Assembly (NCBI RefSeq): GCF_030684315.1
Contig: NC_081369.1
Coordinates: forward strand, 2,966,689-3,030,688
Direction: 5' to 3'
Length of the DNA stretch: 64,000 bases
DNA from: Stegostoma tigrinum
Lineage: Eukaryota
Shown: positions 1 to 64,000 of the stretch, piece by piece
Layout of the letters: every line of letters begins with the position of its first letter
Numbering within the stretch: the stretch's first letter is position 1
Notes under the pieces: generated by a model
Database searches by the model: none
What the model was told of the DNA's origin: nothing
The model's input: the letters and a program-made list of their open reading frames with translations, nothing else
Made by a program: the position numbers and the translations under genes

Positions 1-630
1 AGAGTTGTTAAGAAGGTGTATGATGTGTTAGCTTTCATTAATAGAGGAACTGAGTTCAAGAGCCATGGAGTTATGCTCCAGCTATACAAAAGCCTGGTTC
101 AACCACATCTGGAGTATTGTGTCCAGTTCTGGTCGCCTCATTACAGGAAAGATGTGGAAGCGTTGGGAAGGATGCAGAGGAGATTTGCCAGGATGCTGCC
201 TGGAGTGGAGAATAGGTTTTACGAGGAAAGGTTGAGAGAGTTAGGGCTTTTCTCTTGAGAACTACGGCGAATGAGAGGAGACCTGATAGAGTTATACAAA
301 ATGATCAGAGGTATTTATAGAGTAGACAGCCAGAGACGTTTTCCTGGGGTGAAGGTAGCTATTATGAGGGGACATAGATTTAAAGTGAGTGGAAGTAGAT
401 ATAGGGAAGACATCAGAGGTAAGTTCTTTACTCAGAGAGTGGTAGGGGAGTGGAATGTATTGCTGGAGAGGGTAGTCGAGTCGGCCTCATTAGGGGCATT
501 TAAGCAGCTATTAGATAGGATGATAGTGTAAGGTAGGAGTTGAGGTTAGATAGAACTTAGGTTTAGGGTAAACGTTTGGCACAACATTGTGGGCTGAAGG
601 GCCTGTACTGTGCTGCACTGTTCTTTGTTT
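1..630 (+). mobile_element. CR1-type LINE 3' fragment (ORF2 C-terminus and 3' UTR)
   Basis: ORFs 16..258 and 271..531 encode CR1 RT C-terminal motifs (LYKSLVQPHLEYCVQFWSP; RGDLIELYK; GHRFK; FFTQRVV), split by a stop; CR1-like 3' tail follows. Confidence 0.9.
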
Positions 631-634
631 TATT

Positions 635-1190
635 GATGAGGCCACTTTTAGATGACTGCATAAAATTGTGGTAGCCCTTCTGTTGAAAGGATTTTATTAG
701 ACGCGAGAAGGTGAATAAAAGATTTACTAGGATGTTGCCCAGACTGGATTATTTGTGCTTTCCGGGGAGGCTGGGGCTTTATAGCCTGGGGTATCAGAGG
801 CTGAGAATGACCTCATAGTGGATCGTAAAATCATGAGGGGCATGGACAGGGTGAATAGCTGAGGTTTTCTTCCTGGAGTGGGGGCGTTAGAAACTAGAGG
901 CCATAGGTTTATGGGGAGTGTAGAGTGATTTTAAAATGACCTGAGGATTAGCTTTTTTCATGCAGAGGGCAATGCGTGTATGAAAAGAGCTGTCAAAGAA
1001 AGTGTTGGAAGCGGGCACAATTACAACATTCAAAAAGGCATCTGGATGGGATGATATGAAGAGGAAAGTTTTAGACGGATATAGGCCAAATGCCAGCCAA
1101 TGGGACTCGGTGTTTTGGGACGCTTTGTTGGCAGTGAAGCCCAAAGCGTCTTTTTTCCATACTGAATGAATCTATGATCCTATAACTCTA
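635..1190 (+). mobile_element. Older, degraded CR1 LINE 3' fragment
   Basis: Nucleotide similarity to the preceding CR1 fragment (aaaagatttactaggatgttgcc, aaactagagggcatagg-like) and a ctatga-type tail. Confidence 0.75.
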
Positions 1191-1384
1191 TAAATTGATT
1201 TCTGTTTGTGTACTGCCCAGTGCCACCCCGTTCCTGACCTCAATGAAACTTTCGTCTATGTATGGCAAAAAGACCTCATCCCCAAAATAAAATTCTGGTA
1301 GCGATAGCCATCAACATTCAGGTGTCATTTTACCGACTGTTGCATCAAGGAACTTGAGCAAATCTAGGGAGAAGAGTAAGGGGG

Positions 1385-2052
1385 TTTCGGAGACCATCCA
1401 CGGACTTGATACAATAACAAGACACTGACCTGTTTAGAAAAACACAAATCCTTTATTACCAAGCAAGCAGCAAAAGCTGTGGTGAATCGCTGTGCTTAAC
1501 CCGGCACAGAGTGCAGAGTCTCGTAAGTAATTCTCCCCGACAACAGACGAAGACAGGATACAAAACAATTATTACATCAAGAATATAAAAGACCGCGATA
1601 TAGTATCGATCGTTCGTGAAGTGACTGATAATGGCAGGAGGCGACTTCAAGTTGTTAACGTGACAGATTGTAAATTCAAGTTGCCGATGTGTCTGGCTGG
1701 AACAAAGTCGGCGCCCTGGGCCCTTTGTCAGAGACAGAAGTCACATACTTCAGAAGTCTCATACCTTTACAAATGCTCCTCACTTCACCTTATTTGAGAC
1801 AGTTTCCACATACCCCCGTGCAGGAAGATAAAGATTTGCACAATTTAACTCTAATTCTATTCAAGCAGGAAGCTTAAGGCAGTGTCAGCATACCTATGTG
1901 TAGGAAGATAAGGAGTTACAAAGTTTTACACCTAATTTCTAGTTGGGCATGAAGTTTGAAGGCAGTGCCTGCATACCCATATGTAGGCAGATAAAGGGCA
2001 TTAATTTATAGAAGTATAGAAATCAATGTGATGTTATCCCAATAACATCTCA
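1385..2052 (-). repeat. 3' LTR of the ERV (lacks ~100 bp spanning the TATA box; outer end ragged)
   Basis: Direct repeat of 8692-9469; inner end ...catctCA at 2052; adjacent PPT at 2053-2064 (AAAAGGAGGGAA on -); AATAAA on - near 1452-1457; imperfect ~80-bp repeats in U3. Confidence 0.9.
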
Positions 2053-2080
2053 TTCCCTCCTTTTATCATTTCATGATAAC

Positions 2081-3480
2081 CTATATCGGGGTCGAGAAGG
2101 GAGCTGCCAGCCTGCCAAACACAAATCTACGGCAAGGATTCGGGCATGCCATAAATGTACAGCAGCCAGCTATGATAACTATTAGAATTAACCCATGCAG
2201 CAAGTATAAGCCGCAAGAACCGCTCATAAGCCATCCCAACAAGCACTCCCCAGGTCGGGGTCCGTCTCTGTGCTGTTCCAACTGCCCCTGTATGGCTTGA
2301 ATAACCTGGGTAATGTTATAGGACACGTTGGTGACATGGGTAATGCACTTATCCCCTATAATAGGTCATACTCCTCCTTGCTGAGCCAGCTGATAGTCCA
2401 CTGCTTACCGGGTTTGCTGAGCATAGGGCCGAAGTTCAGCTAATTCTTGGTTGACTGCCTTCCAGTGCCGTCATTGTGCTGTTTCCCAGTGCGGTGAGTC
2501 CACATACAAGGTAATTTCGATTTTTTGCGGCCACCACCCCCGAGGAGCTTCCCAAGCTGACAGTTCCCAGGAAGCCGTATTCTCAAGGAAGAGTTCAAGG
2601 CAGTTGGGTTCTGCCATGCATCGCAAAACTCTTGGCTCAGGAAGCGTGTGACAATTCGCCGTTGAATTCGTGCTTGTTCGGGTCAAAGGACGGTGAGGGG
2701 CCCAATGGTCCCAACAGCACCAGCAGCGTTGGCGTGGCAGTAGTGAAGGTCCCGTTAAAGAGGAAAACGAATCCCTTTTTAGCCCGGTAGCAGGTAACAG
2801 ACTCACGTATTTCTTGATAGCTATGCCCAAAGGACTGACCCTTATGTGGATGGAAGTTTGCGGAGTTAAACGGAAATGACCCATAGTCCGTTTTTACATG
2901 AGTGCCATTGCAATCCCCACAAGTCCACTGTATGCCCGGGGTCACAGTTACGGGCTTACATTCCAAGCAGGGTCAATTCAACAATCCTCCTCTAGTTGTG
3001 CAATTTCTCTTTACGCACTGATGGGGCCAGGAAACATTATGGGGATGATTAGTGACCAGAGCAGGCACACAACAAGTCCCAGTTCCATTAAAGCAAAACG
3101 GATAGCTGTTGGGATTTGTACAGTTAGCCCGTTCCTTCCCATGCCCAGGTCTAGTGTCCCCGCAACCAGAGAGACCACTAACTACCAATTCCACACACTT
3201 ACCCTGCACACCTTTCATCCAAGTCCCCCTCTCCCCTCTGCAAGGCTTACCGGAATACTCTACTTCATAAAGCTGACTCGGGTTCCAGGCAGGTGTTGCC
3301 ACAAATAACGCTCCTACAGATCTGCTAGCGGGTAACATACTGTCTGATTCCCTTGCAGCCGGATGTGTGTTCTATAAAACAGATTGTCCTACTGGCCACG
3401 CATGGGCAGAATAACACTCAGTCCAATGGTTAACTGCACGCTGATGTGGAAATCCATCGTTTGCAGTCACTTAGGTGGAT
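2081..3480 (-). pseudogene. env: ERV env remnant (gamma-type TM subunit)
   Basis: The - strand reads ...AVNQELAELRPYAQQTR*AVDYQLAQQGGV*PIIGDKCIT... (immunosuppressive-domain and CX6CC-like region with stops), then a hydrophobic anchor LYLLHGLILIVIIAGCC (ORF 2081..2326). Cys-rich SU fragments lie upstream. Confidence 0.85.
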
Positions 3481-3482
3481 CC

Positions 3483-5090
3483 AGCGATTCTGCCCTTTAA
3501 CTTTAAGAGCTGTCGGAGTTGAAGAAACACTTGATATGGTCCTTTCCACCTTGGTCTAAGCTTGGGACGATCTCAGTCCCGGACAAGTAAAAAAATCTCC
3601 AATCTGCGGCCACGAAGACCGTTTGCAGAGGCGGTCCAAAGGCGCACTTCACCTGTAAACAGAGAAACTTTAGAGATGATGTTAGTTGTCGGAAGTGCTT
3701 TTGCATTTCTTCTCCCGTCACATTTAGGTCAATTTGGATGGGTGGGCTAACATTGGCATCCCATGTTGTTCTGATGGGTCGGTCGTAGACTATTTCCGCT
3801 GCTGAGAGCCCAGTAGTAGAGTGGGGTGTTATTCGCATGTGATACAAGGCTAGTGGCAAAGCTTTTAGCCAATTAAGGCCGGTCTTAAATGCCAACTTGG
3901 TTAATTTAGTTTTAAGTGTACCGTTAGCTCTTTCCACTATCCCTGCCGCCCGGGGGTGGTAAGCACAGTGGAATTGCTGTTGGATGTGTAACGTATCACA
4001 CAGTTCCTCATTAATCTTCCCTACAAAGTGAGGGCCGTTGTCAGAATTAGTCTGTCGCGGCGCTCCAAACCTCGCTATTATTTCAGTTAATAATAGTTTT
4101 ATACTGCTCAGGCTTTGTTGTTTGTCATTGGGAACACCTCTATCTACCTACTGAATACATCTACAATGACAAGACAATATTTATGACAGTTTACGTGTCG
4201 TAATTCAATAAAATCTAACTGAATGCATTCAAACGGTCCACCTGGCAAGGGTGTTTTTCCTGGTGAGCATCTCACCCCCGACCCACATTGTTTTGCTGGC
4301 ATGTGAGACATGATGCTATACGAGACTGGGCTGCCTCAGTCAGTCTGGGGTGCCACCAGGTATAGAGCATAATACCACTCATTCCCTCCGTGCCAAGGTG
4401 GGTGTCAGAATGCAGACAGAGAGAAACATAGGCAACAAAGTATCAGGTCCACACACTTGGCCGACTGGGGTAACCCAAATGTCTGAGGACGCAGAATGCA
4501 AACATCCATGCGCCTTCCAAATATTCTTTTCAGGAGCAGGGGCATCCCCCTGTAAGTGCCGAACAGTGACTATATCTGGCATGCCCGTCTTGTCTGAAGG
4601 CGTGCGATTTACCGCCTGCTTGTTCATAGAAGGTATAATAAAAATTTGGTCTGCAGCAGCCTGGTTAGCAGCCAGATCAGCCCAAGCGTTGCCCCGAGTA
4701 ACTATAGAATCAACGGAGGCATGGGCAGCGCATTTGATAATAGTCAATTGTTTAGGGAGGGGCATTGCCTGGAGAAGGTTTTTAACAGACAGGGAATTGT
4801 GGATGGGCGTACCTGAGGAAGTTAAAAATCCACACTGCGTCCGGAGAACGGAATGGGGCATCAGTAAGGCCCGGGCGGGGAGAGGTTAGAAATTGGTTCC
4901 TTAAGAGGCAATCATGTGGGGGTTCGCTCAGAAATGTGACTGGGTTAATATTGGAGCAGGAAGAGATAAGGAATAAATCGCAGGGCGAATCTGGGAACAA
5001 GGGGGTAATCCTTGAGCTACAGTGTCCAGGCGAGTGGAGTAGTAGGCAACCGGTCGTTATAATTCAAGTTTAAAGGGCCTATTGTAAAGC
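3483..5090 (-). pseudogene. pol: ERV pol 3' half: connection, RNase H and integrase (frameshifted, internally deleted)
   Basis: RPVAYYSTRLDTVAQGLPPC (connection); NINPVTFL..HDC..RPGLTDAP; IIKCAAH..GNAWADLAA (RNase H); SDNGPHF and ERANGTLK..WLKALPLAL..RITPHSTTGLSAAEI (integrase). Confidence 0.9.
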
Positions 5091-6319
5091 TGTCAGCTTC
5101 AGTACGTGTGTGTGTAAGTGATGTAGTTGACTGCGACAGCTATGTTCTTGATATCTGAAGAATGGCAGCACATACGCAAGAGGACGAAACAGTAATGTGG
5201 TGTTGAAACCACAATGAGATCAGCCATGATCTTAGTGAATGGCAGAGTACATTTTCAAGGCTGAACAGCCTACTCGTGCTCTAAGTCCTATGTTCACTAT
5301 TAAGGAATAGCAGGGCGGGTACGGGGGGTGGTGTCAGTGAAGGCCTGCACACAATCACTGCCGTAACAGAGCTGTACGGTACACAGGAAAGTGATCAATT
5401 TAACAGCTGACAAATCAGACAAACACAGTAGAAATGCGACAGCACGTAGTGGGGGTTCAGGATTGGCTGGCTTTAATTCGTGGCTTCATTGTAGCCCTAG
5501 TGTATGCAGAAGCAGCAGACGAGAGTAGGATGACTGTCCACGTACAGGCAGTAAACAGTGAACACTGGGGTGGGGCAGGGGATTGGGTTCAGAATGAGAG
5601 CATTCGCTCCCTCACATTGTGGACTTAAGGGGGACACCAAGGGGCGTCGACTGACCCATGGCAGCTATGACTCTAGTGGTAGTGAGGCAGATCCACACAC
5701 GGGGTAGGATATCTTCAATGCCCACTCCACATGATGATTGCTATCAGTTAGGAGGAAGGGCAACAGGGTTAATACACAGGAGGAATCTCTGCTCTGGGTC
5801 ATGTCTCATTTGCACAGCGTCACAATATGCTATTTGCCAAACTGAACCAGGGAGGCAGTATGGGCACTAACATTGCCATGGTGTCCTGAACTTCGAGAGA
5901 GTGTGGCAGGAGGGGGAAGAAAACTCCAGTTGGTTTTTAAAAATTACCAAGCAAAAGTTGGATGTTTTGGATATGTGTGTACGTCACCATCAGTCAAAAG
6001 CTAGTCAAGAATTATAGTGTAAATTGACAAAATTATACATGCTAAACAAAGTAAACAAGTTTAACACACACATAAATCAGGAATTCTTGGAAAAAAAGAG
6101 AATTAAGGTTTCAGGTCCATCGACCCTTCGTCAAAACGGGAATGAATGAATAGATGATGGGCCCTAGGACCCAGCGGAGCCACAGCTGTGGGAGAAACCA
6201 CAACCGGCAGTTTCAAGAGGCATCAATTACCTGGGTAAGTGGTTGTGAATTTCAAAGCAATGGCGCCTGCCATTGATGGAAAGACGCTCTCTTGCCTTTA
6301 AGCAAGAGGGAGGGGGGGC

Positions 6320-6712
6320 GGATTTTCGCGGTGCTGGATATCTCGAATGGTTTCCGGTCTGTCCCGGTTCGGCAGGAGGACCAGTACAAATTCGCATTTA
6401 CTTGTAAAGGACAACAGTACACGTGGAGTTGTCTGCCACAGGGTTTCCATTATAGCCCCAGCATTCTCCACCAGTGTACAGCAGACTGTTTAAAAAATTT
6501 CACTGAGCCACACAGGCTTGTACAGTACGTGGACGACATCCTGTTGTTCACAGACAATAGTGAGGAACATGGCACCCTACTGAGTGAGTTGTTGCAACTC
6601 CTGTGCAAGAGCGAGTTGAAGGTGAACCCTAAGAAGGCACAGATAGGGTTGAGGGAGGTCAGGTTCCTAGGACTGACCCCGAGGGCTGGAGAGCGCTGCA
6701 TAGATGCAGCAC
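6320..6712 (+). pseudogene. Reverse transcriptase core fragment of a different retroelement, inverted relative to the host ERV
   Basis: ORF 6292..6813: FAVLDISNGFRSVP..QYKFAFTCKGQQYTWSCLPQGFHYSP..QYVDDILL..KVNPKKAQ..VRFLG. Confidence 0.88.
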
Positions 6713-6721
6713 AGGCTAAAG

Positions 6722-7950
6722 AGGGCTTGGGGGGTGTCTTGGTACATTTGAATAGTGCCCGGGATGTAATCTATCAAATCTTCTGTGTTAGTCTTTTGAT
6801 CAGGGGGCCTTGACATAATTAAACACATCTCTTGCGGCTCCCAAGGGGTATAGACCTACATTGTATTTTGACCCCCTTGTGTTGGGTTCGGGTGAGGGAC
6901 CGTGTGATTGGGGTGGCTATTCGAGGGTCTCTTTCAAACTCTGTACTCACATTCACTGTCCTCTGCCTGTGAGTCGGGACTATCATATTCTTTGCTACTT
7001 GTGGAGTCGCTAGGAAACCTTAAACAGGTGTTAGAGGGTCGAGTGAACTGCACCTGGGACTTATGTTTCCTCAGGCTTCTCATGGGTTTTAAAAGAATCC
7101 TGTCTTCCTTCCTTTTGTTCACTAATGGTCTGGCCTGTGTTCTGTTTCCTGATTGTTTAGTTTTAGACCTAGTACAACAAGAGATAGGGTCTGTAAAAGC
7201 CGGGGGTTTGTCAGGGGATTCATGTGGGCTGATTATTGAAGGGCTTGGAGATTCTACAGCAGGAGGTTTGGTTTGGTCAGCGTACGGTGGCGGTGATAGG
7301 GCTGCGGGCGATTACTGAGGCTGATGGCATTGTTGGGGTGCCTGCTGATGCAGGTTGGCTAAGGACGGGTAGGGTCGTGGAGGGGGTAGTGGTCCCGATG
7401 GGGCAGAGGGGTGCCTTCCCCAGTCCTCCTCGTCTTGTTCATCTGTGTCATTAATTTGGAGCAACATCGGCACGCCAGATATGTCAGGAGGTACCTCCGA
7501 TTTTTTGTTTTCTGTCAACGCGGCCTGCCGCTCTCGCCCCGTTCTTTGTCTCGTTGCTCTCTCTCCTGCCTTTCTTGTTTAACTCTTTCCCGTTCATTCA
7601 TCTCATGATCCTCCCACTGCAGTTTTAAAACTTCCCAAGTTTTAGGTTTCCCCTCATTATCACAGGCACTGATCCCTTTCCAACGTGCATTTTCCACCCA
7701 ACTGGCCAGTTTTGATTTTCCAGTCAGCTCCTCAGCTCTCTTTCTCCAGAATGACATTAACCCTTTCCGGTGCCTCCTGTTTTAGTACATAGATCTATAT
7801 CCCACGTTCTCTCGAATGGCCAATTCTCATGTCCCAATTTTTGTTTCAGCATGCCAACAGACGTCTGTATTGTACTTCATTTTCTGGGTCATCCCGGCAT
7901 AACCTATGTGAAGGGGTTCCAACACCCGACTTATCCAGCGCTTTCACTTT
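6722..7950 (-). pseudogene. gag: ERV gag 5' half (MA, Pro-rich region, start of CA), truncated
   Basis: Fragments KALDKSGVGTP, WPFERTWD (MA-like), charged EREQRDKER stretch, PLPPPRPYPSL, and VYTPWEPQE (CA N-terminus-like) just before the junction at ~6720. Confidence 0.7.
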
Positions 7951-8159
7951 TTACTTGTTTCTATATACCACAGCAGTGTCCTTAGTCTCAACACCCACTT
8001 CAGGGTCCTGACCTTCGCGTGGAGGATTTCCCCTCTTAACAACCGGTCTGAGGCAGGGTGGTTGAGACCGACAGACACTGTAACTATTCTATACCTAGGT
8101 CTGAACACATTATACCTTTCCAATCTTATACTAACCCCTCTCCCTTTTTCCAATTGCCC

Positions 8160-8470
8160 GACTCAGGGACTCAAACCCGGTCACCGGGGGTCTCTATCGT
8201 CCCGGATTTTATTTTTTTTTTCCCAGTTACTTGTCCCAGGGACTTTCGCCCCGGCCACCAGGAGAATCGAACCTCCCGGATTTTTTTCTTTGTTTTAGTT
8301 ACTTGTCTCAGGGACTCTAACCCCGGCCACAGGGGGCCTCTAACCTCCCGGATTTCCTTTCCCAGTTCCACCGGGTCACTCTGACCTCCCGGATTTCTTT
8401 ACCCAGTTCCACCGGGGGACTCTAACCTCCCGGATTTCTTTACTAACCTGGGGTCTCGAACCTCCAATCG
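8160..8470. repeat. Imperfect tandem repeats in the ERV leader
   Basis: Recurrent ctctaacctcccggatttc / cccggccac units of ~40-75 bp. Confidence 0.75.
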
Positions 8471-8671
8471 TTAGGATTTAGCAGTGTTCTAGACCTTGAG
8501 TTGTCTCGGGGTTCCGTCAGTGCAGAGCCACGCAGGGACGGGTCGCATGGGTGGCAGGTTAGTGAGATAGACCAATGTGAATCGTACCTTGTGGGCCGGT
8601 CCGTCTCACTCCACCGACACTCGAACGATCACTTATTCAGTCCTCCACGTGAGACTGCTGTACAGGTTGGA

Positions 8672-8689
8672 ACTCTGCTCGCAACACCA
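8672..8689 (-). promoter_or_regulatory. Primer-binding site, tRNA-Ser-like
   Basis: TGGTGTTGCGAGCAGAGT starts 2 nt inside the 5' LTR end; it resembles vertebrate tRNA-Ser 3' complements with a few mismatches. Confidence 0.7.
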
Positions 8690-8691
8690 AA

Positions 8692-9469
8692 TGTCAGGTT
8701 CGTTTTCGGAGACCCTCACGGACTTGATGCAATAACAAGACACTGACCCGTTTAGAAAAACACAAATCCTTTATTACCAAGCAAGTACAAGCTGTGGAGA
8801 ATCACTACTTAACCCGGCACAGAGTGCAGAGTCTCGTCAGTAATTCTCCCCGAGCAGCGGACAGTCTCCGCTTTTTATACTTTACTAAGTACATAATACA
8901 TAAAACAATTTCACATCTCACAATGACATGAGCTATTATCTAATGAAGCAATTATTACAACAGACAAAGACAGGATACAAGACAATTATTACATCAAGAA
9001 CATAAAAGACAACGATATAGTATCGATCGTTCGTGAAGTGACTACTAAAGGCAGGAGGCGATTTCAAGTTGTTAACGAGATAGAGTGTAATTTCAAGTTG
9101 CCGATGTGTCTGGCTGGAACAAAGTCAGTGCCCTGACCCCTTTGTCAGAGACAGAAGTTTCATACCTCAGAAGTCTCACATCTATACAAATGCTCCTCCC
9201 TTAACCTTATTTGAGACAGTTTCCATACACCCCCGTGCAGGAAGATAAAGATTTGCACAATTTAACTCTAATTCTATTCAGACAGGAAGCTTAAGGCAGT
9301 GTCTGCATGCCGATGTGGAGGGAGCTACGGAGTTACCATGTTTTACACCTAATTTCTAGTTGGGCAGGAAGTTTGAAGGGAATGTCTGGATACCTATATG
9401 TAGGCAGATAGAGGGCGTTAATTTATAGAAGTATAGAAATCAATGTGATGTTATCCCAATAACATCTCA
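8692..9469 (-). repeat. 5' LTR of the ERV
   Basis: TG...CA termini (8692/9469); TATAAAA on - at 8873-8879; AATAAA on - at 8770-8775; 14 mismatches to the 3' LTR in a hand-aligned 180-bp segment. Confidence 0.92.
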
Positions 9470-11477
9470 GGGGAACACTTCACAGGTTGCAGTTCTTCCC
9501 AGCAGAAAGGAGAATGGTTCAGGTTGTTAGAAGACAGTCATCTCAGCTTTCTGACATCTCTACAAGGCTTCCTCAAGTTAATGGAGATAGGTCAATTCTG
9601 AGGAAGCGTAACTGGACCTGAAACATTATCTCTGATTTCTCTCTGCAGGTGCTGCCAGACCTGCTCAGCTTTTCCAACAATTTCTGTTTTTGTTCCTCAA
9701 GTTAATGTTTCTGCATGACCTTCTTCGGCTGCTTCATCAATGGCCATCATCAAGTCAGAAGTCGGATATCAAATGATATTAGCACAATTTGCAATTCATC
9801 AGATCCTGAAGCCATTCATGTCCAAATGTTGCAACCCACCTGGGCTGACAATTGGTATTTGAGGTCATGCAGAAGCCAAGCAACACACATCAGTAACTAG
9901 AAAGAGGATAACCATTGCTCTTTGGCAGTCAATAGCATACTGTCGCTGAACCCACTACAGCCAAAATTCTGAGGCATTACCATTTACTGGAAAAACCAAA
10001 TACATGTGGCTGCAAACACATGTCAGAAGCTAAGAATCCTTCATCGAACAATTCAACTCCTTAAGTCCAAGTTCTGTCTACTATGAACAGATCTAAATCA
10101 AGTGTGTGATGGAATACTTCCCACGTGCCTGGATAAATGCAGATCCTAGAATAACAAAAAAGCGTGGCAACCTGGCGATATAAAGCAGACCACTTGTTTC
10201 ACAGCATGTACACAAATTTCCATTCCATCCACTACAAGTGTCGAGTGGCGGCAGTGTGTGCCATCTACAACATGCACTGCACAAATTCACCAAGATTCTT
10301 TGAACAACAGGTTCAAAACACAAGACTAGTTGGACCGAGAAGGACAAGGGCAGCAAGTGAAAGGATGCACCACCATCTTCAAGTTTCCTTCCAAGCCTCT
10401 TGCTATGATGAGATGGCAATATATCACGTACATTTAAATATAGCTGAGTCAAAATCGTGGAAGTCCCTCCACAACAATACTGTTAATAAAAAATGGACTC
10501 TTTGTGAAACCAGCTCAACACCACTTTCACAAGGATAACTAGAGAAACAAAAACAAGAAAATATTTGTAGAAAATAAACACTGGACTTGGTGGTAATCAG
10601 GGAGAGGGGATGTTCTAAGTCGATTTCAAAGAGACAGTGGCAACTGAAAAACACTAAGCTTTAGTTTGCTGCAAAGTTGACATAATTAGATAAAATGTTT
10701 ACAAATAAATACGTATTTTAAATCAGTGATGCTTGATATTCAATGACAACATAATTTCTTCTGTTATCAACTGCACTTGTCTGATTAGATTTTCTTTACA
10801 ATCCTATTATGCTGTGTTTTATTCATTGGCTTTTCTTCAAGCAGACAGATCAGAGCACTGATTTATTGTCATATGGTCACAGGATGTTAAAAGTGGACAG
10901 AGATGAGTAGATTTTTCTTTCTCTCAGAAGGGAGTGAGTCCGTGGAAGGCTTTATTGCAGAGTGCTAGACAGGTTGTGTCATTTCACATGTTCAAGGATT
11001 AGATAGACATTCTTTTTCAGCAGTGAAGGAATCAAGGGTTACGTGGAAAGGGCAGAAAACAGGTGTTGAGGATTATCAGATCAACGATTATCTCATTGTA
11101 CGGTAGAGCAGACTTGAGAGGCTGAATGGTATACTTGTACTCTTATTATGGCCCTATGATCACTCAGCCCAAAGTTACATTAAAATCTAGTCCTCAGAAA
11201 GAATTCACATTGCGTCAGTTGGGTTTCGGTGAGAAAACAAAGCTCAGGATTTTCAATTATTCCTCATTATTCATGGTCACTTCGTTTGTCTGATTTTATA
11301 TGCGTGATCTATGAGCTCTGATAAAATTATTACTACATGGACTATAATGTCGCACAATCGATGGCAATGCAAAGCCACGTTCCCTCCTACTGGGCATTGA
11401 CTGAAGGAAGGATTGTAATTATTGATTCGAGGAGATGGAGTCTGTAATGGTGATAAAATGATTTTACCTAAAGGGCA

Positions 11478-11790
11478 GGGGCGGCTCAGTGGCTCAGTGA
11501 TTAGCACTGCAGCCTAACAGCGCCAGGGACTCGCGTTCAATGCCAGCCTCGGGCAACTGTCTGTGCGGAGCTTGCACACTCTCCCCGTGTCTGCGTGGGT
11601 TTCCTCCGGGTGCTCCGGTTTCCTCCCACAGTCCAGTGCGGGCTAGGTGGATTGGTCATGCTAAATTGCCTATAGCGTTCAGGGGTGTGTGGGTTATAGG
11701 GGGTTGGCTTTGTGTGGGATAATCCTAAAGGACGGTGCGGACTTGTTGGGCCGAAGTGTCGGTTTCCACACTGTCGGAGTCTAATCTTTT
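11478..11790 (+). mobile_element. HE1-like tRNA-derived V-SINE
   Basis: Pol III A/B-box-like head (tggctcagtgattagc; gttcaatgcc), V-domain core gcgtgggtttcctccgggtgctccggtttcctccc, CR1-like tail. Confidence 0.88.
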
Positions 11791-11879
11791 AAAAAAAAGT
11801 TGCAACAGATCAAATTTGTTTTGCTGATGTTGTCGTGTAATGCACGGGAAGCAACTTGTTTTCTTTAAATTATTCACAG

Positions 11880-12161
11880 TGCCGCCAACCCCGGTGAATA
11901 TTGTTCGCCTGGCCTCTCATTCACTCGCACTCCTCTGTACAACTGTTGGTTTCTTCCCGGAAGATTTTAACCTCACTTGGTATAAAAATGACAGTGAGAT
12001 TACTACTGGAATAAACACTACGGGAAGACTAACGGAAGAGGGACTGTACGAAGTCTCCAGCTCCCTCAGCCCTGTGGAGACCTGGTCTATTTATACCTGC
12101 CAGGTTTCTCATGTTTCTCTTGCGGTGCCAGAAAACTACAGTTACATGGTTCTTCCTGAGG
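11880..12161 (+). CDS. Receptor A, Ig C1-set exon (SIRP-like IgSF receptor)
   Basis: ttattcacAG acceptor and GTAAGC donor; phase 1/1, 282 bp, open. Encodes LLCTTVGFFPEDFNLTWYKN...GLYEVSSSL...YTCQVSHVSL (canonical C1 motifs), with 4 N-glycosylation sequons. Confidence 0.92.
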
Positions 12162-14525
12162 GTAAGCATGACAAATTTTCAATACTCGTGCAGTGCTGTT
12201 GTGTCTTGTATCCAGGGTTTCTATCTCCGCTGAGCTGAATTTGAACATTCTTACGGAAATTAATTGAAGGACCTCAAAGCTGTGAAAAATAAAGGTCCTA
12301 TTCATGACGTTCCAGGTTGCATGCCACGATATTTAGACAGTAATCTCTCAAAAGAAGACAAATTAGAGTCAGAATAGTTAAATGCTGCTATTCTTGTACA
12401 CAGAGAATTACGTCACTGTGTTGGTATCGGAAGGGAGGAGAGAACGAAATTGGATTGTGGTATTTTCTAAATGCACCAGGAGATGTGCATGTTGCTAGTG
12501 ATTATGTTTGACGTGAACACGTACGGTGTGATGTGAAAGAATCATGCAAATGCCTAAAGTTGCTTCGCTTGTTGGCTTCTGAATTTTTATTAATGAAAAT
12601 AAATAGATATTATGCGCATAATGGAAAGCCATATTATGATCAACGTGAAGCTACAAGTTGTTTACCCTTTTGGAAGAGGCTAGGACCAGAGGCCACAATC
12701 TCAGAATAAGGGAACTTATATTTAAGGCAGAAATGAGGAAAGATTTCTTCTCAAAGAGAGTTGTTGAATCTGTGGCATTCTGTTAGAGCAGAGAGCAGTT
12801 GAGGCTGCGATTTTAATTATATTCAAGGCAGCAATAGAGAGATATTCATTCCGTAAGGGATTCAAGGGTTGAGGCAGCGAGGCAGGAAAGAGGCGTTGGA
12901 GACTGTCAGGTTAACGAAGATCTCATTGAGCAGCGGGGAAGATTCAGTGGTCTGAGTTGTCTGCTTCTACTCCTGCATCTTACGGTCTTCCAAGTATATA
13001 AAGAAAGCATGGGCATGCATGGCAGCGACGATTAATAAAGGAATGTTCTAAAGAAATTGCCCTTTGCACTCACCAACAAACCTGCGTGCAATTTCGAATA
13101 CACAAGATGATGAGACGTACACCGAGAACTGGGAATAATCCGGAGGAGGGACATTAGATTGATAATCAGTTTAAAAGTTGATTCATTATGATGATTTGTT
13201 ACTGGAGAAGCAGAGACTTCACAGCGTTTATTTCAAAAGATAAATAGACCCGACCCTTTACACGCTTTGAGAGAATTTGAGTGCGATAGAATTGAGAGAA
13301 AGGTGGTGCAGACTCACATGGCATGGAAGTTCAGGGCAGTTTAAGCTGTTAGGCCAGGTGTCTCTGAAAAGATATCACGCACATCTGGAATAAGAAACAG
13401 ACTGTGCTCCTTCATTGTGTCCATTTATGCTTAGCTGGACAGAGTTTTGGAAATGATCGATATCATAAAGCATGAAATAGTGTGTAAAGTATACAGGCTA
13501 GCAATCACATGTCTACTCGTATTCCCGCCGTTGTTCTTTTTTCATCTTCAGTTATTTATCGAGTTTTCATCTGAAGTTTCTCTTAAAGCAGGTTCTGCCA
13601 TACTTAAAGTTAGCATTCCCAGATCACAGCAATTCACTTTCAAAACATCTCACCAACTGCACCCTCACCCCACAAATCTTCCTACACCCCCCTGTTGTTT
13701 TATTTCTTCTTGTGTCAGTCTTCACAAATCTGTATTTTCGTGTCGCCAAGGCAACTGCTGTCAACAATTTCCTTCTCCTTTATCATATAGAAAAGCTGTG
13801 AAATTGACCACATCTACTGAATCTTTTTTCGTCTTCGATTTTGGATTCAGGAGTGGTGCTTGCACCCATTCGCCTATACAATGGAGACACAGGGTCCTGG
13901 GATCTTTTTAGTTCGTCACTATGACAATTCTTCGAAAACATTGACCTCTTTCCTTTAGCCTGGTGTTCACATTTGGACACAATGCACCAGATGAAACCTT
14001 TGTAGTGTTTCCTAGTTTTGAGAACGTCACTTCCTTTGTTTAGACTTCAATTGCTCCATTTGGATATTATTTATGTAATCAAGCTTAGCATTTGAGCAAC
14101 CAACACTTCGAATCCCAGATGTTCACTATAAACCACAATACAATGAATACCTCGATCAAGTTCTCCAAGCTTGACTTGTCATTAGGCCTAACCTAAATTT
14201 CTTCCAAATGATTGTGATTAAGGATTTCTCCACAACTTTGGCCTGACTGCTTTATCTTTACTGACTTCAGCTATTTCCTCATTTAAACTAATCACTTCTT
14301 TCAACTGTTGCACGTTCGTTTGTGGTTTAATTCGGTTCATGTGTCACTTGGTCAACATGACTATATTAGAGCCTTGCGTTCAATGATAAGTGGAAGTAAT
14401 CGGAGTAGCTGCTTTGGCAGAGATGGTTTGAATCGTCGATGCAGACTGTGATTTGGCGTTGTCAATTTCTGTCGTGTTACCTATTACTTAAAATGCTGAC
14501 ATTCCACCTTGTCTCTCCCTTTTAG

Positions 14526-14639
14526 AACATCAAGGCGGCACTTCCCCATACGCCTTCGTGCTTGGTTGTACAGCTGGCGCGTTTATAATTTCAATTCTGG
14601 CAATTCTCGTCAAGTGGTGCAAAGCAGACGGATCTACTG
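14526..14639 (+). CDS. Receptor A, transmembrane exon
   Basis: tctctcccttttAG acceptor and GTGAGA donor; phase 1/1. Encodes EHQGGTSPY-AFVLGCTAGAFIISILAILV-KWCKADGST (uncharged TM, then basic stop-transfer residues). Confidence 0.82.
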
Positions 14640-14989
14640 GTGAGACATGACATCGTGTTGATTCTGAACTCGATTTTCGTCATAAAGACGATTTTCGTCT
14701 TTATGGCAATAAAGATCTGCTGTTCTTGACGCAGGTTGTCAAATCGCTTTTATTTACAGCTCTCACCGGCACTAACTGATCACATCCGATATGTTCTGCC
14801 ATTGTCTTCAAATTTCTTCTAGCTGCTTTTCACTAACGCAGCAGGAAGGAATGGAAAAGCCGGTGGTTAAATGGGGCAGATAGGAATGAAATCTTTGAGA
14901 GCAGTGTGCACAAAATACAACCTATCATCCCCATGTAGAGCAGAATGTGAATCTGATCACGAGTGAAATATCGTTTCATTCTCTGACAG

Positions 14990-15033
14990 GTGGCGCGACT
15001 GCTGAAGACATGAGCAGCCAGTCCGAGGAACAG
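14990..15033 (+). CDS. Receptor A, short cytoplasmic exon 1
   Basis: ttcattctctgacAG / GTCAGT; phase 1 to 0; GGATAEDMSSQSEEQ. A homologous 44-bp segment occurs in paralogue B (24836-24879). Confidence 0.72.
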
Positions 15034-15749
15034 GTCAGTTTCCTTTCGTAACAATTAAGAACCAAATTGTGATTGGGATTTTGTGTGCGCACAAGTAAAT
15101 TATGTCTATATTCCTGGAACCTCAGACTTGCTGCTTATATAGGAATGCATGGTTAACATATCGAGTTGATGCTATCCTCTATGCGCTCCTCTAATATGAC
15201 AGGGATCTATCTGGGGTAATGATATCCGGGTCCAACCAAACCTACCGCTTTCTAACACAAGTGTTGCATGCTTTGTGTTGCATGCTTTGTGTTGCCAGTA
15301 TCAGTTAGGCTGCTCTTCAACCACGAGAAAAGATGCAGCTCGATTCTGTGTTTCTCCAATATTCCTCTCGTGAAATATCTGAGCGGGTCTGAGTCTGTAC
15401 ACTGGCGCTGCCGAGGGAGATTTCACCCTATTCTTGACGCCACGCCCCAGCAGAAAGTCTCACCGTCTGAAACATGCAAAATCAGAACTTGCGTGGACGA
15501 TTCAGTAGCATTTGCACTTGTTTGAGGTCTATTCGGCCAGGATATTTTCTTCTAACTTGGGGGGAATGGGGTGAGTAATCTGATGAACGAGTGGCAATAA
15601 AGATCTGCTGTTCTTGACGCAGGTTGTCAAATCGCTTTTATTTACAGCTCTCACCGGCACTAACTGATCACATCCGATATGTTCTGCCATTGTCTTCAAA
15701 TTTCTTCTAACTTGGCATGTAGGTCATATTCCGACAAAATTCGCATCAG

Positions 15750-15860
15750 ATCAAAAATGGCAGCGAGGTAATGACTCCGAATTACGCTCTTCTTAGCTCC
15801 ACCGAACAGAGCAAAACTGGGAAACCGCTAACCGAGGAATACAGCGTTGCCTATGCGCAG
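15750..15860 (+). CDS. Receptor A, cytoplasmic exon 2 (Tyr motifs PNYALL and VAYAQ-I/V)
   Basis: Weak ..gcatcAG acceptor and CAG|GTATCA donor; 111 bp, phase 0/0. IKNGSEVMTPNYALLSSTEQSKTGKPLTEEYSVAYAQ. Conserved in paralogue B. Confidence 0.7.
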
Positions 15861-16002
15861 GTATCATTGTGAAAATTAGTAGTTTGTTTAAACCGGGGCC
15901 GCTCTGACATAAATCTGAGCTTTGTAATGTACACCGACGACCTGGCTAATTGTATTAAGCTGATGGACAAGACCTACTCATAGTTCACGGTTCCTTTCAC
16001 AG

Positions 16003-16173
16003 ATTAAACACCCTACGGGTGGTAACGTGGCGTATGCTTCGTTGAATTTCACCGCTTCTGAGAAAACGGCAGAAAGAAAGCAGTGGAAGGAGCAGGCGGA
16101 ATGTGCAGAGGTCATGATAAACAAAGGAAGCGGAAACTCCCGGAGTTCCACGAACAGCAAAAATGTCGAGTGA
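16003..16173 (+). CDS. Receptor A, terminal cytoplasmic exon (ITIM VAYASL)
   Basis: ttcctttcacAG acceptor; IKHPTGGNVAYASLNFTASEKTAERKQWKEQAECAEVM...NVE*; AATAAA at 16392-16397. Confidence 0.78.
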   Translation: MKHPTGGNVAYASLNFTASEKTAERKQWKEQAECAEVMINKGSGNSRSSTNSKNVE

Positions 16174-17109
16174 CATTACACACAGTCGAGGTTGATTGTT
16201 TTAGTAATTTTATTTGAAAGGTATAACTAACTGCACTTGGGGTCTTGATTGTAAACTATGTTGTCATTGATTACAATCAAGGCCCCACGTTGATTGGTTG
16301 TGGAGGAAGGAGAGGGGTTGTGACGGCAGCTACAATCCGAAAATTGAACATTCGCTTGTTCTTCAATTTCTGGATTTCTGGAGGAAAATGGAATAAATGC
16401 ATTGCCGTCACAGTTTATAAACGGGAATGAGGAAAACTGAAGTTCATATCCAGTCAAATTACATCGATCAGACTACTTACTTGGTGAGTTACATATTCTA
16501 AACATTCCCTGGATTTTGTAATTTCTCCTGATTTCTTTTTTGATTCGAGACCCCAGTTTGTTTGTGACCTTTCGTGCCAACATCAGCCATAAAGGTAAAT
16601 ATCTATTTTACTCCCAATAAATTGTTAACATATTGCATTCGTGTAATGATGTATATCAAAAGGAATGAGAACTGGAATACATCAATCATTACGATGTTGA
16701 TGATAATTACTTCCATTACATCTTTTTACATTCCCTATAGATTCTATGGTTTTCATAATATCCAAAGAAGTGTCGATATATGTGTTCAAAAGAAAACAAA
16801 ATATTGAAAATTTGGGGGCAATTTTCATGATATCCAAATGTCTCAGATGGTTTTCAAACAAGTAGATGATTGGCAGAATGGTCAATATAGGATAACAATA
16901 TAGGAATAAATTTCAAGCTGAGATGATCACATTCATCCTAAGTGGAAGATTCCAAAGGTCTACAATATTTTGAGGGAAGGAACTTGCCATCTCAGTCCTG
17001 AATAGACAGTTGCTTTTTGAGATGAAGCTCCATTCTCCTTATCCAAGGGCAACGAGTTTCAATATCAGTTCCACTGAGCTCATGAAGTGATTCTATTTAC
17101 ATCTTCCAA

Positions 17110-17660
17110 CAAGTTTCAGCTGCAGTTTAGGGCCCCATATCACTGGAAAGATGTACTGGCCCTGAAGCGGGTTCAGAGGAGGTTCACGAGAAAGATCCCA
17201 GGAAGAACAGCTTAACATGTGAGGCAAGTTTCAGGACTCTGGGACTGGACTCATTAGAGTTTAGAAGGATGAGGGGGATCTGATTGAAACTTACAGAATT
17301 CTGAATGGCCTGGACAGAGTGGACGCTGGGGAGATGCTTCCATTGATAGGAGAGACTAGGATCCGAAGGCACAGCCTTAGAGTAAAAGAAAAAACTTTTA
17401 GAACAGAGGTAAAGAGAAACGTCTTCAGCCAGAGCGTGGTGAATCTATGGAATTCACTACCACAGAAGTCAGTGGAGGCCAGGTCATTGAGTACATTTAA
17501 GATTGAGATGGATAGGATCTTGATTATCAAGGTGACCAAGAGTTATGGGGAGAAAGTGGGAGAATGGGGTTGAGGGGCTTATCAGCTATGATTTAATGGC
17601 ATAGTAGGTTCGCTGGGCAGAATGGCCGGATTTCTGCACCTATCTCTTATGGTCTTATGA
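17110..17660 (+). mobile_element. CR1 LINE 3' fragment
   Basis: ORF 17319..17573 (RRHSLRVK..FSQSVVNLWNSLP..FKIEMDRIL) and tcttatggtcttatg tail. Confidence 0.85.
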
Positions 17661-19989
17661 GTTTGCCTTAGCTTATAGTAATTTCTAGAGAACATAGACT
17701 TAAGAACTAAATCTTGCTCAATAGAATAATACTCCGATACCATAACCGAACTAAGGAGTATTTGGCTCATGGCCTTCAAATCAAGGATATCTTTCCTTTC
17801 ATTAAGGAATCAAAATTGAACGCAAGTATTATCTTATTGGGTTGCACACATTGCACAAAATCTATTTCATTGTATATTATCATTCTTTTCGAATAAAACT
17901 TAACATGTGACCAGATTCATTGATTACTTACTGTATTGGAATGTTTCTTAGTCTTCGTTGTAGCTCTCTACGAGATTCCCAAATTAAGGGGGAACACAAT
18001 CTCCCCATTCCTTCACGATTTTTTTTGCTGTTCATTCTTAATAATTTCAATGCACCTTCAAACTATGCTCCAGCCATTCTCTTCTTTCCCAGTTGCGTAA
18101 TGTGTGCATTGATTGCAAACATGGATTTATAAATGGCAGTCATCTAATTCTGGTTACTGATGTAGAGTGTACATAGTTGTGCTTCAAGCTCAAGTTGCTG
18201 TGACTCTGCACTGGTAAAAGCCTGGACTTCCCAGCCGCAAGTGAAAAATATTTTTTTTCTGATTTCTTTCTATTAACCAACGTTAAATTCATGGTAATAG
18301 GTTATCTCAAATCTCATAAATGAAATTATTTCTCGTATCCTTTACTGTCAATCCGTATGAATTTAAAAGCCTCCACTTCTCATCTGCCCTAATAATTGCA
18401 GCTTCAAGAAATGTGACAGGCTTACCCAATGTGATTTGATGTTTACAAATCTCCATTGATTCTACCTCATCATATACTTTCCCAAAGGCTTAGTTAAAAC
18501 GGCCTCAACAACGCAATTTACCATTTTCTTAATGCGAACTTTAAATTACCTGATGAGCTCACTTCCTTCTCACCCGTTTCTGAAGAGTCCCGACTCGAAA
18601 CGTCAACTTTCCTGCTCCTCTGATGCCACCTGGCCTGCTGCGCTCCTCCAGCTCCACGCTGTGTTATCTCTTATTCATGCGTCCTCTTTTTCTCAACACT
18701 TCGCCCACGACCCACCTTTGCATCACCCACTTACCACCCAAAACCCCTCACACTTCCAAGCAGAGATCAACATCTTACATGGAAAGCAGCTTTTCATTTG
18801 ATACATGCAAAGCCACATCTTGGAGATCAAAGCTAAACTATTACTAAAGGATAAAAGGTGACAATTGTGGAGGATGTGTTGACCTTCGTGCCAGTTAGTG
18901 AAGGTTACAGTGTCTCAGTTTGTTGCTCCCGAAGTTATTCTGATGTACACGAGTTCTATCCAACCAGGCTGGGGCTTTCATCTTCCCTGACTGATTGGTT
19001 CTTTGATTTGCTGCAATCTTCTTCTCTAATTGTCTTATTATGTTGTTTTATTTTGTCATCAAATATCGTGTCGCCAACGAACAATTTCGAGCTTTATCCA
19101 AGAACAATCTAAGTATTAAGTGATCAATATTCAGCTGTAAGCACCATGTAACAAGGGCAAGATAGCGACAGGGCTTTCTTCAAATTCATTTTTGTCGGGT
19201 GTGCGCATCGCTGGCTGGCCAGCATTTCTCGTCCGTCCCTGGTTGCTCTTGAGAACGTGGTGATGAGCTAGCTGCCTTCTTGAACGACTGCCGTCCACCT
19301 GCTGTGAGTTGATCCACAATGCCATTAGGGAGGAAATTCCAGGATTTTGACCTAACGACAGTGAAAGAACGGCGATATATTTCCAAGTTCAGGATGGAGA
19401 GTGGCTTGCAGGGGAACTTGAAGGTGGGTGGCGTACTCATGTAGAATCCCGACAAGTTCACAGAATCCCTACGGTGTGGACACAGGCCATTCGGCCCAAC
19501 AAGCCCACACCACACCTCTGAAGAGCACCCCGCCCAGACACACCCCCTGCCCTTTCCCTGCAACCTGAAACTTCCCATAGCTCAGCCATCGAATTAACAC
19601 ATCCCTGCACACTACGACAATTTAGCACGGCCAATCCAACGAACCTGCACATCTTTGGACTCTGGGTGGAAGGTGGAAACCTATGCAGACACGGGAGAGT
19701 ATGCAAACCCCACACACAATACTGCCCTTGCCGTTCTAGATGGAAGTTACCTTGGGTTTGGAAGTTGCTGTCTGAGGATCTTTGGTGAAATTCTGCAGTG
19801 CATCTTGCAGACGTACACTGCTGTTCCTGAGCGTCGGCGTTGGCGGGAGTGGATGCTTGCGAATGCTCTACTTGCAGCTCCACTCTGCTCGGCAGTTCTC
19901 GTTTTTTTTATTTGTCCTTCCTTTTCTGTTCTCGTTTCTTCTCCCTCCCTCTGCAGTAATTCTATCCGCACTCTACCCGTTTTAATTAA

Positions 19990-20425
19990 GTATCTAAGCA
20001 ATCGGGAAGGAGCTGGGTTGCGACCGGATGGTAGGAGCTGAACGAATGCATTGAGTCCTGCAGCGACGACGGATCGCGTGTGGGCCGGAGAGACAGCAGC
20101 GGATCAAGAGTGAGCTGGCGGGAGCAGGCCGGTGAGGGAGCGCACAGGCAGTGGCATAGCGTAGGCTGGAAAGCCCAGAGCGGGACTCTGGCGGAGGCAT
20201 GGCGTGGACTTGAAAGCCCGGAACAGGATCCTGGCAGAGTCATGGGTTGAGCTGGAAGCCCGAAGTGGGACTGCGGCAGTGGAAAGGAAACTTGGGTTCC
20301 ACTAAATTTTCTTTTTTCCTGAGCTTATTCTAAGTTAATGTGTACGGCGCCGTGTCTGTACGGCGAAAGAACGCACTTTTCACTGTATTTTTACATTGAA
20401 TACAGGTTACAACAAATGATTCAAT
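19990..20425 (+). mobile_element. GC-rich non-autonomous element with ~43-bp tandem repeats and a Rex/Babar-like 3' tail
   Basis: Three imperfect (gga/tga)aagccc..gg(g)a(c/t)..ggc units at ~20150-20280; the tail ttttcactgta...acaa.aaat resembles that of the Rex fragment at 33331-33376. Confidence 0.45.
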
Positions 20426-23400
20426 ATTGACTTTGAAGAAGGTTAGCGACAAAGACCTAGAGTTCTCCAGACGGACAAAAATGAACTCACAATGCTACGC
20501 ATGGTGGAAATAGAAAATAATATACAAAATTGCGGAGAAATACGAAGCGTTCTGTGGCGTCTATGAGAAAAGAAAGAGTTAATGTTTCAAACTGGATGTT
20601 GCTTGTCTGAAGGAGAATCATACAGGAATGGGTCATGCGCTGCATTGTTGTCAAGTGCAGTCACGCTCACCTTCTCTCTGGAGTTCAGGTCTTGTGTTTG
20701 AAACTAAGCATGGTAAGGATGTAATGAAGTCTGATGCGAAGCGGCGTAGGTAGAAACAAAACCAGCGTCAGCGAGTAGGCTATCGCTGAGTAAGTGCTGC
20801 TTGATAGCACTGTGGATGACACCTTCCATCACATTACTGAAGATGGAGAGTTGGCCGATGGGACGGTATTTGGAATAAGTGGGTTCATCATACCTTTTTG
20901 CATTCGTGTGCAAACACAGAAAGTTTCCGTATTTTCATGTAGATACCAGTGTTTCAGTTGTATTAGAATAGCTTGGCGAGGAAGTGCTGCAAATTTGGGA
21001 GCACAAGTCTTCAGGGCTAATCATCTTTGCAGCATCCAGTCTCTGCAAACCTTTTTTGATGACGCTTGAAGTGAATAGATTGGCTGAAGACTGTAATTTG
21101 TGATGCTTGGGAACATTGGTGGAGACCAAGATGGATCACCAACTCGGCTCTTCCAGCTGAAGATTATTGTAAATGTCTCAGCCGTTTCGTTTGCACTGCT
21201 ATTTTGGGCTTCACGTTCATTGTGAGTGGGGTTATTTGTGGAGATTGCTCTTTCAATGACTTGTTTAATATCAATTGTGATTCATGACTGCATTAGATCT
21301 AATGCATTTGACAAGCAACCCTTTAGTCCTCTCTACTAATTGTTGTTTCTGCTACTTGGCAAGCAATTAACCCCGCTCAGAGCTGAATCACCAATTCTCC
21401 ATATTGATCAACACTTGGAGAAGGCAGTGAGAGGGAATGAGGGCACAGTATGTACTTTGGGTGATGAACATCGATGTCCACCATCAAGGAGGTTCAGCAG
21501 CAGAACTACTCTCCAGGCAGGTCGGATATTACAGATATTGGGTGACTCAATATGTGGCGAGTGTAAAAAGGAAACAGTGAGAGAAAAGACTTGATCTCAT
21601 CTTCAGCAGTCTGTATACCGCAGGTGCATTTGTCCATGCCAGTATCAGTGGGAATGACCACTGCACAGTTTTTTTTGAGAATGTGAAATCATGTCTTCAC
21701 AGTGAGCTTCGGCATTTAGTGCCACTACAATCATGTTAGATGGGGGTTATTTGGAACAGGTCCAACAACACATGATCCAGTAGCCATGAAGTGTTTCTGG
21801 CCATCAGAAACAATAGAAAGATAATAAAATGTAAGGCTGGATGAACACACCAGGCCCAGCAGCATCTCAGGAGCACAAAAGCTGACGTTTCGGGCCTAGA
21901 CCCTTCTTTGGAGGAAGAAACTCATTCCCAATGAACAGGAATCCGAGTACATGAGTACAGCATATCCACCATTTACCATCAAGCCAAGGGAGCAACAATT
22001 CATAATAAAATGCTCGGAACAACACCAGGCTTACCTAAAATGGGACAAGAACATGGCAAAGCTTGAAAACAAGGCTAACATCATGCCAAATAACATAAAC
22101 AATAATTAGTACAGGGAAGCAATGGATTCCGCAATGAATGCATGACATCTAAGCTCTGTATCTGAAAAACTCCAGTAATGAATAACGGTTGATAATAAAC
22201 AAGACATTGGAGGAGGAAAGATAATAAAATGTGAGGCTGGATGAACACAGCAGGCCCAGCAGCATCTCAGGAGCACAAAAGCTGACGTTTCGGGCCTAGA
22301 CCCTTCATTGGAGGAAGAAACTCATCCCCTATGAACAGGAATCTGAGTAAATGAGAGCAAAGTAAAAAGGCTAAGGAATTTACGAGAGCCTTTAGCCAGA
22401 AAAGCCCAGAGAATGATGTATCTTGGTGTAGTCTGGTGTTCCTCAGCTTCAGCCAATCCAATGCACTTCACGTGATATAAAGGAACATTTGGAGGGACTG
22501 GGTGTGACAGAGACTGTGGGTCCTGACAACATGGCAGAAATCACATTCAGGACTTGTGTTACAGGACATGTTGCAGCACTATCCGAGCTATTACAATGCA
22601 ACTGTATCAGTGACATCTACACAAAAATACAAGTATCCAATCGCTCTTGCATACTTGGCACTCTAGCCAAAGTTACAATTAGCGGTATGATTTGAAATGT
22701 TGCTTAGCCTCTACTTCAAAAATGACCGCAAAATGCAACCAGTCTGCACCATGTTCAAGTCCTAGCATACCAATGTCATTTTCCTTGTCTGAAGCACCAC
22801 CTCATCCGCAAAACTAATTCTAAACGCCTCCTTTTTTGTTCTCTCGGTCTCTCTCTGTCTCGCTCTCTCTCTCTCTTCTCCTCTCTTTTTCATTCTTGCT
22901 CCCTGTCACTACTTCTTCATTGCTACATTCACTACTCCCTCAACTCTTTTTCTCAACAATTCAGTCAACCCATGTCAATGATCACTTGGTTTCAGTAAAG
23001 ATCATCTTCAACTCTGTCTGTTCACCTCCTTTGCCACCTGACATTTCTTTCCCTCCATGTAGCTGCCTCGCTAAGGCGTCCAAAACCAGCCACCATCTAG
23101 TGCAAACTACTTTTCTGTAGTACATGTCAGTCTCCCATCACTCTCAATTCACTTCCTGTGGACTCCATGGTTAGACCCCTGTACCTCTGTTGATGAGTCG
23201 CTCATTTCTGGATTGAGAGTTGCGGTTTTCAATCCCCCTCCGCGTCCAGCCTCCTGATTGACTGCCTCCTGAGGCAGTACTGCACAGTTGATGGTGCAGT
23301 TTATCTGACGAGATTTTTGCCTGAACTAATGGCCCCTTCAGCTGGGCTCAAACGATATAGGTCTCCATTTGGCTGAAGAACAACTATGTCATGAGTAAAT

Positions 23401-24336
23401 ATTTCTTCCTGCTAATCTGCATCATAGAATCAGATGATCTGATCGCTATCACATTTGCTGTGTCAGTGTTTAAAATGGATTCCAGGTGTCACATATTTCA
23501 GCAGCTGCTACACTTCCAAAAAGAATAGAAATTGACAATTTAACAAAGTGTGGAGCTGATGAAGGCTCTAGGCCCGAAATATCAGCTTTTGTGCTCCTAA
23601 GATGCTGCTTGTCCTGCTGTGTTCATCCAGCCCCCCACTTTGTTATCTCGGATTCTACAGCATCTGCAGTTCCCATTATCTCAGAGCTTGACAACAAATG
23701 CTGCCCCAGCCAGCGATTTCCACATCCCGTGCACAAATTTTAAAAAACCGACATTCCCCAACATTTTGACACTATTCCGAAAGCCAAAGTTATAAAAAAA
23801 GAAGAGATGCCTTACCGAATAGATTTCTCCTAGCTTTTAGCTCAGTGCAAATAAGCAGATGGGGTCATACTGATATGTATATAATACAGATACCTCCCAC
23901 TGAAACTTGTTTCTCACCTCCATCAAGCAATTCTCCCGAATTCGTTTTCCCTAATGGGCACAGGATGAGCTCCTTATTCTGGTTTAATAACATCTGAAAG
24001 GGGTAGAGATACTTACACAGACTGAGTTTAGCAAGCACATATTCGTGCGGCGATCATAAACAGAGCTGCATACTCATTGCATAAAATGTAATTATTCATC
24101 TGAATAAAACCTACTGCTTTTGAAAATGGATAGATCGTATGTAGTTTAATTCGGATCACACATTAATTGGTTCATACAATAGGACAGTCACGTTCAAAAA
24201 TAATTGGGAGCAATATGAGTAGCTGCTTGAGAGAGACGGTTTTGAAATGTCAGTACAACCCGTGATCTAGCGTTGCCAATTATGTAGCCTCATCTGCTTT
24301 ATCGGCAATCAACTCTATAAAATCTGTCCTCTTTAG

Positions 24337-25746
24337 GTCATCAGCACTCTACTTCCCCAAATATAACAAAGTGTGAAGCTGGAGTAACACAGCAAGCCAG
24401 GCAGCCTCATGGAAACAAGAAAGTTGACGTTTCGGTTCGAGACCTTTCAGGAAAAAAATCTTTCCACATTCTTTATGCCTTTGATGTGCAGTGGGTGGGT
24501 TTATAACTTTAACTATGGCAATCCTCGTCAAACAGTGAAAAAGATCTGCTGGGGAGAAATGGCATTGTCTTGACTCTGAGCACGGTTTTCATTTCTTGAT
24601 ACATTTCCCTGCTGCAGCCAGAGGGGATGTAGGAGGGCTAAAGTTAAATAGGGCGAACTGGTGTGAAATTTTCCAAAACAATGCGTATAACATGGAGATT
24701 ACTTCATATTCAAGCAGAGCGGAATGTTAATGTTCGGTAAGTCTGCTCACTTTGCTTCAATTGTAGCTAATTTCTGGCGGACGTGTGACACATGGTGAAA
24801 TTGATCATTAGCAAAGTCACTTTGTTCTCCGATAGACAGCACTGTTGCTAAGGCCATGAGTTGTCAATTTTAGGAACAGATCAGCTTCGATTTGTTATAG
24901 TGAGAAAGTAAACTACGTTGTGTACTCACAGATGACTTATGTCGATGTTCCCGGAACCTAATTACACGATAATTCCCATCAACGAGTCCGTTCTCCGAGT
25001 GCTGACTGTCACTGCCGCTGAGGACGATTCAGCCTCACTCCTGGATCCCGACTGACGAGAAAAATAGGCATAATCCGAAGTATGCAAACTCAGAACTTGA
25101 GTTAACTGTTCAGTCGCACATGAGTCAGTTCAGGGTCTATTCAGCCAGAGTAATTTCTATCAGTTGGGGTTGTGAATGATTATTCCAATTAACAGGTGGC
25201 AACCAAGATCGACTGTCCTTGGCACCTGTTATCACATCCCCGTTGTCACTTTCAGCTCTGATCTGCACTAACTCATCAATATCATTTGTTATTATCATCA
25301 ATCTGTATTTTGTAACTTCGTAAATATGTAATATTTGAGCAAAATTCTCCTCAGGTGAATCGCACAGATAGGCAAAGACTCCGATTTACGCTGCTGTCAA
25401 TTTCAGTAAGCAGAGGGAAAATGGGATCCGAGTAACCAAGGAAGAAAGTGTTGACTATTCGCAGATATCCTACTTCCCAAGTAGGGTCGCTCTGACACAA
25501 ATCTGATCACAGTAATGATCACCGGCAACTTGAATGATTTTATGAAGCCAAGTAAGAAGAGCTAGTCACATTTCGCTGTTGTTTACACAAGCTAAGCACC
25601 GGAGAAATGGGGAACAGAAATCGCACTGCTTGCGAGGAAATGGGAAGAAGAAAACGGAGGAAGGAGCAGGTGGTATATGCAGAGGTCAAGACAAACAAGG
25701 AAAGGGGAAACTACAGGACTCCACCCACACGAACAATGTTCAGTAA
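24337..25746 (+). pseudogene. Receptor paralogue B: disabled TM and three cytoplasmic exons
   Basis: Colinear homology to 14526-16173. TM 24337-24551 (stops, mini-PLE insertion, donor GT>GG); cyt1 24836-24879 (stop, donor AT); cyt2 25355-25464 (frameshift; TPIYAAVNF, VDYSQ); cyt3 25591-25746 (VVYAEV). Intron and 3' flank homology runs from ~24130 to ~27500. Confidence 0.85.
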
Positions 25747-28599
25747 TGTTAAAGTTACATAGGGTGGTTGTATCATTGTTTATTTGGATACTAAAGCTAA
25801 CTACATGTGTTAGTTTGCTTGTGAGCCATACTGTCATTGAATGGAGTTGGAGGAACGACCAGGAGTTGTAACGGTAGCTAGACTCTGGAAAATGAACCTT
25901 TGTTTCGTTTCAAATCTCCCAATTCCTGCAAAAACAATGAAATAAATGTATCGCTGTCACAATTTTAAATGACAGTGAAAAACATTGAAGCTCCTTGTTC
26001 AGTCACATTGAAATCGAACGGGCTGTTTACTTGGATCATTCATGTCATACAGTATTGCTTAGAATTTTATCTTGATGTTTACAGCACTGGAAGTGAACAG
26101 GTCTCGCCCACAGTACACGCTCTACAGAAACTTCCTCCTGCTCTGCTTCACAAATCACAAAGAGATAGCCTTCTAATGATTTATATCTAATGATTTTGCC
26201 CAGATTCTACTTCGATCCATACTTGACACCATCCATTCTTTATGATGGCAAATGCACTTTTCTAAACCTTCATTGGGTTTTGCAGTTTCTCCTGAATTTG
26301 TTTTTGTCTAGAGGCTGTCTTTTGTTTATAGTTTCTACCTCCAACACCACCGATAATTGCAAATAGCTCCTTCATGTCCACTCCATTAATAATATTGCGT
26401 TAATACAGTAACATTTATCAAAAGGAAGAAAAACAGGAGTATGAAATTCATTACGATTTTGAAGACATTACCTTTAATTCACCTTTTGATACCCTCCAAT
26501 GCCCCATGATTCGTAGAATATCCTTAAAATATATCTATATATTACTTAGATGGCTGAAACTTAATTGCAATCAAGAGGGAATTTTCATGATAACCAAATT
26601 TCTAAAGCACTTTTCAGACAAGCAGAGATATTTGGCAAGATGTTGGGTGTTGCAATATAGCAATAGCTTCCATGTTGAGGTAGTCGCATTCTTCTTAGGT
26701 CCGGAATTCAAAAGATATGCACACCTTGCGGAAAAGGCCTTCTTGGTCCTGAATGAGCAGCATTTTTTTTTAGATCAAGTTCTGTGCTCCTTAGCTGAGG
26801 GCAACAATTGCCAAAAGCAACTCCATTGAGCCTATGAACCAATTTCTTTTTCCACATTCCAATGGTTTGCCTCACATTATATCTATTTCCAGGGGATATT
26901 AACTTATGAACAATATAATATAATATTCTAATATAATGAGCGAAATCATGGAGAATTCAGTTCACGATCTCCAAACCAGGAACACCCGTTTTTCAGTAAA
27001 GAAATCAAAAATGAATGTCATACAACAAGTATTGTGTTAGTCGGGCAGGATAAAATTCTATTAAATTTATTCAATTGTGTGTTACAATTACTGTCTAAAA
27101 GAGTGAATGCCTAACTAGATTTCTTGATTAACGTGTTGGAATTGTTGTTTGTTGTGGTTCGTCTTCAAGCCTCGCAAATTATAATGAAGCACAGTGTTCC
27201 CAGTTTTTCGTCATTTATGAAATGTTTGTAATTCATTCCTTTGTATTGCGAAGGCTTTAACTTCACAGGTCTCGAACTGTGCTTCAGTTGTCACTTTTAC
27301 CCACAGTTATTCAAGCTATCATAATCTTCCATCTAAATACATCCTCTTAACAGTTTAACTGTTCATGCATTTTTTCAGATCAAATTTCTATTAACTGCTA
27401 ATATGGAAATATCAGCAGTGGTCACTTCATATTGATCACTGAAATTGATTGCAAACGACTCGGACTTTGAATCAGACTCAAATCATTGCACTGAAAATAA
27501 AATATTTGAGTCTCCTGATGCGAAAATGGAAATAGTCCCACCTTAATTTATTTCCAACAGTATGGCCCCTACATTTATGATGGCTTCCGGTTTAATTCCG
27601 GTGACCACACCCTTCTGTCCTTTTTGTCTTTGGCGTTTTAACGTGGTCTAATGATTTAAAACATAAGCTTGGGAATGGAACTTTACGTAGCATGGTCTTT
27701 CCATTTGGCTGTACTCAGAATTGAGTGTAACAAATTTAGGTCATTCTCCCAAGTTACTTTTATCTTTTTTTTGGTTTTATTTTCATCTGACAGATGGACA
27801 GTCAATTATCTCCATCCAGTCCAGTCGTAACTACTGACATTGTAATTTTAGGTGTCATCTTCAGCAACATGGAAGGAGACATATACAGCAGCAAACAGAT
27901 CAGTGATCTTCAGCTTAGATTTCAACGAGGTGATTTGATTGCTCCCTTCGTTGAATCCTTGGTCCAATCCTCAATGAACTTATGAGGTGTGGCTTGAAGC
28001 AGACCTGGAAAAAAATGAAGTGAATGGTGCATGTCAGTACATTTCCACATGTTGAGATAAATCAGTGTATATGCATTGAAGTTTTATTCACAGTTCTTTT
28101 CTCTGGCAAGGTGATTTTAAGGTATCCCTCATGACATTCCTCTTACAAGGTAGGGTGGCATCGTGGTTTAGTGGTCAGCACTGCTGCCTTACAGTGCCAG
28201 GGTTGAATTCCACCATCTCGTTGTATGGAGTGTGCATGCTGTCTGCGTGGTTTTCTTCCCACAGTCAAACGATGTGCAGGCTAAGTGGTATGGCTGTGGT
28301 GTCCAGGGATGTAGGGTTTAGGTATGCTCACCATGGGAAATGTAGGGTTACAGGGTCGGTGGGATGCCCTTCAGAGGCCAGTGTGGACATGTTGGGTTGC
28401 TGGACCTGCTCCCACACTGTAGGAATTCTGTGAATACTCTGATACCTTATTTCATACATCTTAATCAATTTTACAGATGCTTAAGGTTCTCTAAAGTGTT
28501 TCGTTTTGCATATATTTATTTTCAATGATCTGTACATCTGTAAGCCAGAGTTTGTTTTGAAAAATGTTTGTTCTTGCATTTTGAATGCTCAATAAACAA

Positions 28600-29130
28600 A
28601 AAAAGGTCATTCAACAGTTCGAGCTTGTTCAATGTACGCTGATTGTCTATCTCAATGTCATCGTTCCACTGTCTCTTCATATCATTGATGCCTTTATTAA
28701 CTAAATATTTATTGATCCTTTTCTTGAGTATATTTAATGATCCGCACCATTCTGTGGTCGCGGGATCCGCAGATTGACCACCCTCTAGGTAAATAAATGT
28801 TTCCTCACTGCATATCCTGCACCTGTGACCTCTAGCTCTCGACTCCCTTCGCAGGGAGCCCACCCTCCCTGCATCAAATCGTACAGCCCTGTCAGAATTT
28901 GAAACGTTTCAATCTGACCACGTCCCATTCTTTCAAACCATAGTGAACCCAGGGCGCATCACAACAATCGGCCATCATATGACACTCCTATGAGCCTTGG
29001 TGACTGTCTGGTGAACTACACTCCCCCTATGGCAAATATATCCTCTTAGATAAGGAGAAGGAAAAGTGCTTACAATACTCCATCTATGGTCTTATAACAG
29101 CAGTGAGACACCCATAGCTCTGATTTCAAA
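28600..29130 (-). mobile_element. Degraded CR1 LINE 3' fragment
   Basis: ORF 28522..28863 contains ESRARGHR..SLNILKKRINKYL; reverse-complement similarity to 17110-17660. Confidence 0.7.
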
Positions 29131-29304
29131 TTCGCTCGTAATGAGCACATCATTTTCTTTCTTGCTTGATGCACTTGCCCCCTTTGATTGACTGAGGGAC
29201 ATGGACACCCATATTTTTTTCGCACATCTATATATCCGAATATATTCAAATCCTAGATAACAAAGTGTGAAGCTGGATGAACACAGCAGGACAAGCAGCA
29301 TCTC

Positions 29305-29472
29305 GACTCCTCTGAACAGGCAACAAAAAACAACGGGACTGCGGTCAGCGCAGAGAGCGGACACTCACCTCCTTTCTTCTCGAATACCTTCAGGAAACAT
29401 TCACATAATTTGGCACTCCTGAATGTCACATTGAAGAAACCACCCCCGGGGAAGTCCTGCAGGCAGTAGATG
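29305..29472 (-). mobile_element. L1-Tx1-type LINE ORF1 fragment (ZCCHC3-like)
   Basis: The - strand reads IYCLQDFPGGGFFNVTFRSAKLCECFLKVFEKKGGECPLSALTAVPLF, resembling fish Tx1/L1 ORF1p N-termini. Confidence 0.6.
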
Positions 29473-30809
29473 TTTTAATCTTTTTTATATACACTCCAAA
29501 ATGTATGACCTCCACCTCGCAGTTATCCACATTATACTACATTTGGAACAAAAGCAGAAATTGCTGAAGAATCTCAATTGGTCTGGCAGCATCCGTGGAG
29601 ACAAAGCAGAATTAATTTCTCACGTCCAGTAATCCGTCGTCAAACCCTTCCTCTACTCTGTCTGGTCGTCACACGTCCCTTACTGCATGTTCATAATTTA
29701 CGTGCAGCGTGGCCATCTCATTCAACGTGTTACCCACGATCATTTGTCGGTACAGATATGCAATCGCTCATGAGCACTTAACACAAATGCAGGTAAACGC
29801 ACGTTGCATGCATTAGAACATGGAGAGACACAAGCTGAAAGAAGCGCCTGGCAGATCACTGGAAGAAAAGCGACCACATTAAAGTGAAACCCACAGAGCA
29901 AAGGCAACAGTAGGATGTTCTTAATCGGTCTGCATGGGTTTCCTCCGGTTGCTCTGGCTTCCTGCCACATTCCAAAGATGTGCAGGCCAGGTGGATTGGA
30001 TATTGCTAAATTTCCCATAGTTGTCAGGGATTAGTAGATTAAGTAGGTTGTAGGGGAATGAGTCTGGGGTGGGATGCTCTGAGAGTCGGTGTGGACTTGT
30101 TGGGCCGAAGGGCCTGTTTCCACAGTGTAGGGATTTAATGAAATCTATGAAATAAAAGCAGATAACCCGAAGACGCAGCATGCTTCGTGTTTAGTGAATG
30201 CCTGACAGACTGCCTTCAGTTGGTATCGTGTGGTCTCGACAGCAAAAGACACGCAGAGAAACAACACCATGTTGTACAGCTCCACTGTCGAGGTTCATCA
30301 TACAGGGCCGAACAGTCTGACACCGGTTGACACAGGAAATGAGAACCACTGCGCAGCAACTACACTGAGAAATCTCTAAGCAATTGTTCAAAAATGAAGT
30401 CATTAACGATAAGCAAAAAGCTGAAATGGTAGGACGAAGCAGAATTATTCCATGTTGTCTTGAAAATTCATGAGACAGGTCTGATATCAACTTCTTCTGA
30501 GTGTCGCCAGGTCCGAAGTAAAGCTGTAAACAAGACAATGTAGTTGTGACTTTCACTATTACATCGTGCTTCGTAATTAAGCACGCCCAGTCCCTCATCA
30601 TTTTCAAATCTTTCTCTCCCCTCACCCTTCACTGTCAACACGCAGTAACCGGGTCCGTCGACTTTGCGAGAATCTTTGTCTTCGCTATATTCTCCGTGCC
30701 TCTCAATCCTCGGCATTGTTTACAAAAGTATATATAGACGCGTCGGCTGGAAAGCAACAGAATAAGAAATAGGTACACGGCACTTTTGTTCAATGCTTAA
30801 TGCTGTTTA

Positions 30810-31140
30810 AAATTAGATTCCCTACAGTGTGGAACAGGCCCTTTGGCCCAACAAGTCCACACCGCAAGGACCCAACAGTCCTTAAAGCATCCCACCCAGC
30901 CCCACCCCCCATAACCCACACATCCCTGAACACTATGGACAATTTTTAGCATAGCCAATCCACCTAGCCTGCACATCTTCTTGGACTGCGGGAGGAAACC
31001 GGAGCACCCGGAGGAAACCCACGCAGACAGGGAGAGAATGTGCAAACTCCACACAGACAGTCGCCCGAGGCGGGATTCGAACCCGGGTCCCTGGCGCTGT
31101 GAGGCTGCAGTGTTAACCACTGAGTCACTGTGCCGCCCGT
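30810..31140 (-). mobile_element. HE1-like V-SINE (well preserved)
   Basis: Reverse complement of 11478-11790; B-box GGGTTCGAATCCC present. Confidence 0.9.
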
Positions 31141-31243
31141 TCTTTTATTTTCCATTGTGTTAAATACGTATTATTTCTTAAATTATCATCCAGCGCACCA
31201 CTATCTCTGCTGATAATCCTGGGTTACTCTTTATTTCTGGCAG

Positions 31244-31574
31244 CTGCTAACGGGACAGTGGTCTCAGCGAGTCAGGTCCCTGCTCGCACCACTCGACCGA
31301 AAGGCTCAAATACATTCATTAATTGTTCTGCGCCGTTTTTTTTTTCTTTTCCTTCTCAGCGTATTGGCGTTTGGTTATGGTGGAGTGACCGCAAACGTTC
31401 GACGCCGGAATCGACCTCAGACAAAGTGGAAACAGAGAAGGTTTTCAAACAAGGATCTGCCTAGTTCCACCTGCTCAATGCGAATTTCCAACATTCCCGG
31501 TTGTATTCCTGCGGCGTCTAGAAAGGGAGCGGGAAGTTTTTCAATGGCACTGCAAATGAGCTCGTTTATACACG
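31244..31574 (+). pseudogene. Receptor paralogue C, V-set exon with germline J-like G strand (disabled)
   Basis: tttctggcAG / GTGAGT. SQVP..GSNTFINCS..VWLWW..SA*FHLLNANFQHSRLYSCGV*..FNGTANELV; two in-frame stops plus a frameshift near the end. Confidence 0.8.
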
Positions 31575-32809
31575 GTGAGTGATACTAAGGGGGTTGGGGG
31601 TTGTTGAGTTCCTTGAAGTTAATCTGGTACATATATGAGAAATATTGCTGCTTTCAACTATTGGCTGTCAATGTTGTCCGTTCACACAGAGAGCCAGACT
31701 ACTGAATGGCACGTGGAACCCATGCCGCTCTTCTCGGTAAATCCGGTCTGAAGAAGCGTCAAATCGGATTCCAACAGCTAACGTCGCCTGGCGCTCCACA
31801 AATGCTTCCAGGTTTGATGAGTTACTTCGATTTTTTTTATATTTCACGGCACATTGCCAACATCCGCAACATTTGAATTTATACTGAATTAATCACTGCT
31901 TTGTCATTCCGCATTAAGTGGTTTCGTTCCTTACTTTTTCTACTAACTGACACAACATCACGGGATACTAGCACTATTCACAAATCCCACATTGACAGCG
32001 TCTGTCTCTTTATCCATGTGAAGCTGACGGGCCTATAATGCTATTCAGGTCACGGCAGTTGGTGTGTTGAATGCATTAGTTCAGCATTCTCAGGTCTGAA
32101 ACTTCCGCGTTTAGATGCCATGGAAAGCAGTCGATGTGATTTGTATAAAATAGAGCGATGCGTGAAGTTACAGGACAATGGAAGCCATGGCTGTCCCATG
32201 TGACTTTAAGCCTTGGGTTTCTACTTGGTACAGCTCAGAGCTTTTACTGGGGAGGTACATGAAGCCCTGACGAGTGTTAGGATGCATCTTGGATGTGACA
32301 TAGGCTGCAACGGTGGGTATAGTTTGTTGATGTTGGTGATCAAGGTGCTGTTGCGAGTACTGCTTTGAATTACTTTGAATCAGAAGAGCAGACCTGCGTC
32401 CAAATTTACACGGAAGAGTGCAATATACATTTTCTCTTTCTTCGAATTTCTTGAAATTCCTTGAATTATACATGGGAGATTGGAATTAGATTGTCACTAC
32501 ATTGAATTTAATAACGAATGTAGGACAACATGAGCAGGGCAGCAACGTACAAACATAAAATGAAGAGTCAATTTACTGAAGATGTAAAGGTAAAGAAAGG
32601 TAAGAAGGGCCCCTATCCGAAACTTCAACTTTTCTGCCCCTCTGATGCTACTTCGCCTCCTGTGTTCCTTTAGCTCCACACTGTTGTCTCGGACTCAAGC
32701 ATCTGCATTTCTTGCTGTCTTTCAAGGTAAAAACTGGTTGCATACCAAGTAACAAGTGATAGACACGTCTAAGAGATTTCACAACCAAATAAACAGATAA
32801 ATGGTTCTG

Positions 32810-33378
32810 GCTCAAGTCCGCCTCTACTTTCTCATGATGGTAAGGAAACTCGGCATGATCATAGAGACTCGTACCAATTTTTATAGGTGCACCGTAGAAA
32901 GCATTCTATCCGGCTGTACCACGGCTTGGTACAGCAACTGCTCTGTCCAGGACTGGAAGAGACTGCAGAAAGTTAGGAACACAGCACAGTCCGCCAGGCA
33001 TGTCAAGCTACCATCCATTGGCTTCACCAATAGTACTCGATATCTCATGAAGGCAGCCAACATTATGAAATTCCCTTCCCACCCGAATATAACTCTTCCA
33101 ACCTCTTCCATCGGGCAAAAGATATAAAAACCTAAACACACGTAGCATTAGATTCAAAATAGTTTCTTTGCCACAGCATTTAGACGTATGATTGGACATT
33201 TAAAAAGTAATATTGATCTTGCTCTTCGTGCACTTTCTCTGCAGCTGTAACATTGTATTCTTCGCTCTGCCCTATTACCCTAATCCACTTTGCAGGGTAC
33301 AATCTGCCTGGACAGCACGCAAAACAAAACTTTTCACTGTACCTAGCTACACGTGACAATAATAAATCAAATTGAATA
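32810..33378 (+). mobile_element. Rex1/Babar-type LINE 3' fragment
   Basis: ORF 32801..33127 (FYRCTVESILSGCTTAWYSNCSVQDWKRLQKV); characteristic ttttcactgtacc...gtgacaataa tail. Confidence 0.8.
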
Positions 33379-33599
33379 TGGGATGTGGGCCAAATGTTGG
33401 CAAATCGGACGAGATTTGCTTGGGATATCGGGTGGCATCGGCGAGTTTGATTGAAGTGTCAGTTTTCATGCTGTAAATCTTCATGACTCTATGACTCTAA
33501 AACAAATAAAAGTAAGCTCTACACTCCAGCCACATTCATCTATGAGTGGTGGTAAACAATTAGCTAATTCACTGGACAAGGATATATCAATATCCTCAA

Positions 33600-33790
33600 T
33601 TAAACGTTGGAATGCGTTGCCAGCAGCAGTTGTGGAAGCAAGGTCATTGGGGTCATTTGAGAGACTGCTGGACATGCATATGGTCACAGAAATTTGAGGG
33701 TGCATACATGAGGATCAATGGTCGGCACAACATTGTGGGCTGAAGGGCCTGTTCTGTGCTGTACTGTTCTATGTTCTATGTTCTATGTTC
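33600..33790 (+). mobile_element. Short CR1 3' end with (TTCTATG)n tail
   Basis: WNALPAAVVEA..SFERLLD, followed by the UTR and gttctat repeats; a similar copy lies at ~36170-36378. Confidence 0.8.
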
Positions 33791-35012
33791 TAAATATCAG
33801 CCAAGCATCTCAACACAAAATATTTGGGGAAGCACTCGCAACTATCTTCAGGCTGGACTGCTGATTGGATGGTCCATTTCGACCTCCCGTGATGTCTCCC
33901 CGATCATACATGCCAAGCTTCAGCTAATTTGGCTCAGTCTATGTGACATCAAAGATGGTTGAATGCGCTGGAAATGGACAGGGCTCTGGAACCCTCGGCA
34001 TTTTAGAAATGCCGCTTACGTTGTGTACTTCAGAGTCTGCATACCCTTAGCCACTCTGTTCCTGTAAATCTGCAACAATGGTATCTACCCGACAGCATCG
34101 AAAACAGTGCACAGGTTTTCATCTGGGCAGAAAAATCGTGGCTAAGCCAACACTGCCAGATACTGCCCATCTCTACACTCGATATCAGTAAAGTAATGGA
34201 AGTGCCATCAACAGTTCCAAGATACAGCATTTTATTAACAATAACTTGATTTATGTTTGGTTTTTGCTAAGAGCCACTCAGTTCCCGACCTCGATACAAT
34301 TTTTGTCCATGCGTGAACACAAGAGCAGATCTCATGAGAGCTAGTGAGAGTGACTGCCATTAACATTGAAGTGACATTTTACCGAGTGCGGTATCGAGGA
34401 GTCCGAGCAAATCTTGAGTCAATAATAATGTGTGGCAACTTTTCCTCGGTTGGATTTATACCCCCACAAAGGCTGTGGTTGTTAGAAGTCAGTCATCTCA
34501 GCTCAAGAACAGCTGCGCTGGAGTTCCTCCACCCAATATTGTTCGGCTGTTTCGTCGACTTTCACTACACAATAACGTCAGAAGTGGTGTGTAGACTGGT
34601 AAGTGCACCATTTACAATTCATCAGAGCCGCCCACAGCTAAATGTCGTAAGATCTGGATAATCATGGTCATCCATCCTCCTGAAGACTCCTATCGTACTG
34701 ACAGGTTTATTGAACTTTGATTTATCTGATTTTATATTCGTTGTATTTGAACTCTGACGAAACTTCTCCCGGATGTGTTCAGATGCTGCACAATTGATGC
34801 CAGTACAGGAAGACGGCACCTTCCTACTGGATACTGTGTGAAAGAAGTAATGTATTCACTGCGTCGGGCAAATCGAGCTTAATCGAGCTTAGAACCATTC
34901 GACCCAAAGAATATTACAACTTATCAATTTTCTCTTGGTCGTTTTTTTTGTTGTTTACGATGTTGTAATGTAATGCACAAATAACAACTCATTTTCTTTA
35001 AAATATCCGCAG

Positions 35013-35293
35013 TACCCCGAAGCCAGTGAAAATTACTCAGCTGTCCTCTCCAACCCTCACATTCCTCTGTACAGCAGCTGGCTTCTTCACAGGAGACTTG
35101 AACCTCGGCTGTTCGAAAAGTGACAGCGAGACTGCATCTGGAATAAACACAAGTTGAAGACAAACAGAAGAGGGACTACATACAGTTTCCATCTCCCTCA
35201 GCCCTGTGGAGATCGGGTCTGTTAATATGTGCCAGGTTTCTCATGTTTCTCTCGCTGTCCCAGCAAACGACAGTTACATGGTTGTTCATGAGG
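35013..35293 (+). pseudogene. Receptor paralogue C, C1 exon (disabled)
   Basis: Aligns end to end with 11880-12161 (FLCTAAGFFTGDLNL..MCQVSHVSLAVPANDSYMV). 281 bp (1-bp frameshift), in-frame TGA, core Trp lost, donor GT>CT. Confidence 0.9.
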
Positions 35294-36803
35294 CTAAGGG
35301 TCTCAAATTCTCGATACACGTCTGCTCGGTATTAGCTTGGAATCCCCTCTTCCTGCCTTCGCTGATATGAAATTAAACACTCTGAAAGGAAGTAGCTAGA
35401 AGGCATATAGTTATGCATAAGAGGTATTTTACTGAGGTCCCAGGTAAATGTTACGATGTTTAAACACGTGGTGTGTCAGTCCAGGACAGGACAGAGCCAG
35501 AATAGTTAGGTTTGTGACAGTTGGAAAGAATTGAGAGAGAAAGATGGGAAAAACTGACGTCATCTTCAGCAATCTGACTGTCGCAGATACAACTGGCCAT
35601 CACTCTATCTGTACGAGTGACAACTGACTGTTCTTGCGAAAATGAAGTCAAATTCAGTGAGCACCCACACCATCGTGTTGTTTGGCCCTACAATCGTGTT
35701 AAATGGGGCAGATTTAGAACAGTTAGAATAACTCAAGGCCCGGCATCGCTGAGGTGCTCTGGGCCATCAACAGGAACAAAATTGTACTCAAACCAATCTA
35801 CAAAGCATGTCACGCCAATTTCACCACCCTATCATTACCACCAAACAGGTGATCAATCCTAGTTTCAAACAACAGTGCAGCAGGAAATGCCAAGAGGAGT
35901 ACCAGGAACACCAGAACATGTGGTAAAAACATGGCAAACTTTCTAAAAACATGGCTAATTACATGCCAAACAGCACAGACGACAATTAGTAGAAAGGACT
36001 CAAAGTTACCCAAACAAATGCACCACATCAAAACTCTGCAATCCTGTCACACCCAGTCTTGAATAATGGTTGGCATCAAATAAGTCATTGGAGCAGGAAG
36101 TTCTAGGAATACCCCGCCCCACAATTAATGGATGCTCGGGAGATCGTGCAGGGAAAAAAGGCTTAGATATTTTCAGAGAGTGGTTAAGGCGTGGAATGCC
36201 CTGCCTGCCAATGTAGTTAACTCAGCCACATTAGGGGCATTTAAACAGTACTTGGATAACATATGGATAATGATGGGATAGTAGGAGGCGAGGGGATTAG
36301 ATTAGTTCACAGGTTGGCGCAACATCGAGGGCCGAAGGGCCTGTTCTGCGCTGTATTGTTCTATGTTCTATGTTCTATATTTACAACCATCTTCCGCCAG
36401 AAGAGCCAAGTCGATGATCCATCTTGGTCTCTTCGTTTGGTCACCAGCGCCACAAATGGCAATGAAAAATATCAGCCGACGTGATGTTCAGAAACATTTG
36501 GATGGATTGGATATTACAAAGGCTATGGCGGTTGATACTATTCTAGCAATAGCATTGAAGAGTTGTGTTCCAGAGCTTGTCGCAACTCTTGCCAAATTGA
36601 TCTAAGATAACTGCAACTTTGGTATCTACGTGAAAATTTGAAAAAGCACCTGGGGTATGCCCATGTGCGGAAAAAGCATGACAAATCCATTTTGCTCCAA
36701 ATGCCATTCCATCGGTCAGCTGTCCTTCATCAACTAAATGATTCTATGTGTCATCTCCAATGCTATCAATTAGCACTTTCTCAGCAATAACCTGCCCAAT
36801 GAC

Positions 36804-38338
36804 AGAAATAATAGGAACTGGGTGCTGGAGAATCCGAGATAACAAGGTGTGGAGTTGAATGCACACAACAGACCAAGCAGCATCTTAGGAGCAGGGAAGC
36901 TGGCGTTTCAGGCCTGAACCCTTCATCAGAAATTGGGGTGGGGAAGAAGGTTCTGAAATAAATAGGGAGAGAGGGGGAGGCTGATTGAAGATGGTTAGAG
37001 GAGAAGATAGGTGGAGAGGAGACAGACAAGTTAAAGAGGTGGGGATGGAGCAAGTAAAGGTGGGAAGGTAGGAAGGAGATAGGTCAGTCCAGGGAAGACG
37101 GACCGGGGCAGGATGAGGTTAGTAGGTTGGAAATGTGGGTGCAGCTTGAGGTGGGAGGAGGGGATAGTTGAGAGGAAGAACAGGTTAGGGAGGCGGGGAC
37201 GAGCTTGGCTGGTTTTGGGATGCGTTGTGGGGAGGGGAGATTTTGACGCTTGTGAAATCCACATTGATACCATTGGGCTGCAGGGTTCCCAAGCGGAATA
37301 TGAGTTGCTGTTCTTGCAACATTAAGGTGGCATCGTTGTGGCACTGCAGGAGGCCCTGGATGGGCAAGTCGTCTGAGGAATGGGAGGAGGAGTTGAAAAG
37401 GCTCGTGACCGAGAGTTGCAGCTGTTTATTGCGAGCAGAGGGCAGGTGTTCTGCAAAGCGGTCCCCAAGCATCCGTTTGGTTTCCCGATGTAGAAGAGGC
37501 CACAATGGGCACAGCGGATCGGTATATCACATGGGCAGATGTGCAAGTGAATCTCTGCTTGATGTGGAAAGTCTTCTAGGGGCCTGGGATGGGGGTGAGG
37601 GAGGAGATGTGGGGGCAGGTGCAGCACTTCCTGAGGTTGCAGGGGAAGGTGCCGGGTGTAGTGGGGCTGGAGAGGAGTGTGGAGCAGACAAGGGAGTCAC
37701 AGAGAGAGTGGTCCCTCCAAAAAGCAGGCAAGGGTGGGGAGGGAAATATGTCGTTGGTGGTGGAATCGGATTGCAGGTGGTGGAAGTGTCAGAAGTTGGT
37801 GGGGTGATATGTGAAGACGAGGGGGATTCTCTTTTGGCTGTTATTGCGGGGACGAGGTGTGAGGGATGAGTTGCGGGAAATGCGGGAGACACGGATAAGG
37901 GCGTTCTCGACGACTGCGGGGTGGGGGGAGGGGATGTTGCAGTCCTTGAAAAATGAGGACATCTGAGATGTGCGTGAGTCGAATGCCTCATCCGGGGAGC
38001 AGATGCGGCGGAGACCATGGAATTGGGAATCGGGGATGGCGTTATTGCAGGAAAGTGTTTGGGAGGAGGTGTATTCCAGGTAAATATGGGAGTTTGTGAG
38101 CTTGAAAAGGATATCCGTTTCTGGGTGGTTGCCTGAGATGGAGACAGAGAGATCCAGGAAGGTGAGGGGGGAGTTTGAGATAGTCCTGGTGAACTTAAGG
38201 TTGGGGTAGAAGGTGTTGGTGAAGTGGATGAACTGTTCAAGCTCCTCATGGGAGCACTAGGCGGCGCCGACACAGTCATCAGTGTAGCGGAGGAAGAGGT
38301 GGGGTTTAGTGCCAATGCAGGTGCGGAAGAGGGATTGT
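36804..38338 (-). mobile_element. Penelope-like element (family 2), 5'-truncated: RT C-terminus, GIY-YIG domain and 3' hammerhead-like end
   Basis: RYTDDCVG (RT), CGLFYIG / ETKRMLGDRFAEHL (GIY-YIG); CTGATGA..GAAAC core on - at ~36900-36930; TSD TGCCCAATGAC (36793-36803 / 38339-38349); inserted into a CR1/L2-group LINE. Confidence 0.85.
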
Positions 38339-41300
38339 TGCCCAATGACGACCACTTAAGGTTCTGCCAGAACCATTCAGTTCCTAATCACATTACAGCA
38401 TTCGTTTCAAACTCAGAGAGAAGAACTGAACTTCAGAGAGGAGGTGAAATTAACTGCTGTCTGGAATAGGTCAGCACTGGCCCGGTGTAAAGAGTCCCAG
38501 CAAAATTACAGCCAATGGAAATCAGGCGAAAACTCTCCTCTCATTGAAGTCTTACCTCGCACGTAGAAAGATCATGAAGATTATTGGGAGTCAGTCAGCT
38601 CTGCATTCCACCATCTTGATATCGGAATAGTGAAGACCGCTGATACTTATCCAAAGTTCAGCTCCACGGACCACTTCTCAGACATTAAATCGGTCCATGT
38701 CAAAATGTAACAAAACATGAATGGTATCCAGTCTTAGACTGATATGTGGCAAGTGGCAAACATGCCAATAAACTGCCAGAAAATGACCATCTCCAATTAA
38801 ACAGAACCGAACAACTGGCCTTTGAAATTCAAAGCATTACCATCGCCGAGTATCCCCTCAATAACTTTCTGAAGGTAATTGCTGAACTCAATGTGAAACG
38901 GACAGTTTTTAAAAATCCTTCATACAGCACGTATCACCAGAGTTAGATTTGGAGGGCAACATACCACCTGGTATTCCTGAATCTTACACCAAAAGCCTCC
39001 AGTTCTAATATGGTGCCAGCAACACTGCACACGGCCAGGAATAGCCTCATCATTCTACATTCCTGCCCTGGACGTCTTTAGTTTGCGTTCGTCCAGAAAT
39101 GCACCTCATCACCCGACTTGCCAATCGCAGAATTGTGACAGCAAAGAACGGAACCGTTTAGAAATGACAGAACTGGACCTTATATTCCTGAAGTGACGCC
39201 TTTACTTTGAATTTTGGAAATGAGTTCCCACCACACTATAATCCCCGTTTTGCTGTCGTACTGTACAGTCACCCATATGAGTACCTGTCTCTATAAATAG
39301 GGGAAAAAGTCAGTGCCAACATCTTGGATCTGCAACATCGGACCGCATAACGTTACATTCAGGCGTAGGTCACCCAGAGCCACGCATTCCTAACATGGCC
39401 ATATCATTCTGCACTGATGACATGATCCCGTCACCATAGGTTCTAGAATGAATATCAATCATTCTTCATGGAGAGCATTGTTCCTCATTGTTTAAACATA
39501 CAAAATATCAAGAATGAACAAATAAACGTGCGAGACAACTTGAATCAGAGTACATAATGTAGAAGTCATTGCTGAGACATAGCAAACACAGTACTGGTAA
39601 CCAATGCTACCGTGTTAAAAGGTTTTCAGGAAAGATAGGATAAATATTGGTAGAAAAGCGTACTTAACACGAAATCGTCTCTGCAGTGATAGAGAACATA
39701 CCGAGATGCACTCAAGTAGTGCTTAATTGTGGACGTGATGAACAAAACAGGAAAGAATCTCGGGTTGTACTGGAGGTTGCGCGTAGGTCCCTAGATCCTA
39801 TGAAGTAGTTTTGCATTTCTTTTTAACAACAATTGGCAGTGTTGCAAATTTATCAGTATGTCAGCCTTTCTATTCCAACTCTTGTTTTTCATTGATTAGA
39901 AAAGTGATTTTCACGTGGTTTCTGGCATTCACATGTCTTGGTAAAAGCAAACAGGTGTATTTACAAGAAGGTAGTGAACAGCATTAGCTATGAGTTTGAA
40001 TTGATCTATTGCATTTAAATTAAGTATTTTGCTGGTACTCCTTCAGTCTTTGCCCTGAGATAGTTTAAGATCAAGTGGCAGTGCCATGATGGTGTGTTAT
40101 GGGGCTAGGATCTGTGCATGTTGCTTTACTGTCGGTCCGACACGGGATCGCTTACACCTGGACAGATGGTGAAACAGAAGTTCAATTTTTAAAAACAATT
40201 GGAAAAGAAAGGCTGGTACAGTGATGATCTTATTACTATTGTTATCAAAAATATACAAAGTCTTGGTCACTGATATCTTCAGGGAAAGGAGTTCATATAT
40301 GCTGAGTGCCTTCAACGTCGCTCCAATCTGGATTTGTCACTGGATTCTCTCCTGTCTTTAACTCTCCCAGCACCTTCACATTCCACATGGTCTTTCCAAA
40401 TTCAATCCCATCGATCTGTTTTCTAACTGTGTCAACCCTCATAACCATCAATAACCCATCATTCAATTTTCATTCCGAGAGCCATTTTGCCTTGCATTTA
40501 TCCTCCTTACTGACTTCTGCAGACCAAACACACTTCCTTCCCCCAACGTTCAAAACTTGTCTCAAAACCTTTTCATTGACTCTTCTGTGCTAGAAAATAT
40601 CTCTAAACACTACATTCTTGCCAACCCTTATCAATTAATTACTAATTTCTCAAAACCGAACATGTTCGTCATAATTTTATGCAGAAAGCTCATTAATCAG
40701 ACATGAGTTGGAATAAATCAAGGAAAATTTTGAATTTTGAATAAATCAAAATCAATCCATTAATAAACGTGATGATGATTATTGAATCTATTGCATCCAG
40801 GCTCCCATTTTGGGACCTTACAAGAGAACACCTCCAACCTTTCTTCTCCAGCTTTCCTCCCGTCTGCAGCTGAAATCGATAGGCCCAATTTATTTTCCTC
40901 CACTTTATGCAGTCACTGTATCACATTGTCCCGGACTGGCTTGGTTTACTGCACCCTCTGGGCTCTACAGTGCCATAAACTCTCTCAGCAATTGACAATT
41001 GGTCACTCCTTTCTCAGTTTTATCTCAACAAAGTTATTCAAGGATATGTCATCGGGTCCAACTGTACGATATGGTCATGCATTTCTATTTCATCAGCACC
41101 TCTGTCAAACTCCACCCTGCCGCTGTGCTACATCCCCAACTCGCTCCAAATTCGCCCGTCACTGCCACCAGTCGGACAACACTGAACTCAATTAAGGGCC
41201 GTTGCAACCAGGAACCTTTCACGTCATGCAAAGATATTTCATCTTCTCTTGGTCCCCAGTCAGACCTGAGCCATTGTAATCTTCCAACACCCACTCTCAT

Positions 41301-41703
41301 TAATCCGCGTTCAAAAGCACCAATTCACTGACGTTGCCTCAGACACCAAGTGGAGTGCCTGAATGCACCAGCAAATCCCACATGGTCATAATTTTTCCAT
41401 TAATTTTTGCTGGATCGTGCAGTCTTCCTGCTCGAGAACATTGTCCCTATCCAGAGTGTCTGTGCTCCATGTGCTGTGCTCTCCTGCGGCACTGGGAATA
41501 ATTTATACAGGTCTATAAATATTTACCTTCATTTGGCGAATTGGAAAATGAATGGAAATAACGGGAACTCGAAAGAGGCCACTTCTTTTTTATGATTAAT
41601 TATTGGGTTTTCTTTCATGAGGTTTCTTACCCATTATTTCACCCATTTTTATATCTCAGACCACTAAACTTGAACAACTAATGTTTGTGTATGTTTCTGA
41701 CGG

Positions 41704-42023
41704 ATACTGACGAAACCCCTCTCTCTGTGAAGCAAATCCCCGCTTACCTGACTGCACTCGAAGTTACAAATGTATCTACGTATTGCTCCATCCCGCCTTT
41801 CGCTCTCAAAATATCTGTGAATGTGTGCTGGTGGAGAGACGGACAGGGCATAACTTTAGTTCCAACAGCAGATCAAAGGAAAATAATGTTACCCTTCAAC
41901 AGGTAGTTTCTGTGTTCCATTTGTTGAATGTGAGCTTCTGGAACTCCGGAATTTATTAATGCAACGTCAGCGTCTTGGGCAGAAGGACTTCTAATGGGAA
42001 TGGAACTCGCCTTATTGTACACG
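41704..42023 (+). pseudogene. Receptor paralogue D, V-set exon with germline J-like motif (disabled)
   Basis: LSVKQIP..NVSTYCS..NVCWWR.. [stop and frameshift] FHLLNVSFWNSGIY*CNVS..GNGTRLIVH|GTGACT; acceptor AG mutated to GG. Confidence 0.85.
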
Positions 42024-43450
42024 GTGACTGTCACAGAGGGGGAATGGGCAAGGTTAAATTACTCAGGCACTGTGTACGTTGATAATAGATGACAACAGCA
42101 GCAAGGGGTCTGCTTGCACTTTGGTACTGTTAAACAGGCTTCCTGTTTTAGTTCACGGGGAGCGAGACTCAACAGTGTCCATCAGACTTGCTGTTTGTCG
42201 TCAATCAAAGCTTGCCAGGCAGTATGATGTATTTAATCCTGTTTTACGCCGACCATTTTTTAAAAAGGATATTATATCCGCTATAATACTTCACTTGATT
42301 TAAGTAGCTATCGGGGAAACCTATTCCCAACACGATTTGGCAAGCAGTCCAGTCTGGAAAGTATTTTTTAGTTTCTAAAGGGGTAAAAGTCGGGTTCTCA
42401 AAATGAATTACCAAATAGGCGCGACTTGAAAATGAGATTTGGAAGCAAAGAACAAAGAATCAACGAGAAAATGATTAAAATTAAAAATGATTAAACGGAC
42501 ACAGCTACAGCGCGGTGTGAGTAATGCAAAAACGAGAGCAAATAATAAGTTCTCCAAAAAAGGAACTGGCTTTTGGAAAACATCCAAACGTAGGCTGCCA
42601 TGGAACGAAGTATGAAATGCTGTCTCATAAATGTTGGGTTTCCTCACACTGACGGATTGGAATATTAAGGACTTGCTCACTGAACATTTAATTGAAAAGT
42701 CTGGACTGTTGTTCAGAGTGCTTCTAGAGTAAATTTATAACGAGAAATGGAATTACATTGCTTTCAAAAACGATTTGGAGGAGGTTTACTCATTACATCG
42801 GAATTAAATTTACAAGGAAATGTTTATTTCTGTTACTTGCAACTTTTAGAGGCTTGAGTCTCTCCTTAAATCGTGATTTTAAGAAGTCGGTAAAGTTTTC
42901 TGGCCACATTACCTCGTTATGTTGATGCAATCAGTCTACGGACATGAAATCGCATTATGGAAATAATTTTGAACGCTGCAGTTTATCTGAATCATGATTA
43001 GGTCCTGGGGGCACTTGCTCAAGACTGTGCAACAGGCTCAAATGCGACTGGGCCGTTTTGCAAAGAAACTGCCTTCAAAATGGATAATACCAGTTATTAA
43101 GGTGAGATCGCAACTGGATATTGTTACCTGAAAATGAGGTTTCGAAGCATAGAACAAATAATCAACGAGAAAATGATTAAACGTAATCCTGACAAGTGTA
43201 TGCAAAGATCGCTTGTCGTTTCAATTCACATTGTGTAAATAATGTGAGCTCAGCTGGGAAACCAAAATATTTCCCAGTGTCAGTCGGGAACTAATGATTG
43301 CGAAGGAGAATGAACCAAAGGGGGCAATTTCATTACGTGCAATCAACTGAAGGATGTAGAGTTTTAAATTGTCAAAATAGTGCAAATTAATTTTGCTCAC
43401 AAGTTTTAAAAGTCCAGAGAAGTTCTGGGTGTGAGTTTGCTCGCTGAGCT

Positions 43451-43509
43451 GGAAGGTTCGTTTTCAGACGTTTCGTCACCATTCTAGGTAACATCATCAG
43501 TGAGCCTCC
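43451..43509 (-). ncRNA. Minimal type I hammerhead ribozyme (Penelope pLTR)
   Basis: GGAGGCTCA-CTGATGA-TGTTACCTAGAATGGTGAC-GAAAC-GTC-TGAAAACGAACCTTCC on the - strand; intact core. Confidence 0.8.
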
Positions 43510-45932
43510 GACGAAGCGCTGGTGTTACGACCCGCTTTCTATTTATCTGGTTAGGGTTCCTTGGGTTGGTGATGTCATTTCCTGCGTTGGTGATGTCATT
43601 TTCTGTTCTTTTCCTCAGGGGGTGGTAGATTGGCTCCAAATCAATGTGTTTGTTGATGGAGTTTCGGTTGGAATGCCATGCTTCTAGGAATTCTCGTGCA
43701 TGTCTCTGTTTGGCTTGTCCGAGGATGGATGTGTTGTCCCAATCAAAGTGGTGTCCTTCCTCATCTGTATGTAAGGATACGAGTGATAGTGGGCCATGTC
43801 GTCTTGTGGCTAGTTGATGTTCATGTATCCTGGTGGCTAGCTTTCTGCCAGTTTGTCCAATGTAGTGTTTGTCACAGTTCTTGCAAGGTATTTTGTAGAT
43901 GACGTTCGTTTTATTTGTTGTCTGCTGTTTTAGTATGTTGGTGGGTTTGTGGGCTACCCTGATGCCAAGAGGTCCGAGTAGTCTGGCAGTCATTTCGGAA
44001 ATGTCTTTGATGTAGGGGAGAGTGGTTATGGTTTCTGAGCCCGTTTTGTCTGTTTGTTTGGGTTTATTGCTGAGGAATCGGCGGACTGTGTTCATAGGGT
44101 ACCCGTTCTTTTTGAATACACTGTATAGGTGATTTTCTTCTGCTCCTCGTAGTTCCTCTGTGCTGCAGTGTGTGGTGGCTCATTGGAATAATGTTCTAAT
44201 GCGGCTTCGTTTGTGGGTGTTGGGATGGTTGCTCCTGTAGTTCAGTATTTGGTCCGTATGTGTTGTTTTCCTGTAGATGCTGGTTTGAAGTTCCCCAATG
44301 GCTGTTCGCTCTACTGTGACATCTAGGAATGGCAGTTTGTTGTTTTCCTCCTCTTTTGTGAATGTTATGCCAGTAAGGGTATTATTGATGGTCTTGAAGG
44401 TTTCCTCTAATTTGTTTTGTTTAGTGATGACAAAGGTGTCATCCACATAGTGGACCCAAAGTTTGGGTTGGATGATTGGCAGAGCTGTTTGTTTGAGTCT
44501 CTGCATTACTGCCTCTGCTAAGAACCCTGATATCGGAGATCCCATGGGTGTACCGTTGGTTTGTCTGTAGGTTTTGTTATTGAAAGTGAAGTGGTTGGCA
44601 AGGCATAGGTCCACTAGCTTGATGATGTTGTCCTTGCTGATGAGGTTGGTGGTGTCTGGTGTATGTGTCTTCTGTTCTTCTAATAGTGTCATCAGTGTTT
44701 CTTTGGCCAGGTTGATGTTGATGGATGTGGACAGGGCTGTTAGGTCAAAGGAGACCATTATTTCATCCTCTTCTATCTTGGTGTCTTTGATGGTGCTCAG
44801 GAGTTCTTGGGTGGAGCAAGTGGAGTGATGGGAGTCTTTTACTAGGTGTTTTAGTGTTTGGTGTAGTTCCTTGGCTAATCTGTAGGTTGGTGTTCCAGGT
44901 AGCGAGACTATGGGTCTGAGGGGGGCTCCTGGTTTGTGAATTTTTGGTAGTCCGTAGAAGCATGATGTGTTGGATCCATCTGGTTTCATTTTTTGGAAGT
45001 CTCTCTTGTTTAATTCTCCAGATTTTTGAAGTTTTTTGAGTAAGGCTGTGATTCGGTTCTCTAGTTCTCTATCAATAACACCCTTACTGGCATAACATTC
45101 ACAAAAGAGGAGGAAAACAACAACAAACTGCCATTCCTAGATGTCACAGTAGAGCAAACAGCCAATGGGGAACTTCAAACCAGCGTCTACAGGAAAACAA
45201 CACATACGGACCAAATACTGAACTACAGGAGCAACCATCCCAACACCCACAAACGAAGCTGCATTAGAACATTATTCCAATGAGCCACCACACACTGCAG
45301 CACAGAGGAACTATGCAGAGCAGAGGAAAATCACCTATACAGCGTATTCAAAAAGAATGGGTACCCTATGAACACAGTCCGCCGATTCCTCAGCAATAAA
45401 CCCAAACAAACAGACAAAACGGGCTCAGAAACCATAACCACTCTCCCCTACATCAAAGACATTTCCGAAATGACTGCCAGACTACTCGGACCTCTTGGCA
45501 TCAGGGTAGCCCACAAACCCACCAACATACTAAAACAGCAGACAACAAATAAAACGAACGTCATCTACAAAATACCTTGCAAGAACTGTGACAAACACTA
45601 CATTGGACAAACTGGCAGAAAGCTAGCCACCAGGATACATGAACATCAACTAGCCACAAGACGACATGACCCACTATCACTCATATCCTTACATACAGAT
45701 GAGGAAGGACACCACTTTGATTGGGACAACACATCCATCCTAGAATAAGCCAAACAGAGACACGGACGAGAATTCCTAGAAGCATGGCATTCCAACTGGA
45801 ACTCCATCAACAAACACATTGATTTGGAGCCAATCTACCACCCCCTGAGGAAAAGAACAGGAAATGACATCACCAACCCAAGGAAACCTAACCAGATAAA
45901 TAGAAAGTGGGACATAACACCAGCGCTTCGTC

Positions 45933-45991
45933 GGAGGCTCACTGATGATGTTACCTATAATGGTGACGAAACGTCTGAAAACGAACCTTCC
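45933..45991 (+). ncRNA. Minimal type I hammerhead ribozyme (Penelope pLTR)
   Basis: CTGATGA at 45942-45948, stem II GTTACC/GGTGAC, GAAAC-GTC with predicted cleavage after 45975, stem I TCA/TGA plus GGAGG/CCTTCC. Confidence 0.8.
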
Positions 45992-46239
45992 AGCTCAGCG
46001 AGCAAACTCACACCCAGAACCTCAACCTGAGCTACAAATCTTCTCAAAACCCGCTAGTCCAGAGAAGTATTTCATGAAAATCTTCAATCATTGATGTTCT
46101 ATTTGGAATTCAGCCAATGGCATGCCTAATGAATGACTTGGATGTCTATCATATATAGACAAAGGCTGTTTGCAGCTCCACTGAAACAGTTCCGAGAAAA
46201 TGACTTTTCCTTTATCTGACAAAACATTAACATCCTGGG

Positions 46240-46454
46240 GTAACAGAGTGTGAAGCTGGATGAACACAGCAGGCCAAGCAGCATCAGAGGAGCAGGAAAG
46301 TTTGGCGTTTCAGTTCGAGAACCTTCTTCGGGAAAATGGTCTCGACCCCAGCCGTCAAATTTTCCTGCTGCTCTGATGCTGCTTGACCTGCTGTGTTCAT
46401 CCAGCTTCACACCGTGATATCTCAGATTCTCCAGCAACAGCAGTTCCAATATCT
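46240..46454. mobile_element. Palindromic mini-element derived from the PLE family 2 3' end
   Basis: Inverted ~90-bp arms, a one-sided ~33-nt tail, and TSD CATTAACATC(C/T)TGGG (46225-46239 / 46455-46469). Confidence 0.75.
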
Positions 46455-49034
46455 CATTAACATCTTGGGAGTTGCCCAGGTCCTGAACTGCCTATACAAT
46501 ATCTGCAAGATTTTGATCTTCTTCAATAGCTTGAAGGGCCAAAAGTCTTACTTTTGCTCTTTATTAACATATGCATTTGAATATTTGGAGATAATGATGA
46601 CAAATTAAAACTAAAGGCTTTCATCTACCAGGAGTTAACATCAGTGTAAGGGAGATAAATGAGCAGGAGCTGGTGTGCATTCAGATACTAACTGCAGATT
46701 ATTTGAATTGCATTAATTGCAGTGGGCATAACTAGCTGCCCTTGGCAAGAAGCTTAAAATAATCAAGTTGCATGTTAACTTAGGCATGGATGAGTGATGC
46801 ATTGTGATAAGATCCCGAAGAGATATCTCAAGGTGGTGCAGATATAAGACTGGAAGTTTATCTCAGAGCCAAATGTACTGCTGCACATTGACAGTGTTTG
46901 TCCTACTTTAAGGTGCACTGTAGCAATGCATCATGGCTTACTCAATAACATCACCCAAATCTGTGACTTCTAACATTTAGAAGTACGTGGGTAGCAGATG
47001 CATGGGAACACCAGTCTAGCGAAGTTCCCATCGAAAACACATACCATCCTGGCTTGGAAATATATTGCCGTTCTTTCACTAGCCCTTAGCCAAAATTCTG
47101 GAATTCCCTTCCTAACAGCACTGTGGATGTCCTGATACCCTAAGGGCTACATTGGCTCATCAAAGCAGTTTATCCAGAGGGCAATAAATGCTGACTTACC
47201 AACGATGCCCCCATTCCAAAAACGAATGAAGAAATATAAGATTCAGCTTGCAAGTTTTCTTCAGCTTTGTAGCCAGGAAGATGAATGGTTTCAGTGGCAA
47301 TGTGAAAGACTTTGACAGACATCAAAATTAATTCTTCTCAAAACTTAGTGTTGGACTGTTTCTGCTTACTTGTATAGGAGACTGGATGAGCAGTCAGACA
47401 GTTTAGGAAGAATTGACTGTGGCTCTGATGAGGTCGGTATGGGTGCTGCCAGTATATACCATTAGCTGGCCAGTCATCAGCTGACTGGCCTGCTGTGTTC
47501 CTCCAGCTCCACACTGTGTTTGTCTGTGACTCCAGTGTCTGCAGTTCTTGCTAATTCTGAGTGATTTATACCATTATCTGGTGTGCATTCAGATGATGCC
47601 CTCGAAGGGCATGGCAATGAAGAGAAATAGGAGCAGGCTGAGGATAGCTACTAATATAGCACCAGATATAATGGCATGTGTGCTGACGACCCATTAAGGT
47701 GTTATGCTCACCATACAGTATGTTTAGCCCATATATCCCACAAAGAACTGTGAGTCAGCTTTTCATAGTAATATGAAATGACCTTTATTGGTTATAACGC
47801 AATTAGTATTACAGTAATGAATATGCTACAAACTAACAAATAATATGATAAATCTGATAATTATTACTGTAAATCTAAGGCAGTATCTTGTACTTTAACT
47901 TAACTCAGAATGATCAAACCTTGGCCTTGATCCAACCAGTTGTCTGGTCTTCCGCTCCTGGTGGTCACAAAGGCCCATCTTCCTGCGGTGGTTGGTCTCA
48001 AGTTACCGCTCCCAACGGTGAAGTTGTGGTGATTCTTATCCTTCTGCACCCTTTTGGGAGAATCTTTGATTCCCACCAATGGATCAATCACGAATCAATT
48101 ACTCTGATCGATCAGACCCAATTAGGAAGTACCTTGCGGATGGTGGGGTGGGCATTGGTCATCCATTTCTCAGAGTGTCAGGGGCACATAAGTCAGGTTG
48201 GCTTCCTAGATAAGAGTGAGAGGTGTCCCCTTGTTCTGGAAACAGCTCAAATGTTTCCTATTGTCCTGGTAAATAGGCTTAGTCAATTGTGCAATGTGCT
48301 GTCTGCAGCTGCAGCGTCGAAGGGCATTGCAATGAAGTACGAGGGTAGCAGATGCATGGGAACACCAGTGATGCCAAGTTCCCATCCAAAACACATACCA
48401 TCCTGTCTAAGTCTGCAGCTTGTTTATTTCAGTATCTTTGCATAGATACTTTGGCTACCGCTTGGCTTAATTTCCCAGCATGCTTGGTCCGATACGTCCG
48501 ATTCTGCCATTTGAGTGGCCCATCCTACTACACTCCATGCTGTTGATCATGAATGGAAATTGTGATGGTTCACATGATGGCAGAACAATTTCTGTGTGGT
48601 GACTGTATAATCATTCAAGTCCAAGCAAAGCACAACATACACTCAAACAACTAAACTCTTACAGACAGCACGTTGGGAAATGACACCTAACTGAGATCAA
48701 GCAAAATCATCAGAATAATTTACATAATTAGAACATCAAAATTCAAACTTAATCATGCAAATGTGGTAAACTAGGAATAAAGAAGAGTTCAGCAATTCAT
48801 TGTGATGATCAAACAACATTACAAAATAAGGGTCATATACATATATATTAGGAGTGATTATACAAGTTTTGTACCCATAAACAAATAATCCATAGCATGA
48901 AGAAATGTTAGTACTCATTTTTATGTTAGAGAATACTACAGAAAGAAAAATATTGAATCTATTTGATTTAATTAAGTTGGGAATTATACACATACTTTAA
49001 AAAGTAAAGGGAGTAGTAAACTGAGTGCCGCAGC

Positions 49035-49520
49035 TGTTCCTGGAAGGTAAATGCAAATTTATACTGACGGGACCGGTGTAAGGGTATGGATCAGAAACCA
49101 TTACCAATATCAAGCACTGTGTAGTATTTTGGTGGCAGAGCTTGCTTCATTATTGTGGCTGGGCTGGTGACTACTGTTGATGCAATGAGGGGATTGAATT
49201 TATTGAGTTCCTGGTCGTCAATAGTTAAATACCATGAAACACCTCGCTTCCTGACAGACCAAATTGGAGCATTATTGGTGGAGGCTACTGCAGCAGGCTT
49301 TGGCTACCGCCCTTCTGCAGTATTGGTGAAACTGTATTGTCTTTGTGGTTTTCGGTTTGGCTCCTCGATTATCGCCCCTCCCGGTTTACGCCCACGGTCA
49401 TGTTTATATTGGGTGAATACCCCCATGTGTTTCATAATCGCTTCTTGTATGGCTAGATCCTTGGTCATTGTTAGAGAATTGAACCAAAACTCTCCTACTG
49501 TATTGATCCGATTAACATAA
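49035..49520 (-). pseudogene. pol: RT N-terminal remnant
   Basis: One frame with two stops: FTQYKHDRG..KPQRQYSF..ASTNNAPIWSVRK..WYLTIDDQELNK..KYYTVLDIGNGF*SIPL..QYKFAFTFQ. Confidence 0.85.
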
Positions 49521-49945
49521 TTTCCTGTTCAGCTGATGTGTGGCGCCTTGCTAATTGGGGGCATCTTCCATATGCATGAATTTAATGGGTTAAAGGCATG
49601 TGGGATGTGTTGGAGATGGTCCAGGTGAACTGAAGGTTAGAATTGGCTGCCTGCTTCCCTTGAATTTTCCTCAATGTCTTTGCCTCAGGGATCCTGGTCC
49701 CTCTTCATCATTACTGCAAAATTCTGCCCATATGGACCACTTTTCCTAACTAATACATTGTCTTACCTTCTTTTCCCATACTGAACAACTTCTACACTGC
49801 CGCCTTTTCCAGCCATTTCTGATTTACCTAAAGGGTAGAGGGGGTGGATCGGATTGAAGACACCGATTTTGCTATGTTTCACTCCTAATCCCACCGGGTG
49901 TCTAATGACTTTCGGTGTTTGACCTTACCACTCCCACTAAGGATC

Positions 49946-49971
49946 ACACACACACACACACACACACACAC
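49946..49971. repeat. (CA)n microsatellite
   Basis: Uninterrupted CA run. Confidence 0.95.
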
Positions 49972-50101
49972 CAGTTGGCTTTATTGAAACCCTGGCCGTC
50001 ACGTGGGCCTTAGACATCTCAAATCAGGCTCAGGCAAAATTTCAGGGAATATCGGGTTCCGTGGGGTTCGATCTCAGTGTGACAAACTCACTTCTTATCG
50101 A

Positions 50102-50119
50102 GTCTCATCTGGGGTGCCA
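50102..50119 (-). promoter_or_regulatory. Primer-binding site, tRNA-Arg(CCT)-like
   Basis: The + strand GTCTCATCTGGGGTGCCA matches the vertebrate tRNA-Arg(CCT) 3' end as I recall it (GTCCCATCTGGGGTGCCA) with one mismatch, 3 nt from the LTR terminus. Confidence 0.8.
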
Positions 50120-50739
50120 ACTTGTTGCATCGCCACAAAATGTATTTCATCTGTATCTACCACAAAGGACTGTGAGTCAGCTCTTAATTGTAATATGAAA
50201 TGGTCGTTATTGGTTGTAGCACAATTAATAATATAATAATGATTATGCCACAAACTAAAAATTAATATGATAAATCTGACAATTAATACTGTAAATCTAA
50301 GTCAGTATTTTGTACTTTAATTTAACTCGGAATGATCAAACTTCACCACACTAGACCTTGGCCTTGATCCAAGTGGTTGTCTGGTCTTCCCCTCCTGGTG
50401 GTCCCAAGAGCGCCTCTTCTTAATGGTGGTTGGTCTCGAGTCACTGCTCCCAACAATGCTGTTGTGGTGATTCTTATCCTTGAAAGCTTCTGCACCCTTT
50501 GGGAGAATCTTTGATTTCCACCAATGGATCAATCAGGAATTGATTACTCTGAAGGATCAGGCCCAATTAGGCGGTGTCATGTGAATGGTGGGGTGGTCTT
50601 TGATCCTCCATTTCTGGGAGTGTCAAGGCATGTAAGTCAGGTTGGCTTCTCAGATAAGAATGTAAGGTTTCTCTTCGTCGTGGAAACAGCTCAAAGTTTC
50701 CTATTGTCCTGGTAAATAGACTTAGCCAACTGTATCACT

Positions 50740-51335
50740 CAGAGATGGCAAGAACTGCAGATACTGGAGTTTGAGACAACAAGGTATGGAGCTGGAGGAC
50801 CACAGTGGATCAGGCAGCATCAGAGGAGCAGGAAATTTCATGGTTCAGATCAGGACCCTTCTTCAGAAATGGGGAGGGGGAAGGGAGCTTAGGAATAATT
50901 AGAGAGGAGGGTTGGTGCTGGGGAAGGTAGTAGGAAGGTGGTCGGTGAGTGCAGGTAGGGAGTGGTGGGGATTTGTTAGTGGGATATGTGGGGCAGATAG
51001 GTGGGAGAGTAGATGGACGAGTTGAGTCAGGTTAAGGAGGTGGGGATGACAGTGAGGGTTGGACATGGAATGAGGGCAGGGGTTGGGGAGATGTTAAAAT
51101 TGATTAATTCAATGTTAAGGCCATTGGACTTGAAGGATCCCAAGGCAGAACAGGAGATGTTGTTCCTCCAGTTTGCGGGTGGTGTCATTGTGGCAATGGC
51201 CTCCTGAGACCAAGCATAGACTCACAGATTGTTTTGTAGAGCATCTGCACTCTGTATGTGACAAATGACAACAACTTCCAGTCACCAAACATTTCAACAC
51301 CCTCTCCCTCAGTGACATGTCTAACCTCCAGGGTC
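50740..51335 (-). mobile_element. Degraded Penelope-like family 2 3' fragment
   Basis: Colinear with 36804-37480 (tail, hammerhead-like core, purine-rich UTR, GIY-YIG remnant). Confidence 0.7.
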
Positions 51336-54249
51336 ACAGATTCAGCATGTACATGACATTTTCTAATGGCAAAAATAGCAGGTTGGTTCCCCACTGCTAA
51401 CCATGTCTTCTGGAAACACTTGTACCTTTCTTAAGCGAAATAGAGGTTGCTGGGAGAGCTCAGCATCTATGGAGAGAAACTAAAGTTAATGTTTTGGGTG
51501 CAATGACCCTTTTGCAGTAGTGATTCCAGAATCTGCAATTCTTTGTTTTATTTTTGTTTTCTTTACCTTTCCAGCTTTTTCAACAACAGCAAAGATTTTA
51601 TTTTTGTTATGAAACTCACCTTTCTCTTCAGTGCCTCCAAATAATTCTCAATTGAGGCCTGTTTTAATATGTTGATGAATCAATATGTAGTCAGCTGAGG
51701 GACAGGTTTTTTTATTATTCAATCAATGACACTTTCCTAAGTTTTTCAATTTCCTCTTCAGACTTCATCACACTATACCATCTGTCAATGCTGATTTCTT
51801 TCAACCCAGTAAATTTTACACAAACTAGTCCTTACTTCAGGTTGAAATATCTTTGTTTCTGTCCAAAGTATGAAGATACTAGGGTTTTGTCCTTTATTAT
51901 GAAAAATGTTGAGTCAGAGCTGCAGATGGTTTGCTCAAAACCAATGCTTGTGAAGCCTTGTGATTTTCTTTTAAGTTTGAATAACGGAAGCAGCCGGGGT
52001 GGTTGGATTCAAGCTCCGACAAAACATTGCTTTCTGCAGTTTCTAGGGTCTTGAAGACATCTATGGAAGTGTGTACTCCTCTCTCTGTTTATGCTAAAAG
52101 CTGGAGTTCCCTTCCTGCTGCTGAATTCGCAAATAAGAAAAAGTTGGGATCTAGGTTGTCTTCTAAATATATTTTGGAGGGGTTTTGTTATGTTCCAAAG
52201 CTATAGGCCATTAGAACCAACTCAAACATTGAGAGCAACAGCCTACCCTTAAAGTAGAAATGTGGGTGCTCCTCTGAAAGTGATGATTTTACTTCTGAAA
52301 ACATTCTGCAGCAGCATAGTCCAAGATAATTGAGACCACCTCAGATTCATGGAACTTCTCTCTGATCACATACGTTACATTTCCACATCTTCCTGTTTAT
52401 ATGTAGGCATCAAGTGAATATTTCTTGTCAACTAAAAATAAGAGGCACTTATTTTAGTGGATCATCCTTCCCTTTCACCATCAACACATTCCCATGTAAT
52501 TCTTTATCTTTTCCTTGTCTATCCAAATTAATTTCCTTTATTTTGAACTATTTCATTTCTCTTGTGAATCTGCTTTTGTCCAGCTGAAGTCTGACCGGTT
52601 CAGCTTCCGCACTCTTGAGAAACTCTTTCCCTTCCTCAAAATCCAAGAGACAAGTGAATTATTCGCAAATCCCATTTTCTTGTAGCTCCTGATTTGAAGT
52701 GGAGCTCCCAGTGCTCTGATATTGCCTTCAACCTATTGCCTGCTAATTGTTTCAAGGCACTGAGAGTCAAATCTTCACTCCCCACAAATTTCTGAGCAAC
52801 AAGATCTAGCTGCATCATGGCGTGGTTTGGTATTTGCTTTCTCCAAGGCCGCAAGAAACTAAAGAGAGCCAAGTCCTTCATGCAAACAAGACTTCCATCT
52901 ATTGACTCCATCTATACTTCAGGAAAGCAACCAACATAATCAATCAAAGACCTCTCACCTTGGCTGTACTCTCTTCCACTGTCTTCCATCAGGCAGAAGA
53001 TATAGAAATTTGTGTACACATACAAATAGATTCAAGTACAGCTTCTTTCCTGCTGTTAATTGACTTCTAAATTGACCTTTCAATTTTTAAATTTAATATT
53101 GATCTCGCTCTTGGTGCAGGACTTGCCTTGATTCCCAAATGATTATCACAAATTTGCAATACTTTTTAAATTCTGGGAAGTTCAGCGACATTTCACAGTG
53201 TAATTTGTTTCAGACCTTGAGTGATCTTCAATTTTGTTACAACAGAATCAAAAGCAGATGCTGGAAATCTGAAACAAACACAGGGAAACACTGGAGAAAC
53301 TCAGCAGGTCTGGCAGAATCCATGAAGAGAGAAACAAAGTTAACATTGAAAATTTGGTGTGACTTCTTTAAAGAGAAGACAGTTGAGGTGTGAGGTATGC
53401 TCCTGCAAAGAAAAGTACAGTAAACAAATCCAGAGATCCACAGAACATGAAAAAGTCTTGAATGTAAGTTGGAGCAATTCCAGAGATCCCATTTTTAACA
53501 TTGTTAAAAAAAGTCTTCCTATAATACCTCCTCTGATTCATAATACTCAGCCAATTATAGAAGAAAACATAAAAATGTTAATTCCTCACTTTCTTCCTGC
53601 TTCTTTTGACCAGAATATTAACATGTTTCTCTGAGTACTTGCATGGTAATCATGGTATTATATTGACTATTGTTGCTGAACTTATCACAATCATACATAC
53701 CTCCATTAATTCTCCCTCAAAAGCCCTTTCTTATGGAAGCCAGTCCCAGCTCCTGGTCATCTCTTTACTGAAAAACCCTCATCCCATTCACCATTCTTGT
53801 AAATCTCACATGTATCCTCTCAGGGATATTCCTTTCCTAAAGTGTGGTGACCATTGATTTTTCTAATTTACTTAGAGAATATAGCCTTCCCTGGTTGGGC
53901 AAACATTATTGCTCAACCCTGAATGCCCTTCAGAATGTGGAGGTGACCTGCCTTTGTAAACTTCTTTATTCCATTTGGGGCAGGTACACCCATTCAATGC
54001 TGTTAAAGAAGGAGATCCAGAATTGGAAAAGTAATTTTGTGGGAATGACAATATTCTACCAAGTCTGATTGGCTTGCAGGTAGAGCTTGTGGGTAGCAAT
54101 GTTCCCTTGTATCTGCTGTGCTTCTCCTGATCAGTAGCGGTTGCGAGTATGGAGGTGACGATGCTAATACAGTTCACCTTCAACTTCTGAAGGACACTGG
54201 TGATTGGACAAGCAAAGACCACATCACCTGAATGTGTAAAAAAAGTTAC

Positions 54250-57200
54250 TACCAGAATGGGACGGTGATTGCCTAGTGGCATTATCATTGGACTGTTAAT
54301 CCAGAGACCAAGCTAATGTTCTGCCCATGGCAGGTGGTGGAATTTAAATTCAATTTTAAAACATCTGGAATTAAGAATTTACTAATGATCATAAAACCAT
54401 TGCTGACGACCAGAAAAATCCACCTCGTTTGCTAATGTCCTTCAGGGAAGGAAATCTGCCACCCTCCCCAGTCTGGCCTACATGTAATTCCAGACCCAAA
54501 GCAATGTGGTTGACTCTCAGTTGCCCCCTGAAATGGTCTAGCAAGCCATTTTGTTGTACAAATCACTACAAAATCTCAAAGAAATTAAACCAGTTGGATC
54601 ACTTGCCATCGACCTGGGCACCTGAAGAGACCATGGCAAAAATATCCTCCTCACTAACAACTGGGTGATAGTGCCAAAATTAGGACAGCTGTCTAACAAA
54701 CTAGTTAAGTAACAGCCTGACATTGTCAAACTTATGGAATCACATCTGACAGATAATGCCTAACATACCACTATCATCATCCCTGGATATACCCTCTCCC
54801 ACCGTCAGGACAGACCCAGCAGGGATGGTGGCACAGCACTATACAGTCGGGACAGGGTTGCAATCTGAGTCCTCAACACTCACTCTGGACCCAATGAAGT
54901 CTCATGGTTTCAGTTTAGACATGGGTAAGGAAATCTCCCACCGCCTATCACATACCATCCTCCCTTGGCTGATGAATCAGTAATCCTCAATGTTGAACAA
55001 CACTTAGAGGAAGCCCTGAGGATGGCAAGGGCACAAAATGTACTCTGGGTGGGGGATTTCAATGTCCACCACCAGGAGTGGCTCGGCAGCAGTACTACTG
55101 ATCAAGCTGGTTGGTTCCTAAAGGACATAGCTGTTAAACTGCGTCTGCAGCAGGTGGCAAGGGAACCAACAAGAGGAAAAAACATACTTGACCTCATCCT
55201 TACTAATCTGCTAGCTGCAACTGCATCTGTCCATGACAGTATCGGTAAGAGTGACCATCGCACAGCCCTGTGGAGAAGAAGTTCTCCCTTCACAGTGAGC
55301 ATAACTGCTATCATGTTGTGTGGCATCATCATCATGCTAAACATGACCGACTTTGAACAGATTTAGCAACTCAGGACAGGGTATCCATGAGGCACTGTGG
55401 GCCAATATCAGCAGAATTGTACTTCAGCACAATCTGGAATCCCATGGCCCAGCATATCTCCCATTCTACCATTAACATTAAGCCAAGAGATCTACCCTCG
55501 TTCGATGGAGAGTGCAGGAGGGTATGCCAGGAGCAGCACCACGCATACATGGAGATGAGGTGTCAACTTGGTGAAGCCACCAAGCAGGACTACTTACATG
55601 CCAAACAGTGAAAGCAGCAAGTGATAATCAGAGCTAAATGATCCCACAACCAACAGATCAGATCTAAGCTCTGCAGTCCTGCCACATCCACTCGTGAATG
55701 GTGGTGGACAATTAAATAGCTCACTGGAGGAGGAGGTTCCACAAACATCTTCATCCTGAAAGATGGAAGAGCCAATTACATCAGTGCAAGAGATAAAGCT
55801 GAAACATTCACAGCAATCTTCAGCCAGAGGTGCCAAGCGGATACTGCATCTTGGCTTCCTGGTGTGGTTCCCAGCATCACAGATACCAGTCTTCAACCAA
55901 TTCAGTTTACTCCACGTGATATCAAGGAACAGTTGGAGATACTGGGATACTGCAAAGGCTACAGGCCCTGACAACATTAGGGCAAAAGTATTGAAGGCTT
56001 GTGCTCCAGAATTTTCTACTCCCTTAGCCAAGCTCTTACAACACTGGCATCTATCCGACAATTGTTCAGGTGCATCCTGTACAAGAAAAGGTACAAATCC
56101 AAACCAAGCAATTACCAGTCTTGTCATCCCATCTTGATCTTCACTCTATTCATGGAAGGTGTCATCAACAGTGCTATCAAGAAAACACCTGCTCAGCAAT
56201 AACCTGCTCAGTGATGCCCAGCTTGGGTTCTGCCAGGGCCACTCAGCTCCTGACCTCATTACAGCCTTGGTTCAAACATGGACAATAGGAGCTGAATTTC
56301 AGAGGTGAGTTGAGTGTGACAGTCCTTGGACATCAAAGCTGCATTCAACCAAGCATGTCATCAAGGAGCTCTAGCACAACTGGAATCAGTGGGTATCACT
56401 GGGCAAACTCTCCACTGGTTACAGTCATGCCTGGCACATAGGAAGATGGTAATGGCTATTGGAGGTCAGTCATCCCAGCACAAGGACATCTCTGCAAGTA
56501 TTCCTAAGGGTCATTGCCTCAGCAATGACCTTCCTTCCGTCATAAGGTCAGAAGTGTGAATGTATGGCTATGATTGCATAATGTTCAGCACCATTCACAA
56601 TTCCTCAGATACCTGAAGCAGCCCGTACTCAAATATAACAAGATCTGGACAATATGCAGGCTTGGGCTGATAAATGATAAATTCATTCACATCACACAAA
56701 TGCCAGGCTATGACCATCATCAATTAGAGACAATCTAATCATGGTCCCTTGGCGTTCAATTATGTTACCATCACTGAGCCCCCACTACCAATATCCTGGG
56801 AGTTATCGTTGATCAGAAACTCAACTGGACACTAATAAACGCAATGGCTATAAACAGCAGGTCAGAGGCTAAGAATACTGTGGTGAGTAACTTATCTCTT
56901 AACCCCCCAAAGCCTGTCCACACCAACAAGACAACTCTGGAGTGTGATGGAATACTCCCCACTTGCCAGGATGGGTGCATCTCCAATAACAGTCAAGAAG
57001 ATTAACAGCATCTAGGACAATGTAGCCTGCTTAATTGGCACCACATCCACAAACATGCACTCCTTCCAAAACGGACGCTCAGTAGCAGCAGTGTGGACTA
57101 TCTACAAGATGCACTGCAGAAATTCCCCACAGACCCAAAGAGAGCATCTTCCAGCCCATGACCACTTCCATGTAGAAGGACAAGGGCAGCAGATATATGG

Positions 57201-57440
57201 GAACACCACCACTGTCAAGTTTTCCTCAAGCTAACCACCATCCTGACTTGGAAATATATCAGTGTTCCTTCACTGTCGCTGGGTAAAATCCTGGAATTCT
57301 CTTCCTAAGGGCATTTGTAAGTCAACCCACAGCAGATGGACTGCAGCCCAAGCTCAAGAAGGCAGCTTACCACCACTTTCTCAAGGGCAATTAGGAATGC
57401 GCAATAAATGCTGGCCAGCCAGCAATGCCCACATCCCAAA
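54250..57440 (+). mobile_element. Near full-length degraded CR1/L2-group LINE (APE endonuclease and RT)
   Basis: LWVGDFNVHHQEW..LDLILTN..SDH (APE); KATGPDNI..LKACAPE; DIKAAFN (RT); many stops. Fragments of the same family lie at ~9470-10540, 20620-22640, 33800-34650, 35750-39130 and 63280-63790. Confidence 0.88.
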
Positions 57441-57749
57441 AATGATTCTTTTTAGTTACTGCTATCAGGCTTACAGATTTACAGCACTGACATTTTTTCA
57501 CTCTCTCCTTTCTTAAATGATGGGGTTACATCTACAACTTTGCAACCTGCCAGCACCATTGCAGAATCTATAGAATTGTGCAAGTCATCACTGCAACTCT
57601 TTTCTCCTCCATCACCCTGGGATTTTGATTATTCTATCTTAGGGATATATAGACTTTCATTTCAATGAATTTGTCCAGTTCTGCTTTTCATTTACTGAGA
57701 TCAATTTCTTCCAGTTGCTTACTCCACTTGTCCCTTGGGGGCTCCGTTA

Positions 57750-58392
57750 GCAGTTAAGAAGGAAAATGTAATATTAACATTCATTTCAAGTGAGCCAGTA
57801 TGCAAGAGCACAGGTGCACTGCTGAGGCTATAAAAGGCTCTGGCCAGACTGCATGTTGAATATTGAGAGCAGTTTTGGTCCCTGTAATGAAGGAAGGATG
57901 TTCTGGCATTGGAGGGCATCCAGAAGTGGTTTACAAGAATGATCCAGTGATGCAGGGCCTATCATATAAGGAGCAATTGAGGACTCTGGGTGTGTACTCA
58001 ATGGACTTTAGAATGATGTATGGGTTTCTGATTGGAATTTACAGAATACTGTGAGTAGATACAGAGAATAAGTGTCAATGACTAGAAGTGACTAGGTCCC
58101 ATGGGCACAGATTCAGAATGAAAGGATGACTCTTTAGACATGAGTTGAGGTGGAATCTCTTCAGCCAGAGAGTGGTTATTCCATGGAACTCATTGCCACA
58201 GAAAGCCATGCAGACTAAGTCATTGACTGCATTTAAGACAGAGATAAATAGTATCTTAATCAGAAATGTGATCAAGAGTTCATATGGGGAAGTAGGAGAA
58301 TGGAGTTGAAAAACATATCAGACATAATTGAATGGCAGAGCAGCCTCATTGGGCCAAATTGCCTCATTCTGCTCCCATGTCTTATGGTCTTA
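57750..58392 (+). mobile_element. CR1 LINE 3' fragment
   Basis: LRLYKALARLHVEY..GLSYKEQLRTLG..FSQRVVIPWNSLP-like frames; tcttatggtctta tail. Confidence 0.8.
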
Positions 58393-58729
58393 ACAGTCTC
58401 CAATATATGAGTTTTTTTTTTATATCCAGTTCTACAAAGCAGATATAAATCAATTATTTATCTTCACTGCAATTTCTCTACTTTCCCTTATAAATTCCTC
58501 ACATCTGACTATGAAGAACCACTTTTGTCCTTCCTACCTCTATACTCATGGGAAGTGTTTTTACAGTACATTTGTACTGCTTCTTAGTCTACATCTATAT
58601 TCTGTTCCTTTCTCAGTTATTTCATCCTGCTTTGCTGAGTTCAAAAATATTTCCAATTCTCAGGTTTACTATTGCTTTGGTAACTTCATAATCTTCTTTC
58701 TTTGATCTGATAAAGTCTTTAACTTTCTT

Positions 58730-60340
58730 TGCTAGCCACTGTTCACTCACTCTCCCTGTCAGGCTTGCATGTCTTGAAGAAATATGCTTTTGTTGTGTGC
58801 ATTTCTTTAAATATTAGTCACTGCTTACTAACCATCATACTGTTTAATGCATTTCCTCAACCTACCAAAGTCAACTTACCCCTCACTCCTTCATGTTTTC
58901 CTCGTTTACATTAAGAAATTAGTTTTTAGAACTGCTTTTAAAAATAAATAGAAAGCTGTATCATATTATGGTTTCTCTTCTCTACACCCTTTTTTACAAG
59001 ATTTCTAATTAGCCACTTGCTAGATGCAGAATGGCTTACTCCCTTATTGGTTTCTCACATACTACTCTATGAAGCCATCCTGTACATATTCCAGGAATTG
59101 GTCATCCACAACATTGATGATCATCTGATCTGGACTGTCTATATGAATATTGCAGTCAACAACAAGTACTGCCTTGCCTTAATACATGCAGTACTAATTT
59201 CCGTATTTCTACCATGTGCTACATTACCACCATTGTTTGGTGGCCCATCAAACTCCACCAAGGTTTGCAGCCCATTATTTCTTAGATCCTCTCAAACAGA
59301 TTTTTAAAAAATTGCAATATCTAAGTTCCTCCCTCACTAATATCTTGATCTCATTCATTGCTATCAGTACCACCCACCCCTTTTTCTGTCATATTGTCCT
59401 TCTTAACTGTTAAATATCCCTGAATGGTTAGGTTCCAGTCTTGGTCATCCTGCAGCCACATCTCCACAGTGACAACCAGATCATAGCCATTTACATCTAT
59501 TTGTGCCATCACTGCACCCACCTTGGTAACAATGTGGTGTGCATTCACAAAAAAGCCTTCAATTGCACATTCCTCACATTATTTTGTACTGTGACTCTAA
59601 ATAATATTTACATTTCAGCTACCTTCCACTTTCATTTACTCCTTTTCTACTTTACATTATGAGCTTGGTTTTCTTTTCTTTAACTTCCTCTCAAGTTCCT
59701 ATCTCTGAGAAGATAGTTTAAACCAACACCAATGTGAGCAAGTCTCCCTGGTAGAATATTAGACCCAGTCCTGCTAAGGTTTAACCCACCCACATTTTAT
59801 TGGTCCCAGTTGACCCAGGAATCTAATCCCTACTCTCAGGAGCCATTTTTTGTCCACATGTTCATATACTCATTTGTCTAATTTCTATAACCACTAACAT
59901 ATGGTATCAGGCATGATCCTGAGATTACAGCTACAGAAGCTTTGTTTTCCCATTAACTTCCCACTTTTTCATTCTGCTTTCATGTTCTCACCCTTATTTC
60001 TGCCTCTCACTGGTATGATTGTGGACTATAACCTCAAAAAGAATTTCTTGAAGCTGTTTGGTAACATCCTTCACCCTGGCTCCAAGAGGATAACATAATA
60101 TCCTGGAGTTAAAGGCCACAGAAAGGCCTATCCATTCCTGTAACTAATAGATCACCTACTGCTAATGCCTTTGACACTCTTCCTCTTCCATTAGCCCATC
60201 CACCCACCCCTGTCTGTGCAGTTAAGCCCCTTTGGGGAGACATGAACTTAGCCGTTGCAGTATTTGTTTGTGAAATGATTGTCCTGGAACCATCATTCTT
60301 ACTAGTGTCCAAATTGGGAAGGCAGTTAGTAAGCAAGATA
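58730..60340 (-). mobile_element. Degraded CR1 5' portion (ORF1 esterase-like and ORF2 endonuclease remnants)
   Basis: ALAVGDLLVTGMDRPFCG (ORF 60109..60336) and YDLVVTVEMWLQDDQDWNLTIQGY (ORF 59351..59548). Confidence 0.65.
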
Positions 60341-61971
60341 AACTCAGAACTTCTACAATGCTGGACAGCTAGTCAAACCATTTGGAAGTCACCCACCCTC
60401 TAGGATCAGCATGAAACCAGCGAAGCTGCTGAAACATGCCCACAACAGCACCACAACAGAGCTCATAGGAGCTAATGCACTGGAGGGGATGTCCTTAACA
60501 ATTGAAGCCAGAGGCAATCATTTAGCTACCAGAGATACCCCAGTGACTTCAACAAAGCAGTACAGTACTTTCCCGCTGCCAGTATCTAGCAAACTCTTTG
60601 GCATTGTATCCTGCAACAGACTGAAAGTCAGGCCAAATGCAGGTCGTTCATAGGATCCCCAAAGCAAATAAGCAGGCCATTCAGTCCATCAAGTTCACAC
60701 CAACCCTCCTAAGAGCATCCCACCCAGATCCACCCCTCTACCCTATCCCTGTGACCCTGCATTTCCTGTGACTAATCCACCTAACCAATGCATCCCTGGA
60801 CGCTATGGGCAAGTTAGCACGGTGACCTATCTAATCTGCAGAGCTTTGGGCACGACTGCTGACTAGCAAAACAAGCTACAAACATATATTTGACCACTGC
60901 AGCATCACCGTCTGCAGTCCGAGATCATTCACCAACGTCCTTATTCTCTCCCCTCCTGTCAATTCCCATTTTATTCTATAATTTATTCAGCCTTCCCAAA
61001 TACTGGCTTCCCCCATCCAGGAAACTGGTCTTGGAAAGGTTCTCATCCCAGAACTCAGACTCCCGATTCGTCCTGTTCCTCATTTTGAAATCGACTTGTG
61101 CAGAGGTTTTCTGCAACAGCCATGACTTAGACCCAGGCCCTTTGAGTCCAGAGGTAGGGACACCACAACATTCTCAGGCCCGCTCCTCATTTATAGGGAT
61201 CTGGTGGGACAGTGATACCGTTCCCCTGTTTGGAGCAGAAGATCTATTGTTAAGGTGACTCCCATTGTTGAGCAGGCTGAATAAAAATATTTATACAGGG
61301 AACTTATTTACTAGAACTGGTCTCTGTAGACCTTATGATCTAATTCCTACCTTGAATGATCCTCACTATAGTTCTAGCACTGTCTTTGAACTGTGTTCCC
61401 CGTTTTCCTGGTGCATCATTAACAGATCTGTCAAACCGTTCAGTATAATGTCTTAAAGGCAGTAATACTGGGAGTCATGGCAATTCTGCCCTAGGAGTAG
61501 GGCCTCGGGAGGGTCGATATCAGTGCAACTAACCTACCAGACATCAATATTATGGTAAAATAGCGCAACCGTCCCCAAATGGGGATGTTCCGAGTGTACC
61601 CACAACCAGTTGAGTTCCTGCGCCACGTAACATGTTATTAAACTTTGTGTCATTTCATTGCATTGATTAAATCCGTCATTCTACTCTTTCGGGTAGCCAG
61701 GGTTTAACAGGTTAAGTATTCAGCCCAATGTAAGCTAATTTGTCATTTTCAATCTCTCGACTGAAAAACGCTCGATTTCAATTTCAATCGGACAGAACTT
61801 AAACACTGCGGGTTTCTACAATGGAAGGATGATCCGCAGCATCAGTTCATACCTGGACGGTAAGATGAGACTCTATCCTCATTAATATTCAATGTCAATA
61901 GCAACTACACTGGACTGGTGCAGCCGATTCAGGCAGCAAACGACAGGAGAACAAGGTAGAATTACATTATG

Positions 61972-62162
61972 ATCAGAGATAATGGAAACTGCAGATGCTG
62001 GAGAATCCAAGATAACAAATTGTGAAGCTGGATGAACACAGCAGGCCAAGCAGCAACTCTGGAGTCTCTCTGATGAAGAGTCTAGGCCCGAAACGTCAGC
62101 TTTTGTGCTCCTGAGATGCTGCTTGGCCTGCTGTGTTCATCCAGCTCCACACTTTATTATCC
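61972..62162. mobile_element. Palindromic mini-PLE with a central hammerhead core
   Basis: Inverted arms; CTGATGA-agagtctaggccc-GAAAC-GTC at 62070-62097; one-sided tail; TSD AGAATTACA(T/C)TATG (61958-61971 / 62163-62176). Confidence 0.78.
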
Positions 62163-62956
62163 AGAATTACACTATGTCTGGTCTCTGCTACCGCCTAGTG
62201 GCTAAAGGGATGCGGAACACAATCTCTGCGCCCCGTGCGTCCACTGCCACAAGACAAAATAGAGCAGAGGTGCCTGAATACAGCGCCAAATGAAATAAAC
62301 AGAAAGCCTCCGGACACTCGCTTTACTCCGTTCTCCAATAACAAAACATCGACTATGACAAACAATGCTTCGGTAATTGGAAATGTAAATAATTTTGAGT
62401 TGATTAGGAGTTTGCTTTTCTTCCCCCACATCATGTTATGAATCCAGGCGAAACTATGTTCTGATCTGATTAGGGATCAGTAATAGTTTTTGCTTAAAGT
62501 AGATAACCTTGATATTACAGATTCATTAAGAGAATAAATTCAGAGTTTCCAAGATTTTCAACAAACAATAAACTTCATTAGTTGGACTAGTAAAATAATC
62601 CAGTGTTTACATAACTTTTACTCAAATACAGAATTAGGATGTGTTAAATCGTGTAACAGGCAAACTGTGGTCTAACACTAAAAACCAAAAGAACTGTGGA
62701 TACTGGGAATCAGAAACAAACAAATTGCTCGAAGTGAGCAGGAAGTCTGGGAACATCTGTGGAGAGAATTCAGAGTTAGGTTTCAGGTCAGATTCTGAGG
62801 AAGGGTCAATTGATACAAAATGTTACCTCCCAGCTTGGGCTGAAAAGAGACAAATAACATCTGTGCCGCACAATGACTATCTCCAATTACAGAGAATCTA
62901 ACTACCACACTTCGATATTCAGTAGAGCTACCATCATTGAATCTCCCACTAATAAG

Positions 62957-63265
62957 TGGGAGGCACGCCAGCTCAGTGGTTAGCACTGCAGCCTCACAGA
63001 GCCAGGGACCCGGGTTCAATTCCAGCCTCGGGTAACTGTGTGTTTGCACATTCTCCCCGCGTCTGCGTGTGTTTCCTCCGGGTGCTCCGGTTTCCTCCCA
63101 CACAGTCCAAAGATGTGCACACTAGGTGGATTGGCCATGCTAAATTGCCCAAAGTGTTCAGGGGTGTGTGGGTTATAGGGGGATTGATCTGGATGGAGGT
63201 TCCAAGGGGAGGCGTGGACTTGTTGGGCCGAAGGGCCTGTTTCCACACTGTAGGGAATCTAATAT
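62957..63265 (+). mobile_element. HE1-like V-SINE
   Basis: Same head, core and tail as 11478-11790. Partial copies lie at ~19460-19717, 28150-28432, 29925-30140 and 60650-60852. Confidence 0.88.
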
Positions 63266-64000
63266 AATCACGCCCTCTGGGTCAGCATTGAGCAGAAACT
63301 CGACTGGAATAGTCATATTGATACAATGCCTACAACAGCAGATGACAGGCTGGGAATACTGCAGTAAGTAACTCACTCCTGGCATTCCAAAGTCTGCCCA
63401 ACATCAATAAGTGTGATGGAATACTCACTTGCCAGGATGGGTGCAGCTCCTCAAAAATCTTGACATCATCCAGAACAAAACAGCACACTTGACTGGCACT
63501 ACATACACAATTCTCTGTTCCGTCCACCACTGATGTTCAGTTGCAGCAGTGTGAACTATCTGCAATATGTACCACAGAAATTCACCAAAGCTTCTTGAGA
63601 CAGTGCCTTGTAAATCCAATACAATTTCAACCCAGAAAAACCAAGTTCTTCTCCAAGCATATCTACGTTGACTTGGAAATATGTTCTCATCCCTGCATTG
63701 TCACTGGATTAAAATCCTAGAATCCCTTCCTAAGAGCATTGCAGGTCCATTTACAGAACATGGACTGCAATCATTCAAGAAGTTCACTTCCACCTAAGAG
63801 TATAATGGGATTGTGATCAACTGGGTCATTGAGCAAAGGAATGGCAAATGGAGTTTAATTTAGATAAATGTGAGGTTATGCATTTTGGAAGGACAAACCA
63901 TGTCTTGTCTGGGGAATGTTGTCGAGATACATTGGGTGCAGGTTATTAGTTTCTTGGAAGCAGCATCAGAAGTAGAGAGGGTGGTGAAGAAGGCATTTTG

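What the first reader, a model, noticed from the sequence alone, without database searches (positions are those of the whole stretch)
11880..42023. Tandem cluster of antigen-receptor-like (VJ-C1) inhibitory receptors in a cartilaginous fish
Seen: one splice-consistent open C1-TM-cyt1-cyt2-cyt3 gene, a disabled C1 paralogue, a disabled TM/tail paralogue and two disabled V exons, all on +. Assembled, the family unit is V(J)-C1-uncharged TM-multi-Tyr tail. Known: V plus C1 outside rearranging receptors and MHC is rare (SIRP, tapasin, some B7 members); SIRPalpha has V-C1-C1 with four cytoplasmic tyrosines. Inference: this is an expanded shark SIRP-like family with a single C1, possibly an NK or myeloid inhibitory receptor cluster relevant to antigen-receptor ancestry. 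The ORF track misses most of it.
Basis: partly seen in the sequence, partly recalled or inferred. Interest (0 to 1): 0.8.

Follow-up and report, generated by a model that had tools for sequence, protein, structure and literature searches.

The report
Shark SIRP-like V-C1 receptor gene cluster
This stretch holds the back half of one apparently intact gene, plus broken copies, for a shark immune receptor that resembles a single antibody or T-cell-receptor chain with an inhibitory tail; it belongs to a family that databases label only "SIRP-alpha-like".

Summary

- **Gene A (+ strand):** five open exons with AG/GT borders and matching phases. They are C1 (11880-12161), an uncharged TM (14526-14639), cyt1 (14990-15033), cyt2 (15750-15860) and cyt3 (16003-16173).
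- **Broken copies:** a TM/tail copy (24.45-25.76 kb), a V exon (31216-31574), a C1 exon (35013-35293) and a second V exon (41700-42023).
- **Missing piece:** gene A's V exon is not in the window.

**Family.** It belongs to a V(J)-C1-TM-multi-Tyr family. My searches found this family only in sharks, rays and chimaeras. NCBI names its members automatically, mostly as SIRP-alpha-like. The family holds both ITIM-tailed members and basic-TM, short-tailed members, so it looks like a paired-receptor family.

**For a SIRP link:**
- Family tails align in register with a lungfish SIRP-alpha-like tail.
- V plus C1 align along their length with a coelacanth SIRP-like protein.
- The nearest single C1 domains outside the family include these lobe-finned-fish proteins.

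**Not supporting orthology:**
- The family has one C1 domain, where SIRP has two.
- The C1 tree is unresolved.
- PDB sequence and fold searches do not single out SIRP.

Expression and synteny could not be tested.

The scan already found intact members of this family on the same genome piece (s1-881498, s1-881879). I found no paper that describes the family.

The parts
11880..12161 (+). Gene A, Ig C1-set exon (94 codons, phase 1 in and out, open)
   Evidence: Pfam C1-set E 9.6e-13. AG/GT borders. 62-65% identity to family proteins P0006, P0008 and P0009.
14526..14639 (+). Gene A, connecting peptide plus transmembrane exon. No charged residue inside the hydrophobic span. Phase 1 in and out.
   Evidence: Sequence read. 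Phases. tblastn with P0018, E 0.002.
14990..15033 (+). Gene A, cyt1 mini-exon (44 nt, phase 1 to 0, acidic/Ser-rich)
   Evidence: Found with homologue tails: 14989-15036, 44-54% identity, E 0.035-0.16 in a 1.1-kb search space. AG/GT borders. It is the only exon that brings the TM phase into the cyt2 frame.
15750..15860 (+). Gene A, cyt2 exon: one YxxL motif plus one canonical ITIM (V-x-Y-x-x-I across the junction)
   Evidence: Aligns to the P0008 tail, E 0.002.
16003..16173 (+). Gene A, cyt3 exon: one canonical ITIM (V-x-Y-x-x-L). The fourth family Tyr is replaced by Cys. Stop TGA at 16171-16173.
   Evidence: (E 1e-7 with P0018). AATAAA at 16392 and 16616.
14704..14824 (+). Recent 121-bp intronic copy of 15592-15712 (99% identical), lying between the TM and cyt1 exons
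   Evidence: A 118-letter contig of this repeat has depth 16-20, against about 9-12 for the neighbouring contigs, in runs X1-X3; run X4 lists none. The B paralogue has only the downstream position (read by eye).
15592..15712 (+). Source copy of the 121-bp repeat, just upstream of the cyt2 acceptor
24452..24541 (+). Pseudo-exon: TM copy (unit B), two in-frame stops
   Evidence: tblastn with P0018, 52% identity. Translation.
25002..25052 (+). Pseudo-exon: cyt1 copy (unit B), runs into a stop
   Evidence: Read by eye against gene A's cyt1; no statistic.
25366..25470 (+). Pseudo-exon: cyt2 copy (unit B). Both Tyr motifs are kept. A stop lies just upstream in the frame.
   Evidence: tblastn with P0008, E 6e-4. 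Translation.
25592..25762 (+). Pseudo-exon: cyt3 copy (unit B). The third Tyr is lost and the fourth is kept.
   Evidence: DNA 64% identical to gene A.
31216..31574 (+). Pseudo-exon: leader-end plus V(J) exon, two stops, G-x-G of the J motif broken, GT donor kept
   Evidence: tblastn with P0008, E 5e-16. Translation and donor.
35013..35293 (+). Pseudo-exon: C1 copy. One stop, conserved Trp lost, 281 nt instead of 282, donor GT changed to CT.
41700..42023 (+). Pseudo-exon: V(J) exon. One frameshift near 41900 and a stop at the Y-x-C position. J-like motif and GT donor intact.
   Evidence: two frames, E 1.5e-18 with P0011.

Best explanation
The region is part of a tandem array of genes for a cartilaginous-fish family of non-rearranging IgSF receptors. 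Family members have a leader, a V domain with a germline-fused J-like strand, one C1-set domain, a transmembrane helix, and a tail built from a repeated two-tyrosine exon.

What is shown:
- Gene A keeps five open, splice-consistent 3' exons: C1, TM, cyt1, cyt2 and cyt3.
- Three further units have decayed to fragments: a TM/tail half, a V plus C1 half, and a lone V exon.

What is inferred from motifs and from how ITIM receptors such as SIRP-alpha work:
- If gene A is joined to a V exon upstream of the window, it encodes an inhibitory receptor.
- The V domain would bind a still unknown ligand.
- Src-family kinases would phosphorylate the two canonical ITIMs and the extra YxxL.
- SHP-1/SHP-2-type phosphatases would dock there and damp activation of the cell that carries the receptor.

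Family members with Arg or Lys in the TM and short tails are the likely activating partners, as SIRP-beta is to SIRP-alpha. The family is the closest thing to SIRP that I found in these fish, but it has one C1 domain, not two.
For: Exon anatomy, phases and splice sites.

C1-set membership.

Pseudo-exons and their lesions.

Full-length homologues with the V(J)-C1-TM-tail plan. Their automatic names.

Size of the family: the HMMER scan of 1.84 billion proteins gave 710 hits at E<=1e-3, 204 at <=1e-10 and 6 at <=1e-30. Ranked by best single domain, 94 family proteins come first. Lungfish and coelacanth SIRP-like proteins follow at 33.7-39.0 bits.

Tail: alignment in register with the lungfish SIRP-alpha-like protein P0117 gives z 3.9-9.8 for 7 of 7 family tails tried. 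0-3 of 500 shuffles reach the observed score.

V plus C1: aligned along their length with coelacanth P0187.

Paired types: 33 of 94 have a plain TM with an ITIM tail. 13 of 94 have a basic TM and a short tail without Tyr. P0170 (activating type) is 81% identical to P0161 (inhibitory type) over 251 positions.

Constraint: dN/dS of C1-A against its dead copy is 0.53 over 92 codons. This fits constraint on at least one lineage.

Assembly check: DNA contigs confirm the letters of gene A.

Structure: the AlphaFold2 model of homologue P0006 has a confident V plus C1 ectodomain. The C1 part matches MHC class II, IgNAR and CD1 C1 domains at Z 13.7-14.8, rmsd 1.5-1.8.
Against: - Gene A's V and leader exons are not in the window. 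tblastn found no V hit in 1-11879. The only lead is an unchecked scan note of a V exon about 5.1 kb before the window (s1-882003). That would mean a V-C1 intron of about 17 kb holding an old LTR element.
- No RNA run holds the stretch, so neither transcription nor any junction is shown.
- The fourth family Tyr is Cys in gene A, and the first Tyr motif is not a canonical ITIM.
- The cyt1 exon rests on weak matches (E 0.035-0.16) plus phase logic.
- The SIRP link is not exclusive. The deep nodes of the C1 tree are open.
- The human SIRP-gamma chain scores E 2e-10, below Ig heavy chains and UrIg2.
- V of P0006 matches Ig lambda, TCR-alpha and CD79b best, with no SIRP among the 60 rows shown.
- Foldseek lists Ig light and TCR chains. 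VIA lists Rst, B7-H6, Neph1, PD-L2 and butyrophilins for the two-domain unit.
- The 'SIRP' labels on the lungfish and coelacanth proteins are themselves automatic names.
Confidence: 0.7

Rival explanations
1. Everything here is dead, gene A included. On this reading it is a 5'-truncated or disrupted pseudogene whose last five exons simply have not yet picked up stops.
For: - No V or leader exon lies within the 11.9 kb upstream in the window.
- That stretch holds a pair of 90-91% identical direct repeats (1385-2052 and 8704-9469) around a reverse-transcriptase ORF. This looks like an old LTR element.
- The fourth Tyr of the tail is lost.
- A fresh 121-bp duplication sits in an intron.
- Three neighbouring units are certainly dead.
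- No RNA run holds the stretch.
Against: - Five of five exons are open, with all eight splice sites intact. The dead copies each carry one to four lesions.
- All canonical C1 residues are kept.
- dN/dS is 0.53 against the dead copy.
- A scan note places a family-type V exon about 5 kb before the window (s1-882003, unchecked).
Confidence: 0.3
2. The family is not a SIRP relative. On this reading it is a separate old VJ-C1 lineage, for example the shark counterpart of the avian/reptilian PRARP genes or a B7/butyrophilin-type branch. The SIRP-like tail would then be convergent or shuffled in.
For: - The C1 tree does not join the family to the SIRP C1 clade with support.
- PDB sequence and fold searches do not single out SIRP.
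- B7-H6 is the second-best two-domain structural match: Z 16.9, rmsd 3.9, 190 residues aligned.
- NCBI pipelines give the family five or more different names, among them tapasin-related, NCR3LG1-like, CD276 homolog and lambda light chain-like.
- ITIM tails are short motifs that can arise more than once.
Against: - The whole tail aligns in register with a lungfish SIRP-alpha-like tail, all four Tyr motifs included, and not just single motifs.
- Lobe-finned-fish SIRP-like proteins are among the best single-domain matches outside the family.
- Pfam prefers C1-set (48.7 bits) to the CD80-like and butyrophilin C domains (20 and 17.5 bits, both under their cutoffs).
- The PRARP paper could not be read, so that part is untested either way.
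Confidence: 0.35
3. The exons are parts of a rearranging Ig light-chain or TCR locus.
For: The best Foldseek matches of the homologue ectodomain are Ig light chains and TCR chains (E about 5e-15 to 4e-14). V of P0006 matches Ig lambda V and TCR-alpha V. Some family members are auto-named 'lambda light chain-like'.
Against: - Both V exons carry the J-like strand in the same exon and end in a splice donor.
- C1 is followed by a TM exon and a multi-Tyr tail.
- The family C1 domains do not nest inside the multi-C1, Ig-like clade.
Confidence: 0.02

Closest known systems
SIRP-alpha / SIRP-beta (signal-regulatory proteins; Hatherley et al. 2009, PMC2785349, passages read)
   Same: - N-terminal V domain with a J-like G strand, followed by a C1-set domain.
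- Uncharged TM.
- Tail with two repeats of a two-tyrosine unit, which aligns in register with a lungfish SIRP-alpha-like tail.
- Inhibitory and basic-TM activating members in one family.
   Different: - One C1 domain, not two.
- V is not closer to SIRP V than to Ig lambda or TCR V in PDB.
- Orthology, CD47 binding and myeloid expression are untested.
- Gene A has lost the fourth Tyr.
UrIg / UrIg2 (shark non-rearranging VJ plus C1 genes; Flajnik et al. 2025, PMC12227049, section 7 and passages read)
   Same: Single-exon VJ, C1-type constant domains, found in elasmobranchs. The UrIg2 chain 9dmx_A is a PDB hit of C1-A (E 2e-13, three stretches).
   Different: - Nurse shark UrIg2 has nine C domains and the epaulette shark model eleven. 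UrIg and UrIg2 are described there as antibody-like and expressed mainly in liver and gill. This family has one C1 and an ITIM tail.
- Multi-C1 shark proteins (P0001, P0022, P0076) fall in other clades.
- That paper does not mention SIRP (0 occurrences).
Ig light chains and TCR chains
   Same: V(J)-C1 ectodomain. These are the best Foldseek matches over 207-291 alignment columns.
   Different: No rearrangement: J is fused in the germline V exon. The receptor has its own signalling tail. There is no membrane-proximal Cys for a disulphide-linked partner in gene A's TM exon.
B7-H6 / butyrophilin / PD-L type V-C ectodomains
   Same: The rigid-body V-C arrangement of the predicted homologue model matches these at Z 15.2-16.9. 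Some members are auto-named NCR3LG1-like or CD276 homolog.
   Different: Pfam scores for the CD80-like and butyrophilin C domains are below their cutoffs, while C1-set is well above its cutoff. None appears among the 60 PDB sequence hits shown for C1-A.
PRARP (chicken non-rearranging VJ-C genes; Fu et al. 2019, cited in PMC10751288; paper not held)
   Same: [quoted passage not shown]
   Different: Could not be compared.

Membership tests
Ig C1-set domain | Match to the curated C1-set profile above its gathering score | tested here: met
   PF07654, E 9.6e-13, 48.7 bits against a cutoff of 21.
Ig C1-set domain | C1-type fold | tested here: met
   Tested on the model of homologue P0006, not on the window's own exon. 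Residues 107-201 match HLA-DP/DQ, IgNAR C3 and CD1 C1 domains at Z 13.7-14.8, rmsd 1.5-1.8.
SIRP family | N-terminal V-set domain with a J-like G strand | tested here: inconclusive
   Present in both dead V exons and in all full-length homologues read. Gene A's own V exon is outside the window.
SIRP family | Two membrane-proximal C1-set domains (V-C1-C1) | tested here: not met
   One C1 exon runs straight to the TM exon by phase. 10 of the 12 homologues read have one C1; P0005 has two C1 motifs, and P0008 carries its TM and tail twice. Ray P0026 has a lineage-specific near-identical C1 pair.
SIRP family | SIRP-alpha type tail: uncharged TM plus four tyrosines in two repeated units | tested here: met
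   Met for the family: 7 of 7 tails align in register to lungfish P0117, z 3.9-9.8. Gene A keeps three of the four positions, two of them as canonical ITIMs.
SIRP family | Activating partners with a basic TM residue and a short tail (SIRP-beta type) | tested here: met
   13 of 94 family proteins. None in this window.
SIRP family | Phylogenetic grouping of C1 with SIRP C1 domains | tested here: inconclusive
   Polytomy: the family clades (SH-aLRT 86 and 93), the lobe-finned-fish SIRP clade (98) and the multi-C1 clade are unresolved. It was a quick tree of 76 rows on 107 columns, with no bona fide Ig/TCR/MHC/tapasin rows.
SIRP family | Conserved synteny with the tetrapod SIRP locus | not tested
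The window's flanks hold only transposon ORFs.
SIRP family | CD47 binding and SHP-1/SHP-2 recruitment | not testable with these tools
   Needs protein experiments.
Rearranging antigen receptors (Ig/TCR) | Separate V and J segments that are joined somatically | tested here: not met
   The J-like strand and a splice donor lie inside each V exon. I did not scan for recombination signal sequences.
UrIg / UrIg2 | VJ followed by several C domains | tested here: not met
   There is a single C1. The UrIg2 description was read.

The most novel reading that the evidence does not exclude
The family is the cartilaginous-fish orthologue or sister of SIRPs, and it keeps the ancestral single-C1 plan, VJ-C1-TM. 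That plan is the layout of one antigen-receptor chain, and here it already exists as paired inhibitory and activating receptors. On this reading SIRP-type receptors are as old as jawed vertebrates. The second C1 of bony-vertebrate SIRPs would be a later addition. That would give a living model of what a pre-rearrangement antigen-receptor relative on innate cells looked like.
Probability: 0.3. Interest if true: 0.65.

Novelty: new variant of a known kind. Interest (0 to 1): 0.4.

Why it matters
C1-set domains outside Ig, TCR, MHC and their helper proteins are rare. SIRPs have been put forward as relatives of the antigen-receptor precursor (PMC2785349, passages read). That paper also says no SIRP gene had been identified in organisms that predate the adaptive immune system.

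A large family of VJ-C1 paired receptors in sharks, rays and chimaeras, with a SIRP-type tail but a single C1, bears on that question. I could not find it described under any name, although its members are public under automatic names.

This particular locus adds less than the intact genes the scan found about 7 Mb away. Its value is in showing birth-and-death turnover: one candidate live gene among three decayed units, with exon-level lesions that can be dated. It also gives a testable exon model.

Tried and rejected
- **Regex scan** for C1, V and J signatures in all six frames. It found only the open C1 exon and missed all pseudo-exons. A looser two-Cys V pattern found nothing. Homologue-guided tblastn was needed.
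- **RNA evidence.** All four runs listed for the stretch (X1-X4) hold it, none is on record as RNA, and all come from one sample. Laying them confirmed the DNA only.
- **Synteny.** Of 10 ORFs tested from the window's flanks, Pfam gave reverse transcriptase for two and a weak GIY-YIG match, under its cutoff, for one.
- **C1 phylogeny.** The deep nodes are unresolved. It lacked named Ig/TCR/MHC/tapasin/B7/PRARP rows, because no tool gave me such sequences as stored proteins.
- **Reverse search from lungfish P0117.** It reached 10 proteins, all from lungfish, turtle or frogs, and no shark or mammal. It therefore says nothing on whether sharks also have V-C1-C1 SIRPs.
- **Fold searches.** These show V plus C1 but cannot pick a family.
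- **Activating-type TM exon in the window.** None was found. The one match at 59438-59494 is to the odd C-terminal extension of gene model P0009.
- **Literature.** Eight answered searches found no description of a shark SIRP-like or V-C1 ITIM family. Fu 2019 (PRARP), Ohta 2019 and Flajnik 2023 (UrIg) are not held. Supplements are closed, so table S1 and figs S1-S2 of PMC12227049, which may list further VJ-C1 genes, were not seen.
- **Rejected reading:** that the B tail exons are alternative 3' exons of gene A. They carry stops.
Full report
**What is there**

The window has no N. A six-frame motif scan found one open Ig C1 signature, at 11828-12235 on the + strand. Pfam places it in C1-set: E 9.6e-13, 48.7 bits, cutoff 21. 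The CD80-like and butyrophilin C-domain models fall under their cutoffs.

Reading the DNA and checking phases by script gives five exons. All have AG acceptors and, except for the last, GT donors.

| Exon | Coordinates | Phase in, out |
|---|---|---|
| C1 | 11880-12161 | 1, 1 |
| Connecting peptide plus TM | 14526-14639 | 1, 1 |
| cyt1 | 14990-15033 | 1, 0 |
| cyt2 | 15750-15860 | 0, 0 |
| cyt3 | 16003-16173 | 0, TGA stop |

- AATAAA follows at 16392 and 16616.
- The TM span has no charged residue.
- cyt1 is the weakest exon. I found it only with homologue tails (E 0.035-0.16 in 1.1 kb). It is, however, the piece that brings the TM exon's phase into the cyt2 frame. Splicing TM directly to the nearer acceptor at 15722 would hit a stop after 24 codons.
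- The tail keeps a YxxL motif, two canonical ITIMs (V-x-Y-x-x-I and V-x-Y-x-x-L), and a Cys where the family has its fourth Tyr.

Each was handled on its own.

**The broken copies**

tblastn with 11 family proteins, a self-comparison of the window and direct translation show the following.

- **TM copy**, about 24452-24541, with two stops.
- **cyt1, cyt2 and cyt3 copies**, at about 25002-25052, 25366-25470 and 25592-25762. They are 64-65% identical in DNA to gene A. There is a stop before cyt2. The third Tyr is lost and the fourth is kept.
- **V exon 31216-31574**, with two stops and a broken J motif.
- **C1 copy 35013-35293**. It is 60.9% identical in protein to exon A (E 1.9e-32). It has one stop and has lost the conserved Trp. 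It is one base short, and its donor GT is now CT.
- **V exon 41700-42023**, with a frameshift and a stop at the Y-x-C position. Its J-like strand and GT donor are intact.

All lie on the + strand.

No V exon for gene A lies in 1-11879. That stretch holds two 90-91% identical direct repeats (1385-2052 and 8704-9469) around a reverse-transcriptase ORF. An unchecked scan note (s1-882003) puts a family-type V exon about 5.1 kb before the window.

**Is gene A alive?**

For:
- Five of five exons are open and eight of eight splice sites are intact. Every dead copy has one to four lesions.
- dN/dS between C1-A and its dead copy is 0.53 over 92 codons.
- DNA contigs from four runs of one sample reproduce the exons without a differing letter. 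The only difference is G>A at 13053, in an intron, in one run.

Against:
- The V exon is out of view, at best about 17 kb away across an old retroelement.
- One tail Tyr is lost.
- None of the four runs listed as holding the stretch is on record as RNA.

I put the chance that gene A is functional at about 0.55-0.6.

**What family**

A HMMER scan of 1.84 billion proteins with the C1 exon gave 710 hits at E<=1e-3, 204 at <=1e-10 and 6 at <=1e-30. The single-stretch hits at 45-67% identity are proteins of about 340-400 residues. Their plan is leader, V with a fused J-like strand (x-G-x-G-T-x-L-x-V), one C1, TM, and a tail with two or three repeats of a two-tyrosine unit.

Their names are automatic and inconsistent. 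Most are 'tyrosine-protein phosphatase non-receptor type substrate 1-like', which means SIRP-alpha-like. Others are 'SIRP beta-1-like', 'tapasin-related protein-like', 'NCR3LG1-like', 'CD276 homolog' and 'lambda light chain-like'.

A search with P0006 gave 40 hits at E<=1e-5. Of these, 39 name a shark, ray or chimaera, and one shows no species. That tool sees only relatives that share exact 5-residue words, so absence elsewhere is not shown.

In several species the members sit on one chromosome-sized record. For example, I count 14 of the 40 rows on one Heterodontus record of 99.65 Mb. Other notes of this scan call the genome zebra shark. I did not check this myself, but the two window C1s sit next to Chiloscyllium and Hemiscyllium proteins in my tree, with weak support (SH-aLRT 84).

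**Paired types**

By the time there were 206 stored proteins. Of these, 94 score 54 bits or more on a single domain against C1-A. Among those 94:

- 33 have a plain TM and at least one ITIM.
- 13 have Arg or Lys in the TM and a short tail without Tyr.
- The other 48 are fragments or mixed cases: 30 with no clear TM, 8 with a plain TM and no Tyr, 3 with a plain TM and Tyr but no ITIM, 4 with a basic TM and an ITIM, and 3 with a basic TM and Tyr but no ITIM.

In Heptranchias an activating-type member (P0170) is 81% identical over 251 positions to an inhibitory one (P0161). No activating TM exon lies in this window.

**How SIRP-like is it?**

For:
1. Ranked by best single domain, the proteins that follow the family include lungfish and coelacanth proteins auto-named SIRP-alpha-like or SIRP-beta-1-like (33.7-39.0 bits). 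A ray protein (37.7 bits) and a shark protein (33.9 bits) with many C1 domains are interleaved with them.
2. The cytoplasmic tails of 7 of 7 family members tried align in register with the tail of lungfish P0117. All four Tyr motifs line up. z is 3.9-9.8, and 0-3 of 500 shuffles reach the score. From memory, not from any call, the motif series of P0117 is also that of mammalian SIRP-alpha.
3. P0053 and P0006 align through V and the first C1 of coelacanth P0187: 27% and 25% identity, E 9e-20 and 2e-15 for the pair. The match to its second C1 is weaker.

Against:
- The family has one C1, where SIRP has two.
- The C1 tree (quick method, 76 rows, 107 columns) leaves the family's two clades, the lobe-finned-fish SIRP clade and the multi-C1 clade in a polytomy.
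- In PDB the C1 exon hits Ig heavy chains first. Their scores are summed over several domains, and the best single domain scores 30.2 bits. UrIg2 follows at E 2e-13 and human SIRP-gamma at E 2e-10.
- The V domain of P0006 matches Ig lambda V, TCR-alpha V and CD79b at E about 1e-5. No SIRP is among the 60 rows shown.
- The AlphaFold2 model of P0006 has mean pLDDT 71.4, with ectodomain blocks mostly at 74-98. In Foldseek it matches Ig light and TCR chains.
- In the representative-chain search it matches Rst, B7-H6, Neph1, PD-L2 and butyrophilin two-domain units at Z 15.2-17.1. The C1 part matches MHC class II, IgNAR and CD1 C1 domains at Z 13.7-14.8. No SIRP is among the 50 rows. A family that is not listed is not excluded.

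So 'works like SIRP-alpha/beta' is well supported. 'Is a SIRP' is open, and one defining feature (V-C1-C1) is not met.

**Known or new**

- UrIg and UrIg2, the published shark non-rearranging VJ-C1 genes, have many C domains and an antibody-like role (PMC12227049, section 7 read). That paper does not mention SIRP.
- The shark MHC paper mentions UrIg, NKp30 and PRARP but not SIRP (PMC10751288, passages).
- Eight answered full-text searches found no description of this family.
- The PRARP paper, Ohta 2019 and the first UrIg paper are not held, and supplements are closed. A description could therefore exist that I could not see.
- The scan has met the family before on the same genome piece: an intact inhibitory member 7.15 Mb downstream (s1-881498) and an activating-type member 6.88 Mb downstream (s1-881879). 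Their follow-up notes reach the same reading. They are not independent evidence.

**Verdict**

The locus is a birth-and-death array of a SIRP-like V(J)-C1 paired-receptor family of cartilaginous fish, with one candidate live gene seen only in its 3' five exons. It is a variant of a known kind, SIRP-type ITIM receptors. It is of moderate interest to comparative immunology, and less so than the intact members elsewhere in this genome.

Noticed in passing
window 14704-14824 and 15592-15712: A 121-bp direct repeat, 99% identical and 888 bp apart, brackets the cyt1 exon inside gene A's introns. The downstream copy is the old one, because the B paralogue has that position only. The repeat holds a good-looking acceptor (pyrimidine run plus AG) that would lead into a stop after six codons. 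It also shows a faint, non-significant likeness to the start of a cyt2-type exon (E 0.41).
   Followed up: partly
window 12162-12238 and 35294-35334: The frame stays open for 25 codons past the C1-A donor. The read-through peptide, and the matching stretch after the dead C1 copy, weakly resemble the connecting peptide and TM start that follow C1 without a break in activating-type family proteins such as P0170. It may be a relic of an unspliced activating-type ending. The likeness is weak.
   Followed up: partly
window 1385-2052 and 8704-9469: Two direct repeats, 90-91% identical and 7.3 kb apart, around a reverse-transcriptase ORF at 6292-6813 (+). This looks like an old LTR element inside what would be gene A's V-C1 intron. 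Scan note s1-882230 describes its interior.
   Followed up: partly
window 43419-44389 and 45071-46023: A 974-bp inverted repeat at 94.9% identity. One arm carries ORFs with reverse transcriptase (44180-44989, minus strand) and a weak GIY-YIG match (43484-44095, minus strand; under the Pfam cutoff). It resembles a head-to-head pair of Penelope-type elements.
   Followed up: no
window 18556-18670, 21816-21955, 22216-22355, 23556-23685, 24359-24465, 29244-29315, 32602-32716, 36799-36930, 46238-46455, 47480-47565, 50734-50889, 61969-62162: A short interspersed repeat of about 90-140 bp recurs on both strands at 70-95% identity. Two copies 400 bp apart (21816-21955 and 22216-22355) are 95% alike.
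   Followed up: no
window 37225-38345: A G+C-rich stretch with strong GC skew (0.32 in 36-38 kb). It has long overlapping ORFs on both strands. The 272-aa minus-strand ORF is Pro/Ser/Thr-rich and of low complexity. It was not identified.
   Followed up: no
window 59438-59494: A 19-residue match (74% identity, E 2e-5 to 2e-4) to the C-terminal extension of the Chiloscyllium gene model P0009, beyond its TM. It is probably repeat-derived sequence read into that model, and not an exon here.
   Followed up: partly

What the first reader, a model, noticed from the sequence alone, without database searches (positions are those of the whole stretch)
47700..50737. tRNA-Arg-primed LTR element with a foamy-like RT: candidate deep-branching retroviral lineage
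The RT N-terminus has PQRQY, STNNAPIW.V.K, W.LTID..ELNK and KYYTVLDIGNGF(W)S. These parallel foamy-virus RT (PQKQY, STMNTPVYPVPK, KYKTTLDLANGFW) more than gamma/epsilon RT. However, the PBS is Arg-like rather than the Lys typical of mammalian foamy viruses. A diverged relative at 6320-6712 shows the family has more than one member here. Inference: a spuma-related or lokiretrovirus-like lineage in an elasmobranch. I cannot place it without a tree.
Basis: partly seen in the sequence, partly recalled or inferred. Interest (0 to 1): 0.7.

Follow-up and report, generated by a model that had tools for sequence, protein, structure and literature searches.

The report
Old shark snakehead-type retrovirus remnant
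This is a decayed, twice-deleted copy of an old endogenous retrovirus family, likely of a shark, whose reverse transcriptase groups away from foamy viruses and lokiretroviruses and most likely with the known snakehead-fish retrovirus lineage; longer copies elsewhere in the genome keep a broken envelope-like gene that is weakly predicted to resemble paramyxovirus fusion proteins.

Summary
47700-50737 is a minus-strand LTR element with a tRNA-Arg(CCT) primer site (17/18) and an RT N-terminal fragment whose best PDB match is foamy RT. It is dead: about 2 kb of gag-pro and at least 4.4 kb of pol-env are deleted, and its LTRs differ by 0.18.

The interpretation mostly fails. In an RT tree the fragment sits in a shark family (100/99), inside a frog/coelacanth/shark clade (98/91), beside snakehead retrovirus (94/86). 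Grouping with foamy viruses (AU p=0.02) or lokiretrovirus-motif RTs (p=0.002) is rejected. Snakehead retrovirus also has an Arg primer site. This is clade Huo of Xu et al. 2018, whose whale-shark and elephant-shark members share its motifs.

The RT at 6320-6712 is a sister lineage, carried antisense inside an amplified chimeric epsilon-like ERV.

The most interesting residue lies outside the window. Longer copies carry a broken env-like frame, with homologues in five shark genera, that lacks gamma-type motifs and weakly matches paramyxo/pneumovirus F and foamy Env folds (low-confidence models). This scan noted similar SnRV-like shark ERVs before on other DNA, one with an F-type envelope.

The parts
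47700..48534 (-). 3' LTR (about 745 bp plus a short insertion); TG start at 48534, CA end at 47700
48315..48402 (.). about 88-bp insertion of a host repeat fragment in U3 of the 3' LTR; absent from relatives; 91% like window 46980-47054
48535..49034 (-). non-coding stretch that lies downstream of the env position in longer copies; no env sequence is kept in this copy
   Evidence: env query P0145 has no hit in the window
49035..49597 (-). end of protease region and RT N-terminal half; stops, a 10-codon gap, cut at about 49035 by a deletion of 4.4 kb (vs L022, L024) to about 5.7 kb (vs L101) removing the rest of RT, tether, RNase H, integrase and env
49598..49643 (-). junction of a deletion of about 2 kb removing most of gag and the protease active site
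49644..50101 (-). leader, (CA)n microsatellite and start of gag
50102..50119 (-). primer-binding site for tRNA-Arg(CCT), 3 nt from the LTR end
50123..50737 (-). 5' LTR lacking about 130 bp of U3; abuts a SINE-like repeat, so the target-site duplication cannot be read
5059..6703 (+). NOT part of the element: 1.65-kb foreign segment with an antisense RT palm fragment (6316-6714) that replaces the RT of a different, epsilon-like ERV (1385-9469, minus strand)

Best explanation
The element is a dead, twice-deleted provirus of an old multi-copy endogenous retrovirus family, likely of a shark, whose RT most likely belongs to the snakehead-retrovirus-related clade (clade Huo). The parent virus likely worked as an ordinary retrovirus. 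RNA made from the 5' LTR would be primed by tRNA-Arg(CCT) and copied by an RT with a tether plus a second RNase H. The DNA would then be integrated with a 4-bp duplication. Gag carries a single zinc knuckle. A compact envelope with signal peptide, basic cleavage site, heptads and membrane anchor would have allowed infection; its fold is weakly predicted to be paramyxovirus-F-like. Copies spread in an old burst, many lost much of env, and all sampled ones have decayed. Shown: LTRs, primer site, deletions, domain order in relatives, tree position away from foamy and Loki. Inferred: infectivity, env fold, age, host.
For: Tree (48 rows, 239 columns, LG+C20+F+G4): family 100/99; clade with frog, coelacanth, Xenopus Pol 98/91; with SnRV 94/86; non-foamy retroviruses 97/93. 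AU rejects family+foamy (p=0.020) and family+Loki (p=0.0017); family+Gypsy p=0.020 in a smaller LG+G4 test. The SnRV genome (L076; P0021 99.4% identical, motifs equal the SnRV row of the PMC7947760 supplement) has a primer site matching tRNA-Arg(ACG). Relatives show tether (PF17919 E 1.8e-12), RNase H (PF00075 E 0.008, below cut-off) and integrase in order. A CCHC-like knuckle is in 7 of 18 family loci scanned. A 4-bp TSD is exact in 2 of 3 readable pairs. The Xu 2018 supplement lists ca_mi_ERV1, la_ch_ERV4 and Na_pa_ERV7 with the same RT motifs and rh_ty_ERV2 with similar Gag and protease motifs; these names stand around Snakehead_retrovirus and the label Clade Huo in the text of its tree figure (compared by eye). 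Env frame.
Against: The node joining SnRV is just short of strong support (94/86) and got only 75/76 in the LG+G4 tree. The window fragment fills only 42% of columns. The first AU test against foamy was borderline (p=0.046). No ERV-L/ERV-S, teleost foamy-like or published shark ERV sequences were in my trees. SnRV Gag and Env gave no tblastn hit on family loci at E 0.01, and the env profile vs SnRV Env was weak (E 0.042, probability 1%). Env models have pLDDT 54 and 44, PDB fold hits are non-significant, and the wide VIA search found only generic helices. The two LTRs are no closer to each other (81%) than to the best other copy (82%) and no TSD is readable, so a single integration is inferred from collinearity only.
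Confidence: 0.85

Rival explanations
1. A foamy-related (clade Tu) ERV of cartilaginous fish with an unusual primer tRNA.
For: Best PDB hits of both RT fragments are foamy RTs. The env fold hints include foamy Env (ranks 8 and 15, non-significant). A 4-bp TSD is also typical of foamy viruses (recalled).
Against: A foamy clade with newt elements and a catshark RT (P0187) forms at 100/97 without this family; AU p=0.020. Identity to foamy RT is 27-34% vs 39% to SnRV. Gag has a zinc knuckle, which spumaviruses lack (PMC2717909 passage). No foamy-specific Pfam family hit among the frames scanned.
Confidence: 0.05
2. A lokiretrovirus, which would be the first in cartilaginous fish.
For: Dual RNase H. 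An F-like env and a coiled-coil N-terminal ORF resemble Loki features. The Loki survey found 0 in the 5 cartilaginous-fish genomes of the rows I saw.
Against: It lacks the Loki RT signature (CPFGYxNSP) and has the SnRV-type LPQGFHxSP. AU p=0.0017. Identity to Loki-motif RTs is 32%. Its closest named relative is from a frog in which the survey marked no lokiretrovirus. Caveat: my two Loki rows are unnamed contigs labelled by motif.
Confidence: 0.02
3. A distinct basal lineage, sister to but separate from SnRV, that deserves its own rank among non-foamy retroviruses.
For: The shark/frog/coelacanth clade is well supported (98/91) while its link to SnRV is weaker (94/86; 75/76). Env is about 2.1 kb against 3.4 kb in SnRV, with no BLAST similarity.
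Against: Members of that clade were already sampled and placed in clade Huo, so it would be a subdivision of a known clade.
Confidence: 0.07
4. An ordinary Ty3/Gypsy retrotransposon.
For: The integrase C-terminus hits a Tf2-like SH3 model weakly (E 0.002).
Against: Tether plus second RNase H; RT identity 15-24%; AU p=0.020; the retrovirus node is 99/93.
Confidence: 0.01

Closest known systems
Snakehead retrovirus (SnRV) and clade Huo ERVs (Xu et al. 2018, PMC6001957), notably whale-shark rh_ty_ERV2, elephant-shark ca_mi_ERV1 / CmiERV lineage I (PMC4422223), coelacanth la_ch_ERV4 and frog Na_pa_ERV7
   Same: RT clade and motifs (LDISNGFWS, LPQGFHxSP, YVDD); Arg primer site; single CCHC knuckle; tether plus RNase H; long Pol tail; non-gamma Env with a weakly alignable cysteine pattern.
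   Different: Arg(CCT) instead of Arg(ACG); 3-nt rather than 1-nt gap between LTR and primer site; env about 2.1 kb rather than 3.4 kb; RT only 51% identical to SnRV; old and decayed. No SnRV accessory ORF matched.
Foamy viruses and fish/amphibian foamy-like ERVs (clade Tu)
   Same: N-terminal RT motifs resemble; Env possibly shares the paramyxo/pneumovirus F core shown for foamy Env (PMC11468914); 4-bp TSD.
   Different: RT outside the foamy clade; zinc knuckle in Gag; conventional N-terminal signal peptide on Env homologues (read by eye); Arg primer site.
Lokiretroviruses (Wang and Han 2021, PMC7947760)
   Same: Dual RNase H; possibly F-like Env.
   Different: RT inside Retroviridae proper; no Loki RT signature.

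Membership tests
Clade Huo / SnRV-related ERVs | RT groups with snakehead retrovirus, outside foamy and class I clades | tested here: met
   94/86; 75/76; FastTree 0.90. Moderate support.
Clade Huo / SnRV-related ERVs | Groups with the published Huo members (ca_mi_ERV1, rh_ty_ERV2, Na_pa_ERV7) in a tree | tested here: inconclusive
   Motif comparison by eye only; those sequences were not in my tree, and long runs of the supplement are cut.
Clade Huo / SnRV-related ERVs | tRNA-Arg primer site as in SnRV | tested here: met
   Arg(CCT) here, Arg(ACG) in L076; the primer tRNA is a weak taxonomic marker.
Retroviridae (vs Metaviridae) | Tether plus acquired RNase H; env after pol | tested here: met
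   In relatives, not in the window copy.
Spumaretrovirinae / clade Tu | RT within the foamy clade | tested here: not met
   (p=0.020); earlier test p=0.046
Spumaretrovirinae / clade Tu | Gag without zinc knuckle | tested here: not met
   CCHC-like motif (loose pattern) in 7 of 18 family loci
Spumaretrovirinae / clade Tu | Pol from its own spliced mRNA; internal promoter and tas/bet genes (recalled) | not tested
   The gag-pol junction was not resolved in decayed copies.
Spumaretrovirinae / clade Tu | Env with paramyxo-F-like core | tested here: inconclusive
   Low-confidence models; foamy Env among weak hits.
Lokiretroviruses | RT sister to all retroviruses, in the Loki clade | tested here: not met
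   (p=0.0017)
Lokiretroviruses | Env similar to PF00523 fusion glycoproteins | tested here: inconclusive
   No PF00523 hit; the best PDB profile hit is henipavirus F at E 0.13; BFVD paramyxovirus F0 at E 1.1e-4 on a pLDDT-44 model.
Lokiretroviruses | CGIN1-like integrase | not tested
   No integrase tree was built.
Ty3/Gypsy | Single ancestral RNase H; RT among Metaviridae | tested here: not met

The most novel reading that the evidence does not exclude
The family's envelope is a compact paramyxovirus/pneumovirus-F-type fusogen on a retrovirus whose RT lies on the orthoretrovirus side of the tree. With foamy viruses and lokiretroviruses also F-like, that would make an F-type Env ancestral to all retroviruses and the gamma-type Env a later replacement. 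It would favour the shared-ancestry scenarios (1 or 3) of the four left open by Wang and Han 2021.
Probability: 0.45. Interest if true: 0.6.

Novelty: new member of a known kind. Interest (0 to 1): 0.3.

Why it matters
The locus itself is an ordinary dead provirus, and its lineage is in print. It shows that a foamy-like best hit in shark DNA often means the snakehead-related clade, for which the PDB search showed no solved RT. The part with wider value is the family's envelope. If it is F-like, three early branches of the retroviral tree share that fold, which bears on the open question of where retroviral Env came from. That evidence comes from other copies and other sharks, and it is weak so far.

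Tried and rejected
Lokiretrovirus: I took it seriously after the dual RNase H and a coiled-coil ORF appeared, and rejected it by RT motifs and tree.

Env-less family: a count of stop codons shared among post-integrase regions found no long open frame. That came from the mostly env-deleted copies, and the longest copies (L101, L105, L108) overturned it.

Searches that found nothing useful: viral-contig search with P0002; Loki pattern in viral contigs; Pfam on 29 post-integrase frames and on P0145; PDB sequence search of P0145; wide VIA fold search, generic helices only; BLASTP of env against SnRV Env. An MHR pattern hit none of 18 loci, nor the SnRV control, so it was uninformative. No clear polypurine tract is seen in the window copy, and my scan in relatives printed nothing.

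Left open: lokiretroviruses in this genome were not searched successfully; the protein atlas gave no answer; the 91-row IQ-TREE run timed out; the paper on a cartilaginous-fish foamy virus (PMC9972966) is not held.

Full report
OBSERVATION. The window lies on contig C19 of a 3.2-Gb genome. The element is on the minus strand. Its repeats align at 474 of 556 bases, a K2P distance of 0.184-0.187. Relatives show that the LTR is about 745 bp: the 3' copy runs 47700-48534 with an 88-bp repeat insertion, and the 5' copy (50123-50737) lacks about 130 bp of U3 and abuts a SINE-like repeat. The primer site at 50102-50119 matches host tRNA-Arg(CCT): of 10 genome hits to a pattern made from it, 9 are such tRNA genes and one is the window. 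The RT motifs are as quoted, in one frame with two stops. Foamy PR-RT is the best PDB hit for both RT fragments.

THE FAMILY. The RT fragment has 152 matches from 150 scored of 736 candidates. The LTR has 41 matches from 40 scored of 131 candidates, 76-82% identical apart from itself and one short piece. I fetched 60 stretches around high-scoring places. Against them the window copy lacks about 2 kb of gag-pro and 4.4 to about 5.7 kb from mid-RT to beyond env. Relatives show a Gag with a coiled-coil-like start (by eye) and a CCHC-like knuckle (7 of 18 loci, loose pattern), a protease motif (3 of 18), RT, tether, a second RNase H, integrase and a Pol tail. A 4-bp duplication is exact in 2 of 3 readable pairs. 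LTR-pair distances in 8 other copies are 0.12-0.21, several over short overlaps. At the shark rate assumed in PMC10699275 (0.5e-9) the window copy would be about 185 Myr old; the rates used in PMC7947760 and PMC4422223 give about 40 and 420 Myr, so only 'old' is safe. The host is likely a shark, since the nearest named relatives are shark proteins.

PLACEMENT. The closest intact RTs are unnamed proteins P0002/P0126, partly identical to a Mustelus gene model, then frog and coelacanth 'NYNRIN-like' Pol. References came from tools: named foamy Pol and newt and catshark foamy-like RTs; virus records found by motif; two contigs with the lokiretrovirus RT signature. L076 is taken as SnRV because its RT motifs equal the SnRV row of the PMC7947760 supplement. 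The epsilon, gamma, gypsy and Loki labels rest on motifs or recall. The final tree (48 rows chosen from about 170 RT rows) gives Gypsy, then Loki, then foamy (100/97, including the catshark RT), then all other retroviruses (97/93). The window fragment is in the shark family (100/99), in a frog/coelacanth/shark clade (98/91), joined to SnRV at 94/86. A 46-row LG+G4 tree gave that last node only 75/76. AU tests reject family+foamy (p=0.020; 0.046 in the smaller test) and family+Loki (p=0.0017; 0.0035). SnRV's own primer site matches tRNA-Arg(ACG), so the Arg site fits this clade and is no anomaly. ERV-L/S and teleost foamy-like rows were missing from my trees.

IN PRINT. Xu et al. 2018 define clade Huo as SnRV-related and present in all major vertebrate groups. 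Their supplement holds elephant-shark, coelacanth, eel and frog elements with the same RT motifs, and a whale-shark element with similar Gag and protease motifs that is listed next to SnRV in the tree text. Han 2015 found an SnRV-like lineage in elephant shark. The shark element of PMC10699275 was placed with foamy-like ERVs. I could not show that this exact family is catalogued.

THE SECOND RT. The fragment at 6316-6714 is 69-70% identical to P0013 and pairs with it at 100/99, sister to the family (94/69). It lies antisense in a 1.65-kb segment that replaces the RT of an epsilon-like ERV, and the chimera is itself multi-copy. It is not a second member of the 47.7-kb family.

ENVELOPE. The window copy has none. 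Most sampled copies carry large deletions there, but L101, L105 and L108 keep a frame of about 2.1 kb with signal-peptide-like start, basic cleavage site, heptads, cysteine-rich middle and membrane anchor. No gamma-type immunosuppressive motif was found in 14 regions scanned. The frame has 122 matches from 117 scored of 504 candidates, 120 of them with stops. It has 19 homologues in the representative library; 9 of the 10 looked up are named, all from five shark genera. Hints of an F-like fold: henipavirus F tops the PDB profile search (E 0.13); one homologue hits Baculo_F below cut-off (E 0.001); pneumovirus F, coronavirus S and foamy Env lead two Foldseek lists without significance; and all 4 BFVD hits at E below 0.001 are viral glycoproteins, among them a paramyxovirus F0 and two nidovirus spikes. 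Against: both models are poor (pLDDT 54 and 44), long helices can drive such hits, and the wide VIA search showed nothing specific. Foamy Env is F-like (PMC11468914) and Loki Env resembles F (PMC7947760). [quoted passage not shown] Two earlier notes of this scan on other genomes reach similar readings; I saw them after forming mine, and they are not independent support.

PAPERS SEEN. PMC7947760: parts 1-3 of 4, supplement parts 1 and 75 and two searches. PMC10699275: parts 1-2 of 4. PMC4422223: part 1 of 2. PMC6001957: passages and supplement searches, with long sequence runs cut. Passages only: PMC12440569, PMC2717909, PMC11468914, bioRxiv 2023.10.26.564294 and 2024.03.17.585361 (their supplements were not seen and may bear on the env claim). 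PMC9040795: a term search with no hits. PMC9972966: not held, title only.

VERDICT. A real but ordinary remnant: a new member of a known retroviral clade, not a new deep lineage. Interest 0.3, resting mainly on the family's envelope.

Noticed in passing
window 1385-9469 (minus), insert 5059-6703: An epsilon-like ERV (LTR distance 0.088; primer site looks Ser-like, recalled) whose own RT region is replaced by a 1.65-kb foreign segment holding an antisense RT fragment of a clade-Huo virus. The chimera was itself amplified: 64 matches from 40 scored of 522 candidates, 82-89% identical for most; 4 of 5 loci checked are collinear with the window on both sides.
   Followed up: partly
L033, L034, L039: A third ERV lineage in this genome; L033 has a Ser-like primer site and a gamma-type transmembrane motif (read by eye). 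Its RT groups with a minnow Pol, apart from SnRV (99/96), and resembles whale-shark rh_ty_ERV4 by motif.
   Followed up: partly
window 43419-46023: Two inverted retroelement copies, 97% complementary over 776 nt, with RT and endonuclease-like frames; Penelope-like by recall.
   Followed up: no
L029-L032 (G000:C59, 1.96-2.02 Mb): Four near-identical degraded relatives of the family at about 17-kb spacing, beside receptor-like open frames: likely a segmental tandem array.
   Followed up: no
P0157, P0004, P0187: Shark gene models that fuse retroviral pieces to host genes: env transmembrane part on fbxo15 (Heterodontus), pol on a lipid symporter (Mustelus), a foamy-clade RT with a PR/SET domain (Scyliorhinus). 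Exonisation or annotation error is undecided.
   Followed up: no
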